Source of the DNA: Octopus sinensis
Taxonomy: Eukaryota
Reading direction: 5' to 3'
Assembly: GCF_006345805.1 (NCBI RefSeq)
Contig: NC_043002.1
Coordinates: forward strand, 8,556,001-8,620,000
DNA: 64,000 nucleotides
In this document: in pieces, positions 1 through 64,000 of the stretch
Numbering within the stretch: the stretch's first letter is position 1
Layout of the letters: each line of letters opens with the position of its first letter
Position numbers and translations under genes: made by a program
The notes under the pieces: generated by a model
What the model was told of the DNA's origin: nothing
Databases searched by the model: none
The model's input: the letters and a program-made list of their open reading frames with translations, nothing else

Positions 1-1050
1 TGTGATAAGCTAGCATGTCTGTACACTGGTTCTTCAGAGATAAGGTGAGTATGTATGAAAGTTCTAGGTGAGGAAACTCACAGTTTATAAGGAATAGAAT
101 AGTAAATAGAAGAATAAAGAGTAAAACAGTAGATGGAAGAATACGGACAGGAAAATAAAGTACACAGCTCATCTTCTTCAAGAGGGTATGGAGCTTGGTC
201 CATACTTTCATGAAGGTATTGGCCCTTAAGTATAATTCCAGGTGAGTCCAGGCAGCATTTTGGCAGTATTTTGTAGCATCACTACAGACAGATATGGATA
301 GTGAGTGAGTGAATAGAAGAGAAAGGAGGAACAGTGAAAAGACAGGGGTGGGGAAAGAATGAATGAGAGCGAAAGTAAAATAAAATTTTAAAAATCAGAA
401 TCAAAAATATAAAATAAAGATAAAGATATAGGCGCAGGAGTGGCTGTGTGGTAAGTAGCTTGTTTACCAACCACATGGTTCCAGGTTCAGTCCTACCGCG
501 TGGCACCTTGGGCAAGTGTCTTCTACTATAGCCTCGGGCCGACCAAAGCCTTGTGAGTGGATTTGGTAGACGGAAACTGAAAGAAGCCCGTCGTATATAT
601 GTATATATATATATGTGTGTGTGTCTGTGTTTGTCCCCCTAGCATTGCTTGACAATCGATGCTGGTGTGTTTATGTCCCCGTCACTTAGCGGTTCGGCAA
701 AAAGAGACCAATAGAATAAGTACTGGGCTTACAAAGAATAAGTCCCGGGGTCGAGTTGCTCGATTAGAAGGCAGTGCTCTAGCATGGCCACATACATATG
801 ACTGAAACAAGTAAAAGAGAGTAAAGAGAGTATAAGATGCCAGTAATATTCTTCATAAGGATCAGTTTGGGGTGAGAGCTCAGGTATTAAGGTCTTGGTA
901 AGGTGGAGGAGGAAGACATTTATGTCTATTAATTAAATAGATAAATTCCAGGTGCAGTGTGGTCAGACTAGGTATTGGAAAGCAAATGATACTTTAACAA
1001 TGAAGGTGGATTGCCATAGCACTGTGACTGGTTTGCCATTGGACCTTTCA
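1..1050 (-). mobile_element. Highly decayed LINE (CR1/Jockey-like) RT-region relic, interrupted by a SINE
   Basis: Non-microsatellite sequence on both sides of the SINE at 431-831; the minus strand only loosely recalls post-RT LINE sequence and has many stops. Confidence 0.25.
431..831 (+). mobile_element. tRNA-derived SINE family A, full length
   Basis: A-box-like TGGCTGTGTGGTAAG and B-box-like GGTTCAGTCC, CORE-like CCTTGGGCAAGTG, central (TA)/(TG) tract, 3' GTAAAAGA repeats; many copies in the window. Confidence 0.9.
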
Positions 1051-1654
1051 AATATGCTTTTGGAGAGGGGGAGGGAGAGAGAGAGAGAAAGAGAGAGAGA
1101 GGATGAGTTTATTGAAGCTTAATATTTCATATACATTAAGGTTTTACCTTCAATGTTTTCGTTTGGTTGTCAAATTCATTGTCAGGAATGTACAGTAGTA
1201 TATACGAAGATACATAGTGATAAGTTAAAGCGAACAGGAAGTACAGTATTTGGTTGCAAGCATAAACCCCCCCATCTAAACCAAAGAGACAGACAGAGAT
1301 GAAGAGGATACTATATCCTTTTACTGATTTGATATCAGTCATTGACTGTGGTCATGCTGGGGCCACTGCTTTCCCCGAGTACAGACGATTGTATCATTTC
1401 CAATATTATTTTCATTGACTGCTGCTTATCTTATCGACTTCAAAAAGATCAAAAGCAAAATGCACCACCAAGATCTGAACACAAAATATAAAATGACACA
1501 AACTAAATACCACAAGGTATTTCGTGTGATTCTCTACTATCCATATTCCAAAGCACCCCCCACCAACCATACTTTGATGTTCTCATGTTCTCTATAGGTT
1601 ACAAGAAAACAGTCTTTTATTTCACATAATGAATGAATGAATGAGTGTTTGTGG

Positions 1655-1703
<49 letters not shown>

Positions 1704-1724
1704 TGTCTGTTTTAAGAGGATCCT

Positions 1725-2149
1725 TACTCTCTTTTCTCTTTCCACTCTTTTACTTGTTTCAGTCATTTGACTGCGGCCATGCTGGAGCACCGCCTTTAGT
1801 TGAGCAACTCAACCCCGGGACTTATTCTTTTTGTAAGCCCAGTACTTATTCTATCAGTCTCTTTTGCCGAACCGCTAAGTGACGGGGACGTAAACACACC
1901 AGCATCGGTTGTCAAGAAATACTAGGGGGACAAACACAGACACACAAACACACACATACATATATATAGATACATATCCATATATACGACAGGCTTCTTT
2001 CAGTTTCCGTCTACCAAATCCACTCACAAGGCTTTGGTTGGCCCAGGGCTATAGCAGAAGACACTTGCCCAAGATGCCACGCAGTGGGACTGAACCTGGA
2101 ACCATGTGGTTGGTTAGCAAGCTACTTACCACACAGCCACTCCTGCGCC
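1725..2149 (-). mobile_element. SINE family A, full length
   Basis: Reverse complement of 431-831. Confidence 0.9.
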
Positions 2150-2195
2150 TTAGGTTATAATTGTAAACATTTTGTTTGAAAATATTGAAGTAAAG

Positions 2196-2405
2196 GGCAG
2201 CAAGCTGGCAGAAACGTTAGCACGCCGGGCGAAATGCTTGGCGGTATTTCGTCTGCCACTACGTTCTGAGTTCAAATTCTGCCAAGGTCGACTTTGCCTT
2301 TCATCCTTTCGGGCTCGTTAAATTAAGTACCAGTTACGCACTGGGGTCGATGTAACCGACTTAATCTCTTTATCTGTCCTTGTTTGTCCCCTCTGTGTTT
2401 AGCCC
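2196..2405 (+). mobile_element. tRNA-derived SINE family B
   Basis: Head GGCAGCAAGCTGGCAGAA, B-box-like GAGTTCAAATTC, central GCCTTTCATCCTTTCGGG...TAAGTACCAG; more than 12 copies in the window. Confidence 0.88.
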
Positions 2406-2407
2406 AT

Positions 2408-2588
2408 TCATCATCATCATCATCGTTTAACGTCCGTTTTCCACGCTAGCATGGGTTGGACGGTTCGAACGGGGTCTGGAAAGCCAGGGGCTGGACCAGG
2501 CTCCAGTCTGATCTGGCAGAGTTTCTACAGCTGGATGCCCTTCCTAACGCCAACCACTCCGCGAGTGTAGTGGGTGCTTTTTACATGA
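2408..2588 (-). mobile_element. Retroposon family C with (GAT)n tail, 3' part
   Basis: (CAT)n-CGTTTAACGTCCGTTTTCC...CTGGATGCCCTTCCTAACGCCAACC, recurring throughout the window. Confidence 0.85.
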
Positions 2589-3424
2589 CAAACAAGGACA
2601 GACAAACAGATTAAGTTGATTACATCGACCCCAGTGCATAACTGGTACTTAATTTATTGACCCTGAAAGGATGAAAGGCAAAGTCTACCTCAGCGGAATT
2701 TGAACTCAGAACGTAACAGCAGATAAAATACAGCTACGCATTTCGCCCGGCATGCTAACATTTCTGCCAGCTCACCGCCGTGTATATATATCCATATATA
2801 TAATTATTACACATGTATATATATGTATATATATATATACGGCAAAAAGAAAATGCAGGGAATATAGAAATGACATATATCAACTGTTAGACAGTCTTTG
2901 CATATGTATATATTCTTACAAATGTTTTAGAATAAATAAATAGCCAGCCTCTCCTGGCACCTGTGCCGGTGGCATGTAAAAGGCACCCACTACACTCATG
3001 GAGTGGTTAGTGTTAGGAAGGGCATCCAGCTGTAGAAACACTGCCAGATCAGAATGTCAGATCATGTGACAGTACCAATGCTGGAGCACCATCTTTGGTC
3101 GAACAATTGACCACAGGATTCATCTTTGTAAGCTTAGTACTTATTCTATCGGTCTCTTTTGCTAAACCACTAAGTTATGGGAATGTGAACACAGCAACAT
3201 CATTTGTCAAACAATGGTGAGGGTACAAACACAGAGACACACCCACAAATATACACATATATACGACAGTCTTCTTTCAGTTTCTGTGTACAAAATACAC
3301 TCTCAAGGCTTTGGTTGGCCAGTGGCTATAATATATATATAATATATATAATATATATATATATATCCATATCCATATACATATATATATCCATACACAC
3401 ACACACACACATACACATATATAC

Positions 3425-3651
3425 ACCAGAGTAAGCACATAAATGTAAAACAAGGTGGAAAAATAGTACTCAAATACCAGAGGTAGAGTAATATGCTTTA
3501 TTTAAAAGCAGCAGAAATGTAGCAAAAGCTGTTACTCAGAGTTTCATGTTCCCATTTGTCGAACAGTTTTAACAAAATTGTCCAACGAACGGGAACATGA
3601 AACTCTGAGTAACATCTTTTGTTATATTTCTGCTGCTTTTAAATAAAGCAT
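3425..3651. mobile_element. Fold-back element in (TA)n with hammerhead-like folds in both arms (Penelope/retrozyme-like)
   Basis: Inverted arms 3493-3570 and 3574-3651; a related fragment lies at 58735-58822; tandem copy at about 5347-5574. Confidence 0.7.
3529..3566 (-). ncRNA. Minimal type-I hammerhead-like fold, variant core UCGACAA
   Basis: Minus strand reads CUGU-UCGACAA-AUG GGAA CAU-GAAA-CUCUGAG-UA^ACAG; stems I, II and III all pair. Copy at 5452-5489. Confidence 0.65.
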
Positions 3652-3766
3652 GCATATATATATATAAAATTATTTGAGGGAATATTAATCCTAACTTATA
3701 GGGAAAAATTCAATTTAGAAATACTAAATCAAATTTCACACAATATAATATATATATATATATAAA

Positions 3767-3991
3767 AATTAGAAAAAACCCACCTTTTATCAATTCAAAA
3801 TGAACATTTAAATTACACCATCTAGAAAATTACATATAATAGAATGTTTTTATTATTTTTTATTATTTTTTTTGCAATTTACTAATCATCAGTATATTAT
3901 TGTTATTTTAATATTTCTATTATATGTAATTTTCTAGATGGTGTAATTTAATTGTTCATTTTGAATTGATAAAAGGTGTTTTTTTCTAATT
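3767..3991. repeat. Fold-back element in (TA)n with a decayed hammerhead-like spacer
   Basis: Inverted arms about 3767-3845 and 3915-3991; CTGATGA on the minus strand at 3886-3892; tandem copy at about 5692-5919. Confidence 0.65.
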
Positions 3992-4228
3992 ATATATATA
4001 TATATTATATATTATATATATATGCATATATAAAATCAAAATAACTAACAGGATATCAAAAAGCGATGCTTGTAAGCTATGACACCAGTAAGCTTTGTGC
4101 ATTTCTTGGGAATGTCTATTCTTAGCTACAAAAACACAACATGGATTTCTTTCATCTTTGTTGCTCTGTGAAAGTATTTTACTAAAATGTATTGATGCGT
4201 CCAACTGATTAAATTCTATTTATATTTG

Positions 4229-4314
4229 TGCAGCTGATGACAGCCTTGCATTTAAATTGACGTAATGATTGCATTGTCCAATTAAATGGAGCCACTTGAA
4301 ACGGTCGTACTGCA
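4229..4314 (+). ncRNA. Type-I hammerhead-like fold with canonical core
   Basis: UGCAG-CUGAUGA-long imperfect stem II-GAAA-CGGUCG-UA^CUGCA; stem I is 5 bp and stem III ACGGUCGU is near self-complementary. Confidence 0.75.
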
Positions 4315-5241
4315 TCACCTCTGGATATCCTGTTTCTTACTTTGATTTTATTCACCTTACTTCGAGGTGTGTGGACAATACCGGATTAACTTCGTGCTTC
4401 AACTTAAGTACCTAATTCAACTGAATCTCAGTTATTTCTTATATCCATATATATATATATTTTTTTTTTACTACCCATAAGGGGCCAAACACAGAGGGGA
4501 CAAACAAGGACAGACAAACAGATTAAGTTGATTACATCGACCCCAGTGCATAACTGGTACTTAATTTATTGACCCTGAAAGGATGAAAGGCAAAGTCTAC
4601 CTCAGCGGAATTTGAACTCAGAACGTAACAGCAGATAAAATACAGCTACGCATTTCGCCCGGCATGCTAACATTTCTGCCAGCTCACCGCCGTGTATATA
4701 TATCCATATATATATAATTATTACACATGTATATATATGTATATATATATATACGGCAAAAAGAAAATGCAGGGAATATAGAAATGACATATATCAACTG
4801 TTAGACAGTCTTTGCATATGTATATATTCTTACAAATGTTTTAGAATAAATAAATAGCCAGCCTCTCCTGGCACCTGTGCCGGTGGCATGTAAAAGGCAC
4901 CCACTACACTCATGGAGTGGTTAGTGTTAGGAAGGGCATCCAGCTGTAGAAACACTGCCAGATCAGAATGTCAGATCATGTGACAGTACCAATGCTGGAG
5001 CACCATCTTTGGTCGAACAAATTGACCACAGGATTCAGTCTTTGTAAGCTTAGTACTTATTCTATCGGTCTCTTTTGCTAAACCACTAAGTTATGGGAAT
5101 GTGAACACAGCAACATCATTTGTCAAACAATGGTGAGGGTACAAACACAGAGACACACACACAAATATACACATATATACGACAGTCTTCTTTCAGTTTC
5201 TGTGTACAAAATACACTCTCAAGGCTTTGGTTGGCCAGTGG

Positions 5242-5284
<43 letters not shown>

Positions 5285-6151
5285 ATATCTATATCCATAT
5301 ACATATATATATCCATACACACACACACACACATACACATATATACACCAGAGTAAGCACATAAATGTAAAACAAGGTGGAAAAAATAGTACTCAAATAC
5401 CAGAGGTAGAGTAATATGCTTTATTTAAAAGCAGCAGAAATGTAGCAAAAGCTGTTACTCAGAGTTTCATGTTCCCATTTGTCGAACAGTTTTAACAAAA
5501 TTGTCCAACGAACGGGAACATGAAACTCTGAGTAACATCTTTTGTTATATTTCTGCTGCTTTTAAATAAAGCATGCATATATATATATATAAAATTATTT
5601 GAGGGAATATTAATCCTAACTTATAGGGAAAAATTCAATTTAGAAATACTAAATCAAATTTCACACAATATAATATATATATATATATAAAAATTAGAAA
5701 AAACCCACCTTTTATCAATTCAAAATGAACATTTAAATTACACCATCTAGAAAATTACATATAATAGAATGTTTTTATTATTTTTTATTATTTTTTTTGC
5801 AATTTACTTAATCATCAGTATATTATTGTTATTTTAATATTTCTATTATATGTAATTTTCTAGATGGTGTAATTTAATTGTTCATTTTGAATTGATAAAA
5901 GGTGTTTTTTTTCTAATTTATATATATATATATATATATATATATGCATATATAAAATCAAAATAACTAACAGGATATCAAAAAGCGATGCTTGTAAGCT
6001 ATGACACCAGTAAGCTTTGTGCATTTCTTGGGAATGTCTATTCTTAGCTACAAAAGCAACAACATGGATTTCTTTCATCTTTGTTGCTCTGTGAAAGTAT
6101 TTTACTAAAATGTATTGATGCGTCCAACTGATTAAATTCTATTTATATTTG

Positions 6152-6237
6152 TGCAGCTGATGACAGCCTTGCATTTAAATTGACGTAATGATTGCATTGT
6201 CCAATTAAATGGAGCCACTTGAAACGGTCGTACTGCA
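6152..6237 (+). ncRNA. Hammerhead-like fold, tandem copy of 4229-4314
   Basis: Same sequence in the second duplication unit. Confidence 0.75.
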
Positions 6238-6780
6238 TCACCTCTGGATATCCTGTTTCTTACTTTGATTTTATTCACCTTACTTCGAGGTGTGTGGACA
6301 ATACCGGATTAACTTCGTGCTTCAACTTAAGTACCTAATTCAACTGAATCTCAGTTATTTCTTATATCCATATATATATATATTTTTTTTTTTACTACCC
6401 ATAAGGGGCCAAACACAGAGGGGACAAACAAGGACAGACAAACAGATTAAGTTGATTACATCGACCCCAGTGCATAACTGGTACTTAATTTATTGACCCT
6501 GAAAGGATGAAAGGCAAAGTCTACCTCAGCGGAATTTGAACTCAGAACGTAACAGCAGATAAAATACAGCTACGCATTTCGCCCGGCATGCTAACATTTC
6601 TGCCAGCTCACCGCCGTGTATATATATCCATATATATAATTATTACACATGTATATATATGTATATATATATATATACGGCAAAAAGAAAATGCAGGGAA
6701 TATAGAAATGACATATATCAACTGTTAGACAGTCTTTGCATATGTATATATTCTTACAAATGTTTTAGAATAAATAAATA

Positions 6781-6990
6781 GCCAGCCTCTCCTGGCACCT
6801 GTGCCGGTGGCATGTAAAAGGCACCCACTACACTCATGGAGTGGTTAGTGTTAGGAAGGGCATCCAGCTGTAGAAACACTGCCAGATCAGAATGGAGCCT
6901 GGTGCAGCCTCCTGGCTTAGCAGACCCCGGTCGAACCGTCCAACCCATGCTAGCATGGAAAGCGGATGTTAAACGATGATGATGATGATG
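6781..6990 (+). mobile_element. Retroposon family C
   Basis: GGAAGGGCATCCAGCTGTAG...CCATGCTAGCATGG...(GAT)n. Confidence 0.85.
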
Positions 6991-7351
6991 AAATAGACAT
7001 AACCTGGAAACATGTCATTAGGAAACAAACTTTTTAACCACACAACAACGACTGCACCTATGTACATGTGAAAACATTCTTACATATATTTTTTCAATCC
7101 ATAAAATATATACTTAAAATAAATTATATAAAGCTTTCTTGTTTTTAAAGCAACACAGTCTTACTTACATATACCATTTCCAATGCATATTTAAAGAGAA
7201 GATGGGGGGAAAGAAAGGGCAAAGTACAAACTCTTGCAGGTAAGGCTGCTCTATCAACAACCACTCCAACAAGAAGAACAACACTCCGAGATGCTAGCAC
7301 AGATATCATGACAATGACATTGATAATAACAGCAACCATAATGACAGTGTG

Positions 7352-7382
<31 letters not shown>

Positions 7383-8134
7383 TTGTGTGTATGTGTGTAT
7401 GTGTGTGTGTGTTTGTGTGTATGTGTGTATGTGTGTGTGTGTTTGTGTGTTTGTTGTGTGTGTGTGTGTGTGTGTGTGTGATGCAGGTAGGTGTCTGTCA
7501 TTAGGAATTTTATCTTATAAAAGGATTTTGATCAAGAATTTAATTTAAGCATGAATTTTAATATAGGCAGAGGCTGCTATCAATGAAGCGTCAACCGATA
7601 TGTTTTGATCAGACATATTCTACATTGAAAATCTGAACAGCTTTCAACTTCCTAGCTTTTCATTTGTTCACTGGCAAAGAATCAAACAAACACTAGAAGT
7701 ATTGACCATTAAAATAAAATCACAGTTCAAAACAAGCCTCTTACCATTCTTGGCTGTTCGTAGAATAATCAAATTATTAATCCGACCAGATGATCTGATA
7801 CTGGATATATTGCATTTTACTTTTAGGGAAAATATAAAATTATTAGATTTATAATAATCAGGATGTTTACAGGTATTCATAAAATAACATTTTACATTTT
7901 TGGGTTTTTTTCTTTTATGAAATTCAACAAAGTTAAAGAATTTTTGTTTTCTTTGAACTTAAACTTATTAAGGGCTCTTTATTTTTAAGAGATTTAACAA
8001 GTTTGCTTCCCCATAAATTAGTGACTTGAAGTTCAATAGCGTTTGTTCTATGACTGAAAATATTCTATAATGAAACACTGAGGTTTACTAACTACAGGAT
8101 CTGGAGTTCAAGTATTACTATATACACTGACAGA

Positions 8135-8366
8135 GGGCGGCAAGCTGGCAGAATCGTTAGCGTGCCAGGTGAAATGCGTAGCCATATTTCGTCTGTCGTT
8201 ATGTTCTGAGTTCAAATTTCGCCGAAGTTGATTTTGCCTTTCATCCTTTCGGGGTCGATAAATTAAGTACCAGTTTCACACTGGGGTCAATGTAATCGAC
8301 TTAATCCCTTTGTCTGTCCTTGTTTGTCACCTCTACGTTTAGCCCCTTGTGGGTAGTAAAGAAATA
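8135..8366 (+). mobile_element. SINE family B, full length
   Basis: Matches family B from head to GGGTAGTAAAGAAATA. Confidence 0.9.
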
Positions 8367-8770
8367 TATATACACTAACAGACAAAAAGAATTTTGCTTG
8401 ATTAACAACCAGTTCTATTTGTAATGGCAAGGTATTCAACTGCAAAATCAAATATCCAACATTGTGTAAAATACCTAAATTCCCAAAACCCAAAACCCAC
8501 CATAACTGTGTTGGTTAACCAGAAAGCTTTATATAATTTTTTAAAAACATATATTTTATGGATTGAAAAATTATATTCTTACTCAAAGCAGATTTATCTA
8601 TTAGTTAAAAGTGAAAACCAACATACTGCTTCTCAGAAGAGAAAAACATCCAGTATTCTTTGCAAACTATTTCCTTCCCAATCCCATTTTCTTTCCTTTA
8701 TAAAAATATATAGATATTAATAATCCAGAGAGAAATCTATTGCTTTAGAATAAGCATGACATTGTATAGT

Positions 8771-9018
8771 GGAGGCGCGTGGCTTAGTGGTTAGGGTGTT
8801 GAACTCATGATCATAAGGTTGTGGTTTCGATTCCTGGATCAGGCAATGCGTTGTGTTCTTGAGCAAAACACATCATTTCACATTGCTCCAGTCCACTCAG
8901 CTGGCAAAAATGAGCAATCCTATGACGGACTGGCGTCTCATCCAGGCAGGGAATTTCTATGCCACTGAAACCGGGAAACCGACCCTTATGAGCCTGGCAT
9001 GGCTTGAGAAGGAACATT
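8771..9018 (+). mobile_element. tRNA-derived SINE family D
   Basis: GGCGCGTGGCTTAGTGGTTAGG A-box, GGTTTCGATTCC B-box, CORE-like GTTCTTGAGCAA; relatives at 34483-34600 (+) and 46900-47115 (-). Confidence 0.8.
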
Positions 9019-9145
9019 TTATATATATATATGACATTGTATCCCATACATAATTATTACAATTGGAGGACATAGAATTATGGTTCAATATGATACCTGG
9101 TATTTAATTCTATCAGCAAGGAAATAAAATCTTGATTGACACAGC

Positions 9146-9374
9146 TTAACCCTTTCATTACCATATTTATTTTGAGATGTTCTGTGTTTCTTTCAGTTAT
9201 TTAAAATATAACAAAGAATTTAGTAAAATAACTTAGTTATCATTAAGCTAGTATTAGGAACATAAATTGTGACTAAGGTTTGGTGGAAGATTTTAATTCA
9301 AAACTTATGAAAACAAGACATTTGTACTACAGAGCCAGAGGCGGTTTCAGCTGGGTTGGTAACGAAAGAGTTAA
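9146..9374. mobile_element. piggyBac-type MITE, about 230 bp
   Basis: TTAA-CCCTTTCATTAC...GTAACGAAAGAG-TTAA; TTAA target duplication with short TIRs. Confidence 0.85.
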
Positions 9375-9636
9375 CAGGCAGTTGGATTACTAACCAAAGA
9401 CTTAGTGGATCATTTTGTCTTTAACACTATTGTGCTATGTACATGTACCCTATTCAATAAAGTGTAATGTATCATATGTATGTTACCTATGTAAGGTGTG
9501 AAAAGACTGTATAGTCGACAAATGTTTCATTAGTTTAGAATACCGAAGTGTAAATCCATTTGAGACTTGGACAATAATAGAGGGGCTCACACTGAAGTTC
9601 CGTTGGAATTTCAGCAATTACTGCATTAAAGGGGCC

Positions 9637-9865
9637 CTAACCCTTTCATTACTGTATTTATTTTGAGATGCTCTGTGTTTCTTTCAATTATTTTAAATAT
9701 AACAAAGAATTTAGAAAAATAACTTAGTTATCATTAAGCTGGTGTTAGGAACATAAATTGTGACAAAGGTTTGGTGGAAGATTTTAACTCAAAACTTAAG
9801 TAAACAAGACATTTGTACTACAGAGCCAGAGGCGGTTTCGGCCGGGTTGGTAATGAAAGGGTTAA
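9637..9865. mobile_element. piggyBac-type MITE
   Basis: Same family, CCCTTTCATTAC/GTAATGAAAGGG TIRs. Confidence 0.85.
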
Positions 9866-10506
9866 TATTATTCATGAACAAGAGGTTGTGAAGACAGTAA
9901 AATGATAACAAATGTACTTTTTAACAACCTGGAATTCATTCAGTAATATATATTCTCAAGTAATATTTTCTTAAATTTTAGGTAAATGATGTTACTTGCT
10001 TATAAGAAAGAAAAATTAAAAATTACTCCCACATATTCCAAAACTTTCCAGACAGTTATTTTGTTAATAATATTAAGATTTGTTAGATTTTCATTTCGTG
10101 GGAGAGATATTCAAGAGATTTTATCATCAATGTGAATAATCATTTTAGTATTAAAACGATTTTTTAGAGAAAAAACCCAAAAAACAAACAAACATGAATA
10201 AGTAGAATAATCATTATAAAACATTACTTTCCCAAAATATTAATCAGTAATCAGTGACAATTCAGAAAACATTAATAAATTATTCATTGTAACAGATGCT
10301 ACAGAATCGTTACTTGACGAAGTGAAAGAAATACATTCTAGCAGCGTTCATTGCTTTGTTCTATTTCGATCTAATTTGGAAAATAACAAATTCCATTGGC
10401 TACTCTGATTGATGAGCTTGATGCTTATTAAAATTCTAATTACTGTTGTAGCGTTTGTTACCATGGAAACTGTATTGAAACAAAAGACAATTATCGTATA
10501 TTTATG

Positions 10507-11056
10507 ACAATAGCAGCGTGAAAGGTGTTTATAAGCCATTTAAGAAACACACAAAAACCGTTAGATTCACTTCAACATTTAAATTTAATTTGTCAAAATA
10601 TTTTCGTTGCTTTGAGACCATGACCTGTTATAAAGTTTTGTCAGTGAACAGATAACAGTTTCAAAGCGATGAAAATATTTTGACAAATTAAATTTAAATG
10701 TTGAAGTGAATCTAACGGTTTTTGTGTGTTTCTTAAATGGCTTATAAACACCTTCCACGCTGCAATTGTTTTCGTTCCAGCACACGATCTCAGATCAAGT
10801 CACTTGCTATGCGAGTACATCTCCGTATATTTATAAACATTGCTAATATCACTAACCACTTCAAGTTGGTGTAGAATCGTTCTAACGAATAACATAAATT
10901 AAAATACGGAAACTATTACATATTACTAGGACAGCCGTGAGGTGCAATGTTGAACAAGATATAAAGCTCTTTGTAAACCAAAGTATTTCCTTGCTCAAGC
11001 AGCTACAAGGAACCTAAGCCCGACATGGGTAGCTTGTAATTGAGTATGAAAAACAC
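10507..11056 (+). mobile_element. Penelope-like non-coding element with about 120-bp inverted arms and a hammerhead-like fold
   Basis: Arms 10507-10629 and 10647-10769; 10635-11056 is homologous to 21395-21818. Confidence 0.7.
10637..10687 (+). ncRNA. Minimal hammerhead-like fold, G3-C8 core variant (stem II decayed)
   Basis: UUUGUCA-GUGAACA-...-GAAA-AUAU-UU^UGACAAA; stem I is 7 bp and stem III AAUAUU is palindromic. Confidence 0.55.
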
Positions 11057-11123
11057 ATTCAGGACTGAAAAAGCACATGCAGTCATCAAACTGAATAAAA
11101 TTCTTTGTACATATTAAAATTGC

Positions 11124-11463
11124 ATCTTGGGCAAGTGTCTTCTGCTATAGCCCCGGGCCGACCAATGCCTTGTGAGTGGATTTGGTAGACGGAAACTGAA
11201 AGAAGCCTGTCGTATATATGTATATATATATATATGTGTGTATGTATGTGTTTGTGTGTCTATGTTTGTCCCCCTAGCATTGCTTGACAACCGATGCTTG
11301 TGTGTTTATGTCCCCGTCACTTAGCGGTTCGGCAAAAGAGACCGATAGAATAAGTACTGGGCTTACAAAGAATAAGTCCCGGGGTCGATTTGCTCGACTA
11401 AAAGGCGGTGCTCCAGCATGGCCGCAGTCAAATGACTGAAACAAGTAAAAGAGTAAAAGAGTA
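11124..11463 (+). mobile_element. SINE family A, 5'-truncated
   Basis: Matches family A from CATCTTGGGCAAG onward. Confidence 0.88.
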
Positions 11464-12851
11464 ATGAAAACACATTTTTCTCTGTGGATAGTGTGCTTTT
11501 GTGTGTGTGTGTGTGTGTGTGTGTGCCATTCTTGTGTGTGTTCCTTGTGATTTTTCTGGTTCAACGGATCTTCTATCCGAATATTGTTGTCTTCTTATTG
11601 CTTCAAGTTTGTTGGGGTTGATTCTGTCCTCATTATTGAACACCCATGTTGTTTTCAGTGGGAGACCTATGCATGTGTGTACATGTGGTGTGTATAAGTA
11701 TGTATGGATATAGGTAAACATATGTGTGTGTATGTATATATATGTGTGTGTGTATGTATATGTGTGTGTATGTATATATGTGTGTATGTATATATGTGTG
11801 TGTGTGTGTATGTATATGCGTGTGTATGTGTGTGTGTGTGTGTGTGTGTTTGAAACCGAAATTCGAAAGTGCGTTGTTGAAATTTGATTATATGTAAACT
11901 ACTTGTGAGATATTATCAAAGAATTGACAGTAAGAAAATTCCTGAGAAGAGAAAGAAATACAACAATATAAAGTATTACCATATTTTTGTAATCCATCCG
12001 AGTTGTGAATATCAACTCTTCTTAACAATTCCATTGAAGTATACAAATAAACACAGACGTGAGCAGATCAAAGATGCTTTTTACTAAAGGACTAGAATAT
12101 CAAACTGTCAGGAATTTCTGTGTGTGGGACTAAACCCGCACCTTATCCTGTAGCAAAGGAAAAGAGGAGTACTTGAAATGCCAGAAGGAAATGAAATATA
12201 TGACAAAATCACTGGCTTATGGGAAAGGAAAAGGAAAATAAACCAATTGTTAGTATTGTTTTGCTACTAAACTTAGATTCTGGATTCTCTTTCAACAAAC
12301 AGAAATCAGCTTATAATGTTCTAAGTTACTCATCATTATACATAATCTACCGTTGTAGTGTCTTCAGATTTTCAGTTATGTTTCAATAAACTAGTGTCTT
12401 GCATAACATAAAAATGTAGAAGTGGGAAAGAAACAGGAAGATATGAAACATTTTGTAGCTGCTTTGGTTTTGTGACTTTTTACATTTTAGACAAGACACA
12501 TCATTTACATTTCAAAAGCATTACACTAAAGAAGGACTAAGATATAAAAAAAAAATATCCTTCTATTTATATGATCAGTTTGAAGAGAAGGTCAATGACT
12601 TTATTATAATATAAACTCTTCTAGAGTGAGGCATATGGTAAATGAGTTCGTTAGTGGCATTAACATTCAATTTGAACTGCTACTGGATAGGGGTTTATGT
12701 GGAAATGTGTAAAAGAAAGTAGTTTCTGCAGAATGTAGTTCCAGGATGAAGGAGTAGGTTTAATACTGGGTCTGTAATTTATGTTTCCCTTTTGACAAAG
12801 CATCAGAAAATTAAATCAAAATAAAATCTTTAGTTAAAATAATGATTCTCT

Positions 12852-13078
12852 TTAACCCTTTCATTACTGTATTTATTTCGAGATGCTCTGTGTTTCTTTC
12901 AATTAATTTTAAATATAACAAAGAATTTAGTAAAATAACTTAGTTATCATTAAGCTAGTGTTAGGAACATCAATTGTGACTAAGGTTTGGTGAAAGATTT
13001 TAATTCAAAACTTATGAAAACAAGACGTTTGTGCTACAGAGCCAGAGGTGGTTTTGCTGGGTTGGTAACGAAAATGTT
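12852..13078. mobile_element. piggyBac-type MITE
   Basis: Same family; right TIR is degraded. Confidence 0.8.
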
Positions 13079-13604
13079 TTTCAAGAACTAAAATGGCTAA
13101 GTAAATGGGGTACTGAGATACCAACTCAAAGCTCTTTAGTTCAGTTCTACTGCAGATATTTTCTTATGCATTTTTGGTCAATGAATTGAATTCTGCACTG
13201 CCCCAGTTCAGCCATTTGTTGAGAGTAGCCGATTCAAAACATCATCTACTTTAACCCTACCACCTGTCCCTTGGGTACCATTAGTGGAGTCCACTTTACT
13301 GCCAGAGTCCAGGCTAGTTCTCCATCTAAGAACCACTTCCTCTCTTCCTTTGACCTGTGTTGAAGGCCCTTCAAAAGGGTCATGGTTGCTGCACTTACTC
13401 ATCTGACTAAGTCATACAAAATAAACAAAAGATATTTTGGAATGTTAATATTATTCTGCCAAGGAGGAGATTTCATTTAATACAAGGAAATTGGAATCCA
13501 GCACCATCCTTAGAAGCTCATTGGGGGATAAAGGGACAATAACGTTTACTATCTAACTGTTAGAGAAAGTAGAGTTAAACATTGGACCTTTGAATTTCTG
13601 AGAA

Positions 13605-13975
13605 TGGATTGGTTCCAGGTTCAGGCCCACTGCCTAACATCTTGAGTGTCTTCTACTGTAGCCTCAGGCTGACCAAAGACTTGTAAGTGGATTTGGTAGA
13701 CAGAAACCGAAAGAAACCCATCGTGTGTGCACACACACGCATGCACATGTATGTGTCTGTGTTTGTCCCCCATCACTGCATGACAACTAGTGTTTGTGTG
13801 TTGGTATCCCTATAACTTAACAGTTCAGCAAAAGAAACCAAACAGAATAAGAACCAATTTAAAAAGCAAAAAAAAAAACCAAAAAAACCTGGAGTTGATC
13901 TCATTTGACTAAAATTCTTCAAGATGGTTCCAAGCATGGTCAGAGTCTAATGAGTGAAACGAGTGAAATAAGAGA
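13605..13975 (+). mobile_element. SINE family A, diverged
   Basis: Recognisable GACCAAAG...GGATTTGGTAGAC core. Confidence 0.7.
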
Positions 13976-14407
13976 AAAAAAAATTAATTTATCTTTGATT
14001 TAGTTACTAAAATATTGAATCAGCATTTTATCTTGAATCCAAATGAATTTCTTACGTAAAAGCTAATTGATACTAATAAATATTAATAAATGCTAACTTA
14101 GGTATGAATATTGATATGTGACAAAATTGATTGGATACTTGATAAATTGATTAGATGAAGTACATGAACAGTTTGCTGGCATTATCTGAGTGGACAGGGT
14201 TGGGTACTCAATGTTAATTAAAGCAGACAGGGTATTTGGTGCTACTGAAGGTATACAAACAACTTGCTGTTATCTGAAGTGGATATAGTACCTAACATTG
14301 ATTTCTTGTTACCCAGAGACAAACCCATTTAAAACTTAGCTAGTGCTTTCATTCTGTTAATCTTGGTATATTTTTGACACTTATTTTATGAAAGCACCGA
14401 CTAAATT

Positions 14408-14889
14408 TTAACCCTTTTGTTACAGTATTTATTTTGAAATGCTCTGTGTTTGTTTCAATTACTTTAAATATAACAAAGACTTTAGTAAAATAACTTAGCT
14501 ATCATTTTGCTAGTGTTACGAACATAAATTGTGACTAAGGTTTGGTGGAAGATTTTAATTCAAAAGTTATGAAAAAAAAAACATTTGTACTGCAGAACCA
14601 GAGGTGGTTTCAGCAGGGTTGGTATTGAAAGGGTTAAGAATTGTTTCTTTATTATATATTTTCACACTTTTGTTAACATATTTCTGTTGAGATGCTCAGT
14701 ATTTCTTTCAATTACTTTAAATATACCAAAGAATTTAGTAAAATAACTTAGTTATCATTAAGCTAGTGTTAGGAACATAAATTGTGACTAAGGTTTGGTT
14801 GAAGATTTTAATTCAAAACTTATGAAAACAAGGCATTTGTACTATAAAACCAGAGCCGGTTTCAGCCGGGTTGGTAACAAAAGGGTTAA
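14408..14889. mobile_element. Two adjacent piggyBac-type MITEs (14408-14637 and about 14663-14889)
   Basis: Both match the 230-bp family and end in AAGGG-TTAA. Confidence 0.85.
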
Positions 14890-15194
14890 ACATTAACCAA
14901 ACAAAATTTGTACTTAGAAATGAAAAAAATGATTCTGGCTAAATATATCTGATCTACCACTGTTTCAGTAGAATAAAATGCTCTCATAGAGATTAATATT
15001 AACATGTAATAGACTTAAGATACTGGATGCATTTTTCTATAATGACAAATGTTTAGAGATCACACATACTGTTAGTAGTGGAAGAAAAAATCAACAAGCC
15101 CGTCATTTGATATTCATGGGTGTGACACAGTGAAGCAAAAGTGTTATGCACACATACAGATAGAGTTTCTTCAAAACAAAAGTTAATTTAAATA

Positions 15195-15530
15195 TGGCTT
15201 CCATGCCAGTGCCACGTAAAAGGGCACCATCCGAGCATGATCGTTACCAATGTCGCCTTCATGGCACCTGTGCTGGTGGCACGTGTAAAAAGATTCGAGC
15301 GAGGTCGTTGCCAGTACCGCCTGACTGGCCCCTGTGCCGGTGGCACGTAAAAAGCACCCACTACACTCTCAGAGCAGTTGGCGTTAGGAAGGGCATCCAG
15401 CTGTAGAAACTCTGCCAGATCAAGATTGAAGCCTGGTGCAGCCATCTGGTTCGCCAGCCCTCAGTCAAAATTGTCCAACCCATGCTAGCATGGAAAGCGG
15501 ACGTTAAATGATGATGATGATGATGATGAT
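15195..15530 (+). mobile_element. Retroposon family C
   Basis: Internal GCCAGTG..ACGTAAAA subrepeats and (GAT)n tail. Confidence 0.85.
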
Positions 15531-16039
15531 ATTAGACTGAACAAGAAACCCAGTCAAGATTCAATACTACTGTGTGGCACCTTGGATAAGTGTCTTGTAC
15601 TATAGTCTTGGATTAAACAATACCTCGTGTGTAGAATTGGGTAGATTGAAACAGTGAAGAAGCCTGCCATGTCATATGTGTGTGTGCGTCTATGTTGTTC
15701 CCCTTTATGCTCTTTCATTTAGCACTTTACTAAATAGAGAGTGATAAAATAAGTACTGGTTTGGAAACTGTACTGAAGCTGACGTGACTAAACCATTAAA
15801 GGTAATGTTTCAGAAAATGAATAAAGAGTTATAATAGGCTAAATTTCAATATTAACCAGCATAAGATAAGAGACATCTATAGTGATATAAGTCACTATGT
15901 TGAACACCTAAGAGGGGAAACAGAATTAATTCTTAGTTTTAAATGTAAGTGGGGTAAAGTGATTTATGGAATTCAATAAAGAGGGCAAGAGATTTAGAGA
16001 GGATTACCTTTGAATAAATAAATCAGAATAAATAAATCG

Positions 16040-16390
16040 GAAATAAATCGAAATTGATCAAAAATCAATGGAAATTGCAGTTGTGATACCAGTGCCAGTG
16101 GCACGTAAAAGAACCATCCGAACATGGCTGTTGCCAGCACCGCCTCAACTGGCCTCTGTGCCGGTGGCGCGTAAAAAGCACCAACCGATCGTGGCCATTG
16201 CCAGCCTCACCTGGCACGTAAAAAACACCCACTACACTCACGGAGTGGTTGGCGTTAGGAAGGGCATCCAGCTGTAGAAACCCTGCCAGATCAGACTAGG
16301 CCTGGTGCAGCCTCCTGGCTTCCCAGACCTCGGTCGAACCGTCCAACCCATGCTAGCACGGAAAACGGACGTTAAACGATGATGATGATG
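16040..16390 (+). mobile_element. Retroposon family C
   Basis: Same subrepeats and (GAT)n tail as 15195-15530. Confidence 0.85.
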
Positions 16391-17061
16391 AAACAATGAA
16401 ATTAGGGATTCCAACTGAGAAGATATAGGGATTTGTCTCTGAATTTATGACCAGGAAAGGGGATCATGTACAAAATATAAAAAGATAATGTAAATGAGGT
16501 CTTCATTTGAAGAATGTAAGTGATAATCAGCATATTAGTGTTAACGAACTAAGTAAGCTAATAACTAATTGGATCTTTTTTGCCTTCGTGTGTTGTAGCT
16601 ATGGTATATCAACTTGATTGAGATAAGTTGTATGAAGCAACACACATAACTATTTTTAACTCAGCATGGCGAGTTAAGAAAGTATCCAAACTCACGCTGA
16701 ACTGGGCCAATTGAAAGTTAAGTGAGTCAGTCCTCAACAGGAGATACAACCTTCTCATTATGGATATAATTTCAATTGATTAGAAGTTCATTTTGGTTCA
16801 CCGTTCTAAGTACATTCAGGTCTGCTTAACTATATAAAGAAACAAAGCTTTGTGAAACACTAAACTTTTCCTGATCATATTTCTAATGAAATATACTATG
16901 GACGGATTTCATAAAATAACTAAATTTGTCATTATGAAGTTGATGTTTGGAAAATAATTTCACTAGAAAGGTTCTTACCAAAAAATAAGAGCTTTCAATT
17001 TAGATATGAACCATTAGCCACTACACACATTTTTTTTTCTCTCCTTGTTTTTTTCTGTGTC

Positions 17062-17099
17062 TCTTTCTGTCGAAGAGCGTAGGCTCGAAATGTAAAAGA
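17062..17099 (+). ncRNA. Minimal hammerhead-like fold, core CUGUCGA plus extra A
   Basis: UCUUU-CUGUCGA-A-GAGC GUAG GCUC-GAAA-UG-UA^AAAGA; stems I and II pair perfectly. Confidence 0.55.
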
Positions 17100-17287
17100 C
17101 TTTTTCTATTCCTGAGCATTATACTAATACATCTGTTTGTTTTGTACACCACCTGTCTTTGTCTTTTGTTTTTTTCGTAAACTCTCCCTTGACATAAAGG
17201 TTTGATATCAAAACTAAAGGTACTCTCAGGTGGGCTGATAAACAAGAATTTAAGAAACTTTTATGAAGCTTTATACAGCAGCCTTTG

Positions 17288-17672
17288 TGGAGGCACAATA
17301 GCCCAATGGTTAGGACAACAGACTCGCGGTCGGAGGATCATGGTTTCGATTCCCAGACCAGGCGTTGTGTGTGTTTGTTGAGTGAAAATACCTAAAAAAA
17401 AGCTCCACGAGGCTCCGGCAGGGGGTGGTGGTGACCCCTGTTGTACTCTTTCGCCCCAACTTGCTCTCACTCTTTCTTCCTGTTTCTTGTCCCCGACTTC
17501 CTATGCAACTGCTGAGCCTGGATGCGCATTCATCCATCCGTCGATGCTCTCGGTGTCGGGGGTTGACCTGCTTTCTTTTCTGCGGGTCTTACGAATAGCA
17601 AAGGACCACGTTTCGGACTTCTCCCACTGCGAGCTCTAAGACGAAGACCGCTTCGCTCAACAAACAAACAAA
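17288..17672 (+). mobile_element. tRNA-derived SINE family E with 12-bp TSD
   Basis: tRNA-like head (TAGCCCAATGGTTAGG...GGTTTCGATTCCC), (CAAA)n tail, ACAGCAGCCTTT on both flanks. Confidence 0.85.
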
Positions 17673-18354
17673 CAGCAGCCTTTAACTTACTCACACAGAT
17701 ATATTTTAATCTGAAAATCTGGCAATAATTAGAGTATGAAATATTCTTACTATGCTATTCTAGATGAAATATATATAAATATTTGAAGCTATCTCATGGC
17801 TATGAAGTGTACACATATGTACCAGAGAGAGGATATGAATTGAGTAATAGGTTAAAAACAGGATATTCTATTTCATGCTGCCACTAGAATGTAAACAAGA
17901 AAGTGGTCCAAATATGTTCTTAGTGGAAGCATATTTTGCATTCTTTTAAGAAATGAAATTATTTTTCAATATGTTTCAACAATCCAGTCTGTAATACATT
18001 GATTACTGATAGGTACCTGATATCAATAGAATATTTTGTATTCATTAAAATCCTGAGACAACAAGGTGGACAGCTTGTGTGGAACTGAAACCGGAGGCAG
18101 TTTTTTCAGGGTGTGGCCACAGGTGCTAATGGCTTTTGTGAACCACCTTATGCACTCCATATACCAATGGTGTATGGCTGTTTCGGACACCCAGGAGAGC
18201 ATACACGGTATTGAACACATCACGTGCTATAATATCGATGTGCTGGATCCGCTCTCTACCAGGACACCTGACAATGACCCATAGACTGCGGTGAAGGTGC
18301 ATCCAAGAAATTGACTTTATCAGATTTATCAAAATTTATCTCTGACATAATGAA

Positions 18355-18870
18355 ACGCTTTGGTTTTTCTCTGATGAGAAAAACGTCAATCAGATCCAGA
18401 AGATAAACCGAAGGAATGATAGATGGTTATGCAGAAACCTGAATGGGGTTCCAACAGTCATGCATACTAAGTTCCCAACAACTGTGATGGTTCTAGGAAT
18501 CATAAGTAACGATAGAGATATGACTCCTCACTTATTTTTATGGGGCTTAAGAGTCAATACCACTGTTCACACGGATGTTGGAGAAAGATGCAAGATCCTA
18601 GATAGACAGAATATGCAACAGAAGACCGTATGTCTTCCAACTAAACTCTGCACTATCTCATAAGTGTGGATGTGTGCACATCTTCAGGGTCATGTTCTCC
18701 CAGTCACATGATCATGTTCCCCTAGCTCACCAGACCTCGATCCATTGGACTGTTCCGTATGGTGGGTAGTTGAGAGACAGGTCAATCTACACCCCCATAA
18801 CACTTATACAATTTCTCAAGTCTGCTATATCCAGCACTATGTCCAAAATTGATGAAGATCATCTGATTTA
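18355..18870 (+). pseudogene. Degenerate Tc1/mariner-superfamily (maT/DD37D-like) transposase
   Basis: Peptide remnants WFFSDEK, QKINRRNDRWL, HTKFPTTVMVLGIIS and PSSPDLDPLD; frameshifts and stops. Confidence 0.75.
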
Positions 18871-18883
18871 GGTATGTCAATAA

Positions 18884-19299
18884 TTATTTCTTTACTACCC
18901 ACAAGGGGCTAAACACAGAGAGGACAAACAAGGACAGACAAACGGATTAAGTCGATTACCTTGACCCCAGTGCGTAACTGGTACTTATTTAATCGACCCC
19001 GAAAGGATGAAAGGCAAAGTCAACCTCGGCGGAATTTGAACTCAGAACGTAAAGACAGACCAAATACCTATTTCTTTACTACCCACAAGGGGCTAAACAC
19101 AGAGGGGACAAACAAGGACAGACAAACGGATTAAGTCAATTACATTGACCTCAGTGCGTAACTGGTACTTAATTTATCGACCCTGAAAGGATGAAAGGCA
19201 AAGTCGACCTTGGCGGAATTTGAACTCAGAACATAACGGCAGACGAAATACCACTAAGCATTTCGCCCGGCGTGCTAACGATTCTGCCAGCTCGCCGCC
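18884..19299 (-). mobile_element. SINE family B head-to-tail dimer with TSD
   Basis: Two B units; TTAGGTATGTCAA on both flanks. Confidence 0.88.
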
Positions 19300-19439
19300 T
19301 TTTTAGGTATGTCAAAACTTCTGAAATTACCTGTTTCTATCTGAGATTTTTGTGCAACATGTATTAGGTAATATGAAATTCAATAATAACTGACTTAATA
19401 AACAATATCACAAATTTCTTGAAACTTCTTAAATAAATA

Positions 19440-19948
19440 ATGTGTGCACATGTATGTGTATGTGTGTGTGTTTGTGTACACAGATGCACATGAATGTGCG
19501 TGTGTGCATAAATATGTATATAGACATAAATATGTGATTGTGTGTATACACACACGTGCACAGACACACACATTCATACATATTTATATACATACATACG
19601 TACGTGTGTATGTATGTATGTGTGTGTGTATGTGTGTGTGTGTATGTATGTGTGTGTGTATGTATGTGTGTGTATGTGTGTGTGTGTATGTATGTGTGTG
19701 TGTATGTATGTATGTGTGTATGTATATGTGTGTGTATGTATGTATGTGTGTGTATGTATGTGTTTGTGTATGTATGCATGTATGTATGTGTGTATGTATG
19801 TATGAATGTATGTATGTATGTATGTGTGTGTGTGTGTGTGCGTGTGTGCGTGTGTGTATGTATGTATGCATGTATGTATGTGTGTATGTATGTATGAATG
19901 TATGTATGTATGTATGTGTGTGTGTGCGTGTGTGTATGTATGTATGTA
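19440..19948. repeat. Compound (TG)n/(TATG)n microsatellite
   Basis: Read directly from the sequence. Confidence 0.95.
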
Positions 19949-20333
19949 TTATTTTAGCTGATTCCGTTTAAGCAGATGGTTGCTCTTACTGTAAAGTGCT
20001 CTCAGATATGTGCAAACTGATATGAATACTTAATAGGAAATAATATATCCGGTATTCATCTGACATCATAAAACTAGCATTTGTTTACTTATATCGTAGT
20101 TTATTTACTTATATTCTTCCAGTTCCTTTTTACTTCTCAGCATTGTTTCAATGTTGAGCCACTGGTTTTATGGATGGTTGCCTTGGAAAGTCGATCCAGT
20201 ACTGTGCAACACTAACCAAATTCCTGTACAGGAACTTCTTGGACTCTTGGAACATTTGCATGGACATACTTATTCAATGAAGTGGTCTTACTTGGTCATG
20301 AGTTGATTTCCAGCATGTATACATATATATATA

Positions 20334-21222
20334 TACAGTAATCACTCACTATATCGCGGTTCACCTATAGCACCCTCAGTACATTGCAGAGTTTTCTGGC
20401 TAATATATATATATAGGCGCAGGAGTGGCTGTGTGGTAAGTAGCTTGCTAACCAACCGCATGGTTCCGGGTTCAGTCCCACTGCGTGGCATCTTGGGCAA
20501 GTGTCTTCTGCTATAGCCCCGGGCCGACCAATGCCTTGTGAGTGGATTTGGTAGACGGAAACTGAAAGAAGCCTGTCGTATATATATATATATACATATA
20601 TATATGTGTGTGTGTGTGTGTTTGTCCCCCTAGCATTGCTTGACAACTGATGCTGGTGTGTTTACATCCCCGTCACTTAGCAGTTCGGCAAAAGAGACCG
20701 ATAGAATAAGTACTGGGCTTACAAAGAATGAGTCCCGGGTCGATTTGCTCGACTAAAGGCGGTGCTCCAGCATGGCCGCAGTCAAATGACTGAAACAAAT
20801 AAAAGAGTAAAAAAGTATATGTAAATTTATACCTATTTTCTTTACTACCCACAAGGAGGTAAACACAGAGAGGACAAACAAGGACAGACAGACGGATTAA
20901 GTCGGTTATATCGACCCCAGTGCGTAACTGGTACTTAATTTATCGACTCCCGAAAGGATGAAAGGCAAAGTCGGCCTCGGCGGAATTTGAACTCAGAACG
21001 TAGCGCCAGATGAAATACTGCTAAGCATTTTGCCTCGCGTGCTAACGTTTCTGCCAGCTCGCCGCCTTGTAAATTTATATAGCGGACTTCTCAGTATATC
21101 GAGGGTTTCTGTGGCTGATAGCTATTTATATTTTTTCAGATTTTAATTATTTATGTGGTAAAATAATATTTTCACACTTAAAAATTAACAAATTAATAAT
21201 TAAAATACAGTACTGTACTGTA
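20334..21222. mobile_element. Tc1/mariner (Tigger/pogo-like) MITE remnant with nested SINE A (20416-20815, +) and SINE B (20832-21066, -)
   Basis: Starts TA-CAGTAATC...TATATCGCGG; SINE B is flanked by a TGTAAATTTATA TSD. The nested SINEs are certain; the MITE assignment is tentative. Confidence 0.5.
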
Positions 21223-21365
21223 TAACATATTAATTAAAATATATGAGAAACCATTGGTAACTTTCTAACTGCCTATAACCACTGACTACATAGTATGTGT
21301 GTGTGGGTGCAGTGTATAATTGTGTGTATTTTATAATTCATTAAATGACAAAGAGAAACATTAAT

Positions 21366-21843
21366 AATTGCAGCGTGGAAGAGATGCAGCACGAAGTTTT
21401 GTCCGTGAACAGATCACGGTCTCAAAGCGCCGAAAATATTTTGACAAATTAAATTTAAATGTTGAAGTGAATCTAACGGTTTTTGTGTGTTTCTTAAATG
21501 GCTTATAAACACCTTCCACGCTGCAATTGTTTTTGTTCCAGCACACGATCTCAGATCAAGTCACTTGCTATGCAAGTACATCTCCGTATATTTATAAACA
21601 TTGCTAATATCACTAACCACTTCAAGTTGGTGTAGAATCTTTCTAAAGAATAACATAAATTAAAATACGGAAACTATTACATATTACTAGGACAGCCGTG
21701 AGGTGCAATGTTGAACAAGATATAAATCTCTTTGTAAACCAAAGAATCTTCCATGCTCAAGCTGCTCGAAGGAACCTAAGCCTGACATGGGTAGCTTGTA
21801 ATTGAGTATGAAAAACACCTCGCTATACAAGTACATCTCCATA
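21366..21843 (+). mobile_element. Second copy of the Penelope-like G3-C8 hammerhead element
   Basis: Fold at 21398-21448 (GUGAACA...CGAAA-AUAU-UU^UGACAAA); 16-bp inverted arm at 21366-21381; GCTATRCAAGTACATCTCC directly repeated at about 21567 and 21822. Confidence 0.65.
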
Positions 21844-22813
21844 AGGAACATTAATCTTATTCAATTATTCCTTTAAAATGCAGTTTGACTTAAATCATAT
21901 ACAGAACATTAAAACTGAAACTTTTTCCTCCTGGTATTTTTATGGGGACTGTAGGAAAGATAGGAACAATAAAACTTACTAGTATATAAAGATCAAATTA
22001 TTACAATTCACCAACTTGGACAAATTCTTTAAGTTTCTTTCATAAAAAAAAAATCTTCAAAATTAACTTTCCCAAGTTATTAAGATGGACAAATTGTTGC
22101 TGACACACATATTACTGACTTCCTCAAACCCAGATTTTGCCTGGTTTCAACGATACTTTTTCAGCATAGTTAGGATGTAATTTAAGCAACTGAAGGCAGT
22201 TCCAAACTTCTTTTTGTTAAGAATAATGTCAGTTTCAGGAAGAGCAAAGGTATATAGTTGATTGAATTAACTGATAAATCATTACTGGTAATTATTATCC
22301 TGACCCTGGAAAGATGGAAAGCTATGATAAAAAAAAAAAAAATCATACAAATTGCAGCTGATTACGAATTTAGAATATATAAGGACAAATCTAAATTTAG
22401 CAAAGCATTTAGTTTATCATTTTTGACAACTCAGTACTAGAGTCGAAAGTAATCTTTTTTGCAAAAAACTAAATAGTTAGGAAAGGAATATTTTAGGAAA
22501 TGAAGTGACTGACTTTATTAAGATATGTAGCAACATTCTGCATTCCCAAATTGCAAAATAATTTTCACATGTCATGTGAAATATTTTAAGAAAAAGAAAA
22601 AGTAAGGGTTTTCTGAATATTGGTTCTAAATTGAATTTAAACTTTGCCTTCTAACCCTGTGGTGTTCTCTGCTGCTGTATTAGCATTTAAGAAATAGCAC
22701 CAACTCCCAACCCCCTACATACCAAAACGCTGTCATCTAGCTGGCCTAGAAAAGTACAGTACACTTGCATTCTAATCTTATTCCTCAGATCAAAATAATT
22801 TTCTGTGTATACA

Positions 22814-23229
22814 TATTTCTTTACTACCCACAAGGTGCTAAACACAGAGGGGACAAACAAGGACAGACAAAGGATTTCAATCGATTATATTGACCCTAGT
22901 GCGTAAGTGGTACTTAATTTATTGACCCCCGAAAGGATGAAAGGCAAAGTCGACCTTGGTGGAATTTGAACTCAGAACGTAGCGGCAGACGAAATGCCTA
23001 TTTCTTTACTACCCACAAGGGGCTAAACACAGAGGGGACAAACAAGGACAGACAAACGGATTAAGTTGATTATATCGACCCCAGTGCATAACTGGTACTT
23101 AATTTATCGACTCCAAAAGGATGAAAGGCAAAGTCGACCTCGGTGGAATTTGAACTCAGAACGTAACGGCAGACAAAATACTGCTGAGCATTTCACCCGG
23201 CGTGCTAACGTTTCTGCCAGCTCACTGCC
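22814..23229 (-). mobile_element. SINE family B dimer with TSD
   Basis: Same dimer junction as 18884-19299; TTTTCTGTGTATAC on both flanks. Confidence 0.88.
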
Positions 23230-23637
23230 TTTTCTGTGTATACCATGACTTGTCCCTCATGACAATAGGCTCAGCAACAGAATATATTTTCTGTTTTTGT
23301 AGATGAACTGTCATGCTGTAGATTCACTTTAAAAACAATCCTGAGTTCAAATCTGGTTGAGGTTGATGGTATTGACAAATCCTCTAGCCTCAAAATTGCT
23401 GGCCTTGTGCCTAATTCAGAAAATCATTACTAATAGTACAATGGAAGTACCATTGTTATTTTTGAAACTGTTGGATTGTTGGAGAACCATGAAATACATC
23501 ATTTCGTTTGAAATTGTGCTTTTTCTGAAGGGCTTGATTTTGTTGGTGAAGATTTTAATACTGTATTAGTATTACTATTGGTGATGAAGTAAGTATTATG
23601 TTTATGAAGATAAGTATTATTGAAAGTGCAGTCTTTT

Positions 23638-23864
23638 TTCTTTTTAATGGCTCAAAAAGCAAAAGCAAGGCCATGTAGGGGGACAGGGAGTTATGTACAG
23701 GGAGGGTGGTCATACAAAGAGTTCAGGCCATTTCTGGTCAAGAGAGACTTTGAACTGAGCTGTCGTCGGCATCTTCACTATCTCATCTGGCAGCTTATTC
23801 CACGGATCCGCAACCCGGATGGAGGAAGCCCCTCTCCTTCGATTGAGATGATATCGTCGTAGAT
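23638..23864 (-). mobile_element. CR1-clade LINE 3' end
   Basis: Minus frame ...IRVADPWNKLPDEIVKMPTTAQFKVSLD*-type C-terminus, then 3' UTR and A-rich tail. Confidence 0.7.
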
Positions 23865-24477
23865 GGTCTTAGGACAGATATGCCAAGAAGTAAATGGGCT
23901 CTGCAATGAGTTATACTAAGAGGCCGTGATTAAAAGTACTGAGAATATATTGAAAGAATAATTAACGTATATAGCAAACAACAACTGTAACTATGAAATG
24001 AAACCAAAGACATAATTTATCTGTATTATTCCTCAAAGATACGACCACTTTGCAAAGGCTTCAACAAATCTTAATATATCCTTATTTTCATATAAGAGGG
24101 AATTGGTTGGACTTAGACAATTCCATCAAATGAAGTACAATTGCCTCTAAATGAATTCTAAGCTTAATTTAAAATATGTATTTATCAGTAAAGTGCCTTA
24201 CAAATAATATAAATAATATAAATGCTGTGGCTATAATAAGCTATGTCTTTGATTTAGTTCCAGAGTTTATCAGTCTCTTGAAATAATATAAATGTATGAA
24301 TAATACATTTTGCTTCTATAGTTTTACACTAATTTCCCAGTTTTGTATTCCAAGTTCAAAAATTACTTTAGAATTTATTTCACACTTCAAACTATTATGC
24401 ATTGCATAAAACAGAACAAACAAAAAACAATACGGGAAATCCCTAATGATATAAAATCAACATCATTAAAATCAATC

Positions 24478-25130
24478 ACCATCATCGTTTAACGTCCGCC
24501 TCCCATGCTAGCATGGGTTGGACGATTTTGACAAGGCCACAAAGAGAGAGAGAGATAAATTCAGCAGAAGCATCTACATAAAATTTCTTTGCCCAAATGA
24601 GCCAACTAAAGAGCCTTTATACAGAGTTTCTACAGCTGGATACCCTTCCTAATGCCAACCACTCCAAGAGTGTAGTGGGTACTTATTACGTGCCACCGTT
24701 ATTAAGATGGGGGCCAGTCAGGCGGTACTGGCAATGACGTCGCTCGAATCCTTTTACACATGCCACCAGCACAGGTGCCAGTAAGGTGACGTTGGTAACG
24801 ATCACGCTCGAATGGTGCCTTTTATGTGTCACTGGCACGGAAGCCAGTTGGCTGCTCTGGCAACGATCACACTCAGATGGTGCTCTTGGTACCCTACTAG
24901 CACGGGGCACAAGTGCCAGTAATGTGACGCTGGTAACGATTACACTCGAATGGTGCCGCTTTATATGCCACTGGCATGGAAGCCGGTTAGCCGCTCTGTC
25001 AACGATCACCCTCGTATGGTGTTCATTTGGTACTCTTTGCATCCCGCTAGCACAGATGATTTTGATCTCACTTGCCTCAACAGGTCTTCACAAGCAGAGT
25101 TTAGTGCTTTGGGTTTCATATATTTGTACC
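24478..25130 (-). mobile_element. Retroposon family C, long form with internal subrepeats
   Basis: (CAT)n end plus repeated GGTAACGATCACGCTCGAATGGTGCC units. Confidence 0.8.
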
Positions 25131-25184
25131 CTAGCATCACTTTGGTGGCATATACTGTTCTCTCACTCAATAATAATAGAATAA

Positions 25185-25500
25185 TAGAGGAGAATTAGTA
25201 AGGTGCTTGAAACAAAAATTAAATAGAGGCAATATCATTAAAGCCATAAATACAGGTGTTATGCCTGTGTTGAGATACTCTGCTCCCTGTCTGAAATAAA
25301 CAACGGCCAAATTACAAAACTTGGAATGAAGAACTAGAAAACTGCTTATAATGCACTTCACCCTAAAAGCAATACCAAGAAAGGAAGGCAGCAGAGGATG
25401 GCTAAACACAGAAGGCACTGCTAATACATATAGTAAGCACAATTTCAAAAGAAATGTTTGCATCGACTTTAACAACAGATGAGGAATATATACATATACG

Positions 25501-25560
<60 letters not shown>

Positions 25561-27193
25561 GATAGATAGATAGATAGATATCATGTATGCTGGAATCCAC
25601 AAAGTTTGTAATCATTTTCAAATAGTAATTTATCAAATGATTTTTTCGGAACTGGTTTTATTTATTCTTGGTGTACGTAGGGTAAAAAAAGGATATTATT
25701 GATAGCCAAAAAGTGACTGAAATAGCAGAATTCAAAGGAAGAAGAACAAAACAAACAAATGACAAGAAATGGAACTATATAGCCTATGGCAGGAAAGAAA
25801 CCGAGAATGTTGGAAGTAAAGATCACTGGCTCTGGTTGACAACTTGAAGAAATAAAAGATGGAAGTGCTACCGATGTCTGTTCAGGAAGAAGCCCTAAGG
25901 ACAAATCTGATAAAAGCTAAGATCAACAAAACTGTTGGAAAGCAAAAGTAGAATCGGCAGGAAAGGAGACAAAAATATCAATCATCTTCAGAGGAGCAAG
26001 CACAGTAAACTAGTACAAAAGGTGTACAAACATAGATACATGTGTGTAAACCAAAGGAGTGTACTGGAATGTTGGTTGATTGTGTGGCTTCGAAACAAGA
26101 GAGAAGTGGCATGTACCAGAGGTTGTGATATAAAATGAGAATTACAAGATCTTGTGGGATTTCCTCATAAAGATTGATCATACTATTTAAGCAAGAAGAC
26201 CAGGAGTGGCTGTGTGGTAAGTAGCTTGATTACCAACCACATGGTTCCGGGTTCAGTGGCATCTTGGGCAAGTGTCTTCTGCAATAGCCCTGGGCCGACC
26301 AATGCCTTGTGAGTGGATTTGGTAGACGGAAACTGAAAGAAGCATGTCGTATATATGTATATATATATATATTTCTTTACTACCCACAAGGGGCTAAACA
26401 CAGAGGGTACAAACAAGGACAGACAAAAACGGATTAAGTCGATTATATCGACCCCAGTGCATAACTGGTACTTATTTAATCGACCCCGAAAGGATGAAAG
26501 GCAAAGTCGACCTCGGCGGAATTTGAACTCAGAACGTAACGGCAGACGAAATACGACTACGCACTTCGCCCGGCGTATGTGTGTTTGTGTGTCTGTGTTT
26601 GTCCCCCTAGCATTGCTTGACAACCGATGCTGATATGTTTACGTCCCCCGTCACTTAGCAGTTCGGCAAAAGAGACCGATAGATTAAGTACTGGGCTTAC
26701 AAAGAATAAGTCCCGGGGTTGATTTGCTCGACTAAAGGTGGTGCTCCAGCATGGCCGCAGTCAAATGACTGAAACAAGTAAAAGAGTAAAGAGTAAGACC
26801 AGATATGATCATAGAAGACAAATAAGCAAATAGTGTAAGACCATTGATCTTGCAATTCCTTATGATACAGTCAATACCAAAGAAACTGAAAAAAAATTAA
26901 GAAATATCAGGATCTAGCCAGAGAGCCAAGGAGACAACGGAAGACTGAAACGATCATTCCTGTAGCAATTGGTGCATTTGGCACAGCACCCAAAACGATA
27001 ACTAAAATACTAAAAGAGATTGGAATTAGAACTTGCACTGTCGACTGGCAGAAAAGCACCATGCTACATTCAGCAAAAATCGTAAGGTAGATTCTTGAGA
27101 TTTGAACAGACTTGTCAACAGACATCAAAAGAAAATACCTACTAAGTTAGCAGGCACTAGCATAATGATTATGATGATGATGATGATGATGAT
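25185..27193 (+). pseudogene. R4/Dong-type (RLE) LINE 3' half, decayed, with nested SINEs
   Basis: Remnants KLNRGNIIKAINT..PVLRYS, QEEALRTNLIKAKI, KILWDF, IDLAIPYD and IGAFGT; SINE A (26201-26795) contains SINE B (26370-26575). Confidence 0.75.
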
Positions 27194-27487
27194 AACAGCA
27201 TGAAATTGTGACAGCAAACTGCAGGGAAGATAGCTCAAATCTGAAACTATCACAAAGCGGAAATTTAGAATCCGCAAAAAACAATGAAAGAAAACTTATG
27301 TCTAAATGTAAGCCATCTCAGGAAACTGAAAGATTTTCCTTATAATAGAGTATATATATACAAAAAATAGCTTTTCCCAGATGAACTGTTATAGTAATAT
27401 GTGTGTAAAAATGTAAACACATTTCTATACAAAAACTGCAAACCTGTGAGTAAAATTTAAAATTTCATATTTTAATTATTGTACATC

Positions 27488-27838
27488 CATCATCATCATA
27501 ATCATCATCATCATCATCATCATCGTTTAGCGTCCGTTTTCCATGCTAGCATAGGTTGGACGGTTCAACTGGGGTCTGGGAAGGTAAAAGGCTGCACCAG
27601 GCCCAGTCTGATCTAGTAATGTTTCTACGGCTGGATGCCCTTCCTAACACCAACCACTCCATGAGTGTGGTGGGTGCTTTTTACGTGCTACCAGCACAGG
27701 TGCCAGATGAGGCTGGCAAACAGCCATGATTGGATGATGCTTTTTACGTACCACCGGCACGGAGGCCAGTTGGGGCAGCGCTGGCAACGGCCACATTCGG
27801 ATGGTTCTCTTATGTGCCACCAGCACTGGTATCACAGC
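27488..27838 (-). mobile_element. Retroposon family C
   Basis: Family C motifs and (CAT)n. Confidence 0.85.
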
Positions 27839-28099
27839 TTTTTATACAAAACCTATATATATATATGCATGTTGTTATTTCTTAGTCTCTCACTGATACA
27901 TCAACAATAATTATAATTATAACTAAAAAGAAACATTAACGCATGTCCATGGGTGGTGTTCAGTTAAAAAAGTAAATGCTGTAAAAACAGAACCCATGAT
28001 ATAACAAAACCACACAAAAGAGAAAAAACGGCGGACAAATAATCATAAATACTATGAAATAGGTGATTGATGATACATCAATAATAATTATAATTATGG

Positions 28100-28651
28100 T
28101 GAAATCAAATCAAATCAATCAAAATCAAATTCGATGACTGGCGTCCGTGTTAGCAGGATGCAAAGAGCACCATATGAGCATGATCATTGACAGAGCAGCT
28201 AACCGGCTTCCGTGCCAGTGGGACTTAAAGGGCACCAATCGAGCGTGACCGTTACCAGCGTTGCCGCCCGTGCTAGTAGGGTGCCAAGAGCACCATCCAA
28301 GCGTGATCGTTGCCAGAGCAGCCAACTGGCTTCCATGCCAGTGGCACATAAAGGGTACCATTCAAGCATGATCGTTACCAGCATTGCCTTACTGGCACCT
28401 GTGCTGGTGGCATGTGTAAAAGGATTCGAGCGAGGTCATTGCCAGTACCGCCTGAATGGCCCCTGTACCAGTGGCACGTAAAAAGCACCCACTACACTCT
28501 CAGAGTGGTTGGTGTTAGGAAGGGCATCCAGCTGTAGAAACTCTGCCAAATCAACATTTGGAGCCTGGTGCAGCCATCTGGTTCACCAGCCCTCAGTCAA
28601 AGTCGTCCAACCCATGCCAGCATGGAAAGCGGACGTTAAATGATGATGATG
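28100..28651 (+). mobile_element. Retroposon family C, long form
   Basis: Internal subrepeats and (GAT)n tail. Confidence 0.85.
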
Positions 28652-29064
28652 GTTATAACTACGAAAGAAACATCAACACATGGCCATAAGTGGTGTTCAG
28701 TTAAATGTTGAGAAAACAGAACCCATAACAAAACCAACCAAAAGAGAAAGAACAGCAAACTAACTAATAGTCATGTGCCCCAGCATGGCCACAGCTCGTG
28801 AGCTGAAACTAAATAAAATAAAAAGATAAAATACTATGAAATAGTTGATTTATGATTTACACACACTACTATGCAACTCCCCCCACAAACAACATACAAG
28901 AATAAACTCATACTGTAAATACCCAACAAAATGAACAAAACCCACATGTGCCATAGAAGGCCAATACCTGACAGAAAAACACAACCTGTGCTGCACAAAC
29001 GACACACAATACAAAAACTAACACAACAGAAAACTCAAACCAAACCCCATAACAAAACATACTT

Positions 29065-29219
29065 GAGTGGCTGTGTGGTAAGTAGCTTGCTTACCAACTA
29101 CATGGCTCCAGGTTCAGTCCCACTGTGTGACATCTTGGGCAAGTGTCTTCTACTATAGCCTCAGGCCGACCAAATCCTTGTGAGTAGATTTGGTAGACGG
29201 AAACTGAAAGAAGCCCGTC

Positions 29220-29293
<74 letters not shown>

Positions 29294-29497
29294 TCGTGTG
29301 TCTGTGTTTGTCCCCCCAACATCGCTTGACAACCAATGCTGGTGTGTTTACGTCCCCGTAACTTAGCGGTTCGGCAAAAGAGACCGATAGAATAAGTACT
29401 AGGCTTACAAAGAATAAGTTCTGGGGTCGATTTGCTCGACTAAAGACGGTGCTCCAGCATGGCCGCAGTCAAATGACTGAAACAAGTAAAAGAGTAA
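29065..29497 (+). mobile_element. SINE family A
   Basis: Matches family A. Confidence 0.9.
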
Positions 29498-29789
29498 ATA
29501 CAATATCTACCCCACCCCTAAAATATGCATCACACCCCACCCCACCAGCAACAAGTGATACAGTAGAAAGTTGCTTGAAATATTCCGATGTCCAAAAATA
29601 ATGGTGGTAATGATGATGGTGATGAACGTCATCTTACCTCAGTTTATGAAAGACAGGAGTTTTTGAAGGAACTTTGGTTGTAACAGTGAGAATGAAGCTG
29701 GATCATTGATGGGAAGGCCTCTCACTTGGCACTGGTTCAGTAAACATACAAACTGACCACAGCTGTTATACTAATACAGCATCAGTAGA

Positions 29790-32693
29790 TAATAGAGCAA
29801 GGAGGAGGAAGTGGACCCGTGAAGGAAAAAGGATAGAGATTCAGCACTACTTAGAAAGTGAACCTAAAAGAAGGGGCTATAGAAAACGAATGTTAACACT
29901 TTGGGTAGAGAAGGGTATGTTTAAAGGGACTGAGCAGGGATTAGTTGATCAAGCAAACAGTATTAGGGGAAGAAAGTGGATGACAGAATTGGAGGTGGAA
30001 GAGATCACAAGAGAATTGGAAAAGAAAGACCAAGCAGAAGGAAATAAATAATAATAGTGCTACCAATAAGGAAGGGACAACTGGGACCAGCAACTTAAGT
30101 GATTTAAGTGAGGAAGATCAGAAGATTTTAGATGAGCTGCAGGATGTAATGAGTCAAGAAGTAAGAAAAAGATTGCCAGCATTTAAAGGCACCAACAGAA
30201 GGAAGCTGCTAGAAATGACTAGGAAAGTGGATTCTGTTATCAGTAGGATAGATACTAAAAATATAGAAGACACTAACTTACTGATCTATGCAGGAGGGGT
30301 AGTAGTCACCAGAAGATTAGATATCTCACAGGGAAAGATTAAAAAAAGAGCAAATATGGAAAATGAGACTACAAAATAAAGTGAAGACAAGATCTGAGAA
30401 TAGAAGCCTGGAAACTGAACAAGTTAGGAAACACAAGATGCAAATCTTCCCTCAAGAAAAGATACTTAGTCAAAGAGAAAGGATTTGGGACAGTAATAGA
30501 AGAGTTGAACAGCATATCATAGCAATAGCAAGTGAGTTTTCCAGATATCAGAAAAGAATAGATCAGTGTCAACAGAATAGATTATTTATAACCAAATAAA
30601 TAGTGGAGAGGAAAGTACTGAAGATGAGAAACCTAATACAGAAGAAGTTAGAAAGTTCTGGAGTAATATTTAGGATAAGCCAGTCAGTCATAATGGAGAT
30701 GCAGAATGGTTAAAGAAAGTGAGAGAAGAAGTAGTGAGTGAGAAGCAGCCAGATCTAAGATTAACTAGTGCATTAATGGGTAAAGTGTTAGGAAAAAAAA
30801 CCAAATTAGAAAGGCCCAGAATCAGATATAGTTCAAGGATACTGGCTAAAGAAATTTAGTGGTTTACATGGGAGGTTGACGGAACAACTTCAGGATTGCC
30901 TTAATGGAGGAATATTACTAGATTGGATGACTTAAGCGAGGACAATACTCATTATGAAGGATAAGAGCAAGGGTAATACAGCTAGCAACTATAGACCAAT
31001 CACTTGCTTATCTTTAGCATGGAATTTGTCAACAGGTATGCTTTCAGAAAGCATTTACAAGTACTTTGACAACCAGAATTTACTGCCAGAAGAACAGAAA
31101 GGTAGCAGGAAGAAGGTAAGAGGAACGCATAATTTATCATATATAGACAAAGTAGTTCCAAAAGAAAAGAATCTATTACAGGAAAGCCTAACAATAGCAT
31201 GGATAGATTACAGGAAAGCCTACAACATAATCCTACGAGTATATTTAGTATAGCAGACAACATAAGAGAATTAATTAGCTGTAGCATGAAGAAATGGAAA
31301 GTAGATCTCTACTCAGGTGACACACTCTTAAGGAAAGTTAATATCAAAAGAAGAATTTTCCAGGGGGACTTGTTGTCTCCTTTAATATTTATCTTATGTT
31401 TGATCCCCCTCATTAAGGAAGGCAAATGCAGTTCAGAAATAGTAGGGGAAAAATTAACCATTTAATCTACATAGATGATCTGAGGCATTTTAGTAAGAAT
31501 GAAAAAGGGATGGATTCCTTACTACAGACTATAAGACTCTTCAGCAAAGATATAGGAATAGAATTTAGCTTAGATTAGTGTGAAATATTAGTCATTAGAA
31601 GGAGACAGGTAATCAACAGTGAAGGCATCCAATTACCAGATGACCCCACATTAAAATCATTGAAAGGAGGAGAGGGTTATAGGTATCTGGGAGTATTAGA
31701 ATCTGACAGGGAACTAACTATAGAAATGAAAATTGAGAAGGAGCACATCAGAAGGGTGAGGAAGTTAATGAAGTCAAAGCTAAATGGTCTGAAGTTAGTG
31801 AAGACTGTAAATGCTTGAACAGTATCATAACTTAGTCAGCAGCTTTTGTTGATTGGACAAAAATTGAATTAGCAAAGCTAGACAGAAGAACTTGGGAGGA
31901 ATTCAATATGACAATCTAGGGAGAGTAATCTACTGGGAGCTATGTAGAAATCTAGGATTTGAACATACTGATAAATGGTATGAACATGAACCTAGTAAAG
32001 AACTAGAAAGTAAGAAATATATATTTCTTTACTACCCACAAGGGGCTAAACACAGAGGGGACAAACAAGGACAGACAAACGGATTAAGTCGATTATATCG
32101 ATTCCAGTGCGTAACTGGTACTTATTTAATTGACCCCGAAAGGATGAAAGGCAAAGTCGACCTTGGTGGAATTTGAACTCAGAATGGAGCGGCAGACGAA
32201 ATACCGCTAAGTATTTCGCCCGACGTGCTAATGTTTCTGCTAGCTCGCCACCTTGTGGGACTTTAACATTTAGATTGATAAAGTAATAGAAGCTAGAAGG
32301 CTTTACCTGGTAGTAATAGGTAAAGAGGATAGAAAGTGCCAGATAACTGACTTTACAGTCCCAAATGATGAAAGAATTAATATGAGAGATATAGAAAAAA
32401 TAGCAAAGTACCAGGACCTAGCTATTGAATTACAGAGACGATGGAATGTGCAGGTAAAATGTATTCTAGTAGTTGTAGGTGTATTGGGAATTATCCCTAA
32501 AGATCTGAACAGATAGAGAGAGAAAATAAGCATAAAACTCAGTTTAGTACAGCTCCAGAAAACAGTGTTATTAGGGAGAGCTAGGATACTTAGGAAGGTT
32601 CTGGCATCTAAGGTTACTTGTTGTAACCTGATGTTAGGATTTTTTCTTTCCCAACAGTCTAATCTGTTGAGTGCATATGAAAATAATAATAAT
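29790..32693 (+). pseudogene. R4/Dong-clade non-LTR retrotransposon (RT plus restriction-like endonuclease), near full length, disrupted
   Basis: RRRKWTRE..RGYRKRM N-terminus; NYRPITCL, AWIDYRKAY, IFQGDLLSPL, IYIDDL; RLE region WDF..KIAKYQDLAIEL; (AAT)n tail; internal deletion near 31890; SINE B at 32021-32253. Confidence 0.88.
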
Positions 32694-33269
32694 AATGTTG
32701 ATGATGATAATGATGGGGCGGGGATGATAATAATAATGATAATTTAATAAAATAGAACAGCAAAATCTGTTTGAGTGTATCTTAGGATTAATAAGTAGAG
32801 ACCAATTCAAACAGAAAATTTGTGAACTGGAGCTTGCAAGAAGCTACAACTGAAATCTTGTTAGACAATGCCATCATCATTACCATCATCAACAACAAAT
32901 CTATTCCTATTACTACTACTATAACCAACACCACTACCACTACTAACAGGTGAGGGATATATTTGATTCATTCACCTGAAATAGGATAGTCTATTGAAGT
33001 GGACAATAATGATTTTCTGCTTACACAAGGTCTTTCTGTTTGAGACAGGAAGTGGAATTTATTGTAGATTTATCAGTTCCAATTCCTCAAATAATTGGTG
33101 AATGATGAAACCACAGACAGCAGCTGCAAGAAGCTTTGTAAGAGGAGTCAGTACAACACATTGACGTGGAGCAGAAGTTATTTCCTGTCAACTATATTAG
33201 AAATATCAATGATACATGCAGCAAATGAATGCTAAATAAACAGTATGCATACTAATTCAGATTTTGTCA

Positions 33270-33629
33270 TTAACCCTTTCGTTACCAACCCAGCTGAAAC
33301 CGGCTCTGGCTCTGAGTACAAACGTCTTGTTTTCATAAGTTTTGAATTAAAATCTTCCACCAAACCTTAGTCACAATTTATGTTCCTAACACCAGCTGAA
33401 TGATAACTAAGTTATTTTACTAAATTATTTATTATATTTAACCCTTTTGATACCAACCTGGCTGAAACCGGCTCTGGCTCTGAGTACAAATGTCTTGTTT
33501 CCATAAGATTTATGTTCCTAACACTAGCTGAATGATAACTAAGTTGTTTTACTAAATTCTTTGTTATATTTAAAGTAATTGAAAGAAACACAGAGCATCT
33601 CAAAATAAATACAGTAACACAAGGGTTAA
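33270..33629. mobile_element. piggyBac-type MITE, partial tandem of two copies
   Basis: TTAACCCTTT at 33270 and 33438; single AAGGGTTAA end. Confidence 0.8.
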
Positions 33630-33851
33630 TCAGAAATCTATGATAGGTGAGAATGATAGGGACAATAGTAATGAATGTTGATGCCTGACAACAATTTGTT
33701 GATTTACTTCTTTTATAAATTTATTCTGAAGAAGAAAGACAAGCTTAGATTGATGCAGTTGATGTACATGGTGAACTTAAAGTGGTGGCTAGCAAGATGC
33801 ATGTCCTAATGACACATTTCTTGATTTAATATATATGTATATTATTGTAAA

Positions 33852-34078
33852 AGGTGGCGAGCTGGCAGAACCGTTAGTATGCCGGGTGAAATGCATAGCC
33901 GTATTTCGTCTGCCGTTACGTTCTAAGTTCAAATTCCGCCAAGGTCGACTTTGCCTTTCATCCTTTCGGGGTCGATAAATTAAGAACCAGTTACGCAGTG
34001 GGGTCGATGTAATCGACTTAATTCATTTGTCCTTGTTTGCCCCCTCTATGTTTAGCCCCTTGTGGGTAGTAAAGAAAT
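33852..34078 (+). mobile_element. SINE family B
   Basis: Full-length match to family B. Confidence 0.9.
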
Positions 34079-34622
34079 ATATATATATGTATATTGTTGT
34101 AATCCAATGTTGGATTGTTATAATGTCCACTCCAGTATAGCAGTACAGTTAGTTAGACAAGACATAACTATCTATGGCTGACTACCCTGACTTCTTGACA
34201 TCACAGTATTTGTAATGACTAGAACATACCACTCGTCATGGAGGTGGAGTGGCATTATTATTATCCCCATAACATCTCACCTTTTAAGTTTTTCTTTTTT
34301 TCTTTTTTCATACAGTTACAAATTTAATATTTTTTTTTCGCTTGGTATCCACTTCCAGGAACTCTGTACATTTTCTTTTTCTTTCGCTTGTGCATCTGAG
34401 TTCAATTATTCATAGTGGCATTGGTACTTGAAAAGTATCATATAACCATTCCATTGGTTCTTCCATTCTTTTGGAATATGAGAAGGTACATGGCTCAGTG
34501 GTTAGAGTGTCGGGCTCACAATTATAAAGCAGTGAGTTTGATTCCTGAACTGGGGTGAGTGTTGTGTTCTTGAGCAAGACACTTTATTTCACAACTGTAG
34601 AAATGAATCAGAATGTCACTGG

Positions 34623-34677
34623 TGCCAAGTTGCCTTTCCCTTGGACAACATCAGTCCAAGGGAAAGGCAACTTGGCA
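34623..34677. repeat. Perfect 24-bp hairpin
   Basis: TGCCAAGTTGCCTTTCCCTTGGAC-AACATCA-GTCCAAGGGAAAGGCAACTTGGCA. Confidence 0.9.
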
Positions 34678-35009
34678 GTTTGTTGTGCTTGAAAAGCCAT
34701 GTGAAGCTAAGTAAAATTGTGGGTGACTAAACATACAAGCATGTCCTCTATGTCCCTCTCTCAGCTGAGAGGACCTGGTTTTGTGGGCTCATGGCTGCTG
34801 AGGCCATGTAAAAGCAACCCCATGCCAGTGTGAAATAAAAGTGTTTGTGTCAGTGCCGTGTAAAGTGCCGGCATCAGTGTTATGTAAAAGTACTCATGCC
34901 AGTGTCATGTTAAAAGCACCCAGTACCACTCTGTAAAGTGGTTGGCAATAGGAAGGGCATCCAGCCATAGAAACCATACGAAAACAGAGCCTGGCCATCT
35001 CCTGTCAAA

Positions 35010-35243
35010 CCTATTTCTTTACTACCCACAAGGGGCTAAACACAGAGGGGACAAACAAGGACAGACAAACAGATTAAGTCAATTATATCGACCCCAGTGC
35101 ATAACTGGTACTTATTTGATCGACCCTGAAAGGATGAAAGGCAAAGTCGACCTCAGCAGAATTTGAACTCAGAATGTAATGGCAGACGAAATACGGCTAC
35201 GCATTTCGGCCGGCGTGCTAACGTTTCTGCCAGCTTGCCGCCT
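35010..35243 (-). mobile_element. SINE family B inserted in a diverged family C copy
   Basis: Family B match; family C remnants on both sides (34800-35313). Confidence 0.85.
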
Positions 35244-36454
35244 TAAAAAAACCATCCAACTCATAGCAGGAAGAAACATAGCTGTATGATGATGATGATG
35301 ATGATGATGATGATTCTGAAAAGTATAAAACATAATTTGCAACCCAAGCTCATAAATAATGCAAAAAACTTATACAATTCAGCACGTGTGACACAGAGTT
35401 AGCGAATAAATATATCCAATGTACAGAGAGGAGATGTGATGACATTTCATGCTGACTGATAGGGAACCAAACACTTAAATAACTTCTGGTGCACTAAGTA
35501 ACTTATAATAATGTAAACAACCCAGCTATAAATACCCTGATTATGCTGATAAATCCACAGAGGTAGGTAAAGAAGCTCTGTAATATGATAATGACCCTAG
35601 TCCAGTAAGATCTGGTAATGGATGAAGTGTTATTTGTCGCTACTTCAAACCGTTATTGCTTTTGTCTGCTTCCTTTTGGAGGATAATCTAATTGAGAAGA
35701 CTTATGATCAAAGACATTCTCTTTGTAATTATCCCACAATTTTTAAGTATCTAATGTATCCTTTCCTTATATAAAGCAGTAGGCACTGATTGAGGAAGAT
35801 TTGACTGCTATTTTTAGTAGGTCGAATAACCACATAGAGACTTCCTCATGTACTTGACCACAAAAAATAATTTGAATATGTTTTTGTTTGTTCCTAAGCC
35901 AGCTCTGTTCAAACAAACCTATGGTCAATATTCCAGTCATGACCATCCCTGCTTTTTGTATATCTTGGATCACATTTTCTAACATTTCTCAAAATTTTGC
36001 TTGTGCAGTACTCTCTTTGATGACAGGTTAAATTAGCTGGCACCCTTCTTTACATTTTCCATACTGTAATCAAGGGTGAAGTCTAATTTCAATTCTCAAC
36101 CCCTCTGAAATGAATTTTAAGACCCCAAACTAGGAAACACTGATCTACCGAACCCTTTTAAAAAATGGTTGGGTGTGGGCTGAAAGAATTTTCTAGAAGA
36201 TTGAACAATCCCTTTAAAGGTCCCCTTAGTCTGTGTAGTCACAAGGCAGTTAAGGACAATGCTCTGAAGAAGAAAAAAATTAACAAAAATAGAAAAAGAT
36301 TGACGGAAATAAGAGAAAAACCAAGAATTTGGCTTGGAGTTAAATATAGTTTCAAGATTGGTATTGGGCAAAATAAACTAGAGAATAAGAGAAGAATTTT
36401 ACAAAGCAAACTAGAGGTCCACACATACAGAATCCCCTGGAGATAATGATATAA

Positions 36455-36711
36455 TAGATATGACGTCATATGACGCCGCCAGAAAATGTTACGGCAGAAA
36501 TTGTTTTCACCTCAATAGACGTCATTGATTGGTTGAAATTGCCGAAATGCAAGAAATTAAACAACAAATATGTTACAAACTACAGAATTTTCTCAAGAAA
36601 GCCAAGAGAAAAAGATGTTTTATAAACACATTCTACCAGTATACGAAATTTAAAATTTTTTAGTTACATAGAAATTATTTTAAAAATCTGCCAGTCAAAG
36701 TGAAAAGATCC
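36455..36711. mobile_element. Partial GGATCTTTT-TIR MITE
   Basis: Reverse complement of about 47918-48140; ends GAAAAGATCC; related piece at 40800-40910. Confidence 0.7.
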
Positions 36712-36873
36712 ACCCCTCCAAATTCTTTATTATATTCAAAACTAGTACATGGTTGTGGAAAATCCAAGGGTGATAAATATTCAGCTTTATATTTACTTAC
36801 AGCAAGCAATACTGAACAGGATTATTTGAATAAAACACATGCTCTTCTTTATCATTGAATAAATAATAATACA

Positions 36874-37275
36874 CGCGCAGGAGTGGCTGTGTGGTAAGTA
36901 GCTTGCTAACCAACCACATGGTTCCGGGTTCAGTACCACTGTGTGGCACCTTGGGCAAGTGTCTTCTGCTATAGCCCCGGGCCGATCAATGCCTTGTGAG
37001 TGGATTTGGTAGACAGAAACTGAAAGAAGCCTGTCGTATATATGTATATATATATGTGTGTGTGTGTGTGTATGTCTGTGTTTGTCCCCCTAGCATTGCT
37101 TGACAACCGATGCTGGTGTGTTTACGTCCCCGTCACTTAACAGTTCGGCAAAAGAGACCGATAGAATAAGTACTGGGCTTAAAAAGAATAAATCCCGGGG
37201 TCGATTTGCTCGACTAAAAGGCAGTGCTCCAGCATGGCCGCAGTCAAATGACTGAAACAAGTAAAAGAATAAAAG
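36874..37275 (+). mobile_element. SINE family A
   Basis: Full-length match to family A. Confidence 0.9.
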
Positions 37276-37427
37276 AGAAGAATAAACACACACACACACA
37301 ATAGTGGTGAATAGTGACAACACTACATTAGTGGATAAATACTTCATTGGTGGATTTTCTGCATTACCAAAGAAATGTTTTATAATTTTGAAATGCTCCA
37401 CGTAATAATGGATGTTAACACCATCTA

Positions 37428-38718
37428 CGAGGGGCGTTCAATAAGTAATGCCCCTGACCCACTTCCCATAGCAGTAGAGCAACGAAACTTGGCACAGTTA
37501 TTAGTCTTTTTCTACGTAGGAACCACCCAGAGTTACGCATTTCTCCCATCGTTTGATGCAGCTCTGAAGACCGTTTTTGTAGAAGACCCCAGCTTGGTCC
37601 TCCAACCACAACGTGACTTCAGAAATCAAGGCTGCATCATCTGGGAAACGCTTTCCTTTCAAAAACAACTTCATGGCTGGGAAGAGGTGAAAATCAGAGG
37701 GTGCAGGTCAGGAGAGTAGGGAGAATGGGGGATGAGCTCATAGCCGCACGCCTGTGCTTCTGATCTGGCGACACACGAGTTGTGGATCGGAGCGTTGTCC
37801 TGCAGGAGGAGGATGCCTTTGCTGATCTTGCCCCGCCTCTTGATTTTGATAGCTTCTCTTAATTTCCTCAAAAGTGAAGCATAATAGACTCCTGTAATTG
37901 TGGCACCCTTTGCCAAGAAATCTGTCATCACTACTCCGTCCTGGTCCCAGAAGACTGTGAGCATGACCTTGCCAGCGGAGGGCTGCACCCTTGCCTTCTT
38001 TGGAGGAGGTGAGTCACGGTGCTTCCACTGCATTGACTGGGCTTTGGTCTCTGGATCATAGTGATGGACCCAGGTTTCATCCTGTGTAATCAGACTTTTG
38101 AAAAATTTTGACTCATCTTCTTGGCACATCTTCAAATTCATCCTCGCGCAATCGACGCGTTCTTGCTTCTGGAAAGGTGTGAGCAGCCTGGGAATCCATC
38201 TGGCAGACACCTTTTGCATATGCAAATGGTCATGAATGATAGTTTCCACAGACCCGGTACTAATCTTGACCTCATGGGCTATTTGGCGAATAGTTATGCG
38301 TCAATCTTCCAAAATGGCAGCCTCAACTTGACGGACAGATGCCTCATCAATGACAGAAGGGAGCGACCAGATCTGGGAGCTGTTTCCACAAAGTTCCGAC
38401 CATGTTTGAATTCACGATGCCAGCGTTTTACAAGGTCATATGATGGGGCATCATCACCATAAGTTACTTTTATTTCATCAAAAGTCTCCCATGGTGTGCG
38501 TCCTTTCAAATACAAAAACCGCATCACTGCTCGACACTCAACAGGCTCCGTTTCACACTTGACTCAGTTCAAACACCTGTAAATCAGAAACCACAATTAG
38601 TTCAGAGCTGTAATTTGCCACTTAATCTATAGAGATATAAATAATTGCACATGCAAAATTTCAGCTAGATCAAACAACTGCAAGTGGGTCAGAGGCATTA
38701 CTTATTGAACGCCCCTCG
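37428..38718 (-). mobile_element. Full-length mariner transposon, about 1.29 kb
   Basis: TA TSD on both sides; TIR CGAGGGGCGTTCAATAAGTAATGCC(C/T)CTGACCC at both ends. Confidence 0.96.
37501..38551 (-). pseudogene. Mariner DD34D transposase pseudogene
   Basis: ARWIPRLL, ITQDETWVHHY, KVMLTVFWD, LLQDNA and PYSPDL motifs; split over ORFs 38294-38527 and 37671-38249 by frameshifts; probable start codon mutated to ACG. Confidence 0.93.
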
Positions 38719-40015
38719 TAAATTGTAGAATTGATTACGTGAGAGGTCACAAGACTTTATTACGTTGTCTAAGAAACAGAGAAATGGAAACACACCACTA
38801 ATTATACGAGTAGATTAATTGAAACACAGAGGCAGTTTGAACAATTAGAAGCATGGTTGCATAAGCACTAATGAGTCATTATTGATGGATTTGTTTACGT
38901 GTAATTATATCTATATAGGCAAGGCAGTCTTGAAGAACCATCCTTCTCTATAATACTGATCATTGTAGGGGAATTTTAACTATGTAATATAGTAGAATAG
39001 CTCAGCCAATAATCAAACCTGACCCATTGATAGCTTAAACATAAAAATGTTTATTAATGAATATGTGAATACAAACATTTGTAATATAACTTGCTTGTTT
39101 GCCGAAGGAAAGGAAAATCTAATTGAAAGAAATTAAACTTTGGTTTTCTTCAAGTGAACTTCAAATAAGATAGAAATTATAAACACAAATGTCATAGATA
39201 TAATTCTCTCACATATTCTAGATTGCATGTTGAAAAATAAACAAGAAACAAGGAAAGAAAGCAGGAGAAAATGCTGACTTTTATCTAAGAAATTGAAAGA
39301 TATTTGAAAAAGACATCAATGGCATTTAAAAGAAGCATCAGAAGAACTAGCAGACTGGGTGAAATGGTGACAGTAATTAATTGTTTAAAGATGATAACTG
39401 TTCTAATGGCTCTACAAGTCCATTGTCATGTTATACATTTTGTTTTATTTCTTTTCCGCCTTCCTTTTTCCTTTGGCACATGTACGTTCTTATTGAAGCA
39501 GAAACTGAGTTAAGATGGCAACAGATAAAGGAAGAAAGTGTGAACTGAAATAAACAGTTCGCATGCCATCCAACATCTAGACTGGATATCAGTGAAAAAG
39601 TGAGCCATGTGATAAAAGGGGGAAAGGAATGCATTAAACAAATCAGCAACAAGCTGTTTTTGGAATGAGGAGGATAGGTAGTTCACAATTGTTGTGAACA
39701 GATTGTCCTAATGGCTTGTTTTCCCTGTTCAGACAGTCTCTCAATAAATGTTTGTGATGGGGTGACTGACTCATTGATAATATAGCCATTAGAAGGCAAG
39801 ACACTTTTAAACTAAACTTGAGGTTTTAAATACTACAAATTCTCTGGAGTAGATTAGTGCTTTGCCAACGGATCTGCCTGCTGATATAATTCCTCTGATG
39901 ATATATGAAGTGTCTGAACAATTTCTTTTACTCATGTTCTTTGATTTACAATGACTTTACAATGACTTCATTCTAGTAAAAAGGACTTTCACCAATCATA
40001 ATTTCATTGTAGAAC

Positions 40016-40330
40016 TCATCGTTTAACGTCTGCTTTCCATGCTAGCATGGGTTGGACGATTTTGACTGAGGGCTGGCGAACCAGATGGCTGCACCAGGCC
40101 CCAATCTTGATCTGGCAGAGTTTCTACAGCTGGATGCCCTTCCTAACGCCAACCACTCCAAGAGTGTAGTGGGTGCTTTTTACGTGGGCCGGTCAGGTGA
40201 TACTGGCAAAGACCTCGCTCGAATCCTTTTACACATGCCACCAGCACAGGTGCCAGTAAGGCGACATTGGTAATGGTCACGCTCGAATGGTGCCCTTTTA
40301 CATGTCACTGGCACAGAAGCCAGTTGGCTG
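40016..40330 (-). mobile_element. Retroposon family C
   Basis: Family C motifs. Confidence 0.85.
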
Positions 40331-40939
40331 CTAGGAATAATTATTGGCAGAGAGGGTACATTCAATTGAACCAATATTGTGTTATTACAGGTACTTATTT
40401 TACCAGAGACAAAACTAAATTTTGGTATAGATTTAGGATAGCACTGTACTTGACTTCACCATATTCACTGCCCTTAATAACATTTATAAATGATAATAAT
40501 GTTATGAGAACATCGGGGTAGTAAGATCTTATGATCCTCATACTAATTGAAGTTTTAGCTGTTCACTTGTTTTTTTTTTTTCCTCCAGTTTATTGGGCCA
40601 ATAAGAGGGTCAAGCAGAAAACTCTCTATTTCTTCCTGTCCCACCTCTCTCTGGCAGAACTTAGTCAGAACAGGGAACCAGAGGAAGTGAGCATTACCTC
40701 CTATTGTTTCACTTTGTCCTAATATAGGTGGACACTAAAGAGGGAACGGTTTTGTTATCCAGCTCTGTTTACGAGTGACCCCTCAGTTTATGGCCACAGG
40801 GTATCTTTTTTCTCATAAAAAACAGGGACATTTTCGTATGACGGCGCCAGAAAATGTTACAGGAGAAATTGGCTTCACCTCAATAGACGTCATTGATTGG
40901 TCGAAATTAAAGATTATATGTTTTTTTTTTAAAGTTTCA

Positions 40940-41212
40940 CCTCAGAGCTGCAGCCATGCTGATGCACCACCATTTTGTGCTACACTGTTATTACTAGGAG
41001 CCTCCTCTAATATGTGGCACTTGATGAAGAATGGAGTTTGATATAGCTACCCTCATTTGCACCTCTTGCCGCGAGGTAGGCTCATCTGGGACTCTCGACA
41101 GGAAGAGGTTGAGCTTTGATTTAAAAACCCCTACATCTACTTTGTGCAAGTTCCTCAGACTCTTTGGGAGAATATTAAAAAGCTGTGGGCCCTTGAAACC
41201 TAGGCTGTTACT
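40940..41212 (-). mobile_element. LINE 3' end (CR1/L2/Jockey group)
   Basis: NSLGFKGPQLFNILPKSLRN..VFKSKLNLFLSRVPDEP, a typical post-RT C-terminus. Confidence 0.7.
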
Positions 41213-41492
41213 ACCCATATGTTGATTTCCCTTATTTTATATCCATAAAATTTACCATTCACTTTACATATCTAACCTCAAAAGACTTTACTTCAAGAAA
41301 ATATACATAACACTATTTCTACAACTCATTTAATTCAAACATTGTTATTTTTATAAATGCTTGAAAATTCTTGCGTTTCTATTTCAAATTATTATCTCAT
41401 TCAAACCTTTACTTTTACAAACTTTTGGTCATTCTAACTACATGAAGCTATTTTATCATTCCTGCTGTAAGTATTCAGTTAAAATAATAATA

Positions 41493-41535
<43 letters not shown>

Positions 41536-42165
41536 TATTGAGATGAGCATTAAAAGAGAAGCAAAAAAAAATACACCATTTCTCAAGAATTTGATTGGCT
41601 ATATTTTAGGAAGAATCTGGGTGAATAAAAGATTATCAGGAGAATCCAGAAATAATTGCCATAACATAGCATCCTTTGTATTTTTGAAGACATCCAATCA
41701 AAAATTAATACCTAACTTAGCAGTTCTCAGAACTGATTCTACCAATCTCTGATAGGTTTAATGAGAGATTGATACATTGAATACTTGATGTATTTTTAAT
41801 TTGTAATTCTAAAATATTTCCAAAATTACATATCCAATTAACACTTTGCTGTTAGCAGTTGATTATGAGCACTTATAATAGCAAATGCATTGTTTCTGCA
41901 ATGCTCTTGCCAGCATCAACAGCTATCGTTTTAGCAAGAGAAAGAGCTCTATAATTTAACGATAATTTAGATTTCTTTTCAAAGAAATGTTTTCTTTCGT
42001 GAAAAATAAAAGTAAAAATTTAATTGATTTTCATTTTTAATCTAGCGAAAAATGAAGATTTTTCTTTTTTTTTTTTTTTTCCTCTGTCATATCGTTTTAG
42101 TCAATATTCTATAAAGGAGAGAATGGGATAAAACATGAAACAAAACAAAACAAAAAAAAAGCGAA

Positions 42166-42197
<32 letters not shown>

Positions 42198-42781
42198 AAT
42201 GATGATTGTAAACACCTTTGGGGATATCATTGAGTTGACAGCAAATAGTTAACAACTTCCTGTTTTCATATTAAGTGCTGACGGATCTGATGAAGATTAA
42301 TCTAAGATTGACGAATATTAAAAGAACACAACCTCTTCCAAATAAAATGACTGTCTTCGTGGTGACATCATACTGTATCACTAAGAAGCTGAGCAACGAG
42401 AGAAATACTAAATTCTATAAATGCAAAGCCAACTTCTGTTAATTAAGAAACTATACTTAATTAACATTTGCTTTGGTTAATTTAACGAAAGTTATTTTGA
42501 TATCAAAATGGCAAGTCCCATAGCTCACCGGATTGTAAAGGAAAATCTTATAATTTCATGTTAATGCAGTGTATGATGTGTAAAACAGCCTCGTGGGGGC
42601 CGACTCCAGTCAAAGCTACAAATAAGAACAAGAGGATTTGGATTTAATCCTTGAAGCCTATGGAATTTTATTCATTATTATGTAATGGTGAATTAGTAAG
42701 AAGAGAGTTGGAGAGAATGCCTTGTATTTATTCTGGCTCCTTTCTACACTCTAGATTCAAATCTTGCTAAGGTGAACATTA

Positions 42782-43014
42782 CCTATTTCTTTATTACCCA
42801 CAAAGGGCTAAACACAAAGAGGACAAACAAGGACTGACAAACGGATTAAGTCAATTGCATCAACCCCAGTGAGTAACTGGTACTTAATTTATCGACCCCG
42901 AAAGGATGAAAGGCAAAGTCGACCTCGGTGGAATTTGAACTCAGAACGTAACAGCAGACGAAATACGGCTACGCATTTCGCCCGACGTGCTAACAATTCT
43001 GCCAGCTCACCACC
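42782..43014 (-). mobile_element. SINE family B
   Basis: Full-length match to family B. Confidence 0.9.
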
Positions 43015-43313
43015 TTTCATCCTTTTTGGGATTGATTCTCTCTCTCTCTCTCTCTCACACACGCACACATCAGAAAGTGGTTCTTGTTGCACCTGAAGAG
43101 AGAGATGGCCTCTATCAGGTTTAAAAATAACCAAAACACATCAGGAGTTGATCAATGAAAAAGGAGCCTTTTTAGTAAAGTTGTGCAGCCCAGGATTCAT
43201 TTAGCTGAGAGTTCAAAACCGCATTCAGTCACCCATCCTGTATTAAGGTTATTATTAAGTAATGGTATTAGCAAGTCCATTACACTGACACTGGTATTTT
43301 AATGGTGCTTCCT

Positions 43314-43542
43314 TTAACCCTTTAGTGTTTAAACTGGCCAAATCCGGCCCAATATATTCTAGATGTTTTATATTCAAACTGGTGATATCTAGCCTCTCAC
43401 ACCTAATCTACAATGCCATTCTAAAAATAAACAATCCCATCATTGAAACCTCAAAGCTATAAGATAATCCAGGATTAATTCAAAACAATTTGAGTGAAAA
43501 AGTATTACATTTAACAGAATAATCTGCACACTAAAGGGTTAA
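43314..43542. mobile_element. piggyBac-type MITE, second family
   Basis: TTAA-CCCTTTAGTGT...CACTAAAGGG-TTAA; same length as the main family with a diverged interior. Confidence 0.75.
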
Positions 43543-43705
43543 GGAACCCAATGAGATTAAAAGAAAAGCTAAGTCAACAGTATTTGAACTCAGATCAGTA
43601 AAACAATGAACTAAGTAGACACCAATAAAGAATGAATCTGAGCACATTACTGACTGAACAATCTTTTTGCTAACATATGAGGTTAATGGCAAAAGAAAGT
43701 GGTGT

Positions 43706-44030
43706 TGTTGTTGTATTTAGGAATGGTCATTTTGCCAGTTTAACCAATAAAAACATATGTACTATATATTTGGTGTTACTTTGCTTCAGCTTTATTTATT
43801 TTTTACATTTATCTTAATATTGTTCGGTAAAGGACCACTGATGAGGTCACAGAAGTGTGACGAAAGAACTCTGGCCGAAATAAGATTAAGATTAATGTAA
43901 AAAATAAATAAAGCTGAAGCAAATTAACACCAAATATATAGTACATATGTTTTTATTGGTTAAACTGGCAAAATGACCATTCCTAAATACAACAACATCT
44001 GTTTCAACACACGATTTCACATCAAGAATC
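43706..44030 (+). mobile_element. Fold-back element with a hammerhead in the loop
   Basis: About 120-bp inverted arms at 43706-43827 and 43875-43997. Confidence 0.8.
43832..43876 (+). ncRNA. Minimal type-I hammerhead-like fold
   Basis: GGACCA-CUGAUGA-G-GUCACA GAAG UGUGAC-GAAA-GAAC-UC^UGGCC. Confidence 0.72.
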
Positions 44031-44309
44031 TTGCAAAACAAATATATAAACGTGACAAAGTGATGTTGATTACAAATCTATTTTATAGAAAGATATTAAT
44101 CCCATCAAATCACAGGGATTGGCAAAATCATACAGTATCTTACATCACTGGTAAATGACATAGATGAGGGAGCAATGTGTTCCTGTACAAGGCATTATTT
44201 TATCACAAGAAGATTTAAATCCAGGATAGTAACGCTTATGAATGATATGGTGCCCAGCTGCTTGCAGTAGTGAATTATATCAGCCTATGGTACTTATTTA
44301 TATAATTTC

Positions 44310-44710
44310 TTTTATTTCTTTTACTTGTTTGTCATTTGACTGCGGCCATGCTGGAGCACCACCTTTAGTCGAGCAAATCAACCCCGGGACTTATTCTTTG
44401 TAAGCCCAGTATTTATTCTATCGGTCTCTTATTTCCGAACCGCTAAGTGACGGGGACGTAAACACACCAGCATCGGTTGTCAAGCAATGCTAGGGGAACA
44501 AACACACACACACACAAACACACACATACATATATATACATATATACGACAGGCTTCTTTCAGTTTCCATCTACCAAATCCACTCACAAGGCATTGGTCG
44601 GCCTGGGGCTATAGCAGAAGACACTTGCCCAAGATGCCACGCAGTAGGACTGAACCCGGAACCATGTGGTTGGTTAGCAAGCTACTTACCACACAGCCAC
44701 TCCTGTGCCT
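44310..44710 (-). mobile_element. SINE family A
   Basis: Full-length match to family A. Confidence 0.9.
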
Positions 44711-44879
44711 ATAATGAAAAAAAAATTGTCTTACAGGAGGAAAGGCAATATCCATGACCTTTTGGAATGCTCCTGAGGTGGGAAAAAGAAAGGTGTTATG
44801 ATCAGGTCAGCACTAGGTCTGGAAGCACCCAGTGTCCAGGTGGGTGGTGTTGAACTAGGCAACAAAATAAGCCAACAGA

Positions 44880-45283
44880 GAATTATTTTGATGGCAATCC
44901 CTCAAGGTCGAGGATGATGGTCTTCGCGCAAATTTACTGGTGAGTCCGTAGGTGACCGATAAGACCAATTCTTGCTTGAAAAGATCGGTCGCAGTACGGA
45001 CATCTTGTGCCAGAAGGGAGAGTCGCACATGGTTGTTGTTGGCGCTCCTTCCGTCGTCGTCTTTTCTCCTCCAGCTCTGCAGACCTTTTCGACTCGAAAG
45101 TCGCCGTTCCCTCATGGATGGTGGTTTTCCAGAGTGGTCTGTTTTTGCCGTTTCCTCCCAGTTAGTGAAGTCGATGTCACACTTTTTGAGGTTCGTTTTC
45201 AGGGAGTCCTTGTAGCGTTTCTTCTGGCCTCCTTTTGTACGCTTGCTGTCTTTGAATTGGGAGTAGAAGATCTGTTTGAGAAT
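44880..45283 (-). mobile_element. RTE (BovB-like) LINE 3' end
   Basis: KQIFYSQF..GGQKKRYKDSLK..CDID, then a C-terminal C2H2-like CPYCDRSFQARIGLIGHLRTH. Confidence 0.8.
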
Positions 45284-45634
45284 TAAATGTCTGCATCAAA
45301 GACAAAGAATGTCAGTACTCAAGAGACTGGGTACAAATTTGGTAACCCTTCAGCTATTTAACCAGCTTATCAAGCACTCACCCAGCTGTGACTAAACAAA
45401 GGATTAATAATTCATAAGTGACTAGATATCACATGACTAGATATCAACAGCTTCCTCGTTATTATGAAAGAAATTTTTAAAAAGTAAAAATAAATCCATG
45501 CAGCTTATCTCACTTATTACAGCAGGACTGATTATAAAGAGTGTTTCATGATTGAACATAAAGAAGCAATTAAAAAGTAATTGACCCACCACCACACACA
45601 TGCACACACAGAAACACACACACTAATAATACAA

Positions 45635-46060
45635 AGTGGCTGTGTGGTAAGTAGCTTGCTTACCAACCACATGGTTCCGGGTTCAGTCCCACTGCATGGC
45701 ACCTTGGGCAAGTGTCTTCTACTATAGCCTCGGGCCGACCAAAGCCTTGTGAGTGGATTTGGTAGACGGAAACTGAAAGAAGCCCGTCGTATATATGTAT
45801 ATATATATATATATGTATGTATGTGTGTGTGTGTGTACTTGTGTGTCTGTGTTTGTTCCCCTAGCATTGCTTGACAACTGATGCTGGTGTGTTTATGTCC
45901 CCGTCACCTAGCGGTTCGGCAAAAAGAGACCGATAGAATAAGTACTGGGCTTACAAAGAATAAGTCCCGGGGTCGAGTTGCTCGATTAAAGGTGGTGCTC
46001 CAGCATGGCCACAGTCAAATGACTGAAACAAGTAAAAGAGTAAAAGAGAGTAAAAGAGTA
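45635..46060 (+). mobile_element. SINE family A
   Basis: Matches family A. Confidence 0.9.
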
Positions 46061-47917
46061 TGGGTAGAAATATACAAACCAACATACGGACATACATAGA
46101 AGCATATAAAATCTGCAGTCAAGCTGTTATATGATCAGTGTTGATATAGCTTAAATTCCATTATCTCAGTATAAAAACTGGAGTTTAATTGATAAAACAC
46201 TACTAAACCAATTCTTTGTATAACGAGTAGATTATGCAGACAGTTATCTTCACTTAATTGTTAGTCTGAAGAGAAAAATGTATAATTTAGATTGTAAAAA
46301 CCGTCCAGCACAGCAACAAGTGGAAGAGAGCCAGGACAGTTAATGACAATCAGAGGAATTTGAGATGATTATTGGTACTAGAGCATTAACGACAATAAAT
46401 TTCAGCCTCTGATGAAGAAACACTGTCAAAAATATTTTCCTCCTGATTGCAGTAAAATAACTAAACTTCCTTGGTCTGCTAGAGATAACAGCTGAATTTC
46501 CTTAATTTAGACTTTATGACCTTAATAAAGAAAGTCTACACTGAACAATGTAATTCATACATATTCAAAAAGACAGAATATTCTTTTATTCTTTTACTTG
46601 TTTCAGTCATTTGACTGTGGCCATGCTAGAGCACCACCTTTCATCAAACAAATCGACCCCAGGACTTATTCTTTGTAAGCCTACTACTTATTCTATCGGT
46701 CACTTTTTGAATATTAATTAAGGGGATTTAGAAAAATTTTTTTGAGAATATTCCTAGCAAATAAGGTATTAATTAGCACACATATCAAAAACCTTTAAAA
46801 TATAATGGAAAGGAGGTAACCAAGATAAAAAGATATATATATATGTTATAATTTCTAAATCTCTCTCGTGTGACCAGACTATCACATGTTGTTACCCATC
46901 ACTGGTTATGCACTTTGCATTGTTTTAGCCTTCAAATGATGCCACCCCACTGGCTGGGAGAACAGGGCAACTTTCCACACCAGTTGAAAAGAAAATTGGA
47001 GCAATGTGAAATGAAGTGTTTTGTTCAAGAACACAACATGGTGCCTGGTCCAGGAATCGAAACCACAATCTAGTGATTGTAAGTGCAACAACCTAACCAC
47101 TAGGTCATGCATCTTCACACACACACATACATGTGTGTGTGGGAGAGAGAAACAGGGATAGAGAGGGAGAGAGAGAGAGAGAGTGAGCATGTTTATTTAC
47201 ATGTGTATTAGTCCAACCCATGCTAGCATGGAAAGTGGACGTTAAACGATGATGATGATGTCTATAAGAAGTGCTTGCCTAAGGTGCCATATAAGGGAAT
47301 TGAAACTGAAATCACCTAGTTGCAAAGCTGCCAGTCCACTGCATTTTAGCAGTCTATGGGTAAGCAGTAGCTGACAGAATAAAGAATTCATTCACTTGAC
47401 ATTTCTAACTGATCATTCCATCTTTGCTGCTGAACCTGTTCAGTACCTCAGCAGGCTGTGTAACCCCAGGTCAGCCCTGATCAAATTGACCTATGATGGA
47501 AGTATGCCATCTGTGATCCCTCCACCTTTTTGCTAAACAGAATTACATTGTCTAGCATATTCTTTATTCAAGATGGTAGGGTGTGATTTTATGGGTATTT
47601 GGCTGTTATACCTAGTTTGAATGTAAAGTTGGATAACTATGTAGAAATTTAGGTTTGAAACTGTTTAGCTCTAAGTCAGGTCTCATCAAACAGACCTGTG
47701 ATTAAAAGCATTCCAGGCATGACCTTCCAATCTTGTTTCCAGTCAATGTGTTCAAGCCCACATTATCCTTTATATTATATATATTTGAATTTTTTGAGAT
47801 AATAAGGTGTGACTTGGACACTGAATTTTGTTATTATTTCTAGCATGTCAAGCCATCGGTTAGAATTTCCCTTCATGATATGTTAAGTTTGTTAATATGT
47901 AACAAAGGAATGTTTTC

Positions 47918-48326
47918 GGATCTTTTTGGTTTGAACAGCAGTTTTTAACATAATTTCTAGGTAACTAAAAAATTTTAAACTTCGTATACTGGTAGAATGT
48001 GTTTATAAAACATCTTTTTCTCTTGGCTTTATTGAGACAATTCTATAGTTTGTAAGATATTTGTTGTTTGTTTTTTTTCTTCAATTTCTGCAATTTCAAC
48101 CAATCACTGACGTCTATTGAGGTAAAAAACATTCTGTGCCATATGAATATGTCCCTTGTTTAAGAAACAGATTGGGTTTATTTACATTTCTGAAGAAAAA
48201 AAGATACCCTTCCCCCTAATCCTAAAACAGATTGAAATGCAATAGATCGATACTAGGGTCATAATTATGGGTGACAATTTCATATGACATCACTAGAAAA
48301 AACTGCTGTTCAAACCGAAAAGATCC
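47918..48326. mobile_element. Complete MITE with 29-bp TIRs starting GGATCTTTT
   Basis: GGATCTTTTTGGTTTGAACAGCAGTTTTT...AAAAACTGCTGTTCAAACCGAAAAGATCC; imperfect 7-8 bp TSD ATGTTT(T)C. Confidence 0.85.
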
Positions 48327-48544
48327 ATGTTTCTAATATGTGGAATATCAGGAAATAATTAACAGCACCACAAATGAAGAAATGAATAGTATTTTCCCCA
48401 ATCTGAAGATATTCTAAGCAACAGTGCTAACAGAACATACCTCACCATATTTAGCAATTATATCCAGATTACAAACAACCCGTAATATGTTACAAGATAT
48501 GTGCTCAATTTTGTCTCCTAGGTAAAACTAGTTCCATTGTTCTT

Positions 48545-48582
<38 letters not shown>

Positions 48583-49125
48583 ATTCATACCATTAATGCT
48601 GGTTGGAAACATAAACACGGCAATTCCTATATATCTTTCTCTTTAAAGAATTTCTTAACCTTCAAGCATACCTGAAAAATGCAATAGGAAGCCACTCCAG
48701 CCAACCCAACCCCATACAGTATAACAGTGTCAAAAGCTACATCCTCAAAGGAAATATACACGCTAGTTTTATATTGCGCACATGTGTGTGCGTCTGTGTG
48801 TGCCTGTGTGTGTGTGTGTGTGTGCTTGTTGTAAAAATTGTTGGATAGGATGCACAGCTAGTGTCAAGTTTATGATTGGCAACATTTCAAGGATTAAAAA
48901 AAAAAAACAGAAAGACGGTAGTAACCTTATATTCTTAAAGAACATGAGATAAAGTATAAAAAAAAAAAAAAAGAAAGCCTTACATGGAGTAAAACTAGAT
49001 TTGTCTCAAAATCCAGGTCAATAAGTTATATTGAGTAGCTTACAGTGTTTGGTATACTATGAACTAGTATAACTGAAGCTAATATCAATTGGAATGGTAT
49101 CTTTGAATCTAAAAATAATATAACA

Positions 49126-49690
49126 GGTGTAGGAGTGGCTGTGTGGTAAGTAGCTTGCTTACCGACCACGTGGTTCCGGGTTCAGTCCCACTGCATGGCA
49201 CCTTGGGCAAGTGTCTTCTACTACAGCTTCGGGCCGACCAAAGCCTTGTGAGTGGATTTGGTAGACGGAAACTGGAAGTAGCCCGTTGCATATATGTGTA
49301 TATATATATATATATATGCATGTGTGTGTGTGTATGTTTGTGTGTCTGTGTTTGTTCCCCCCGACATCACTTGACAACCAATGTTGGTGTGTTGACGTCC
49401 CTGCAACTTAGCGGTTCGGCAAAAGAGACCGATAGAATAAGTACTTGACAACCAATGTTGGTGGGTTGACGTCCTCGCAACTTAGCGGTTCGGCAAAAGA
49501 GACCGATAGAATAAGTACTTAACAACCAATGTTGGTGTGTTGACATCCCCGCAACTTAGCGGTTCGACAAAAGAGACCGATAGCATAAGTACTAGGCATA
49601 CAAAGAATAAGTCCTGGTGTCGATTTGCTCAACTAAAGGTGGTGCTGCAGCATGGCCACAGTCAAATGACTGAAACAACTAAAAGAGTAT
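49126..49690 (+). mobile_element. SINE family A with internal triplication
   Basis: About 74-bp unit TTGACAACCAATG...AATAAGTAC present three times (49371-49592). Confidence 0.9.
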
Positions 49691-50408
49691 AACAGTAAAA
49701 CAAACTGAAACAGGAAGATTTTCTTTTCATATATTTCGGTCTTAACAAATTATGTGTGCAGTAAGTGATATTTTATTTGTTTACCTATGTATCATTAGTT
49801 TTTAAAAAATTGTTCATCTCTTTTTTTTCAGCCAATCATATTCCATCTATAAACCCATTTTGCAAGTTATTTACTCACAGATGATATTTGACCAAAGAAA
49901 AGAGAAAACTTCTTCAGAGAAACAAATGATATAAAATAGATTGATTGCCTCAATCTAAAACATCAACTGTTTTCAATGAGCAGCTTTCAACTTTTAATGC
50001 CAGGAAGCGTTTATGGCAAGACTGGTTTCATATTGTATTTTATCTTTTATTTATTTGTCTGTTTCAGTTTCTTAATCAATCAATAACTTAAAATGGGGGT
50101 AAGAAGGAAAGATTAAATAAAAAAAAAACTAAAATATAGCAATAAAAATTTCTACCTTAGAAGACTTATATGAGATTTTTTCTTCTTTAAGTTTAAAAAA
50201 AATCAAAGCTACACACAAAAAAAACAGTAGCAACAATGTTATCCACTACAAAAATCTATTGTTAGCAAACTGGAGCCGAAAACCATAATATTTTGTTAGT
50301 TAACACAGGTAATAAACATATACTAAAAAACAAGAAATGTGAATTGTTTGCATAACTACTTTTGTGTGTGTGTTTGTATGTTGTCTTTCTTTATAAACTG
50401 TAAAATCA

Positions 50409-50615
50409 TCTCTATATATATATATAAACGGCAAAATGTCTGTGTGTGTGTGTGTGTGTGTATCCTTTATACAAATCCACAATATTTCAGTTAGAGGGCT
50501 TGCACTTTCTATGGTCATTTAAAACCGTCCAAGGGTGGTCATGCACATCTTTACATTTCCCCAGTCACCCCACAAATCCATTAAAAATCAATAGAAGTGA
50601 CTTTTTTGTGAATAA
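50409..50615 (+). mobile_element. Possible non-autonomous Helitron/Helentron 5' part
   Basis: TC-TATATATATAAA start followed by a (TG)n tract; no 3' hairpin or CTAG end seen. Confidence 0.3.
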
Positions 50616-50639
50616 ATCTTTCTTGCAAATATCTTCTGG

Positions 50640-50995
50640 TTTTGCTTCCCAACCATGTGCTTTTGGGCTCAGTCCCTCTGTATGGCACCTTGGGCAAGTG
50701 TCTTCTACTACAGTCCAAGGCTAACCAAAGTCTTGTGAGTGGATTTGGTAGATGGACACTGAAAGAAGTCCATGTGTGTGTGTGTGTGTGTGTGTGTCTG
50801 CATATGTGCGTGTGTGTGCATATGTGGGTACATGTGTGTGAGTTTGTTCTCATCCACCACTTAACAACCAGCTGTTGCTTTGTTTACATCCCCCAGGTGT
50901 TCAAATACTGATGTTCATTTATTTGACTAAACCCTTCAAAGCAGTGCTCCAGCATGGGTGCAGTTTGAAGACTAAAAACAGAAAAAGATAAAAAG
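50640..50995 (+). mobile_element. SINE family A, diverged
   Basis: GGCACCTTGGGCAAGTGTCTTCTAC...GGATTTGGTAGA core. Confidence 0.75.
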
Positions 50996-51266
50996 ACATA
51001 ATTGAAAATAAACAAAGGCATGAACCAATGAGGGAAACACCACAGAATCACTTGATCTGCTAAAAACAGCATTTGAATACTCTTTCAGATCATGTCCTAC
51101 TATCTTAGAAACGTAAGACAGAATGGATACGGTAATCTGAGATTAGTGATATGAGAGCTAATTCATGACTCAAGGGTGTAGGCTTTTGGATATGTGATAG
51201 ACTTTGAAAAAATTATTAAATATTGTTTATAAAAAAAACTTATCAGTAAACATTTGCCTAAAAGTA

Positions 51267-51312
<46 letters not shown>

Positions 51313-51390
51313 TAAGGGTAGAAATTGATATTTATCAATTAAGACCAGTGGTCTAGCATATTAAAAAAGAATCCGAAGATTAAAATATTT

Positions 51391-51802
51391 ATATATACCA
51401 ATTAAGGACTGAACACGAAAAGTGGACAGTCAACATGCTAGATATAGACGTCAAATCGCCATTCACCACAAAAGATTATGTTCTCAGATCAAACTCAACA
51501 CAAAACCATAGCAATAAACAAGTGAAAAATATACGAAATAAAATAATTACCCATGTACTAAATTAGTTTCAGCTGTTATTTTCCGCAAGGAAAACTGCAG
51601 CCATCATCAACATGGTCCGTTATAAATGTAATTTGCTGGACTAGATGCATGGGTAATTATTTTATTTCGTATATTTTTCACTTGTTTATTGCTATGGTTT
51701 TGTGTTGAGTTTGATCTGAGAACATAATCTTTTGTGGTGAATGGCGATTTGACGTCTATATCTAGCATGTTGACTGTCCACTTTTCGTGTTCAGTCCTTA
51801 AT

Positions 51803-51810
<8 letters not shown>
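51391..51810 (-). mobile_element. Fold-back element in (TA)n with near-perfect arms of about 160 bp and a hammerhead in the spacer
   Basis: Arms at 51391-51555 and 51648-51810. Confidence 0.88.
51551..51615 (-). ncRNA. Type-I hammerhead-like fold
   Basis: Minus strand reads CCAUG-UUGAUGA-U GGCUG..UUUUCC UUGC GGAAAA..CAGCU-GAAA-CUAAUUUAG-UA^CAUGG. Confidence 0.75.
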
Positions 51811-51851
<41 letters not shown>

Positions 51852-51883
51852 ATCATCATCATCATGATATATATCAATCATCA

Positions 51884-52190
51884 CAGTGTCGGTGGCACGT
51901 AAAAACCAACTGATCGTGGCCGTGGCCAGCCTCCCCTGGCACCTGTGCTGGTGGCACGTAAAAAGCATACACTACACTCACAGAGTGGTTGGTGTTAGGA
52001 ATGGCATCCAGCTGTAGAAACACTACCAGATCAGACTGGAGACTGGTGCAGCCTCCAGGCTTCCCAGACCCCGGTCGAACTATCCAACCCATGCTAGCAA
52101 GGAAAACGGATGTTAAACAATGATGATGATCATCATCATCATCATCAACATTTAATATCCATTTTCCATGCTGGCATGTGTTGGATGGCT
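51884..52190. mobile_element. Two tail-to-tail family C retroposon ends
   Basis: (GAT)n directly followed by (CAT)n at about 52120-52146. Confidence 0.8.
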
Positions 52191-53300
52191 TTTTTAAATG
52201 TGCTTCACTGTCACACAGATAGCAGCATAGCCGCCTGCCCTTCATCACTACATACAGTCTGTAGCCTTCTGCCAATTCTATAGAAGTGGGTATCTTGTCT
52301 ATGGATAGTTGATCAATTTGCATAAGTATTTGAATTGTCTTCCCGACCCAGTTTTGCTGTTCTAAAACAGCAGTTTCCAGAATGTTAGTCTCTGCCATTT
52401 CATAGCAGATAGCAGATACTAGCCATTGTGTTTCTGGTGGTACATTTTTTATTGTGGCTTTCGTCACTCTCTGGCCTAAGGATGTTTCTTTATTACCCAC
52501 ACGGGGCTAAACATAGAGGGGACAAACAAGGACAGACAAACGAATTAAGTCGATTACATCGACCCCAGTGCGTAACTGGTACTTAATTTATCGACCCCGA
52601 AAGGATGAAAGGCAAAGTCGACCTCGGTGGAATTTGAACTCAGAACGTAACAGCAGACAAAATAAGGCTACGCATTTCGCCCGGCATGCCAACTCGCCGC
52701 CTAAGTATGTTGGTATCATCACCCACTCATCCATGTGGAGAGTTAATGTTGAAAATCAACTGTGCCGAATTTATGCCACCAATTGATGTATTCTTCATGT
52801 GCTGGGCGAAGGCATTTTTCTATTTTTGGTTGTGGTGCATTTTCCGGTTGTCTTGTCTTCGTACTGATAATTTTATATATGATTATTTTTTTTGTGTGTT
52901 TTCTATCATAAGTTTTGGAATATGGAGATGTAAATCGTCTTCTTCTTTGCTAAAAAGTGCCTTTGTGTTGTTTATTTCTTTTGCAGTGAATTTCATGATT
53001 GTTCTTCTTTGTTTCATCGCTTCCACGAAATTTGTTTTGTCCTTGGTAGTAGTGGTGGTGGTGGTGGTGGGAGTGTTGGTAGCAGAGGTGTTAGTTATAG
53101 TAGTGGTGTTGGTGGTACTGTCTTTGGTGGAGGTCACAGTGAATGGCTTTGTGATGATTTTGTTGTTGTTGTTGTTGTTGGTGGTGGTGGTGTCAGGGCT
53201 GTTAACGAACGTGGTTGCAGTATCAATGACATTGACAGCATTCACTTTCACGTCTCGATTTATTTGTATTTTTCATGTCTGTAGTTGTATTTGAGCGTGT
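52190..53300 (-). pseudogene. gag/ORF1-like relic with zinc knuckle, interrupted by SINE B (52484-52701)
   Basis: IPTYLG|QRVTKATIKNVPPE...RRLCCYLCDSEAHLKK reads through when the SINE (TSD CCTAAG-ATGTT) is removed; Thr/Asn-rich N-terminus. Confidence 0.55.
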
Positions 53301-53632
53301 GTGCATGCAGGAGTTATCCTTTTTTCTCTCCTAGTGCTTCAAGGCCAAGAAAATGCTGGTCCATGAACAAATTTGACCCAGTGTTCCACTATGAAATTTC
53401 TCGACATTTTCCACAGTCGAGAAGTAAAATTGAAACTTAAATAGAATTGAAACTGCCCCTAGGAGCCAATTCCTCCCTTGAAAACACACTCAAACGAAAG
53501 TTGGATCCTTCACACACCTTGTGTACAAAAATTAAAACAAAATGTGTGCAATATAAGGTCGAAAAAAGCGATTGCCTTTGGAGCCAATGCCACAACACAT
53601 CAGTTGATGGATGGATGGATAGATAAATAGAA

Positions 53633-53859
53633 GGCAGCGAGCTGGCAGAAACGTTAGCATGCCAGGCTAAATGCTTAGCGGTATTTTGTCTGTCGTTACG
53701 TTTTGAGTTCAAATTCCACCAAGGTCGACTTTGCCTTTCATCCTTTCGGGTTCGATAAATAAGTACCAGTTATGCACTAGGGTTAATGTAATCGACTTAA
53801 TACCTATGTCTGTCCTTGTTTGTCCCCTCTGTGTTTAGCCCCTTGTGGGTAGTAAAGAA

Positions 53860-53861
<2 letters not shown>
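53633..53861 (+). mobile_element. SINE family B followed by (GATA)n
   Basis: Matches family B. Confidence 0.9.
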
Positions 53862-53924
<63 letters not shown>

Positions 53925-54402
53925 CAGATGGTAGGCTATCCAAATATGTTGATTGTTTTCAGACATGTTAAACATTCTACTTGATTGACATGGAACTAAA
54001 CTGAATATTTAACAGTTCACACTCAACTAAGTGCATGCAGGCTTGGTCAGTTGGTCAGCTGGTTTTCCATAATGCCTCCTTTTGTTAGTCAATCATATCT
54101 CATTAAAGCCTGAGATTAGCAACACACAGCTTTTCTGAAAGAGAGAGCTTTTCTTGGAGATTTCACCTAATGGAAGAAGGAAGCAGTGGCAAACGACAAA
54201 TGCATGGCAAGATAAGAGAAAAAAAATCAATAAATGGTTATAATGAATGAGAGTAAATGGTTGTAATGTAGATGTAAATAGATGTATGTGCTTATATGAA
54301 AAACTGAACAATTCTCAGTGTGTGGATGTGCGTGTATGCAAAGATGTGGACACAAGTATGGCAGAGTGGTAAATAAGTTTTTTTCACAATTACGAAGACC
54401 CG

Positions 54403-54650
54403 ACAAATGAAGTGAGTTCATGGCTCGCAGGATGGCCTGCTGTGCTAACCTTGGATCGTAGAGTGACCCGCTGTTCTTGAGGAGACTTATTGAGTCAAGT
54501 TCGTCAACATCAAAATAAAAATTCAAATGGAAATTGCAGTTAAGACACCCGTGCTGGTGACACGTAAAAAGCACCGTCCGAACGTGGCAGATGCCAGCGC
54601 CGCCTGACTGGCATCCGTGTCGGTGACACGTAAAAATGATGATGATGGTG
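54403..54650 (+). mobile_element. Family C retroposon with extended 5' region, internally deleted
   Basis: Shares about 230 bp with 56300-56537. Confidence 0.75.
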
Positions 54651-55181
54651 ATGATAACTTCACATTCTAATTTTGGTGTAAAATAATTGAAATATATATT
54701 ACAGAATAACAACATATAAATGTATTCATTATTTGCTAAAATATTCCATTGCTATCACCATTAACTTTCTCCACCTTAAGAAATAAATAAATAAATTAGG
54801 GAATATGAGTATTTTCATGAAAAAAAAATGCATTTAAGGAAATAAAAAATAGGAAAATTTAAAGAAAAATTCTAAATGATCCAATTGAAAATTCTATTAT
54901 AGTTTTATTCCTTCTATTTAGCTTGCCTTTTAGAAACTTGTTTTATTGTGGCTTAGGTTTAGATTTGATAATAGCATTTTATAAAAAGGAAAATGTCCAT
55001 CTCTAGAATTTCCTCATTTTGTATAATTGCTATATTTCTCTTTTGTTTTTTAGACTAATGAGGATTATCATCTCATTACTATCACCATCAATAACATCAT
55101 TGTCATCCGGTGGAGAAATATAGAAATGACAACAAGGAAGGTACTTTTTAATGAAAACCCCTTGTAAACCCGAAACAGGCT

Positions 55182-55413
55182 TTAACCCTTTCGTTACCAT
55201 ATTTCTGTTGAGATGTTCTGTGTTTCTTTCAATAAATTTTAAATATAACAAAGAATTTAGTAAAATAACTTAGTTATCATTAAGCTAGTGTTAGGAACAA
55301 TAAATTGTGACTAAAGTTTGGTGGAACATTTTTAATTCAGAACTTATGGAAACAAGACATTTGTATTACAGAGCCAGAGCCGGTTTCAGCCGAGTTGGTA
55401 ACAAAAGGGTTAA
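55182..55413. mobile_element. piggyBac-type MITE
   Basis: TTAA-CCCTTTCGTTACC...GGTAACAAAAGGG-TTAA. Confidence 0.88.
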
Positions 55414-55590
55414 AATTTCAGGGTAAATTTCTGTAATGCAACAATTTTTGTCAACTGCAAAAGCAGTAAGATTATGTTTTTAATGAAGTGATAACAACAG
55501 CAGCAACACTTGATTTCTTGTATTGGTACACTACATGGGCACAGTAAATTTTGTTGACTAAATCAACATCACTATATGGTAGATACTTAT

Positions 55591-56091
55591 TGTGGTGCTT
55601 TATGGGTTTTCTGTCTACCGGAGAAGGTAGAGAGATGGAGACGACCACAATGGTGATGACGGTGGTGGAGATGGAGAACGTCCCATCTGTCGCTGGTGTA
55701 CATTAGCGTCATCATGGCTGAAGCAGGAGCATGGTTAGCTGGCTGGTCGTCAGTCGCTGGAACTGGAACACGGCTGAGAAGCTCACTGGTCAGTGACTAG
55801 ACCTTAGAAGGTCTAGAGCCAAAGACCAGGAATAGTGAATGCTGAGCTTTTTATAGGGTTTAGATGGCTCAAATGAAGGATCAGAAACATAGTGTCACAA
55901 GACCTTATCCAAAGGCCATGATTGGTTGGCTTACACACTGGCGCGAAATAAGTCGAAAGACAAACTGCGCCACTGTCAACCAATCAGAGCAGTGGACACA
56001 ACAGGGTCAAACTAGCCAAAAATGGTTGTAATCTCACACGAGATTATTCCTAATATGTCTCTCAAACAATGAGGATATCAGTTACACTACA
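55591..56091 (-). mobile_element. Probable solo LTR
   Basis: TG...CA termini (TGTGGTG/CACTACA), TATAAAAAG on the minus strand at about 55846-55855, CCAAT boxes; no TSD seen. Confidence 0.45.
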
Positions 56092-56299
56092 GAGATTTCA
56101 AGGGCACCAAACTCCTAATAGTAAGTGTTGTGCAAACATCCATTTATACTCAGGTAGTTGTTAATACAACTCACTCATAAATTAGTAAGTCAACAGTCTA
56201 ATAAAATATTTATGGAAGGGACAAAGAATTTCTGTAGGGCCTCACAGAGGAAATGACGAAAACCGAGACCCCTGAGATATGCTGTGACTTGAATACCCA

Positions 56300-56765
56300 A
56301 CAAATGAAGTGAGTTCATGGCTCGCAAGATGGCCTGCTGTGCTAACCTTGGATCGTAGAGTGACCTGCTGTTCTCAAGGAGACCTATTGAGTCAAGTATG
56401 TTAACACCAACATCAAAATAAAAATCAAATGGAAATTGTAGTTAAGACACCTGTGCCAGTGACACGTAAAAAGCACTGTCCGAACGTGGCAGAGGCCAGC
56501 GCCGCCTGACTGGCATCTGTGTCGGTGACACGTAAAAGCACCAACCAATCGTGGCTGTTTGCCAGCCTCCTCTGGCCCTGTGCCAGTGGCACATAAAAAA
56601 CCCATTACACTCATAGAGCGGTTGGTGTTAGGAAGGGCATCCAGCTGTAGAAACACTGCCAGATCAGACTAGAGCCTGGTGCAGCCTCCATGGCTTACCA
56701 GACCCCAATCAAACCATCCAACCGATGCTAGCATGGAAAACGGACGTTAAATGATGATGATGATC
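56300..56765 (+). mobile_element. Family C retroposon, long form
   Basis: 5' extension, internal subrepeats and (GAT)n tail. Confidence 0.82.
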
Positions 56766-57264
56766 ACAGCTGCTAATTTGTAAAGAAGAGATCAGGTTCT
56801 TTGAACAAATGCCATGCAAGCAACAGTCAAACAGACGGAAAGCAATAGCTCTTGTTCATCCCCAAGATGACACTTATAGAACAGGCTTGTGATCAAAGAC
56901 ACTCCAGCCACAACCATCCTAAATTTTGGGTGATATGTAAGACATTACATAAGTGGTCATTTCCTTGTTTAAGATGTCAGAGTATGATTTGAAAGAGATT
57001 TGTTTGCTATTTTTAGCTGCCAAGCAACAGCATAATCTTACTTATTGATAGGTGACAGTAGTTGTGTAGCCACATGTCAACTTTGGTCAAGCAGACCTAT
57101 GAGGAAAGGCATTACAGCCTTAACATATCAGAATTGTTTGCATATATAGGTTTACACTGTTCAATGCTTTTTTCCTGTTTTAAGATGATAGGGAATGACC
57201 TAAGGTAATTTAGCTGCTATTTCAAGCAGTCTTCAGAAACCTCAGTGAAGTTTTTAATATAAAT

Positions 57265-57665
57265 AAAAAATAATAATGAAATTATTGTATACAGTGCTCA
57301 GGTGCACCACAACTTGTCAAAAGTGCATATAAAGTATATGCAGTAATGTACAAATGTCTGGAAAGTGAACAGTGTATGAGTCAGATACATGCTTGTGTGC
57401 GTATGGAGGGGAGAAAATCAGGTGTAGTGTTGGCGAATCTCAGGAAGCATGGAAGTTTTGAAGGATGCAGTGCTCCGACAACTAACAACTGATGCCGGCA
57501 GTTTGTTCCATGCTTCAGCAACTCTTAGTGTGAAAAAATGTTTCCGAAAGTCATGGAAGGAGCTGTGCTGTTTTCTGACTTTGTAAACATATCCATGGGT
57601 GTTAGACAGGTGGAGTTTGAAAAGGTGCTCAGAGTTTATTGTTTGTAAGATAGTTGATAATTTGT
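57265..57665 (-). mobile_element. CR1-clade LINE 3' end
   Basis: HDFRKHFFTLRVAEAWNKLPASVVSCRSTASFK, then 3' UTR. Confidence 0.8.
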
Positions 57666-57682
57666 GTAATACTATTACACAC

Positions 57683-58155
57683 TATGTACTTGTACTTGTG
57701 GCGACATTCACCCTGGGCGGGTTAAGTCGGCTTCTACCACCCTCGAGGCATCTCGAACCATGGCAGCCCACGCACGACGGTCCTGCGCCAGTTCACTGGA
57801 GATAGCGAGTCAGTGACGGTACCATCAGCGCAGGCTGACCACCTGTGGTTCCGTGAGCACAGAGAGGTCCTCCTTGATCGTCGTAACCCAGGTCTTCAGC
57901 TGCCCGCCCGCGCGTTCCTGCCAGTTGGGAAGAGGAGTTGGGAGAAGGATATCACGGCTCAGTTCACCCACCGGACGCCTACATGCATGGCCAAACCACT
58001 GCAAGCTCCGTTGCAGAAGGACAGACGGAAGGGGCTGCAGAGACAGACGAAATCGGAGATTGGCGGTGGGAACTCGATCCGCCCAACGGCAGTGAAGAAT
58101 GCACCAGAGGCAGTCATTGTCAAAGACTTCCAGCCTTCATTGATCAACGTTGATA
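57683..58155 (-). mobile_element. RTE-clade LINE 3' end
   Basis: RRLEVFDNDCL..LQWFGHACRR..GGQLKTWVTTIKEDL..LAQDRRAW; (CAAGTA)n tail. Confidence 0.85.
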
Positions 58156-58962
58156 CCACACTATGGTATCCATACTATAATGCGTTATATTAAAAACTAA
58201 GAAATATTAAGTAATGTGGAGTTGAGTTAACCTGTTATTAAATGCTTGTAACTCTGACTAAATATGTTCAAAACTACTTTCATTTGTTCGTCTACATATG
58301 CGTAGGAATAAATGTAGGTATAAGCAAGTTAGATCACTATATAAAGAGGTTTTACTATATTCATACATTGAAATACAAGAAATGTATGCAAAAAATGTAT
58401 TTATGTTTACATACGAAAAGGGTCTGACTTGGACAGAATACAAATGAAATAGAGGATTAAAGGGGCTGAAGAAAAGTATTACAAATCCAACAGCTGTTTC
58501 TGACCATATATACATATACAGACAGACACAGGTATCCACACATCATCTTCATCCTCGTTTTAATGTCCACTTTTTCATGCTTGCATGGGTTGGACAGAAT
58601 TCATTGAGCAGGTTTACAAGATACAATAAGCTGTCATTTTTGAAGATTTGCCTTATAGGTGTGAAAACAATGGTAACTCCATGATCAGCCATAACCAACA
58701 ATTATGTATATATTCTTTATTAATATATATATATACTTCATTAATAAAGCATATTACTCTATCTCTGGTATTTGAGTACTGTTTTTTTCCATCTTGTTTC
58801 ACATTTCTGTGCTTACTCTAGTATATATATATATATATGTATATAGCTTGAAGTAAGGTGAGCTGTGCAGATAATACCAAACTGACTTGGTGCTTCAACT
58901 TAAGTAACTAATTCAACCGAATTTCAATTATTCATATATGTATACATGTGTGTGTGTGTGTG

Positions 58963-58974
<12 letters not shown>

Positions 58975-58993
<19 letters not shown>

Positions 58994-61825
58994 ATATATG
59001 AAGTTTTGGAGATGATGTACAGGTATTTTATATTAGAAGAAATGAGGTACTCAGAAATTCAAATGGTTTTATATTTACAGATATTTATTTGTATATTACA
59101 TGTTTTTATACATCATATATCATACATCATATATTAGCACTTTTGTCCATTCTAGTGGAGTCTTCAAATTGAACTAAGTTCTTGGGGAAAATTTGACTAT
59201 TTTTATAGTGTTATTGAGTGTGTAGTGTTGGGGAGAGATATAAGATAGTACAAGAGGGTGATGAATGGGGAGAAAGTGAGAGAGAACATGTATGTGCATA
59301 TATATATACATATATATATATTAGAAGGTTTGGAGATGATGTACAGGTATTTTATATTAGAAGAAATGAGGTACTCAGAAATTCGGATGGTTTTATATTT
59401 ACAGATATTTATTTGTATATTACATGATTTTATACATCATATATCATACATCATATATTAGCGCTTTCGTCCATTCTAGTGGAGTTTTCAAATTGAACTA
59501 AGTTCTTGGGGAAAATTTGACCATTTTGGGTTAGACCAGTTTTGTGTGTGTGTGTGTGTATATATATGTATATACAGGTTTCAGTTCAGTCATATGATGT
59601 AAAACCTTCAACAAAGCCCTAGCAACCAAAGCCTTGTGAAGCCTGGTTGTGTGTGTGTGTGTGTATGTGTGCATGCCTTTGTCTTAACATTGCACAGTAG
59701 CTGTAAATGAGTTTCACCATCACAAAAGGGATGTTGTTCATTTACAATATTCTGTAGAAGCAAGTCCAGCTATGAGCAACAACAGTAGTTTGCTTGGAAA
59801 CAGGCGAGAGCCAGCAACAAGAAGGTCATTCACTCACAGATAATCTGCCTCTCAATAACAAATTCCATCTGACTGACGGAAGAATGGAAAAGTGTAGATT
59901 AAGGTGGTGATGATGATAACAGTGATTGAGATGAGAATTTGTTGTTCTGTTTATTTCTTCAATTTAATCTGATGTTGCAGCCCCAAGAAATTTGCAATTC
60001 ATCATCATCATCATCATCGTTTAACGTCCGTTTTCCATGCTAGCATGGGTTGGACAGTTCAACCAGGGTCTGGGAAGCCAGAAGGCTGCAGCAGGCTCCA
60101 GTTTGATCTGGCAGTGTTTCTACAGCTGGATGCCCTTCCTAACGCCAACCACTCCATGAGTGTAGTGGGTGCTTTTCACGTGCCACCAGCACAGGTGCCA
60201 GGCGAGGCTGGCAACGTCCACGATCGGTTGGTGCTCTTTACGTGCCACTGGTACGGAAGCTAGTCAAGGCGGCGCTGGCATCAACCACATTTCGATGGTG
60301 CTTTTTACGTGCCACCAGCACAGGGATCACAACTACTGTAAAAATTTGTTGAGCACTTTCTGTTAGTTACATTTCACTTGCACAAATGTGTGTGTGGTGT
60401 GTGTGTGTATATATGAAGTTTTGGAGATGATGTACAGGTATTTTATATTAGAAGAAATGAGGTACTCAGAAATTCAAATGGTTTTATATTTACAGATATT
60501 ATTTGTATATTACATGTTTTTATACATCATATATCATACATCATATATTAGCACTTTTGTCCATTCTAGTGGAGTCTTCAAATTGAACTAAGTTCTTGGG
60601 GAAAATTTGACTATTTTATAGTGTTATTGAGTGTGTAGTGTTGGGGAGAGATATAAGATAGTACAAGAGGGTGATGAATGGGGAGAAAGTGAGAGAGAAC
60701 ATGTATGTGCATATATATATACATATATATATATTAGAAGGTTTGGAGATGATGTACAGGTATTTTATATTAGAAGAAATGAGGTACTCAGAAATTCGGA
60801 TGGTTTTATATTTACAGATATTTATTTGTATATTACATGATTTTATACATCATATATCATACATCATATATTAGCGCTTTCGTCCATTCTAGTGGAGTTT
60901 TCAAATTGAACTAAGTTCTTGGGGGAAAATTTGACCATTTTTGGGTTAGACCAGTTTTGTGTGTGTGTGTGTGTATATATATATGTATATACAGGTTTCA
61001 GGTTCAGTCATATGATGTAAAACCTTCAACAAAGCCCTAGCAACCAAAGCCTTGTGAAGCCTGGTTGTGTGTGTGTGTGTGTATGTGTGCATGCCTTTGT
61101 CTTAACATTGCACAGTAGCTGTAAATGAGTTTCACCATCACAAAAGGGATGTTGTTCATTTACAATATTCTGTAGAAGCAAGTCCAGCTATGAGCAACAA
61201 CAGTAGTTTGCTTGGAAACAGGCGAGAGCCAGCAACAAGAAGGTCATTCACTCACAGATAATCTGCCTCTCAATAACAAATTCCATCTGACTGACGGAAG
61301 AATGGAAAAGTGTAGATTAAGGTGGTGATGATGATAACAGTGATTGAGATGAGAATTTGTTGTTCTGTTTATTTCTTCAATTTAATCTGATGTTGCAGCC
61401 CCAAGAAATTTGCAATTCATCATCATCATCATCATCGTTTAACGTCCGTTTTCCATGCTAGCATGGGTTGGACAGTTCAACCAGGGTCTGGGAAGCCAGA
61501 AGGCTGCAGCAGGCTCCAGTTTGATCTGGCAGTGTTTCTACAGCTGGATGCCCTTCCTAACGCCAACCACTCCATGAGTGTAGTGGGTGCTTTTCACGTG
61601 CCACCAGCACAGGTGCCAGGCGAGGCTGGCAACGTCCACGATCGGTTGGTGCTCTTTACGTGCCACTGGTACGGAAGCTAGTCAAGGCGGCGCTGGCATC
61701 AACCACATTTCGATGGTGCTTTTTACGTGCCACCAGCACAGGGATCACAACTACTGTAAAAATTTGTTGAGCACTTTCTGTTAGTTACATTTCACTTGCA
61801 CAAATGTGTGTGTGTGTGTGTGTGT
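58975..61825. repeat. Tandem duplication, unit about 1.42 kb, 2 copies; each has an internal 210-bp direct repeat and a family C copy
   Basis: 58975-60395 is nearly identical to 60395-61825; breakpoints fall in (TG)n tracts. Confidence 0.93.
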
Positions 61826-63143
61826 AAACCAACCTGTATAAATTCACACCTTGCACTTATATACCTGTAAGATTATCTCAATAAATAGCAATATAATGAC
61901 ATGTTTTTTAGGATATCCTCTGTAAGTTGTTTCTGAATTCATCTCAAAGCTTTTGGCTTGATAGTAACTTGACTGAGACTGTACAAATGATACTGATTTA
62001 TGGAAGATGCTTTCTGATATATTCATCAGATAGCTTTTATCAAGAAGACGAAGAATAAACTAATTGGCATCCCTCGAGAAAAGGCAAATCTTGAGTACAT
62101 ATGAGAAAGGGAAGAAATAGTTCACTGGTAAAAAGGGTTTTTTTTTTGTATGTTTACAGTGGGTATTTATTTGCTGTTGTTTATATTCTTTTATTTTACT
62201 ATTTTTCTTTCTTTTTTTTTTTTGGTCAGACTTAATATCTGATGATTGGTCCTAAAAATATATGTTTCACATAGAAATATATAAAATAAATATCAAGGAA
62301 ATGGAACTAACTTCCTGAAATATATTGCAATCAGCTTTCGATGAAAAACATCTAATGTAAAAAAGATGGCAACAGCTGTTTGCTTCAGTGAGATGGCGTT
62401 TCTAGCTCTGTGATCTTGTCTGTCAATATTTTATCTTTTCCCCCTTAGCTCTTTCTTCTATTCCAATTCCTCACTCTCTCTCTCTTCCTCTTTTTTTTTT
62501 CAAAAAAAAAAAAAAAAGCATTTACAAATATGAAAAAGAATGCAAAAAAATATTAGTACAAACACCAACATATTTGTCATTCTAACAGTAGATTCCAAAT
62601 TTCATATATTTGGTGGTATATGTAAAAGAATTTTATTTATAACTGTTAGTTACATGTTTTCCCCTCTCAACCCCTCCTCTACCACTCCCTGGCTTCCAGT
62701 AAATAAAAGAGGGTATTCTTAGTTCAGATTTGCCACAATTGTACTACACTCCAGTGATTTCTCTCTCTGATAGAAACCCCTTTGAAATGTCAGTCACTTG
62801 TTTTGTCCTTCTGTTTGTCTATCTGGTTTCCTCTTTATTAATCTGTTTCTGTTATCTTTCTAGTTATATATGTCAGTTTATCTGACAGCATACATCTATG
62901 TCTGTCTCTCGCACACACATACTTACATGTTTTGTTTTTTTTTGTTTCATATGGAAACTATCTCCACAGTCTAAATAAAGTACTTAATATCTGAGAAAGT
63001 AGAGTTAAATATGTTGTTTATTAGTGATTGGACTCACAGGTTTGTAATTGTGTTTCAACCCTTTGGCTCTGGAAAAAATGAATAAAAACCAAAGTGTTGA
63101 AATGAAATTACAATTCCATAAGCCAGTCATTAATACATCATAC

Positions 63144-63176
<33 letters not shown>

Positions 63177-63277
63177 AGTGTGTGTTTCATTAAAGACATA
63201 GCTATATTCTAGTTGTATCCTTTTTATTTCAGATTTCCCATATTTTTGTATTAGTTTCTGGTAGTTAGTTTGAAACA

Positions 63278-63402
63278 ATCATCATCATCATCATTTAGCG
63301 TCCGCTTTCCATGCTAGCATGGGTTGGACGGTTCAACTGGGGTCTGGCAGTGTTTGTACGGCTGGATGCCCTTCCTAACGCCAACCACTCCGTGAGTGTA
63401 GT
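63278..63402 (-). mobile_element. Family C retroposon 3' fragment
   Basis: (CAT)n and CTGGATGCCCTTCC. Confidence 0.8.
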
Positions 63403-64000
63403 ATCTAAATCCATACTCAAATATCCTTAAAAGACAGGAGAGTGCAAGAGAGAGCAAACTAAATCAAGTGTATTGCAGAAGCCTTCAATAACATACAAAC
63501 AAACATGCAAGCCCAAAAATGGTTGCTTGACTTGTTAGATATAGCAGTCAAATACTCCTCATGTCACATCTTATCATCATAAAATATAGTACACATTACA
63601 ATAGTTTAGACACATAATGCTTAAACAAAGAAAGAATAAAAACTAAAAAATGATGGTTAGTTCAACAGTTCTTAATATTCTTTCATCATAGCAAATCAAC
63701 AGGGTAAACTCTTCTACAAACTCTCCAAAGGAACAGCTCAAACACCATTGAAGTCAGCTTTGCCTCTTGTTATTTCAAGGCCAATAAAATATGATACGAG
63801 TCCAGGGCGGAGGATTGGTCGAATTGTTAGAGCATTGAATGAGATGCTTGTGGGAATCTCAGTCTAGCTCTTTACATTCTGAATTCTTGAATGGTAGACT
63901 TAATCTATCATTAGTTTAACAACAAGATCTAGTCCTTGGTTCTCTCTGTTGTAAGCATTCGGGCCAAGTCTTTGATCTGAGAATGACTTTCTCCCATCAA

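Follow-up and report, generated by a model that had tools for sequence, protein, structure and literature searches.

Hammerhead-bearing fold-back repeats of Octopus sinensis and their probable origin in Penelope-like element insertion

Fold-back repeats in the window

The window, a 64,000-nt stretch of the Octopus sinensis genome (contig NC_043002.1), contains six short fold-back pieces (E1-E6, table 1) which are real, high-copy repeats. First-look searches returned 839-3624 candidates for each of them (40 scored per search), and exact matches to 33-34-nt patterns numbered 787 for E1, 1095 for E4, 882 for E5, and 892 for E6, compared with 0 for reversed controls. No protein-coding sequence was found within the six elements, and no real similarity was detected between families except for the tails of E4 and E5 (79% over 34 nt). 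The initial annotation had described the pieces as largely dissimilar and non-coding, which was borne out, as was the (TA)n setting: TATA or ATAT occurs in 120 of 150 outer 12-nt flanks, compared with a background of ~12%.

Table 1. Features of the window (whole-stretch positions; the label span is the one by which each piece was first designated)
Feature	Label span	Positions	Strand	Make-up	Hammerhead
E1 head-to-head insertion	3425-3651	3425..3651	.	left arm (sense on -) from ~46 nt upstream of predicted cut to +109, bears tail; right arm (sense on +) stops at +40	decayed in both arms; cores at 3562 on - and 3582 on +; family core CCGACGA (U4C), stem III CTCTGAG, GUA
E2 head-to-head insertion	3767-3991	3668..3991	.	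arms 3668-3844 (inverted, with tail) and 3857-3991 (direct, sense +)	
E3	4029-4351	4030..4417	+	inverted arm 4030-4069 joined to 5'-truncated 3' end of putative Hydra-type PLE	core CTGATGA 4234-4240, long stem II, GAAA, CGGTCG, GUA; predicted cut after 4309
Second copies of E1, E2, E3		5347..6340	.	within 1.9-kb tandem duplication, 98.8% identical (2587-4970 / 4499-6894)	
E4 copy 1	10507-	10507..10827	.	arms 10507-10629 (inverted) and 10633-10827 (direct, sense +, with tail)	core GTGAACA 10644-10650 (G3:C8 swap), GAAA, ATAT, UUU; predicted cut after 10680
E4 copy 2	21366-	21364..21845	+	short inverted arm; direct E4 21381-21588; 9-bp target duplication	
E5	43706-44030	43703..44053	.	arms 43703-43824 (inverted) and 43829-44053 (direct, sense +, with tail)	core CTGATGA 43838-43844, bulged G, 6-bp stem II, GAAA, GAAC, CUC; predicted cut after 43871
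E6	51391-51810	51290..51817	.	partial monomer of 506-bp tandem retrozyme, (TA)n on both sides; sense arm on - from 51649 to 51290, with tail; inverted arm 51648-51817	core TTGATGA 51610-51604 (family CTGATGA), GAAA, CTAATTTAG, GUA; predicted cut after 51556
Further E1 3'-end/tail fragment		58743..58818	-		none
Further E3 tail fragment		58859..58913	+		none

Several boundaries differ from those first given, which omitted the tails of E2 (to 3668), E3 (continuing beyond 4351, to at least 4417), E5 (to 44053), and E6 (to 51290) and included in E4 copy 1 a segment (10828-11056) that is flank and lies outside the element. The long inverted arms reported for all pieces do not extend to E3, whose arm is only 40 bp, or to the second copy of E4, with only ~18 bp. 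In this second copy, 230 bp (21589-21818) match the flank of copy 1 at 95.7% and are followed by a second tail fragment. An 11-bp direct repeat at both ends of E4 copy 1 was read as a target duplication, and E5 is flanked by a 12-bp direct repeat with one mismatch.

Hammerhead folds

In every family, two fixed 3' end points, 50-95 nt apart, are preceded by a type-I hammerhead fold. The core (three stems, C/UUGANGA..GAAA..NUH) is canonical in E3, E5, E6, and the E2 family, and is variant in E1 (U4C) and E4 (G3:C8 swap). At the predicted cut site of E5, microhomology is available from a GGCC palindrome and from stem I. With a relaxed type-I descriptor, seven matches were obtained in the window, 7/7 of which lie inside E1, E3, E4, E5, E6, or their duplicates, whereas 40 window shuffles gave a mean of 1.9 and a maximum of 5. 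In 1.55 Mb of additional fetched DNA, 49 further distinct matches were found (three shuffles gave 1, 1, and 2), so that a descriptor search of the kind proposed in the initial annotation yielded an enrichment over shuffles in both data sets. About three dozen of these 49 matches fall outside the six families, and the genome carries many more hammerhead families than the six of the window. Of the 109 matches from an Rfam scan at E<=10, none was to a hammerhead family.

A hammerhead had been assigned to every element, which holds for five window copies, some of them decayed. The E2 copy is the exception: its direct arm begins ~22 nt downstream of the family's predicted cut and therefore contains none. 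The real hammerhead of the E2 family lies upstream of this start (fold z -4.05), on the strand opposite to a minus-strand CTGATGA. The latter was rejected as a core, as it has neither GAAA nor stem III and varies between copies. Fold z values of the E1 and E4 window copies are ~0, indicating decay, and their fold is clear at the family level only; the E3 hammerhead region (z 0.36) folds no better than shuffles, and E5 and E6 have z of about -2.

The suggested check of stem covariation gave a positive result for E6, the one family in which pairs were counted: four pairs show two-sided change in 16 hand-picked, related hammerhead variants, which represent few independent events because the sequences are related. 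In these variants, 98.4% of cells are paired, compared with 27-49% when the alignment is slid; the number of two-sided pairs has a shuffle-level support of only 157/500, and the shuffle ignores relatedness.

Insertion ends, junctions, and parent elements

One short end and one tail end, with one arm terminating at the first of the two 3' end points and its partner at the second, were observed in 69 of 71 classifiable paired insertions (E5 31/31, E6 19/21, E1 10/10, and E4 9/9), and the central junction varies from copy to copy in all families sampled. Target duplications are 9-12 bp long or lost in (TA)n, and solo one-armed copies of E5 are common (37 and 20 in two samples). Long inverted arms, short length, and TA targets would suit MITEs moved by a cut-and-paste DDE transposase, with the hammerhead folds being incidental, and a mariner-type transposase remnant is present in the window. 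However, the ends are asymmetric, the centre is variable, and solo copies are frequent; symmetric TIRs, a fixed interior, and a target duplication of fixed length are all absent, and the arms run on into RT/GIY-YIG ORFs. The MITE reading is largely refuted, and we give it almost no credence. The initial annotation was right to warn of mislabelling, since such fold-backs resemble MITEs but lack their signature, and the TIR/TSD pattern of a DNA transposon, which it had named as contrary evidence, was absent: both junctions and target duplications vary.

Intact ORFs of 762-883 aa encoding RT and GIY-YIG domains are present in this genome, and some of them end in their own hammerhead and (TA)n. 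The recommended search for Penelope RT/GIY-YIG ORFs adjacent to the elements succeeded for E3 and E5, gave one locus each for E4 and E1, and tied none to E2 or E6. Upstream of E3, an RT motif and an endonuclease were found in two loci (L446/L503; GIY-YIG E 3e-4), so that E3 is the 3' end of an element that encodes RT together with an endonuclease of Hydra type. One type of GIY-YIG ORF precedes or adjoins the E5 3' end in 8 of 91 sampled loci and in two others (L237 and L246), and no RT was seen at the loci with this ORF end; E5 is the 3' end of a GIY-YIG Penelope-like element (PLE). PLE ORFs were found upstream of E4 in 1/30 loci (L295) and upstream of E1 in 1/30 (L251, a possible chimera which differs from other long E1 copies between the ORF and the 3' end), and both families are probably 3' ends of GIY-YIG-encoding PLEs. 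A 2.8-kb copy of E2 has no credible match to the PLE proteins compared, and GIY-YIG ORFs precede only a 77-80% relative of its 3' end.

E6 is built differently, from tandem units of 505-507 bp with no ATG ORF of at least 50 aa (positions 1650-5320 of locus L224), and its arrays have the head-to-head, one-tailed form of the other families. The repeat structure identifies it as a putative non-coding tandem retrozyme, the only family shown to be so; in the loci examined, no short fixed tandem unit, the mark of a retrozyme, was seen in E1-E5. Apart from chance neighbours, neither the E6 loci nor their extended flanks contained a PLE parent, no PLE with E6-like ends was found, and E6 is likely to borrow PLE proteins. 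The E6 monomer is covered by contigs of four runs that we guess to be RNA, contigs which are blind to strand, ends, and circles. The link to PLEs and retrozymes drawn in the initial annotation was thus correct, given the PLE ORFs upstream of the E3 and E5 3' ends and the E6 retrozyme, and its non-autonomous population holds clearly for E6 only, E3 and E5 being 3' ends of PLE-coding elements.

A rival view, in which each of the six families is a dedicated non-autonomous one (a retrozyme or mini-PLE) that propagates from its own short RNA, holds for E6 and would agree with the very short length of most E1 and E4 copies, with the start of 20/30 E1 arms 34-57 nt upstream of the predicted cut, and with the long E2 copy, which looks non-coding. 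On the other hand, E3 and E5 3' ends run on into PLE ORFs, E1 arms reach up to 458 nt upstream in 10/30 loci, and fixed short tandem monomers of E1, E3, E4, and E5 are missing from the loci examined, which makes this explanation unlikely. Alternatively, the palindromes might postdate insertion, having formed at AT-rich repeats by inverted duplication or by fold-back at the DNA level. In E6, 13 of 33 junctions are near-symmetric hairpins, in which the truncation points of the two arms differ by no more than 12 nt (mean of shuffles 3.1, 0/5000), but no such excess exists in E5 (3/36; expected 3.6), and the E1 and E4 junction samples are biased and uninformative on this symmetry. A general fold-back, with both arms cut at one point, was rejected as the excess is confined to E6. 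Moreover, the two outer ends coincide with two fixed points specific to each family, and the whole two-armed unit is bracketed by target duplications; a post-insertion origin is very improbable.

The PLE ORFs upstream of E3 and E5 (and of E4 and E1 at one locus each) therefore suggest truncated insertions, each of which forms its palindrome afresh on landing. We are confident, although not certain, that the elements consist of short 3'-end pieces of six unrelated families, paired head to head during insertion by PLE proteins, and that at least one family, E6, is non-coding and tandem. In the proposed mechanism, the GIY-YIG domain would cut AT-rich DNA, and reverse transcription would be initiated internally on the RNA, at the two end points, as reported in vitro for the anole PLE (PMC11167929). 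Synthesis of two cDNAs (or of a single cDNA and its own fold-back copy) may then stop early, the products being joined at their 3' ends through microhomology. Because arms would form and join at each insertion, the palindrome would be a by-product of each landing rather than a mobile unit itself. One E4 palindrome was amplified intact inside a larger repeat, and thus some palindromes move as passengers. The hammerhead probably processes the precursor RNA, as a dimer via its palindromic stem III; in E6 it may convert multimers into monomers or circles.

Arms of the window copies end at the predicted cut in E6 (exactly) and E3 (2 nt off). In the first E5 sample, 8 of 54 junction ends fall at 0..+8, a window picked after viewing this sample, and none in the flanking 9-nt windows; the replicate gave 0/18 junction ends and 4/20 solo ends (1/37 solo ends in the first sample), and equally sharp clusters occur near -100 and -82. 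Among 13 less-biased E2 loci, nine start at 0..+22, none at -1 to -86, and four traverse the ribozyme, in a region of low complexity. Incidental E1 and E4 copies have ends piled up upstream of the ribozyme, and none of 33 pattern-sampled E6 junctions has an arm end at 0..+3. As a sign of cleavage in vivo, a pile-up of arm ends at the predicted cut is no more than suggestive, in two families, and the E6 retrozyme lacks it. A tentative extension, which we regard as possible rather than probable, is that the thousands of truncated pieces record PLE integration in vivo, in which a protein dimer would prime both target strands, each strand always at a different one of two fixed RNA sites, and that E6 may use exactly that route, in which case its copies would show directly, in the genome, that PLEs mobilise a retrozyme. 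On their 5' side, the pieces would then stop where the RNA itself begins: the hammerhead cut where the core is canonical (E2 and E5), or a start just upstream of the ribozyme where it is a weak variant (E1 U4C and E4 G3:C8), with a multimeric or circular E6 template having no such limit.

Comparison with known elements

The same architecture has been described (PMC8557442, PMC3846280, PMC11167929, PMC4209133), and the pieces are most likely a rich example of a known PLE pattern, not a new kind of element. They show the 5' truncation with an adjacent inverted 5'-truncated copy that is a feature of EN+ PLEs, whose insertions (PMC8557442, PMC3846280) also share the head-to-head arrangement, one-sided tail, hammerhead near the 3' end, (TA)n bias, variable target duplication, and captured flank between terminal repeats. 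However, octopus tails are ~50-95 bp, compared with 30-40 bp published, and the insertions are shortened to the last 100-400 bp. The parent of E3 resembles Hydra clade PLEs (PMC8557442) in its endonuclease motifs, hammerhead, and (TA)n targets; translations read by eye show a CxCX5C linker and CxxC and CxH around conserved E and N, without CCHH. It differs in an Asn-rich insert before the linker and, with a ~1.6 kb 3' UTR, is longer than the <3 kb described. This placement compares motifs by eye with the published description; the label Nematis was dropped in its favour.

Minimal PLE hammerheads (Cervera and de la Pena 2014, PMC4209133) are likewise type I with an extra base between positions 9 and 10.1 and palindromic stem III, and include many dissimilar families per genome, U3-A8 variants, and opposite-strand pairs 100-700 bp apart. 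Different from these are the natural G3:C8 swap of E4, with UUU at the cut, and U4C as the family state of E1; in the accessible parts of the sources, the one report of G3/C8 concerns an engineered partial rescue (PMC11167929), and that of U4C a variant viroid (PMC3088659). The anole element Poseidon PAc (PMC11167929) also has two fixed internal end points around the tail, AT-rich targets, and an upstream hammerhead, but its start site is equal on both strands in vitro, whereas octopus arms almost always use one site each. Its hammerhead lies over the start codon, whereas octopus hammerheads lie in long 3' UTRs (~0.45-1.6 kb past the ORF end).

E6 shares with metazoan non-LTR retrozymes (PMC7229834; bioRxiv 10.64898/2026.07.22.740005) the ORF-free tandem organisation with one type-I hammerhead per unit, the range from dimers to long arrays, and the low GC. 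Unlike these, E6 frequently forms head-to-head arrays, which lie in (TA)n and have short and tail ends of the PLE type; the word "inverted" does not occur in the main text of PMC7229834, and head-to-head arrays are not described in the accessible part of the bioRxiv paper. Retrozymes are also expressed as monomeric RNA, both linear and circular.

For genome annotation, such palindromes resemble MITEs yet belong to PLEs, and Rfam sees none of the window's hammerheads. The insertions bear on the inverted ends and tails of PLEs, on hammerhead cutting in vivo, and on the enzyme that moves animal retrozymes, all of which are open in the literature cited. The near-strict rule of one short end and one tail, together with the PLE-type ends of E6, could be tested in existing in vitro systems, and the high-copy natural core variants G3:C8 and U4C are ready substrates for ribozyme assays.

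Two kinds of inverted insertion

The six fold-back elements or families of the window (E1–E6; see table) belong to two known kinds: truncated inverted insertions of Penelope-like elements (PLEs) and one non-LTR retrozyme, E6. Every element consists of two pieces of one 3′ end arranged head to head, and the central junction between the pieces varies between copies, so the palindrome as such is not passed on from copy to copy. The exception is one E4 palindrome, which was found with a fixed junction and approximately 700 bp of common flank at many sites (L278, L279, L280, L296–L300, and L304), and which was thus amplified along with a larger repeat that carries it.

Two outer end points were found per family, the extra 3′ stretch between the first (short) and the second being the tail. 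In paired insertions of E5, one arm ends at the first point and the other at the second in all 31 classifiable cases, and E1, E4, and E6 gave similar counts (see table), whereas solo E5 copies end at either point (39 short, 17 tail, and 1 other). In 120 of 150 cases, the outer flank is rich in TA, compared with a background of approximately 12%; window copies without such flanks have direct repeats of 9, 11, and 12 bp (read by eye). The second E4 copy extends 13 nt further 5′ than the first. Between two tail sequences and within a 9-bp target duplication, it carries a 230-bp piece of flank from the first copy, located 10 kb away, an arrangement suggestive of local transduction through template switching.

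Features of the window (end points in nt from the predicted hammerhead cut; last column, paired insertions with one short and one tail end among those classifiable, with junctions and pattern-sampled loci in brackets)
Feature	Positions	Core	End points	One-of-each ends
E1	3425–3651	CCGACGA	~+42/+110	10/10 (15 junctions, 30 loci)
E2	3767–3991			
E3	4029–4351	CTGATGA		
E4, copy 1	10507–10827	GTGAACA	+88/+149	9/9 (10 junctions, two sharing one amplified junction; 30 loci)
E4, copy 1 flank	10828–11056			
E4, copy 2	21364–21845			
E5	43706–44030	CTGATGA	+127/+180	31/31 (36 junctions, 91 loci)
E6	51391–51810	CTGATGA	+171/~+256–266	19/21 (33 junctions, 9 cut by locus edge and 3 other; 58 loci)
Short interspersed repeats (examples)	439–837, 4460–4759, 18885–19303, 45635–46057			
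Tandem duplication (98.8% identical)	2587–4970/4499–6894			
Tandem duplication (99.4% identical)	58972–60409/60386–61826			
Mariner-type remnant	37671–38300 (−)			

E6 is built of tandem units of 505–507 bp, each with one hammerhead and none with an ORF of at least 50 amino acids, in arrays that reach at least 16 units. Such arrays often have an inverted block, with the short end on one side, the tail on the other, and (TA)n outside. Taken jointly, eight sources (bioRxiv 10.64898/2026.07.22.740005, PMC11167929, PMC4209133, PMC8557442, PMC3846280, PMC7229834, PMC3088659, and PMC8969392) describe truncated copies in inverted orientation, tails on one side, a bias towards (TA)n, and opposite-strand pairs, as well as many minimal hammerhead families per genome and a likely derivation of retrozymes from PLEs. 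A search of the literature, mostly outside subscription papers, revealed nothing on the E1–E6 families, on retrozyme arrays with inverted ends of the PLE type, or on any naturally occurring family with a G3:C8 core pair; the supplements of PMC8557442 and PMC4209133, or Repbase/Dfam, may list such families and core variants. Specialists may find three points of interest: the almost strict asymmetry of the ends, the PLE-type termini of the E6 retrozyme, and two high-copy core variants.

Hammerhead folds

To locate hammerheads, we used a relaxed type-I descriptor that accepted any Watson–Crick pair between core positions 3 and 8 and either pyrimidine (U or C) at position 4, and that allowed for a bulge behind A9 and for a short stem III. 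Seven matches were detected in the window, every one of them within E1, E3–E6, or their duplicates, whereas 40 shuffles averaged 1.9 matches, with a maximum of 5; because the descriptor was tuned on family sequences already seen, their location weighs more than their number. An Rfam scan of the window gave no match to hammerhead families. The initial annotation, which described six hammerhead-bearing elements, was partly confirmed, the five matching families (E1 and E4 with decayed window copies) standing and the window copy of E2 not. Shuffled sequences fold as well as the window copies of E1, E3, and E4 do. In E2, a minus-strand CTGATGA was rejected as a hammerhead because it lacks GAAA and stem III. 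On the opposite strand, longer copies of this family have a minimal hammerhead of textbook form (12-bp stem II, CACGTG stem III, and GUC; four places among all fetched loci), and the window copy starts approximately 22 nt past the cut predicted for this family hammerhead.

Stem covariation was observed in E6, where four pairs show two-sided changes and pairing is 98.4%, compared with 27–49% when partners were slid (16 variants hand-picked from 34 distinct ones, representing few independent events). Beyond the six families, the descriptor gave 49 distinct matches in 1.55 Mb of fetched DNA, a non-random sample of the genome (13 are E1/E6 variants), nearly all with a palindromic stem III; shuffles gave 1, 1, and 2. 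Other hammerhead families, located in flanks or 3′ of GIY-YIG ORFs, have A:U or U:A 3:8 pairs (L199, ~2070–2110; L188, L201, L203, L104, and L055). Together with E4, they would mean that all four Watson–Crick 3:8 pairs are present in one genome.

Parent elements and insertion

A search of the genome (2.72 Gb, 13,516 contigs) for GIY-YIG domains gave 147 matches among the 150 candidates scored (of 5029), several of them in frames of 762–883 amino acids with a reverse transcriptase (RT), and some RT/GIY-YIG elements have a hammerhead and (TA)n of their own at the end. One endonuclease type lies upstream of E5 or next to it in 8 of 91 pattern-sampled loci, as well as in L237 and L246. Copies of E3 have more than 2 kb of upstream sequence in common. 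This sequence reaches up to an RT motif, followed by an Asn-rich stretch and by an endonuclease that contains CxCX5C, CxxC, and CxH; the ORF of L503 stops ~1.6 kb upstream of the hammerhead. As read by eye from translations, this parent fits the description of the Hydra clade (PMC8557442). Its Asn-rich insert, between RT and endonuclease in L431, L446, and L503, recalls the N-rich inserts of rotifer PLEs (PMC3846280). Among the 30 loci sampled for each family, a single E4 locus shows a GIY-YIG remnant ~1.1 kb upstream, and a single E1 locus a decayed, possibly chimeric RT/endonuclease. The 3′ end of E2 is 77–80% like a repeat downstream of GIY-YIG ORFs in L193, L222, and L223; the likeness begins at about +7, no hammerhead was found upstream of that point in these loci, and a 2.8-kb E2 copy gave no credible ORF match. 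The earlier interpretation of all these sequences as non-autonomous ribozyme retroelements is partly supported; it suits the ORF-free tandem E6 but not E3 and E5, which are 3′ ends downstream of PLE ORFs. PLEs are usually described as having one ORF. Intact-looking PLEs with a CX4CxxC linker in L213 (674–2110), L221, and L214 (5818–4979) have a second, overlapping frame (up to 479 amino acids) upstream of the RT–GIY-YIG frame.

In vitro, an anole element cleaves both strands at AT-rich DNA and initiates internally at two sites flanking the tail, and its hammerhead is protein-assisted and dispensable for insertion (PMC11167929). By analogy, nicks in (TA)n would be followed by priming at two internal RNA sites and early termination, after which microhomology might join the two cDNA ends. 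PMC8557442 describes tails as "often only at one end"; the one-of-each rule observed here is stricter, and the anole element showed no such strand difference in vitro (PMC11167929). Symmetric junctions are in excess in E6 (13 of 33, 3.1 expected) but not in E5 (3 of 36, 3.6 expected), which suggests that fold-back priming, as proposed in PMC3846280, contributes to some cases.

Arm ends fall in a cliff at the predicted cut in E2 (13 less-biased loci); no such cliff was seen among the sampled E6 junctions. In E5, ends at 0 to +8 account for 8 of 54 junction ends in the first sample and none of 18 in the replicate; for solo ends, the corresponding counts are 1 of 37 and 4 of 20. In E1, 20 of 30 arms start at −34 to −57. 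Cleaved RNA may be the template. As other end hot spots are of comparable height, microhomology is still a sufficient explanation of arm ends at the cut.

Copy number and setting

All six families are multicopy (839–3624 candidates per family, 40 scored each), and exact short patterns of E1, E4, E5, and E6 gave 787–1095 matches, with none for reversed controls. The window is AT-rich and dense in microsatellites and short interspersed repeats, including two or three abundant families with microsatellite cores found throughout. Its two tandem duplications may represent recent duplication or assembly artefact. A 209-amino-acid frame matches Transposase_1 (PF01359, E = 3e-25) and is a mariner-type remnant.

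Follow-up and report, generated by a model that had tools for sequence, protein, structure and literature searches.

The analysed window is a 64,000-nt stretch of the Octopus sinensis genome (NC_043002.1, positions 8556001-8620000), and the genome-wide searches covered the 2.72-Gb assembly. At 51300-51812, the window harbors a head-to-head insertion of a 506-nt repeat family between a left (51269-51304) and a right (51805-51849) (TA)n target tract. We numbered the monomer from the predicted hammerhead cut, with +1 as the base immediately 3' of it. The inverted arms, 51401-51555 and 51648-51802, comprise 155 nt each and are 100% complementary. By comparison with the family, the left arm (51300-51649, minus strand) runs from monomer position 411/413 through the hammerhead and past site A to site B (~+260) in (TA)n, and it extends beyond the duplicated portion as far as ~51300. 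The right arm (51648-51812, plus strand) runs from +1 (or +2/+3) to site A (~+165) and then into (TA)n. The 'tail' from site A to site B, about 95 nt long (51300-51400, minus strand), is present in a single arm only. A single substitution, C3U in the hammerhead core, separates the left arm from a natural tandem copy, and no reading frame of at least 150 aa overlaps the insertion.

The original prediction placed the start of the duplicated arm exactly at the cut, equated this arm of about 160 bp with the 3' cleavage product, and described the sequence before it as unrelated. The right arm can indeed start at 51648, which is +1 and the first base of the predicted 3' cleavage product, and the 155-nt arms are perfect. 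However, the family sequence of the left arm continues across 51648-51649, and both bases are compatible with either arm; because of this 2-nt microhomology at the head-to-head junction, the right-arm start may be +1, +2, or +3. The bases preceding 51648 are not unrelated, as they form the 5' end of the left arm (monomer 411-413).

The minus strand at 51551-51615 folds into a predicted type I hammerhead with stems I-III (fold z -2.9), and the predicted cut lies between 51556 and 51555. The predicted order on this strand is the 5' strand of stem I (51615-51611), the core (51610-51604), GAAA, a short stem III, and GUA, and the extended stem I spans 51543-51623. This assignment is a prediction from the consensus core, the fold, and covariation; the Rfam hammerhead search gave no match at the gathering score nor at E<=5. 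In 12 hand-picked variants, 96.6% of the cells were paired, and two-sided changes occurred in 5 of 25 pairs, located in stems II and III and in distal stem I, in keeping with a structure preserved by selection. The covariation was equally high in 2 of 500 shuffles, a value that is not a probability, as the sequences are related. Core position 3 was C in 329 of 331 hammerhead readings across the compared loci, with overlapping loci counted repeatedly. The remaining two readings, with U3 at 51610, are the window copy read twice, and U3 is thus private to it. This C3U change presumably weakens cleavage. For comparison, C3G abolishes hammerhead activity (PMC11167929, available text).

The stem III loops are self-complementary in several subfamilies, which suggests from the sequence that cleavage may occur as a dimer. 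Dimer activity is described for short-stem III ribozymes in the available part of PMC7229834, and the short stem III of the 506-nt family resembles that of the amphibian ribozymes working as dimers. One copy of an older subfamily (L117:1100-1110) has another self-complementary stem III and another 3' strand of stem I, with a fold-back inside stem III.

Genome-wide, the copies derive from tandem monomers of 506 nt, of which as many as 14 whole units occur in a single stretch. An anchor near the monomer 3' end gave 1,263 genomic matches, and in 373 monomers the sequence continues across an intact cut site. The short tandem monomers each carry a predicted type I hammerhead, and the family is a young 506-nt tandem element of the animal non-LTR retrozyme class. 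In the text available to us of two studies (PMC7229834; 10.64898/2026.07.22.740005), animal non-LTR retrozymes are low-GC, non-coding tandem repeats in which each monomer, typically ~300 nt long, carries a type I hammerhead. The present family shares the low-GC tandem organization and the predicted type I hammerhead per monomer and may likewise be non-coding, whereas its monomer has 506 nt and its copies are mostly dispersed, 5'-truncated head-to-head pairs. The array at C1:190068000-190076600 (L067/L101) contains at least 14 whole monomers of two interleaved sequence types, with variants common to 8-10 of 14 units. Monomers inside one array carry common fixed variants, a pattern that fits rolling-circle copying and equally a homogeneous source array. 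None of the sequencing runs containing the family is recorded as RNA. A run guessed to be RNA yielded one 480-nt contig that spans the monomer in permuted order with even depth, and contigs of this kind look alike for circle and tandem and for RNA and DNA.

We then compared the 115 distinct loci with known coordinates, which comprised 93 head-to-head pairs and 22 single arms or fragments. From 92 complete pairs, 85 were A+B, two A+A, one B+B, and four had another end; against independent ends, the A+B pairing has P~1e-22. Site A corresponds to +158..178 and site B to +254..270, and both adjoin short TA runs. The flanks of 45 young pairs were nearly all (TA)n. The window copy follows this layout, as its left arm reaches site B at ~51300 and its right arm site A at ~51805. 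The inner junctions differ between loci and mostly consist of 1-10 nt overlaps or short fillers.

The perfect 155-nt inverted arms could also recall a MITE or another TIR DNA transposon, or an assembly fold-back artefact. We consider this very improbable, because the ends are unequal (A versus B), the inner junctions vary by locus, the arms continue into tandem arrays with as many as 14 whole monomers, and the autonomous family B (below), related in layout, encodes a reverse transcriptase (RT) and a GIY-YIG nuclease. The A+B asymmetry refutes a TIR transposon, which has equal terminal repeats and a fixed interior.

The two arms of a locus resemble each other more than they resemble other loci, with 0.8% divergence within a locus (100 of 12,826 positions) versus 2.0% between loci. 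Marker 91T>A was present in both arms of 20 pairs, in one arm of none, and in neither arm of 67, against 30.8 one-arm pairs expected. Similarly, marker 58T>C was found in both arms of 14 pairs, in one arm of a single pair, and in neither arm of 57 (23.2 one-arm pairs expected). At a CpG-decay site, the arms of the same locus did not agree. The marker agreement is what two cDNAs from the same RNA would give, and it could also reflect source copies that succeeded one another, or gene conversion at a later time.

The starts of paired arms were examined in 87 pairs that had not been picked through junction searches. They lay at most 10 nt apart in 21 of the 87 pairs, versus 5.0 after shuffling. 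These coincident starts were confined to short copies (18 of 35, versus 5.9), and pairs with an arm longer than 275 nt showed 3 in 52 versus 2.1.

For the arm-start profile around the predicted cut, we searched exact 34-mers from a given position preceded by a non-family base, and each match was assigned to junctions or to point changes. At any position, a junction is missed by this search if its next base happens to be that of the family. Position +1 gave five matches and three junction arms: the window locus, L034, which has a 1-nt insertion and a partner arm at +8, and L035, where the junction formed via the five bases of stem I. Microhomology blurs the start in two of these three junctions. 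The remaining positions tested near the cut gave one match without junctions (-1), no match (-15), four matches with two junctions (+4), three matches with two junctions (+6), and four matches with three junctions (+21). Compared with the control mean, the three arms at +1 have P=0.17. Exact +1 is not enriched in the 506-nt family, and the window locus alone is weak evidence.

In contrast, arm starts at +7/+8 are a hot spot. Position +7 gave 26 matches and 22 junction arms from 18 loci, counted by eye, and +8 gave nine matches and eight junction arms with mostly distant partners. At 14 of the 18 +7 loci, the partner arm starts at +6..+10, and only six of these loci are perfect fold-backs. The peak falls immediately beyond the 5-bp stem I (+1..+5), within the covarying extension of this stem to +13. 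A position-unbiased sample, consisting of the first 100 of 454 matches, of which 85 were counted in 58 arms with one long array partly counted, resulted in eight starts at +1..+12 versus 2.0 expected, although paired arms are included and the events are not independent. The same sample contained one start at +1..+3 (0.5 expected) and one at -20..-1 (3.2 expected). The original prediction of arm boundaries tied to the NUH site across genomic copies thus holds in that the boundaries are non-random, with an excess at +7/+8; the exact +1 start, however, is at control level. Likewise, the proposed retrotransposition and the link of arm starts to the ribozyme are supported, but arm starts exactly at the cut are not supported in the 506-nt family.

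Two explanations of this peak involve the ribozyme directly. In one, the right arm was copied up to the self-cleaved 5' end of the RNA, and run-off with bases trimmed on joining produced the +6..+8 peak. We hold this tentatively. The +1 starts of the window right arm and of L034 with its partner at +8, the lack of junction arms at -1 and -15 together with the deficit at -20..-1, and the joint stop of both arms at 14 of the 18 +7 loci, which is expected of a physical RNA end, argue for it. Nevertheless, only three arms start at +1, the left arm of the window locus crossed an intact site, and +1/+1 fold-backs are absent from the whole assembly (no C among the five +1 matches), although two run-off ends would offer a terminal 4-nt palindrome. 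In the alternative, the hammerhead folds without being cleaved and the RT halts on reaching the 3' foot of stem I (+6/+7), so that the peak reflects structure and not catalysis. This is a serious possibility, though short of even. It agrees with the position of the peak just beyond the 5-bp stem I and within the covarying extension, with three arms ending at +6 with fillers, and with the missing +1/+1 fold-backs. However, a stall of ~5% per pass would seldom stop both arms, as is seen at 14 of the 18 loci.

A third explanation is that microhomology and palindromes alone set the junctions, with the ribozyme as a bystander. Most junctions do carry 1-10 nt overlaps or short fillers, fold-backs occur at other palindromes (93/93, 104/104, and 448/448), and a pile-up occurs without a ribozyme: in older subfamilies, 24 of 70 arm starts on contig C1 fall within +51..+70, a region without ribozyme, which shows that pile-ups can arise from other causes. 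However, the palindromic hexamer of +7 is also present at +294, where two matches, one junction arm, and no fold-back were found in a pool estimated at ~250; this control used a shorter common core, as an earlier pattern with a rare variant gave no matches in a pool of 12. The palindrome at +104 gave 16 matches, eight junction arms, and one fold-back in a pool of about 1,260. Both controls weaken this explanation. Moreover, 12 of the 18 +7 loci are not perfect fold-backs, and the eight arms at +8 mostly have distant partners. We therefore consider it unlikely.

Two further origins of the +7 fold-backs were rejected. Snap-back of a single cDNA is excluded because the +7 fold-backs have A+B ends. 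A propagated palindromic subfamily is unlikely, as the +7 loci have no private variants in common within +1..+158 and their fillers differ. Separately, the C1 loci L107-L143 of an older subfamily are short palindromes with both arms starting at about +51..+75.

At the window locus, the right arm is probably an ordinary microhomology junction, and run-off from a cleaved RNA end is the less probable origin. The three arms at +1 compare with a background of 1.4-2.3, and hence a cleavage origin of the +1 start at this locus is possible but doubtful.

A second family in the window, family B, gave an additional comparison. Its copy at 43706-44050 is a short head-to-head pair of an autonomous Penelope-like element, with a minimal hammerhead, a predicted cut after 43871, and one A and one B end. 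Family B has frames for RT and GIY-YIG, with a CX4CXXC motif preceding the nuclease; its Pfam hits are weak and below the cut-off, and it shows similarity to a 781-aa Penelope-like element (PLE) protein. From the motif, as described in the available text of PMC8557442, family B appears to be Neptune-type. The long family B pairs that were fetched were A+B in 12 of 12 cases.

The arm-start patterns for family B were restricted to purine-preceded starts. At +1, 38 matches were found, and 20 of the 30 examined were junctions, or 17 once duplicated loci were collapsed. At +11, nine of 30 were scored as junctions (32 matches), and seven remained after by-eye removal of a deletion and a point change. 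At -13, 13 matches included three scored junctions, one of them clear. Exact +1 is over-used about 2.5-fold relative to +11 (P~0.01), a modest excess that speaks for cleaved templates in part of the family B insertions. For the 506-nt family, the excess favors run-off, as stem I of family B is too weak to stall the RT, and it is left unexplained by stalling; against run-off, three of the family B +1 junctions have one microhomology in common. Several family B data sets were set aside. The +6 control was swamped by CpG decay (174 matches; 8 of 30 examined were junctions) and was excluded from the test. The +1 search with all non-C preceding bases gave 702 matches, mostly of the U17 allele. The BLAST-ranked samples of families B and C were biased to the query layout and were excluded from the enrichment. 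Genome-wide, family B carries C17 and U17 alleles at the cleavage nucleotide, and U17 predominates in the long ORF-bearing copies.

The insertion anatomy of the 506-nt family points to a Penelope-like mover. In the accessible text of PMC8557442, insertions of EN+ Penelope-like elements often have an inverted, 5'-truncated copy adjoining the 5' end, a tail that is restricted to one side, tandem copies, and a (TA)n bias. The 506-nt family shows this signature, with an inverted 5'-truncated copy, a one-end tail, tandem copies, and a (TA)n microsatellite target. Unlike the elements in that text, however, it appears to have no ORF, its tail is ~95 nt versus 30-40, and 85 of 92 pairs follow the layout, making it near-obligate where the text says 'often'. 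Lacking an RT with a C-terminal GIY-YIG ORF, the family is not an autonomous EN+ Penelope-like element. We searched for a donor among 80 loci (50 from the GIY-YIG search, in which 150 of 5029 candidates were scored, and 30 from family B), and no autonomous element with DNA common to the 506-nt family was found among them. One old copy of the 506-nt family lies 2 kb from a PLE frame. The genome contains intact 781-aa RT + GIY-YIG frames in several near-identical copies, and these proteins are donor-enzyme candidates only. Six loci (L308-L312 and L317; C1:207473500 and others) represent a young PLE family in which the 781-aa frame is preceded by a 479-aa frame and the 3' region is repetitive; a simple scan of L308 itself detected no hammerhead.

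The layout also resembles that of the Poseidon PAc enzyme in vitro, for which the available part of PMC11167929 describes RT initiation at two internal sites that flank the tail, with both strands nicked and extended. The layout of the 506-nt family agrees with such a two-start-site, two-strand arrangement, but PAc starts at a site non-homologous to the target, whereas sites A and B abut target-matching TA runs. In the same text, uncleaved RNA is the main PAc substrate, cleavage by the ribozyme is not required, and no reads start at the cut, which stands against run-off; the 506-nt family, in contrast, has a genomic excess just 3' of the cut.

The proposed two-strand priming has a further parallel in LINE-1 twin priming, in which cDNAs from both target strands are joined via microhomology and generate a 5' inversion. 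In LINE-1, the location of the second priming site varies and the two cDNAs cover separate parts of the template, whereas here both arms are copies of one and the same sequence and sites A and B do not vary.

Taken with the A+B layout, a borrowed Penelope-like RT/endonuclease that primes both strands of (TA)n, with the ribozyme ending copying in a minority of insertions, is the account that we consider probable. The PLE enzyme would nick both strands of the (TA)n target, and each free 3' end would prime a cDNA at internal RNA site A or B. Both cDNAs would be copied from the same RNA, which may be a concatemer or a circle because most long arms read through the cut. For the same reason, the RNA copied in most cases would be uncleaved, religated, or circular. 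The cDNA 3' ends would then be joined via microhomology-type repair or short templated fillers. In the minority, a cleaved 5' end or a stem I block would end both cDNAs immediately 3' of the cut, and the two would anneal through the palindromic hexamer at +7. A ribozyme footprint in a minority of insertions is likely. We are more reserved about a stronger version, in which a dimeric Penelope enzyme writes every insertion from two fixed RNA sites and the hammerhead-cleaved 5' end terminates both cDNAs in vivo; it is conceivable, on the weaker side of even.

The retrozyme class itself is already known, whereas the insertion anatomy and the arm-start profile are apparently undescribed in the text searched. 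In the searchable retrozyme text, the word 'inverted' occurs zero times in PMC7229834 and once in 10.64898/2026.07.22.740005, and 'tail' zero times in the latter. Within a limited literature coverage, we found no publication that relates arm starts to the cut or reports this layout for a retrozyme. The available text of PMC8557442 calls the role of the hammerhead in Penelope-like elements 'still unclear', and the 506-nt family offers a countable junction profile around a ribozyme, in which most copying reads through the cut site. PLEs are proposed as the mobilizers of animal retrozymes in the available text of PMC7229834, where they are only a proposal, and the PLE signature is borne by 85 of 92 pairs here. 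If the stronger version is true, the family would provide direct genomic proof of animal retrozymes riding Penelope machinery, and the +7/+8 peak and the family B +1 excess would preserve, as a fossil record in the germline, the cleavage by the ribozyme in the course of retrotransposition.

The original prediction also extended the arm-boundary pattern to three other cuts in the window, with mixed results. At 4309, the partner arm begins at +3, close to the cut. At 43871, the arm starts at about +4 by eye but at +14 by BLAST. At 3842, the arm lies at about -5 by eye, and the core lacks the G of GAAA, which makes a cut there doubtful. The 3842 and 4309 hammerhead-type families are each present twice in a local duplication of ~1 kb (3330-4420 and 5250-6340). 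The predicted type I hammerhead at 4234-4320 has an unusually long stem II insert (~60 nt) and belongs to an older family with 3391 first-look candidates, some of them in ~730-nt tandems (L256/L257). Additionally, a fragment of a Mariner-type transposase is located at 37671-38300 on the minus strand (Pfam Transposase_1, E 3e-25).
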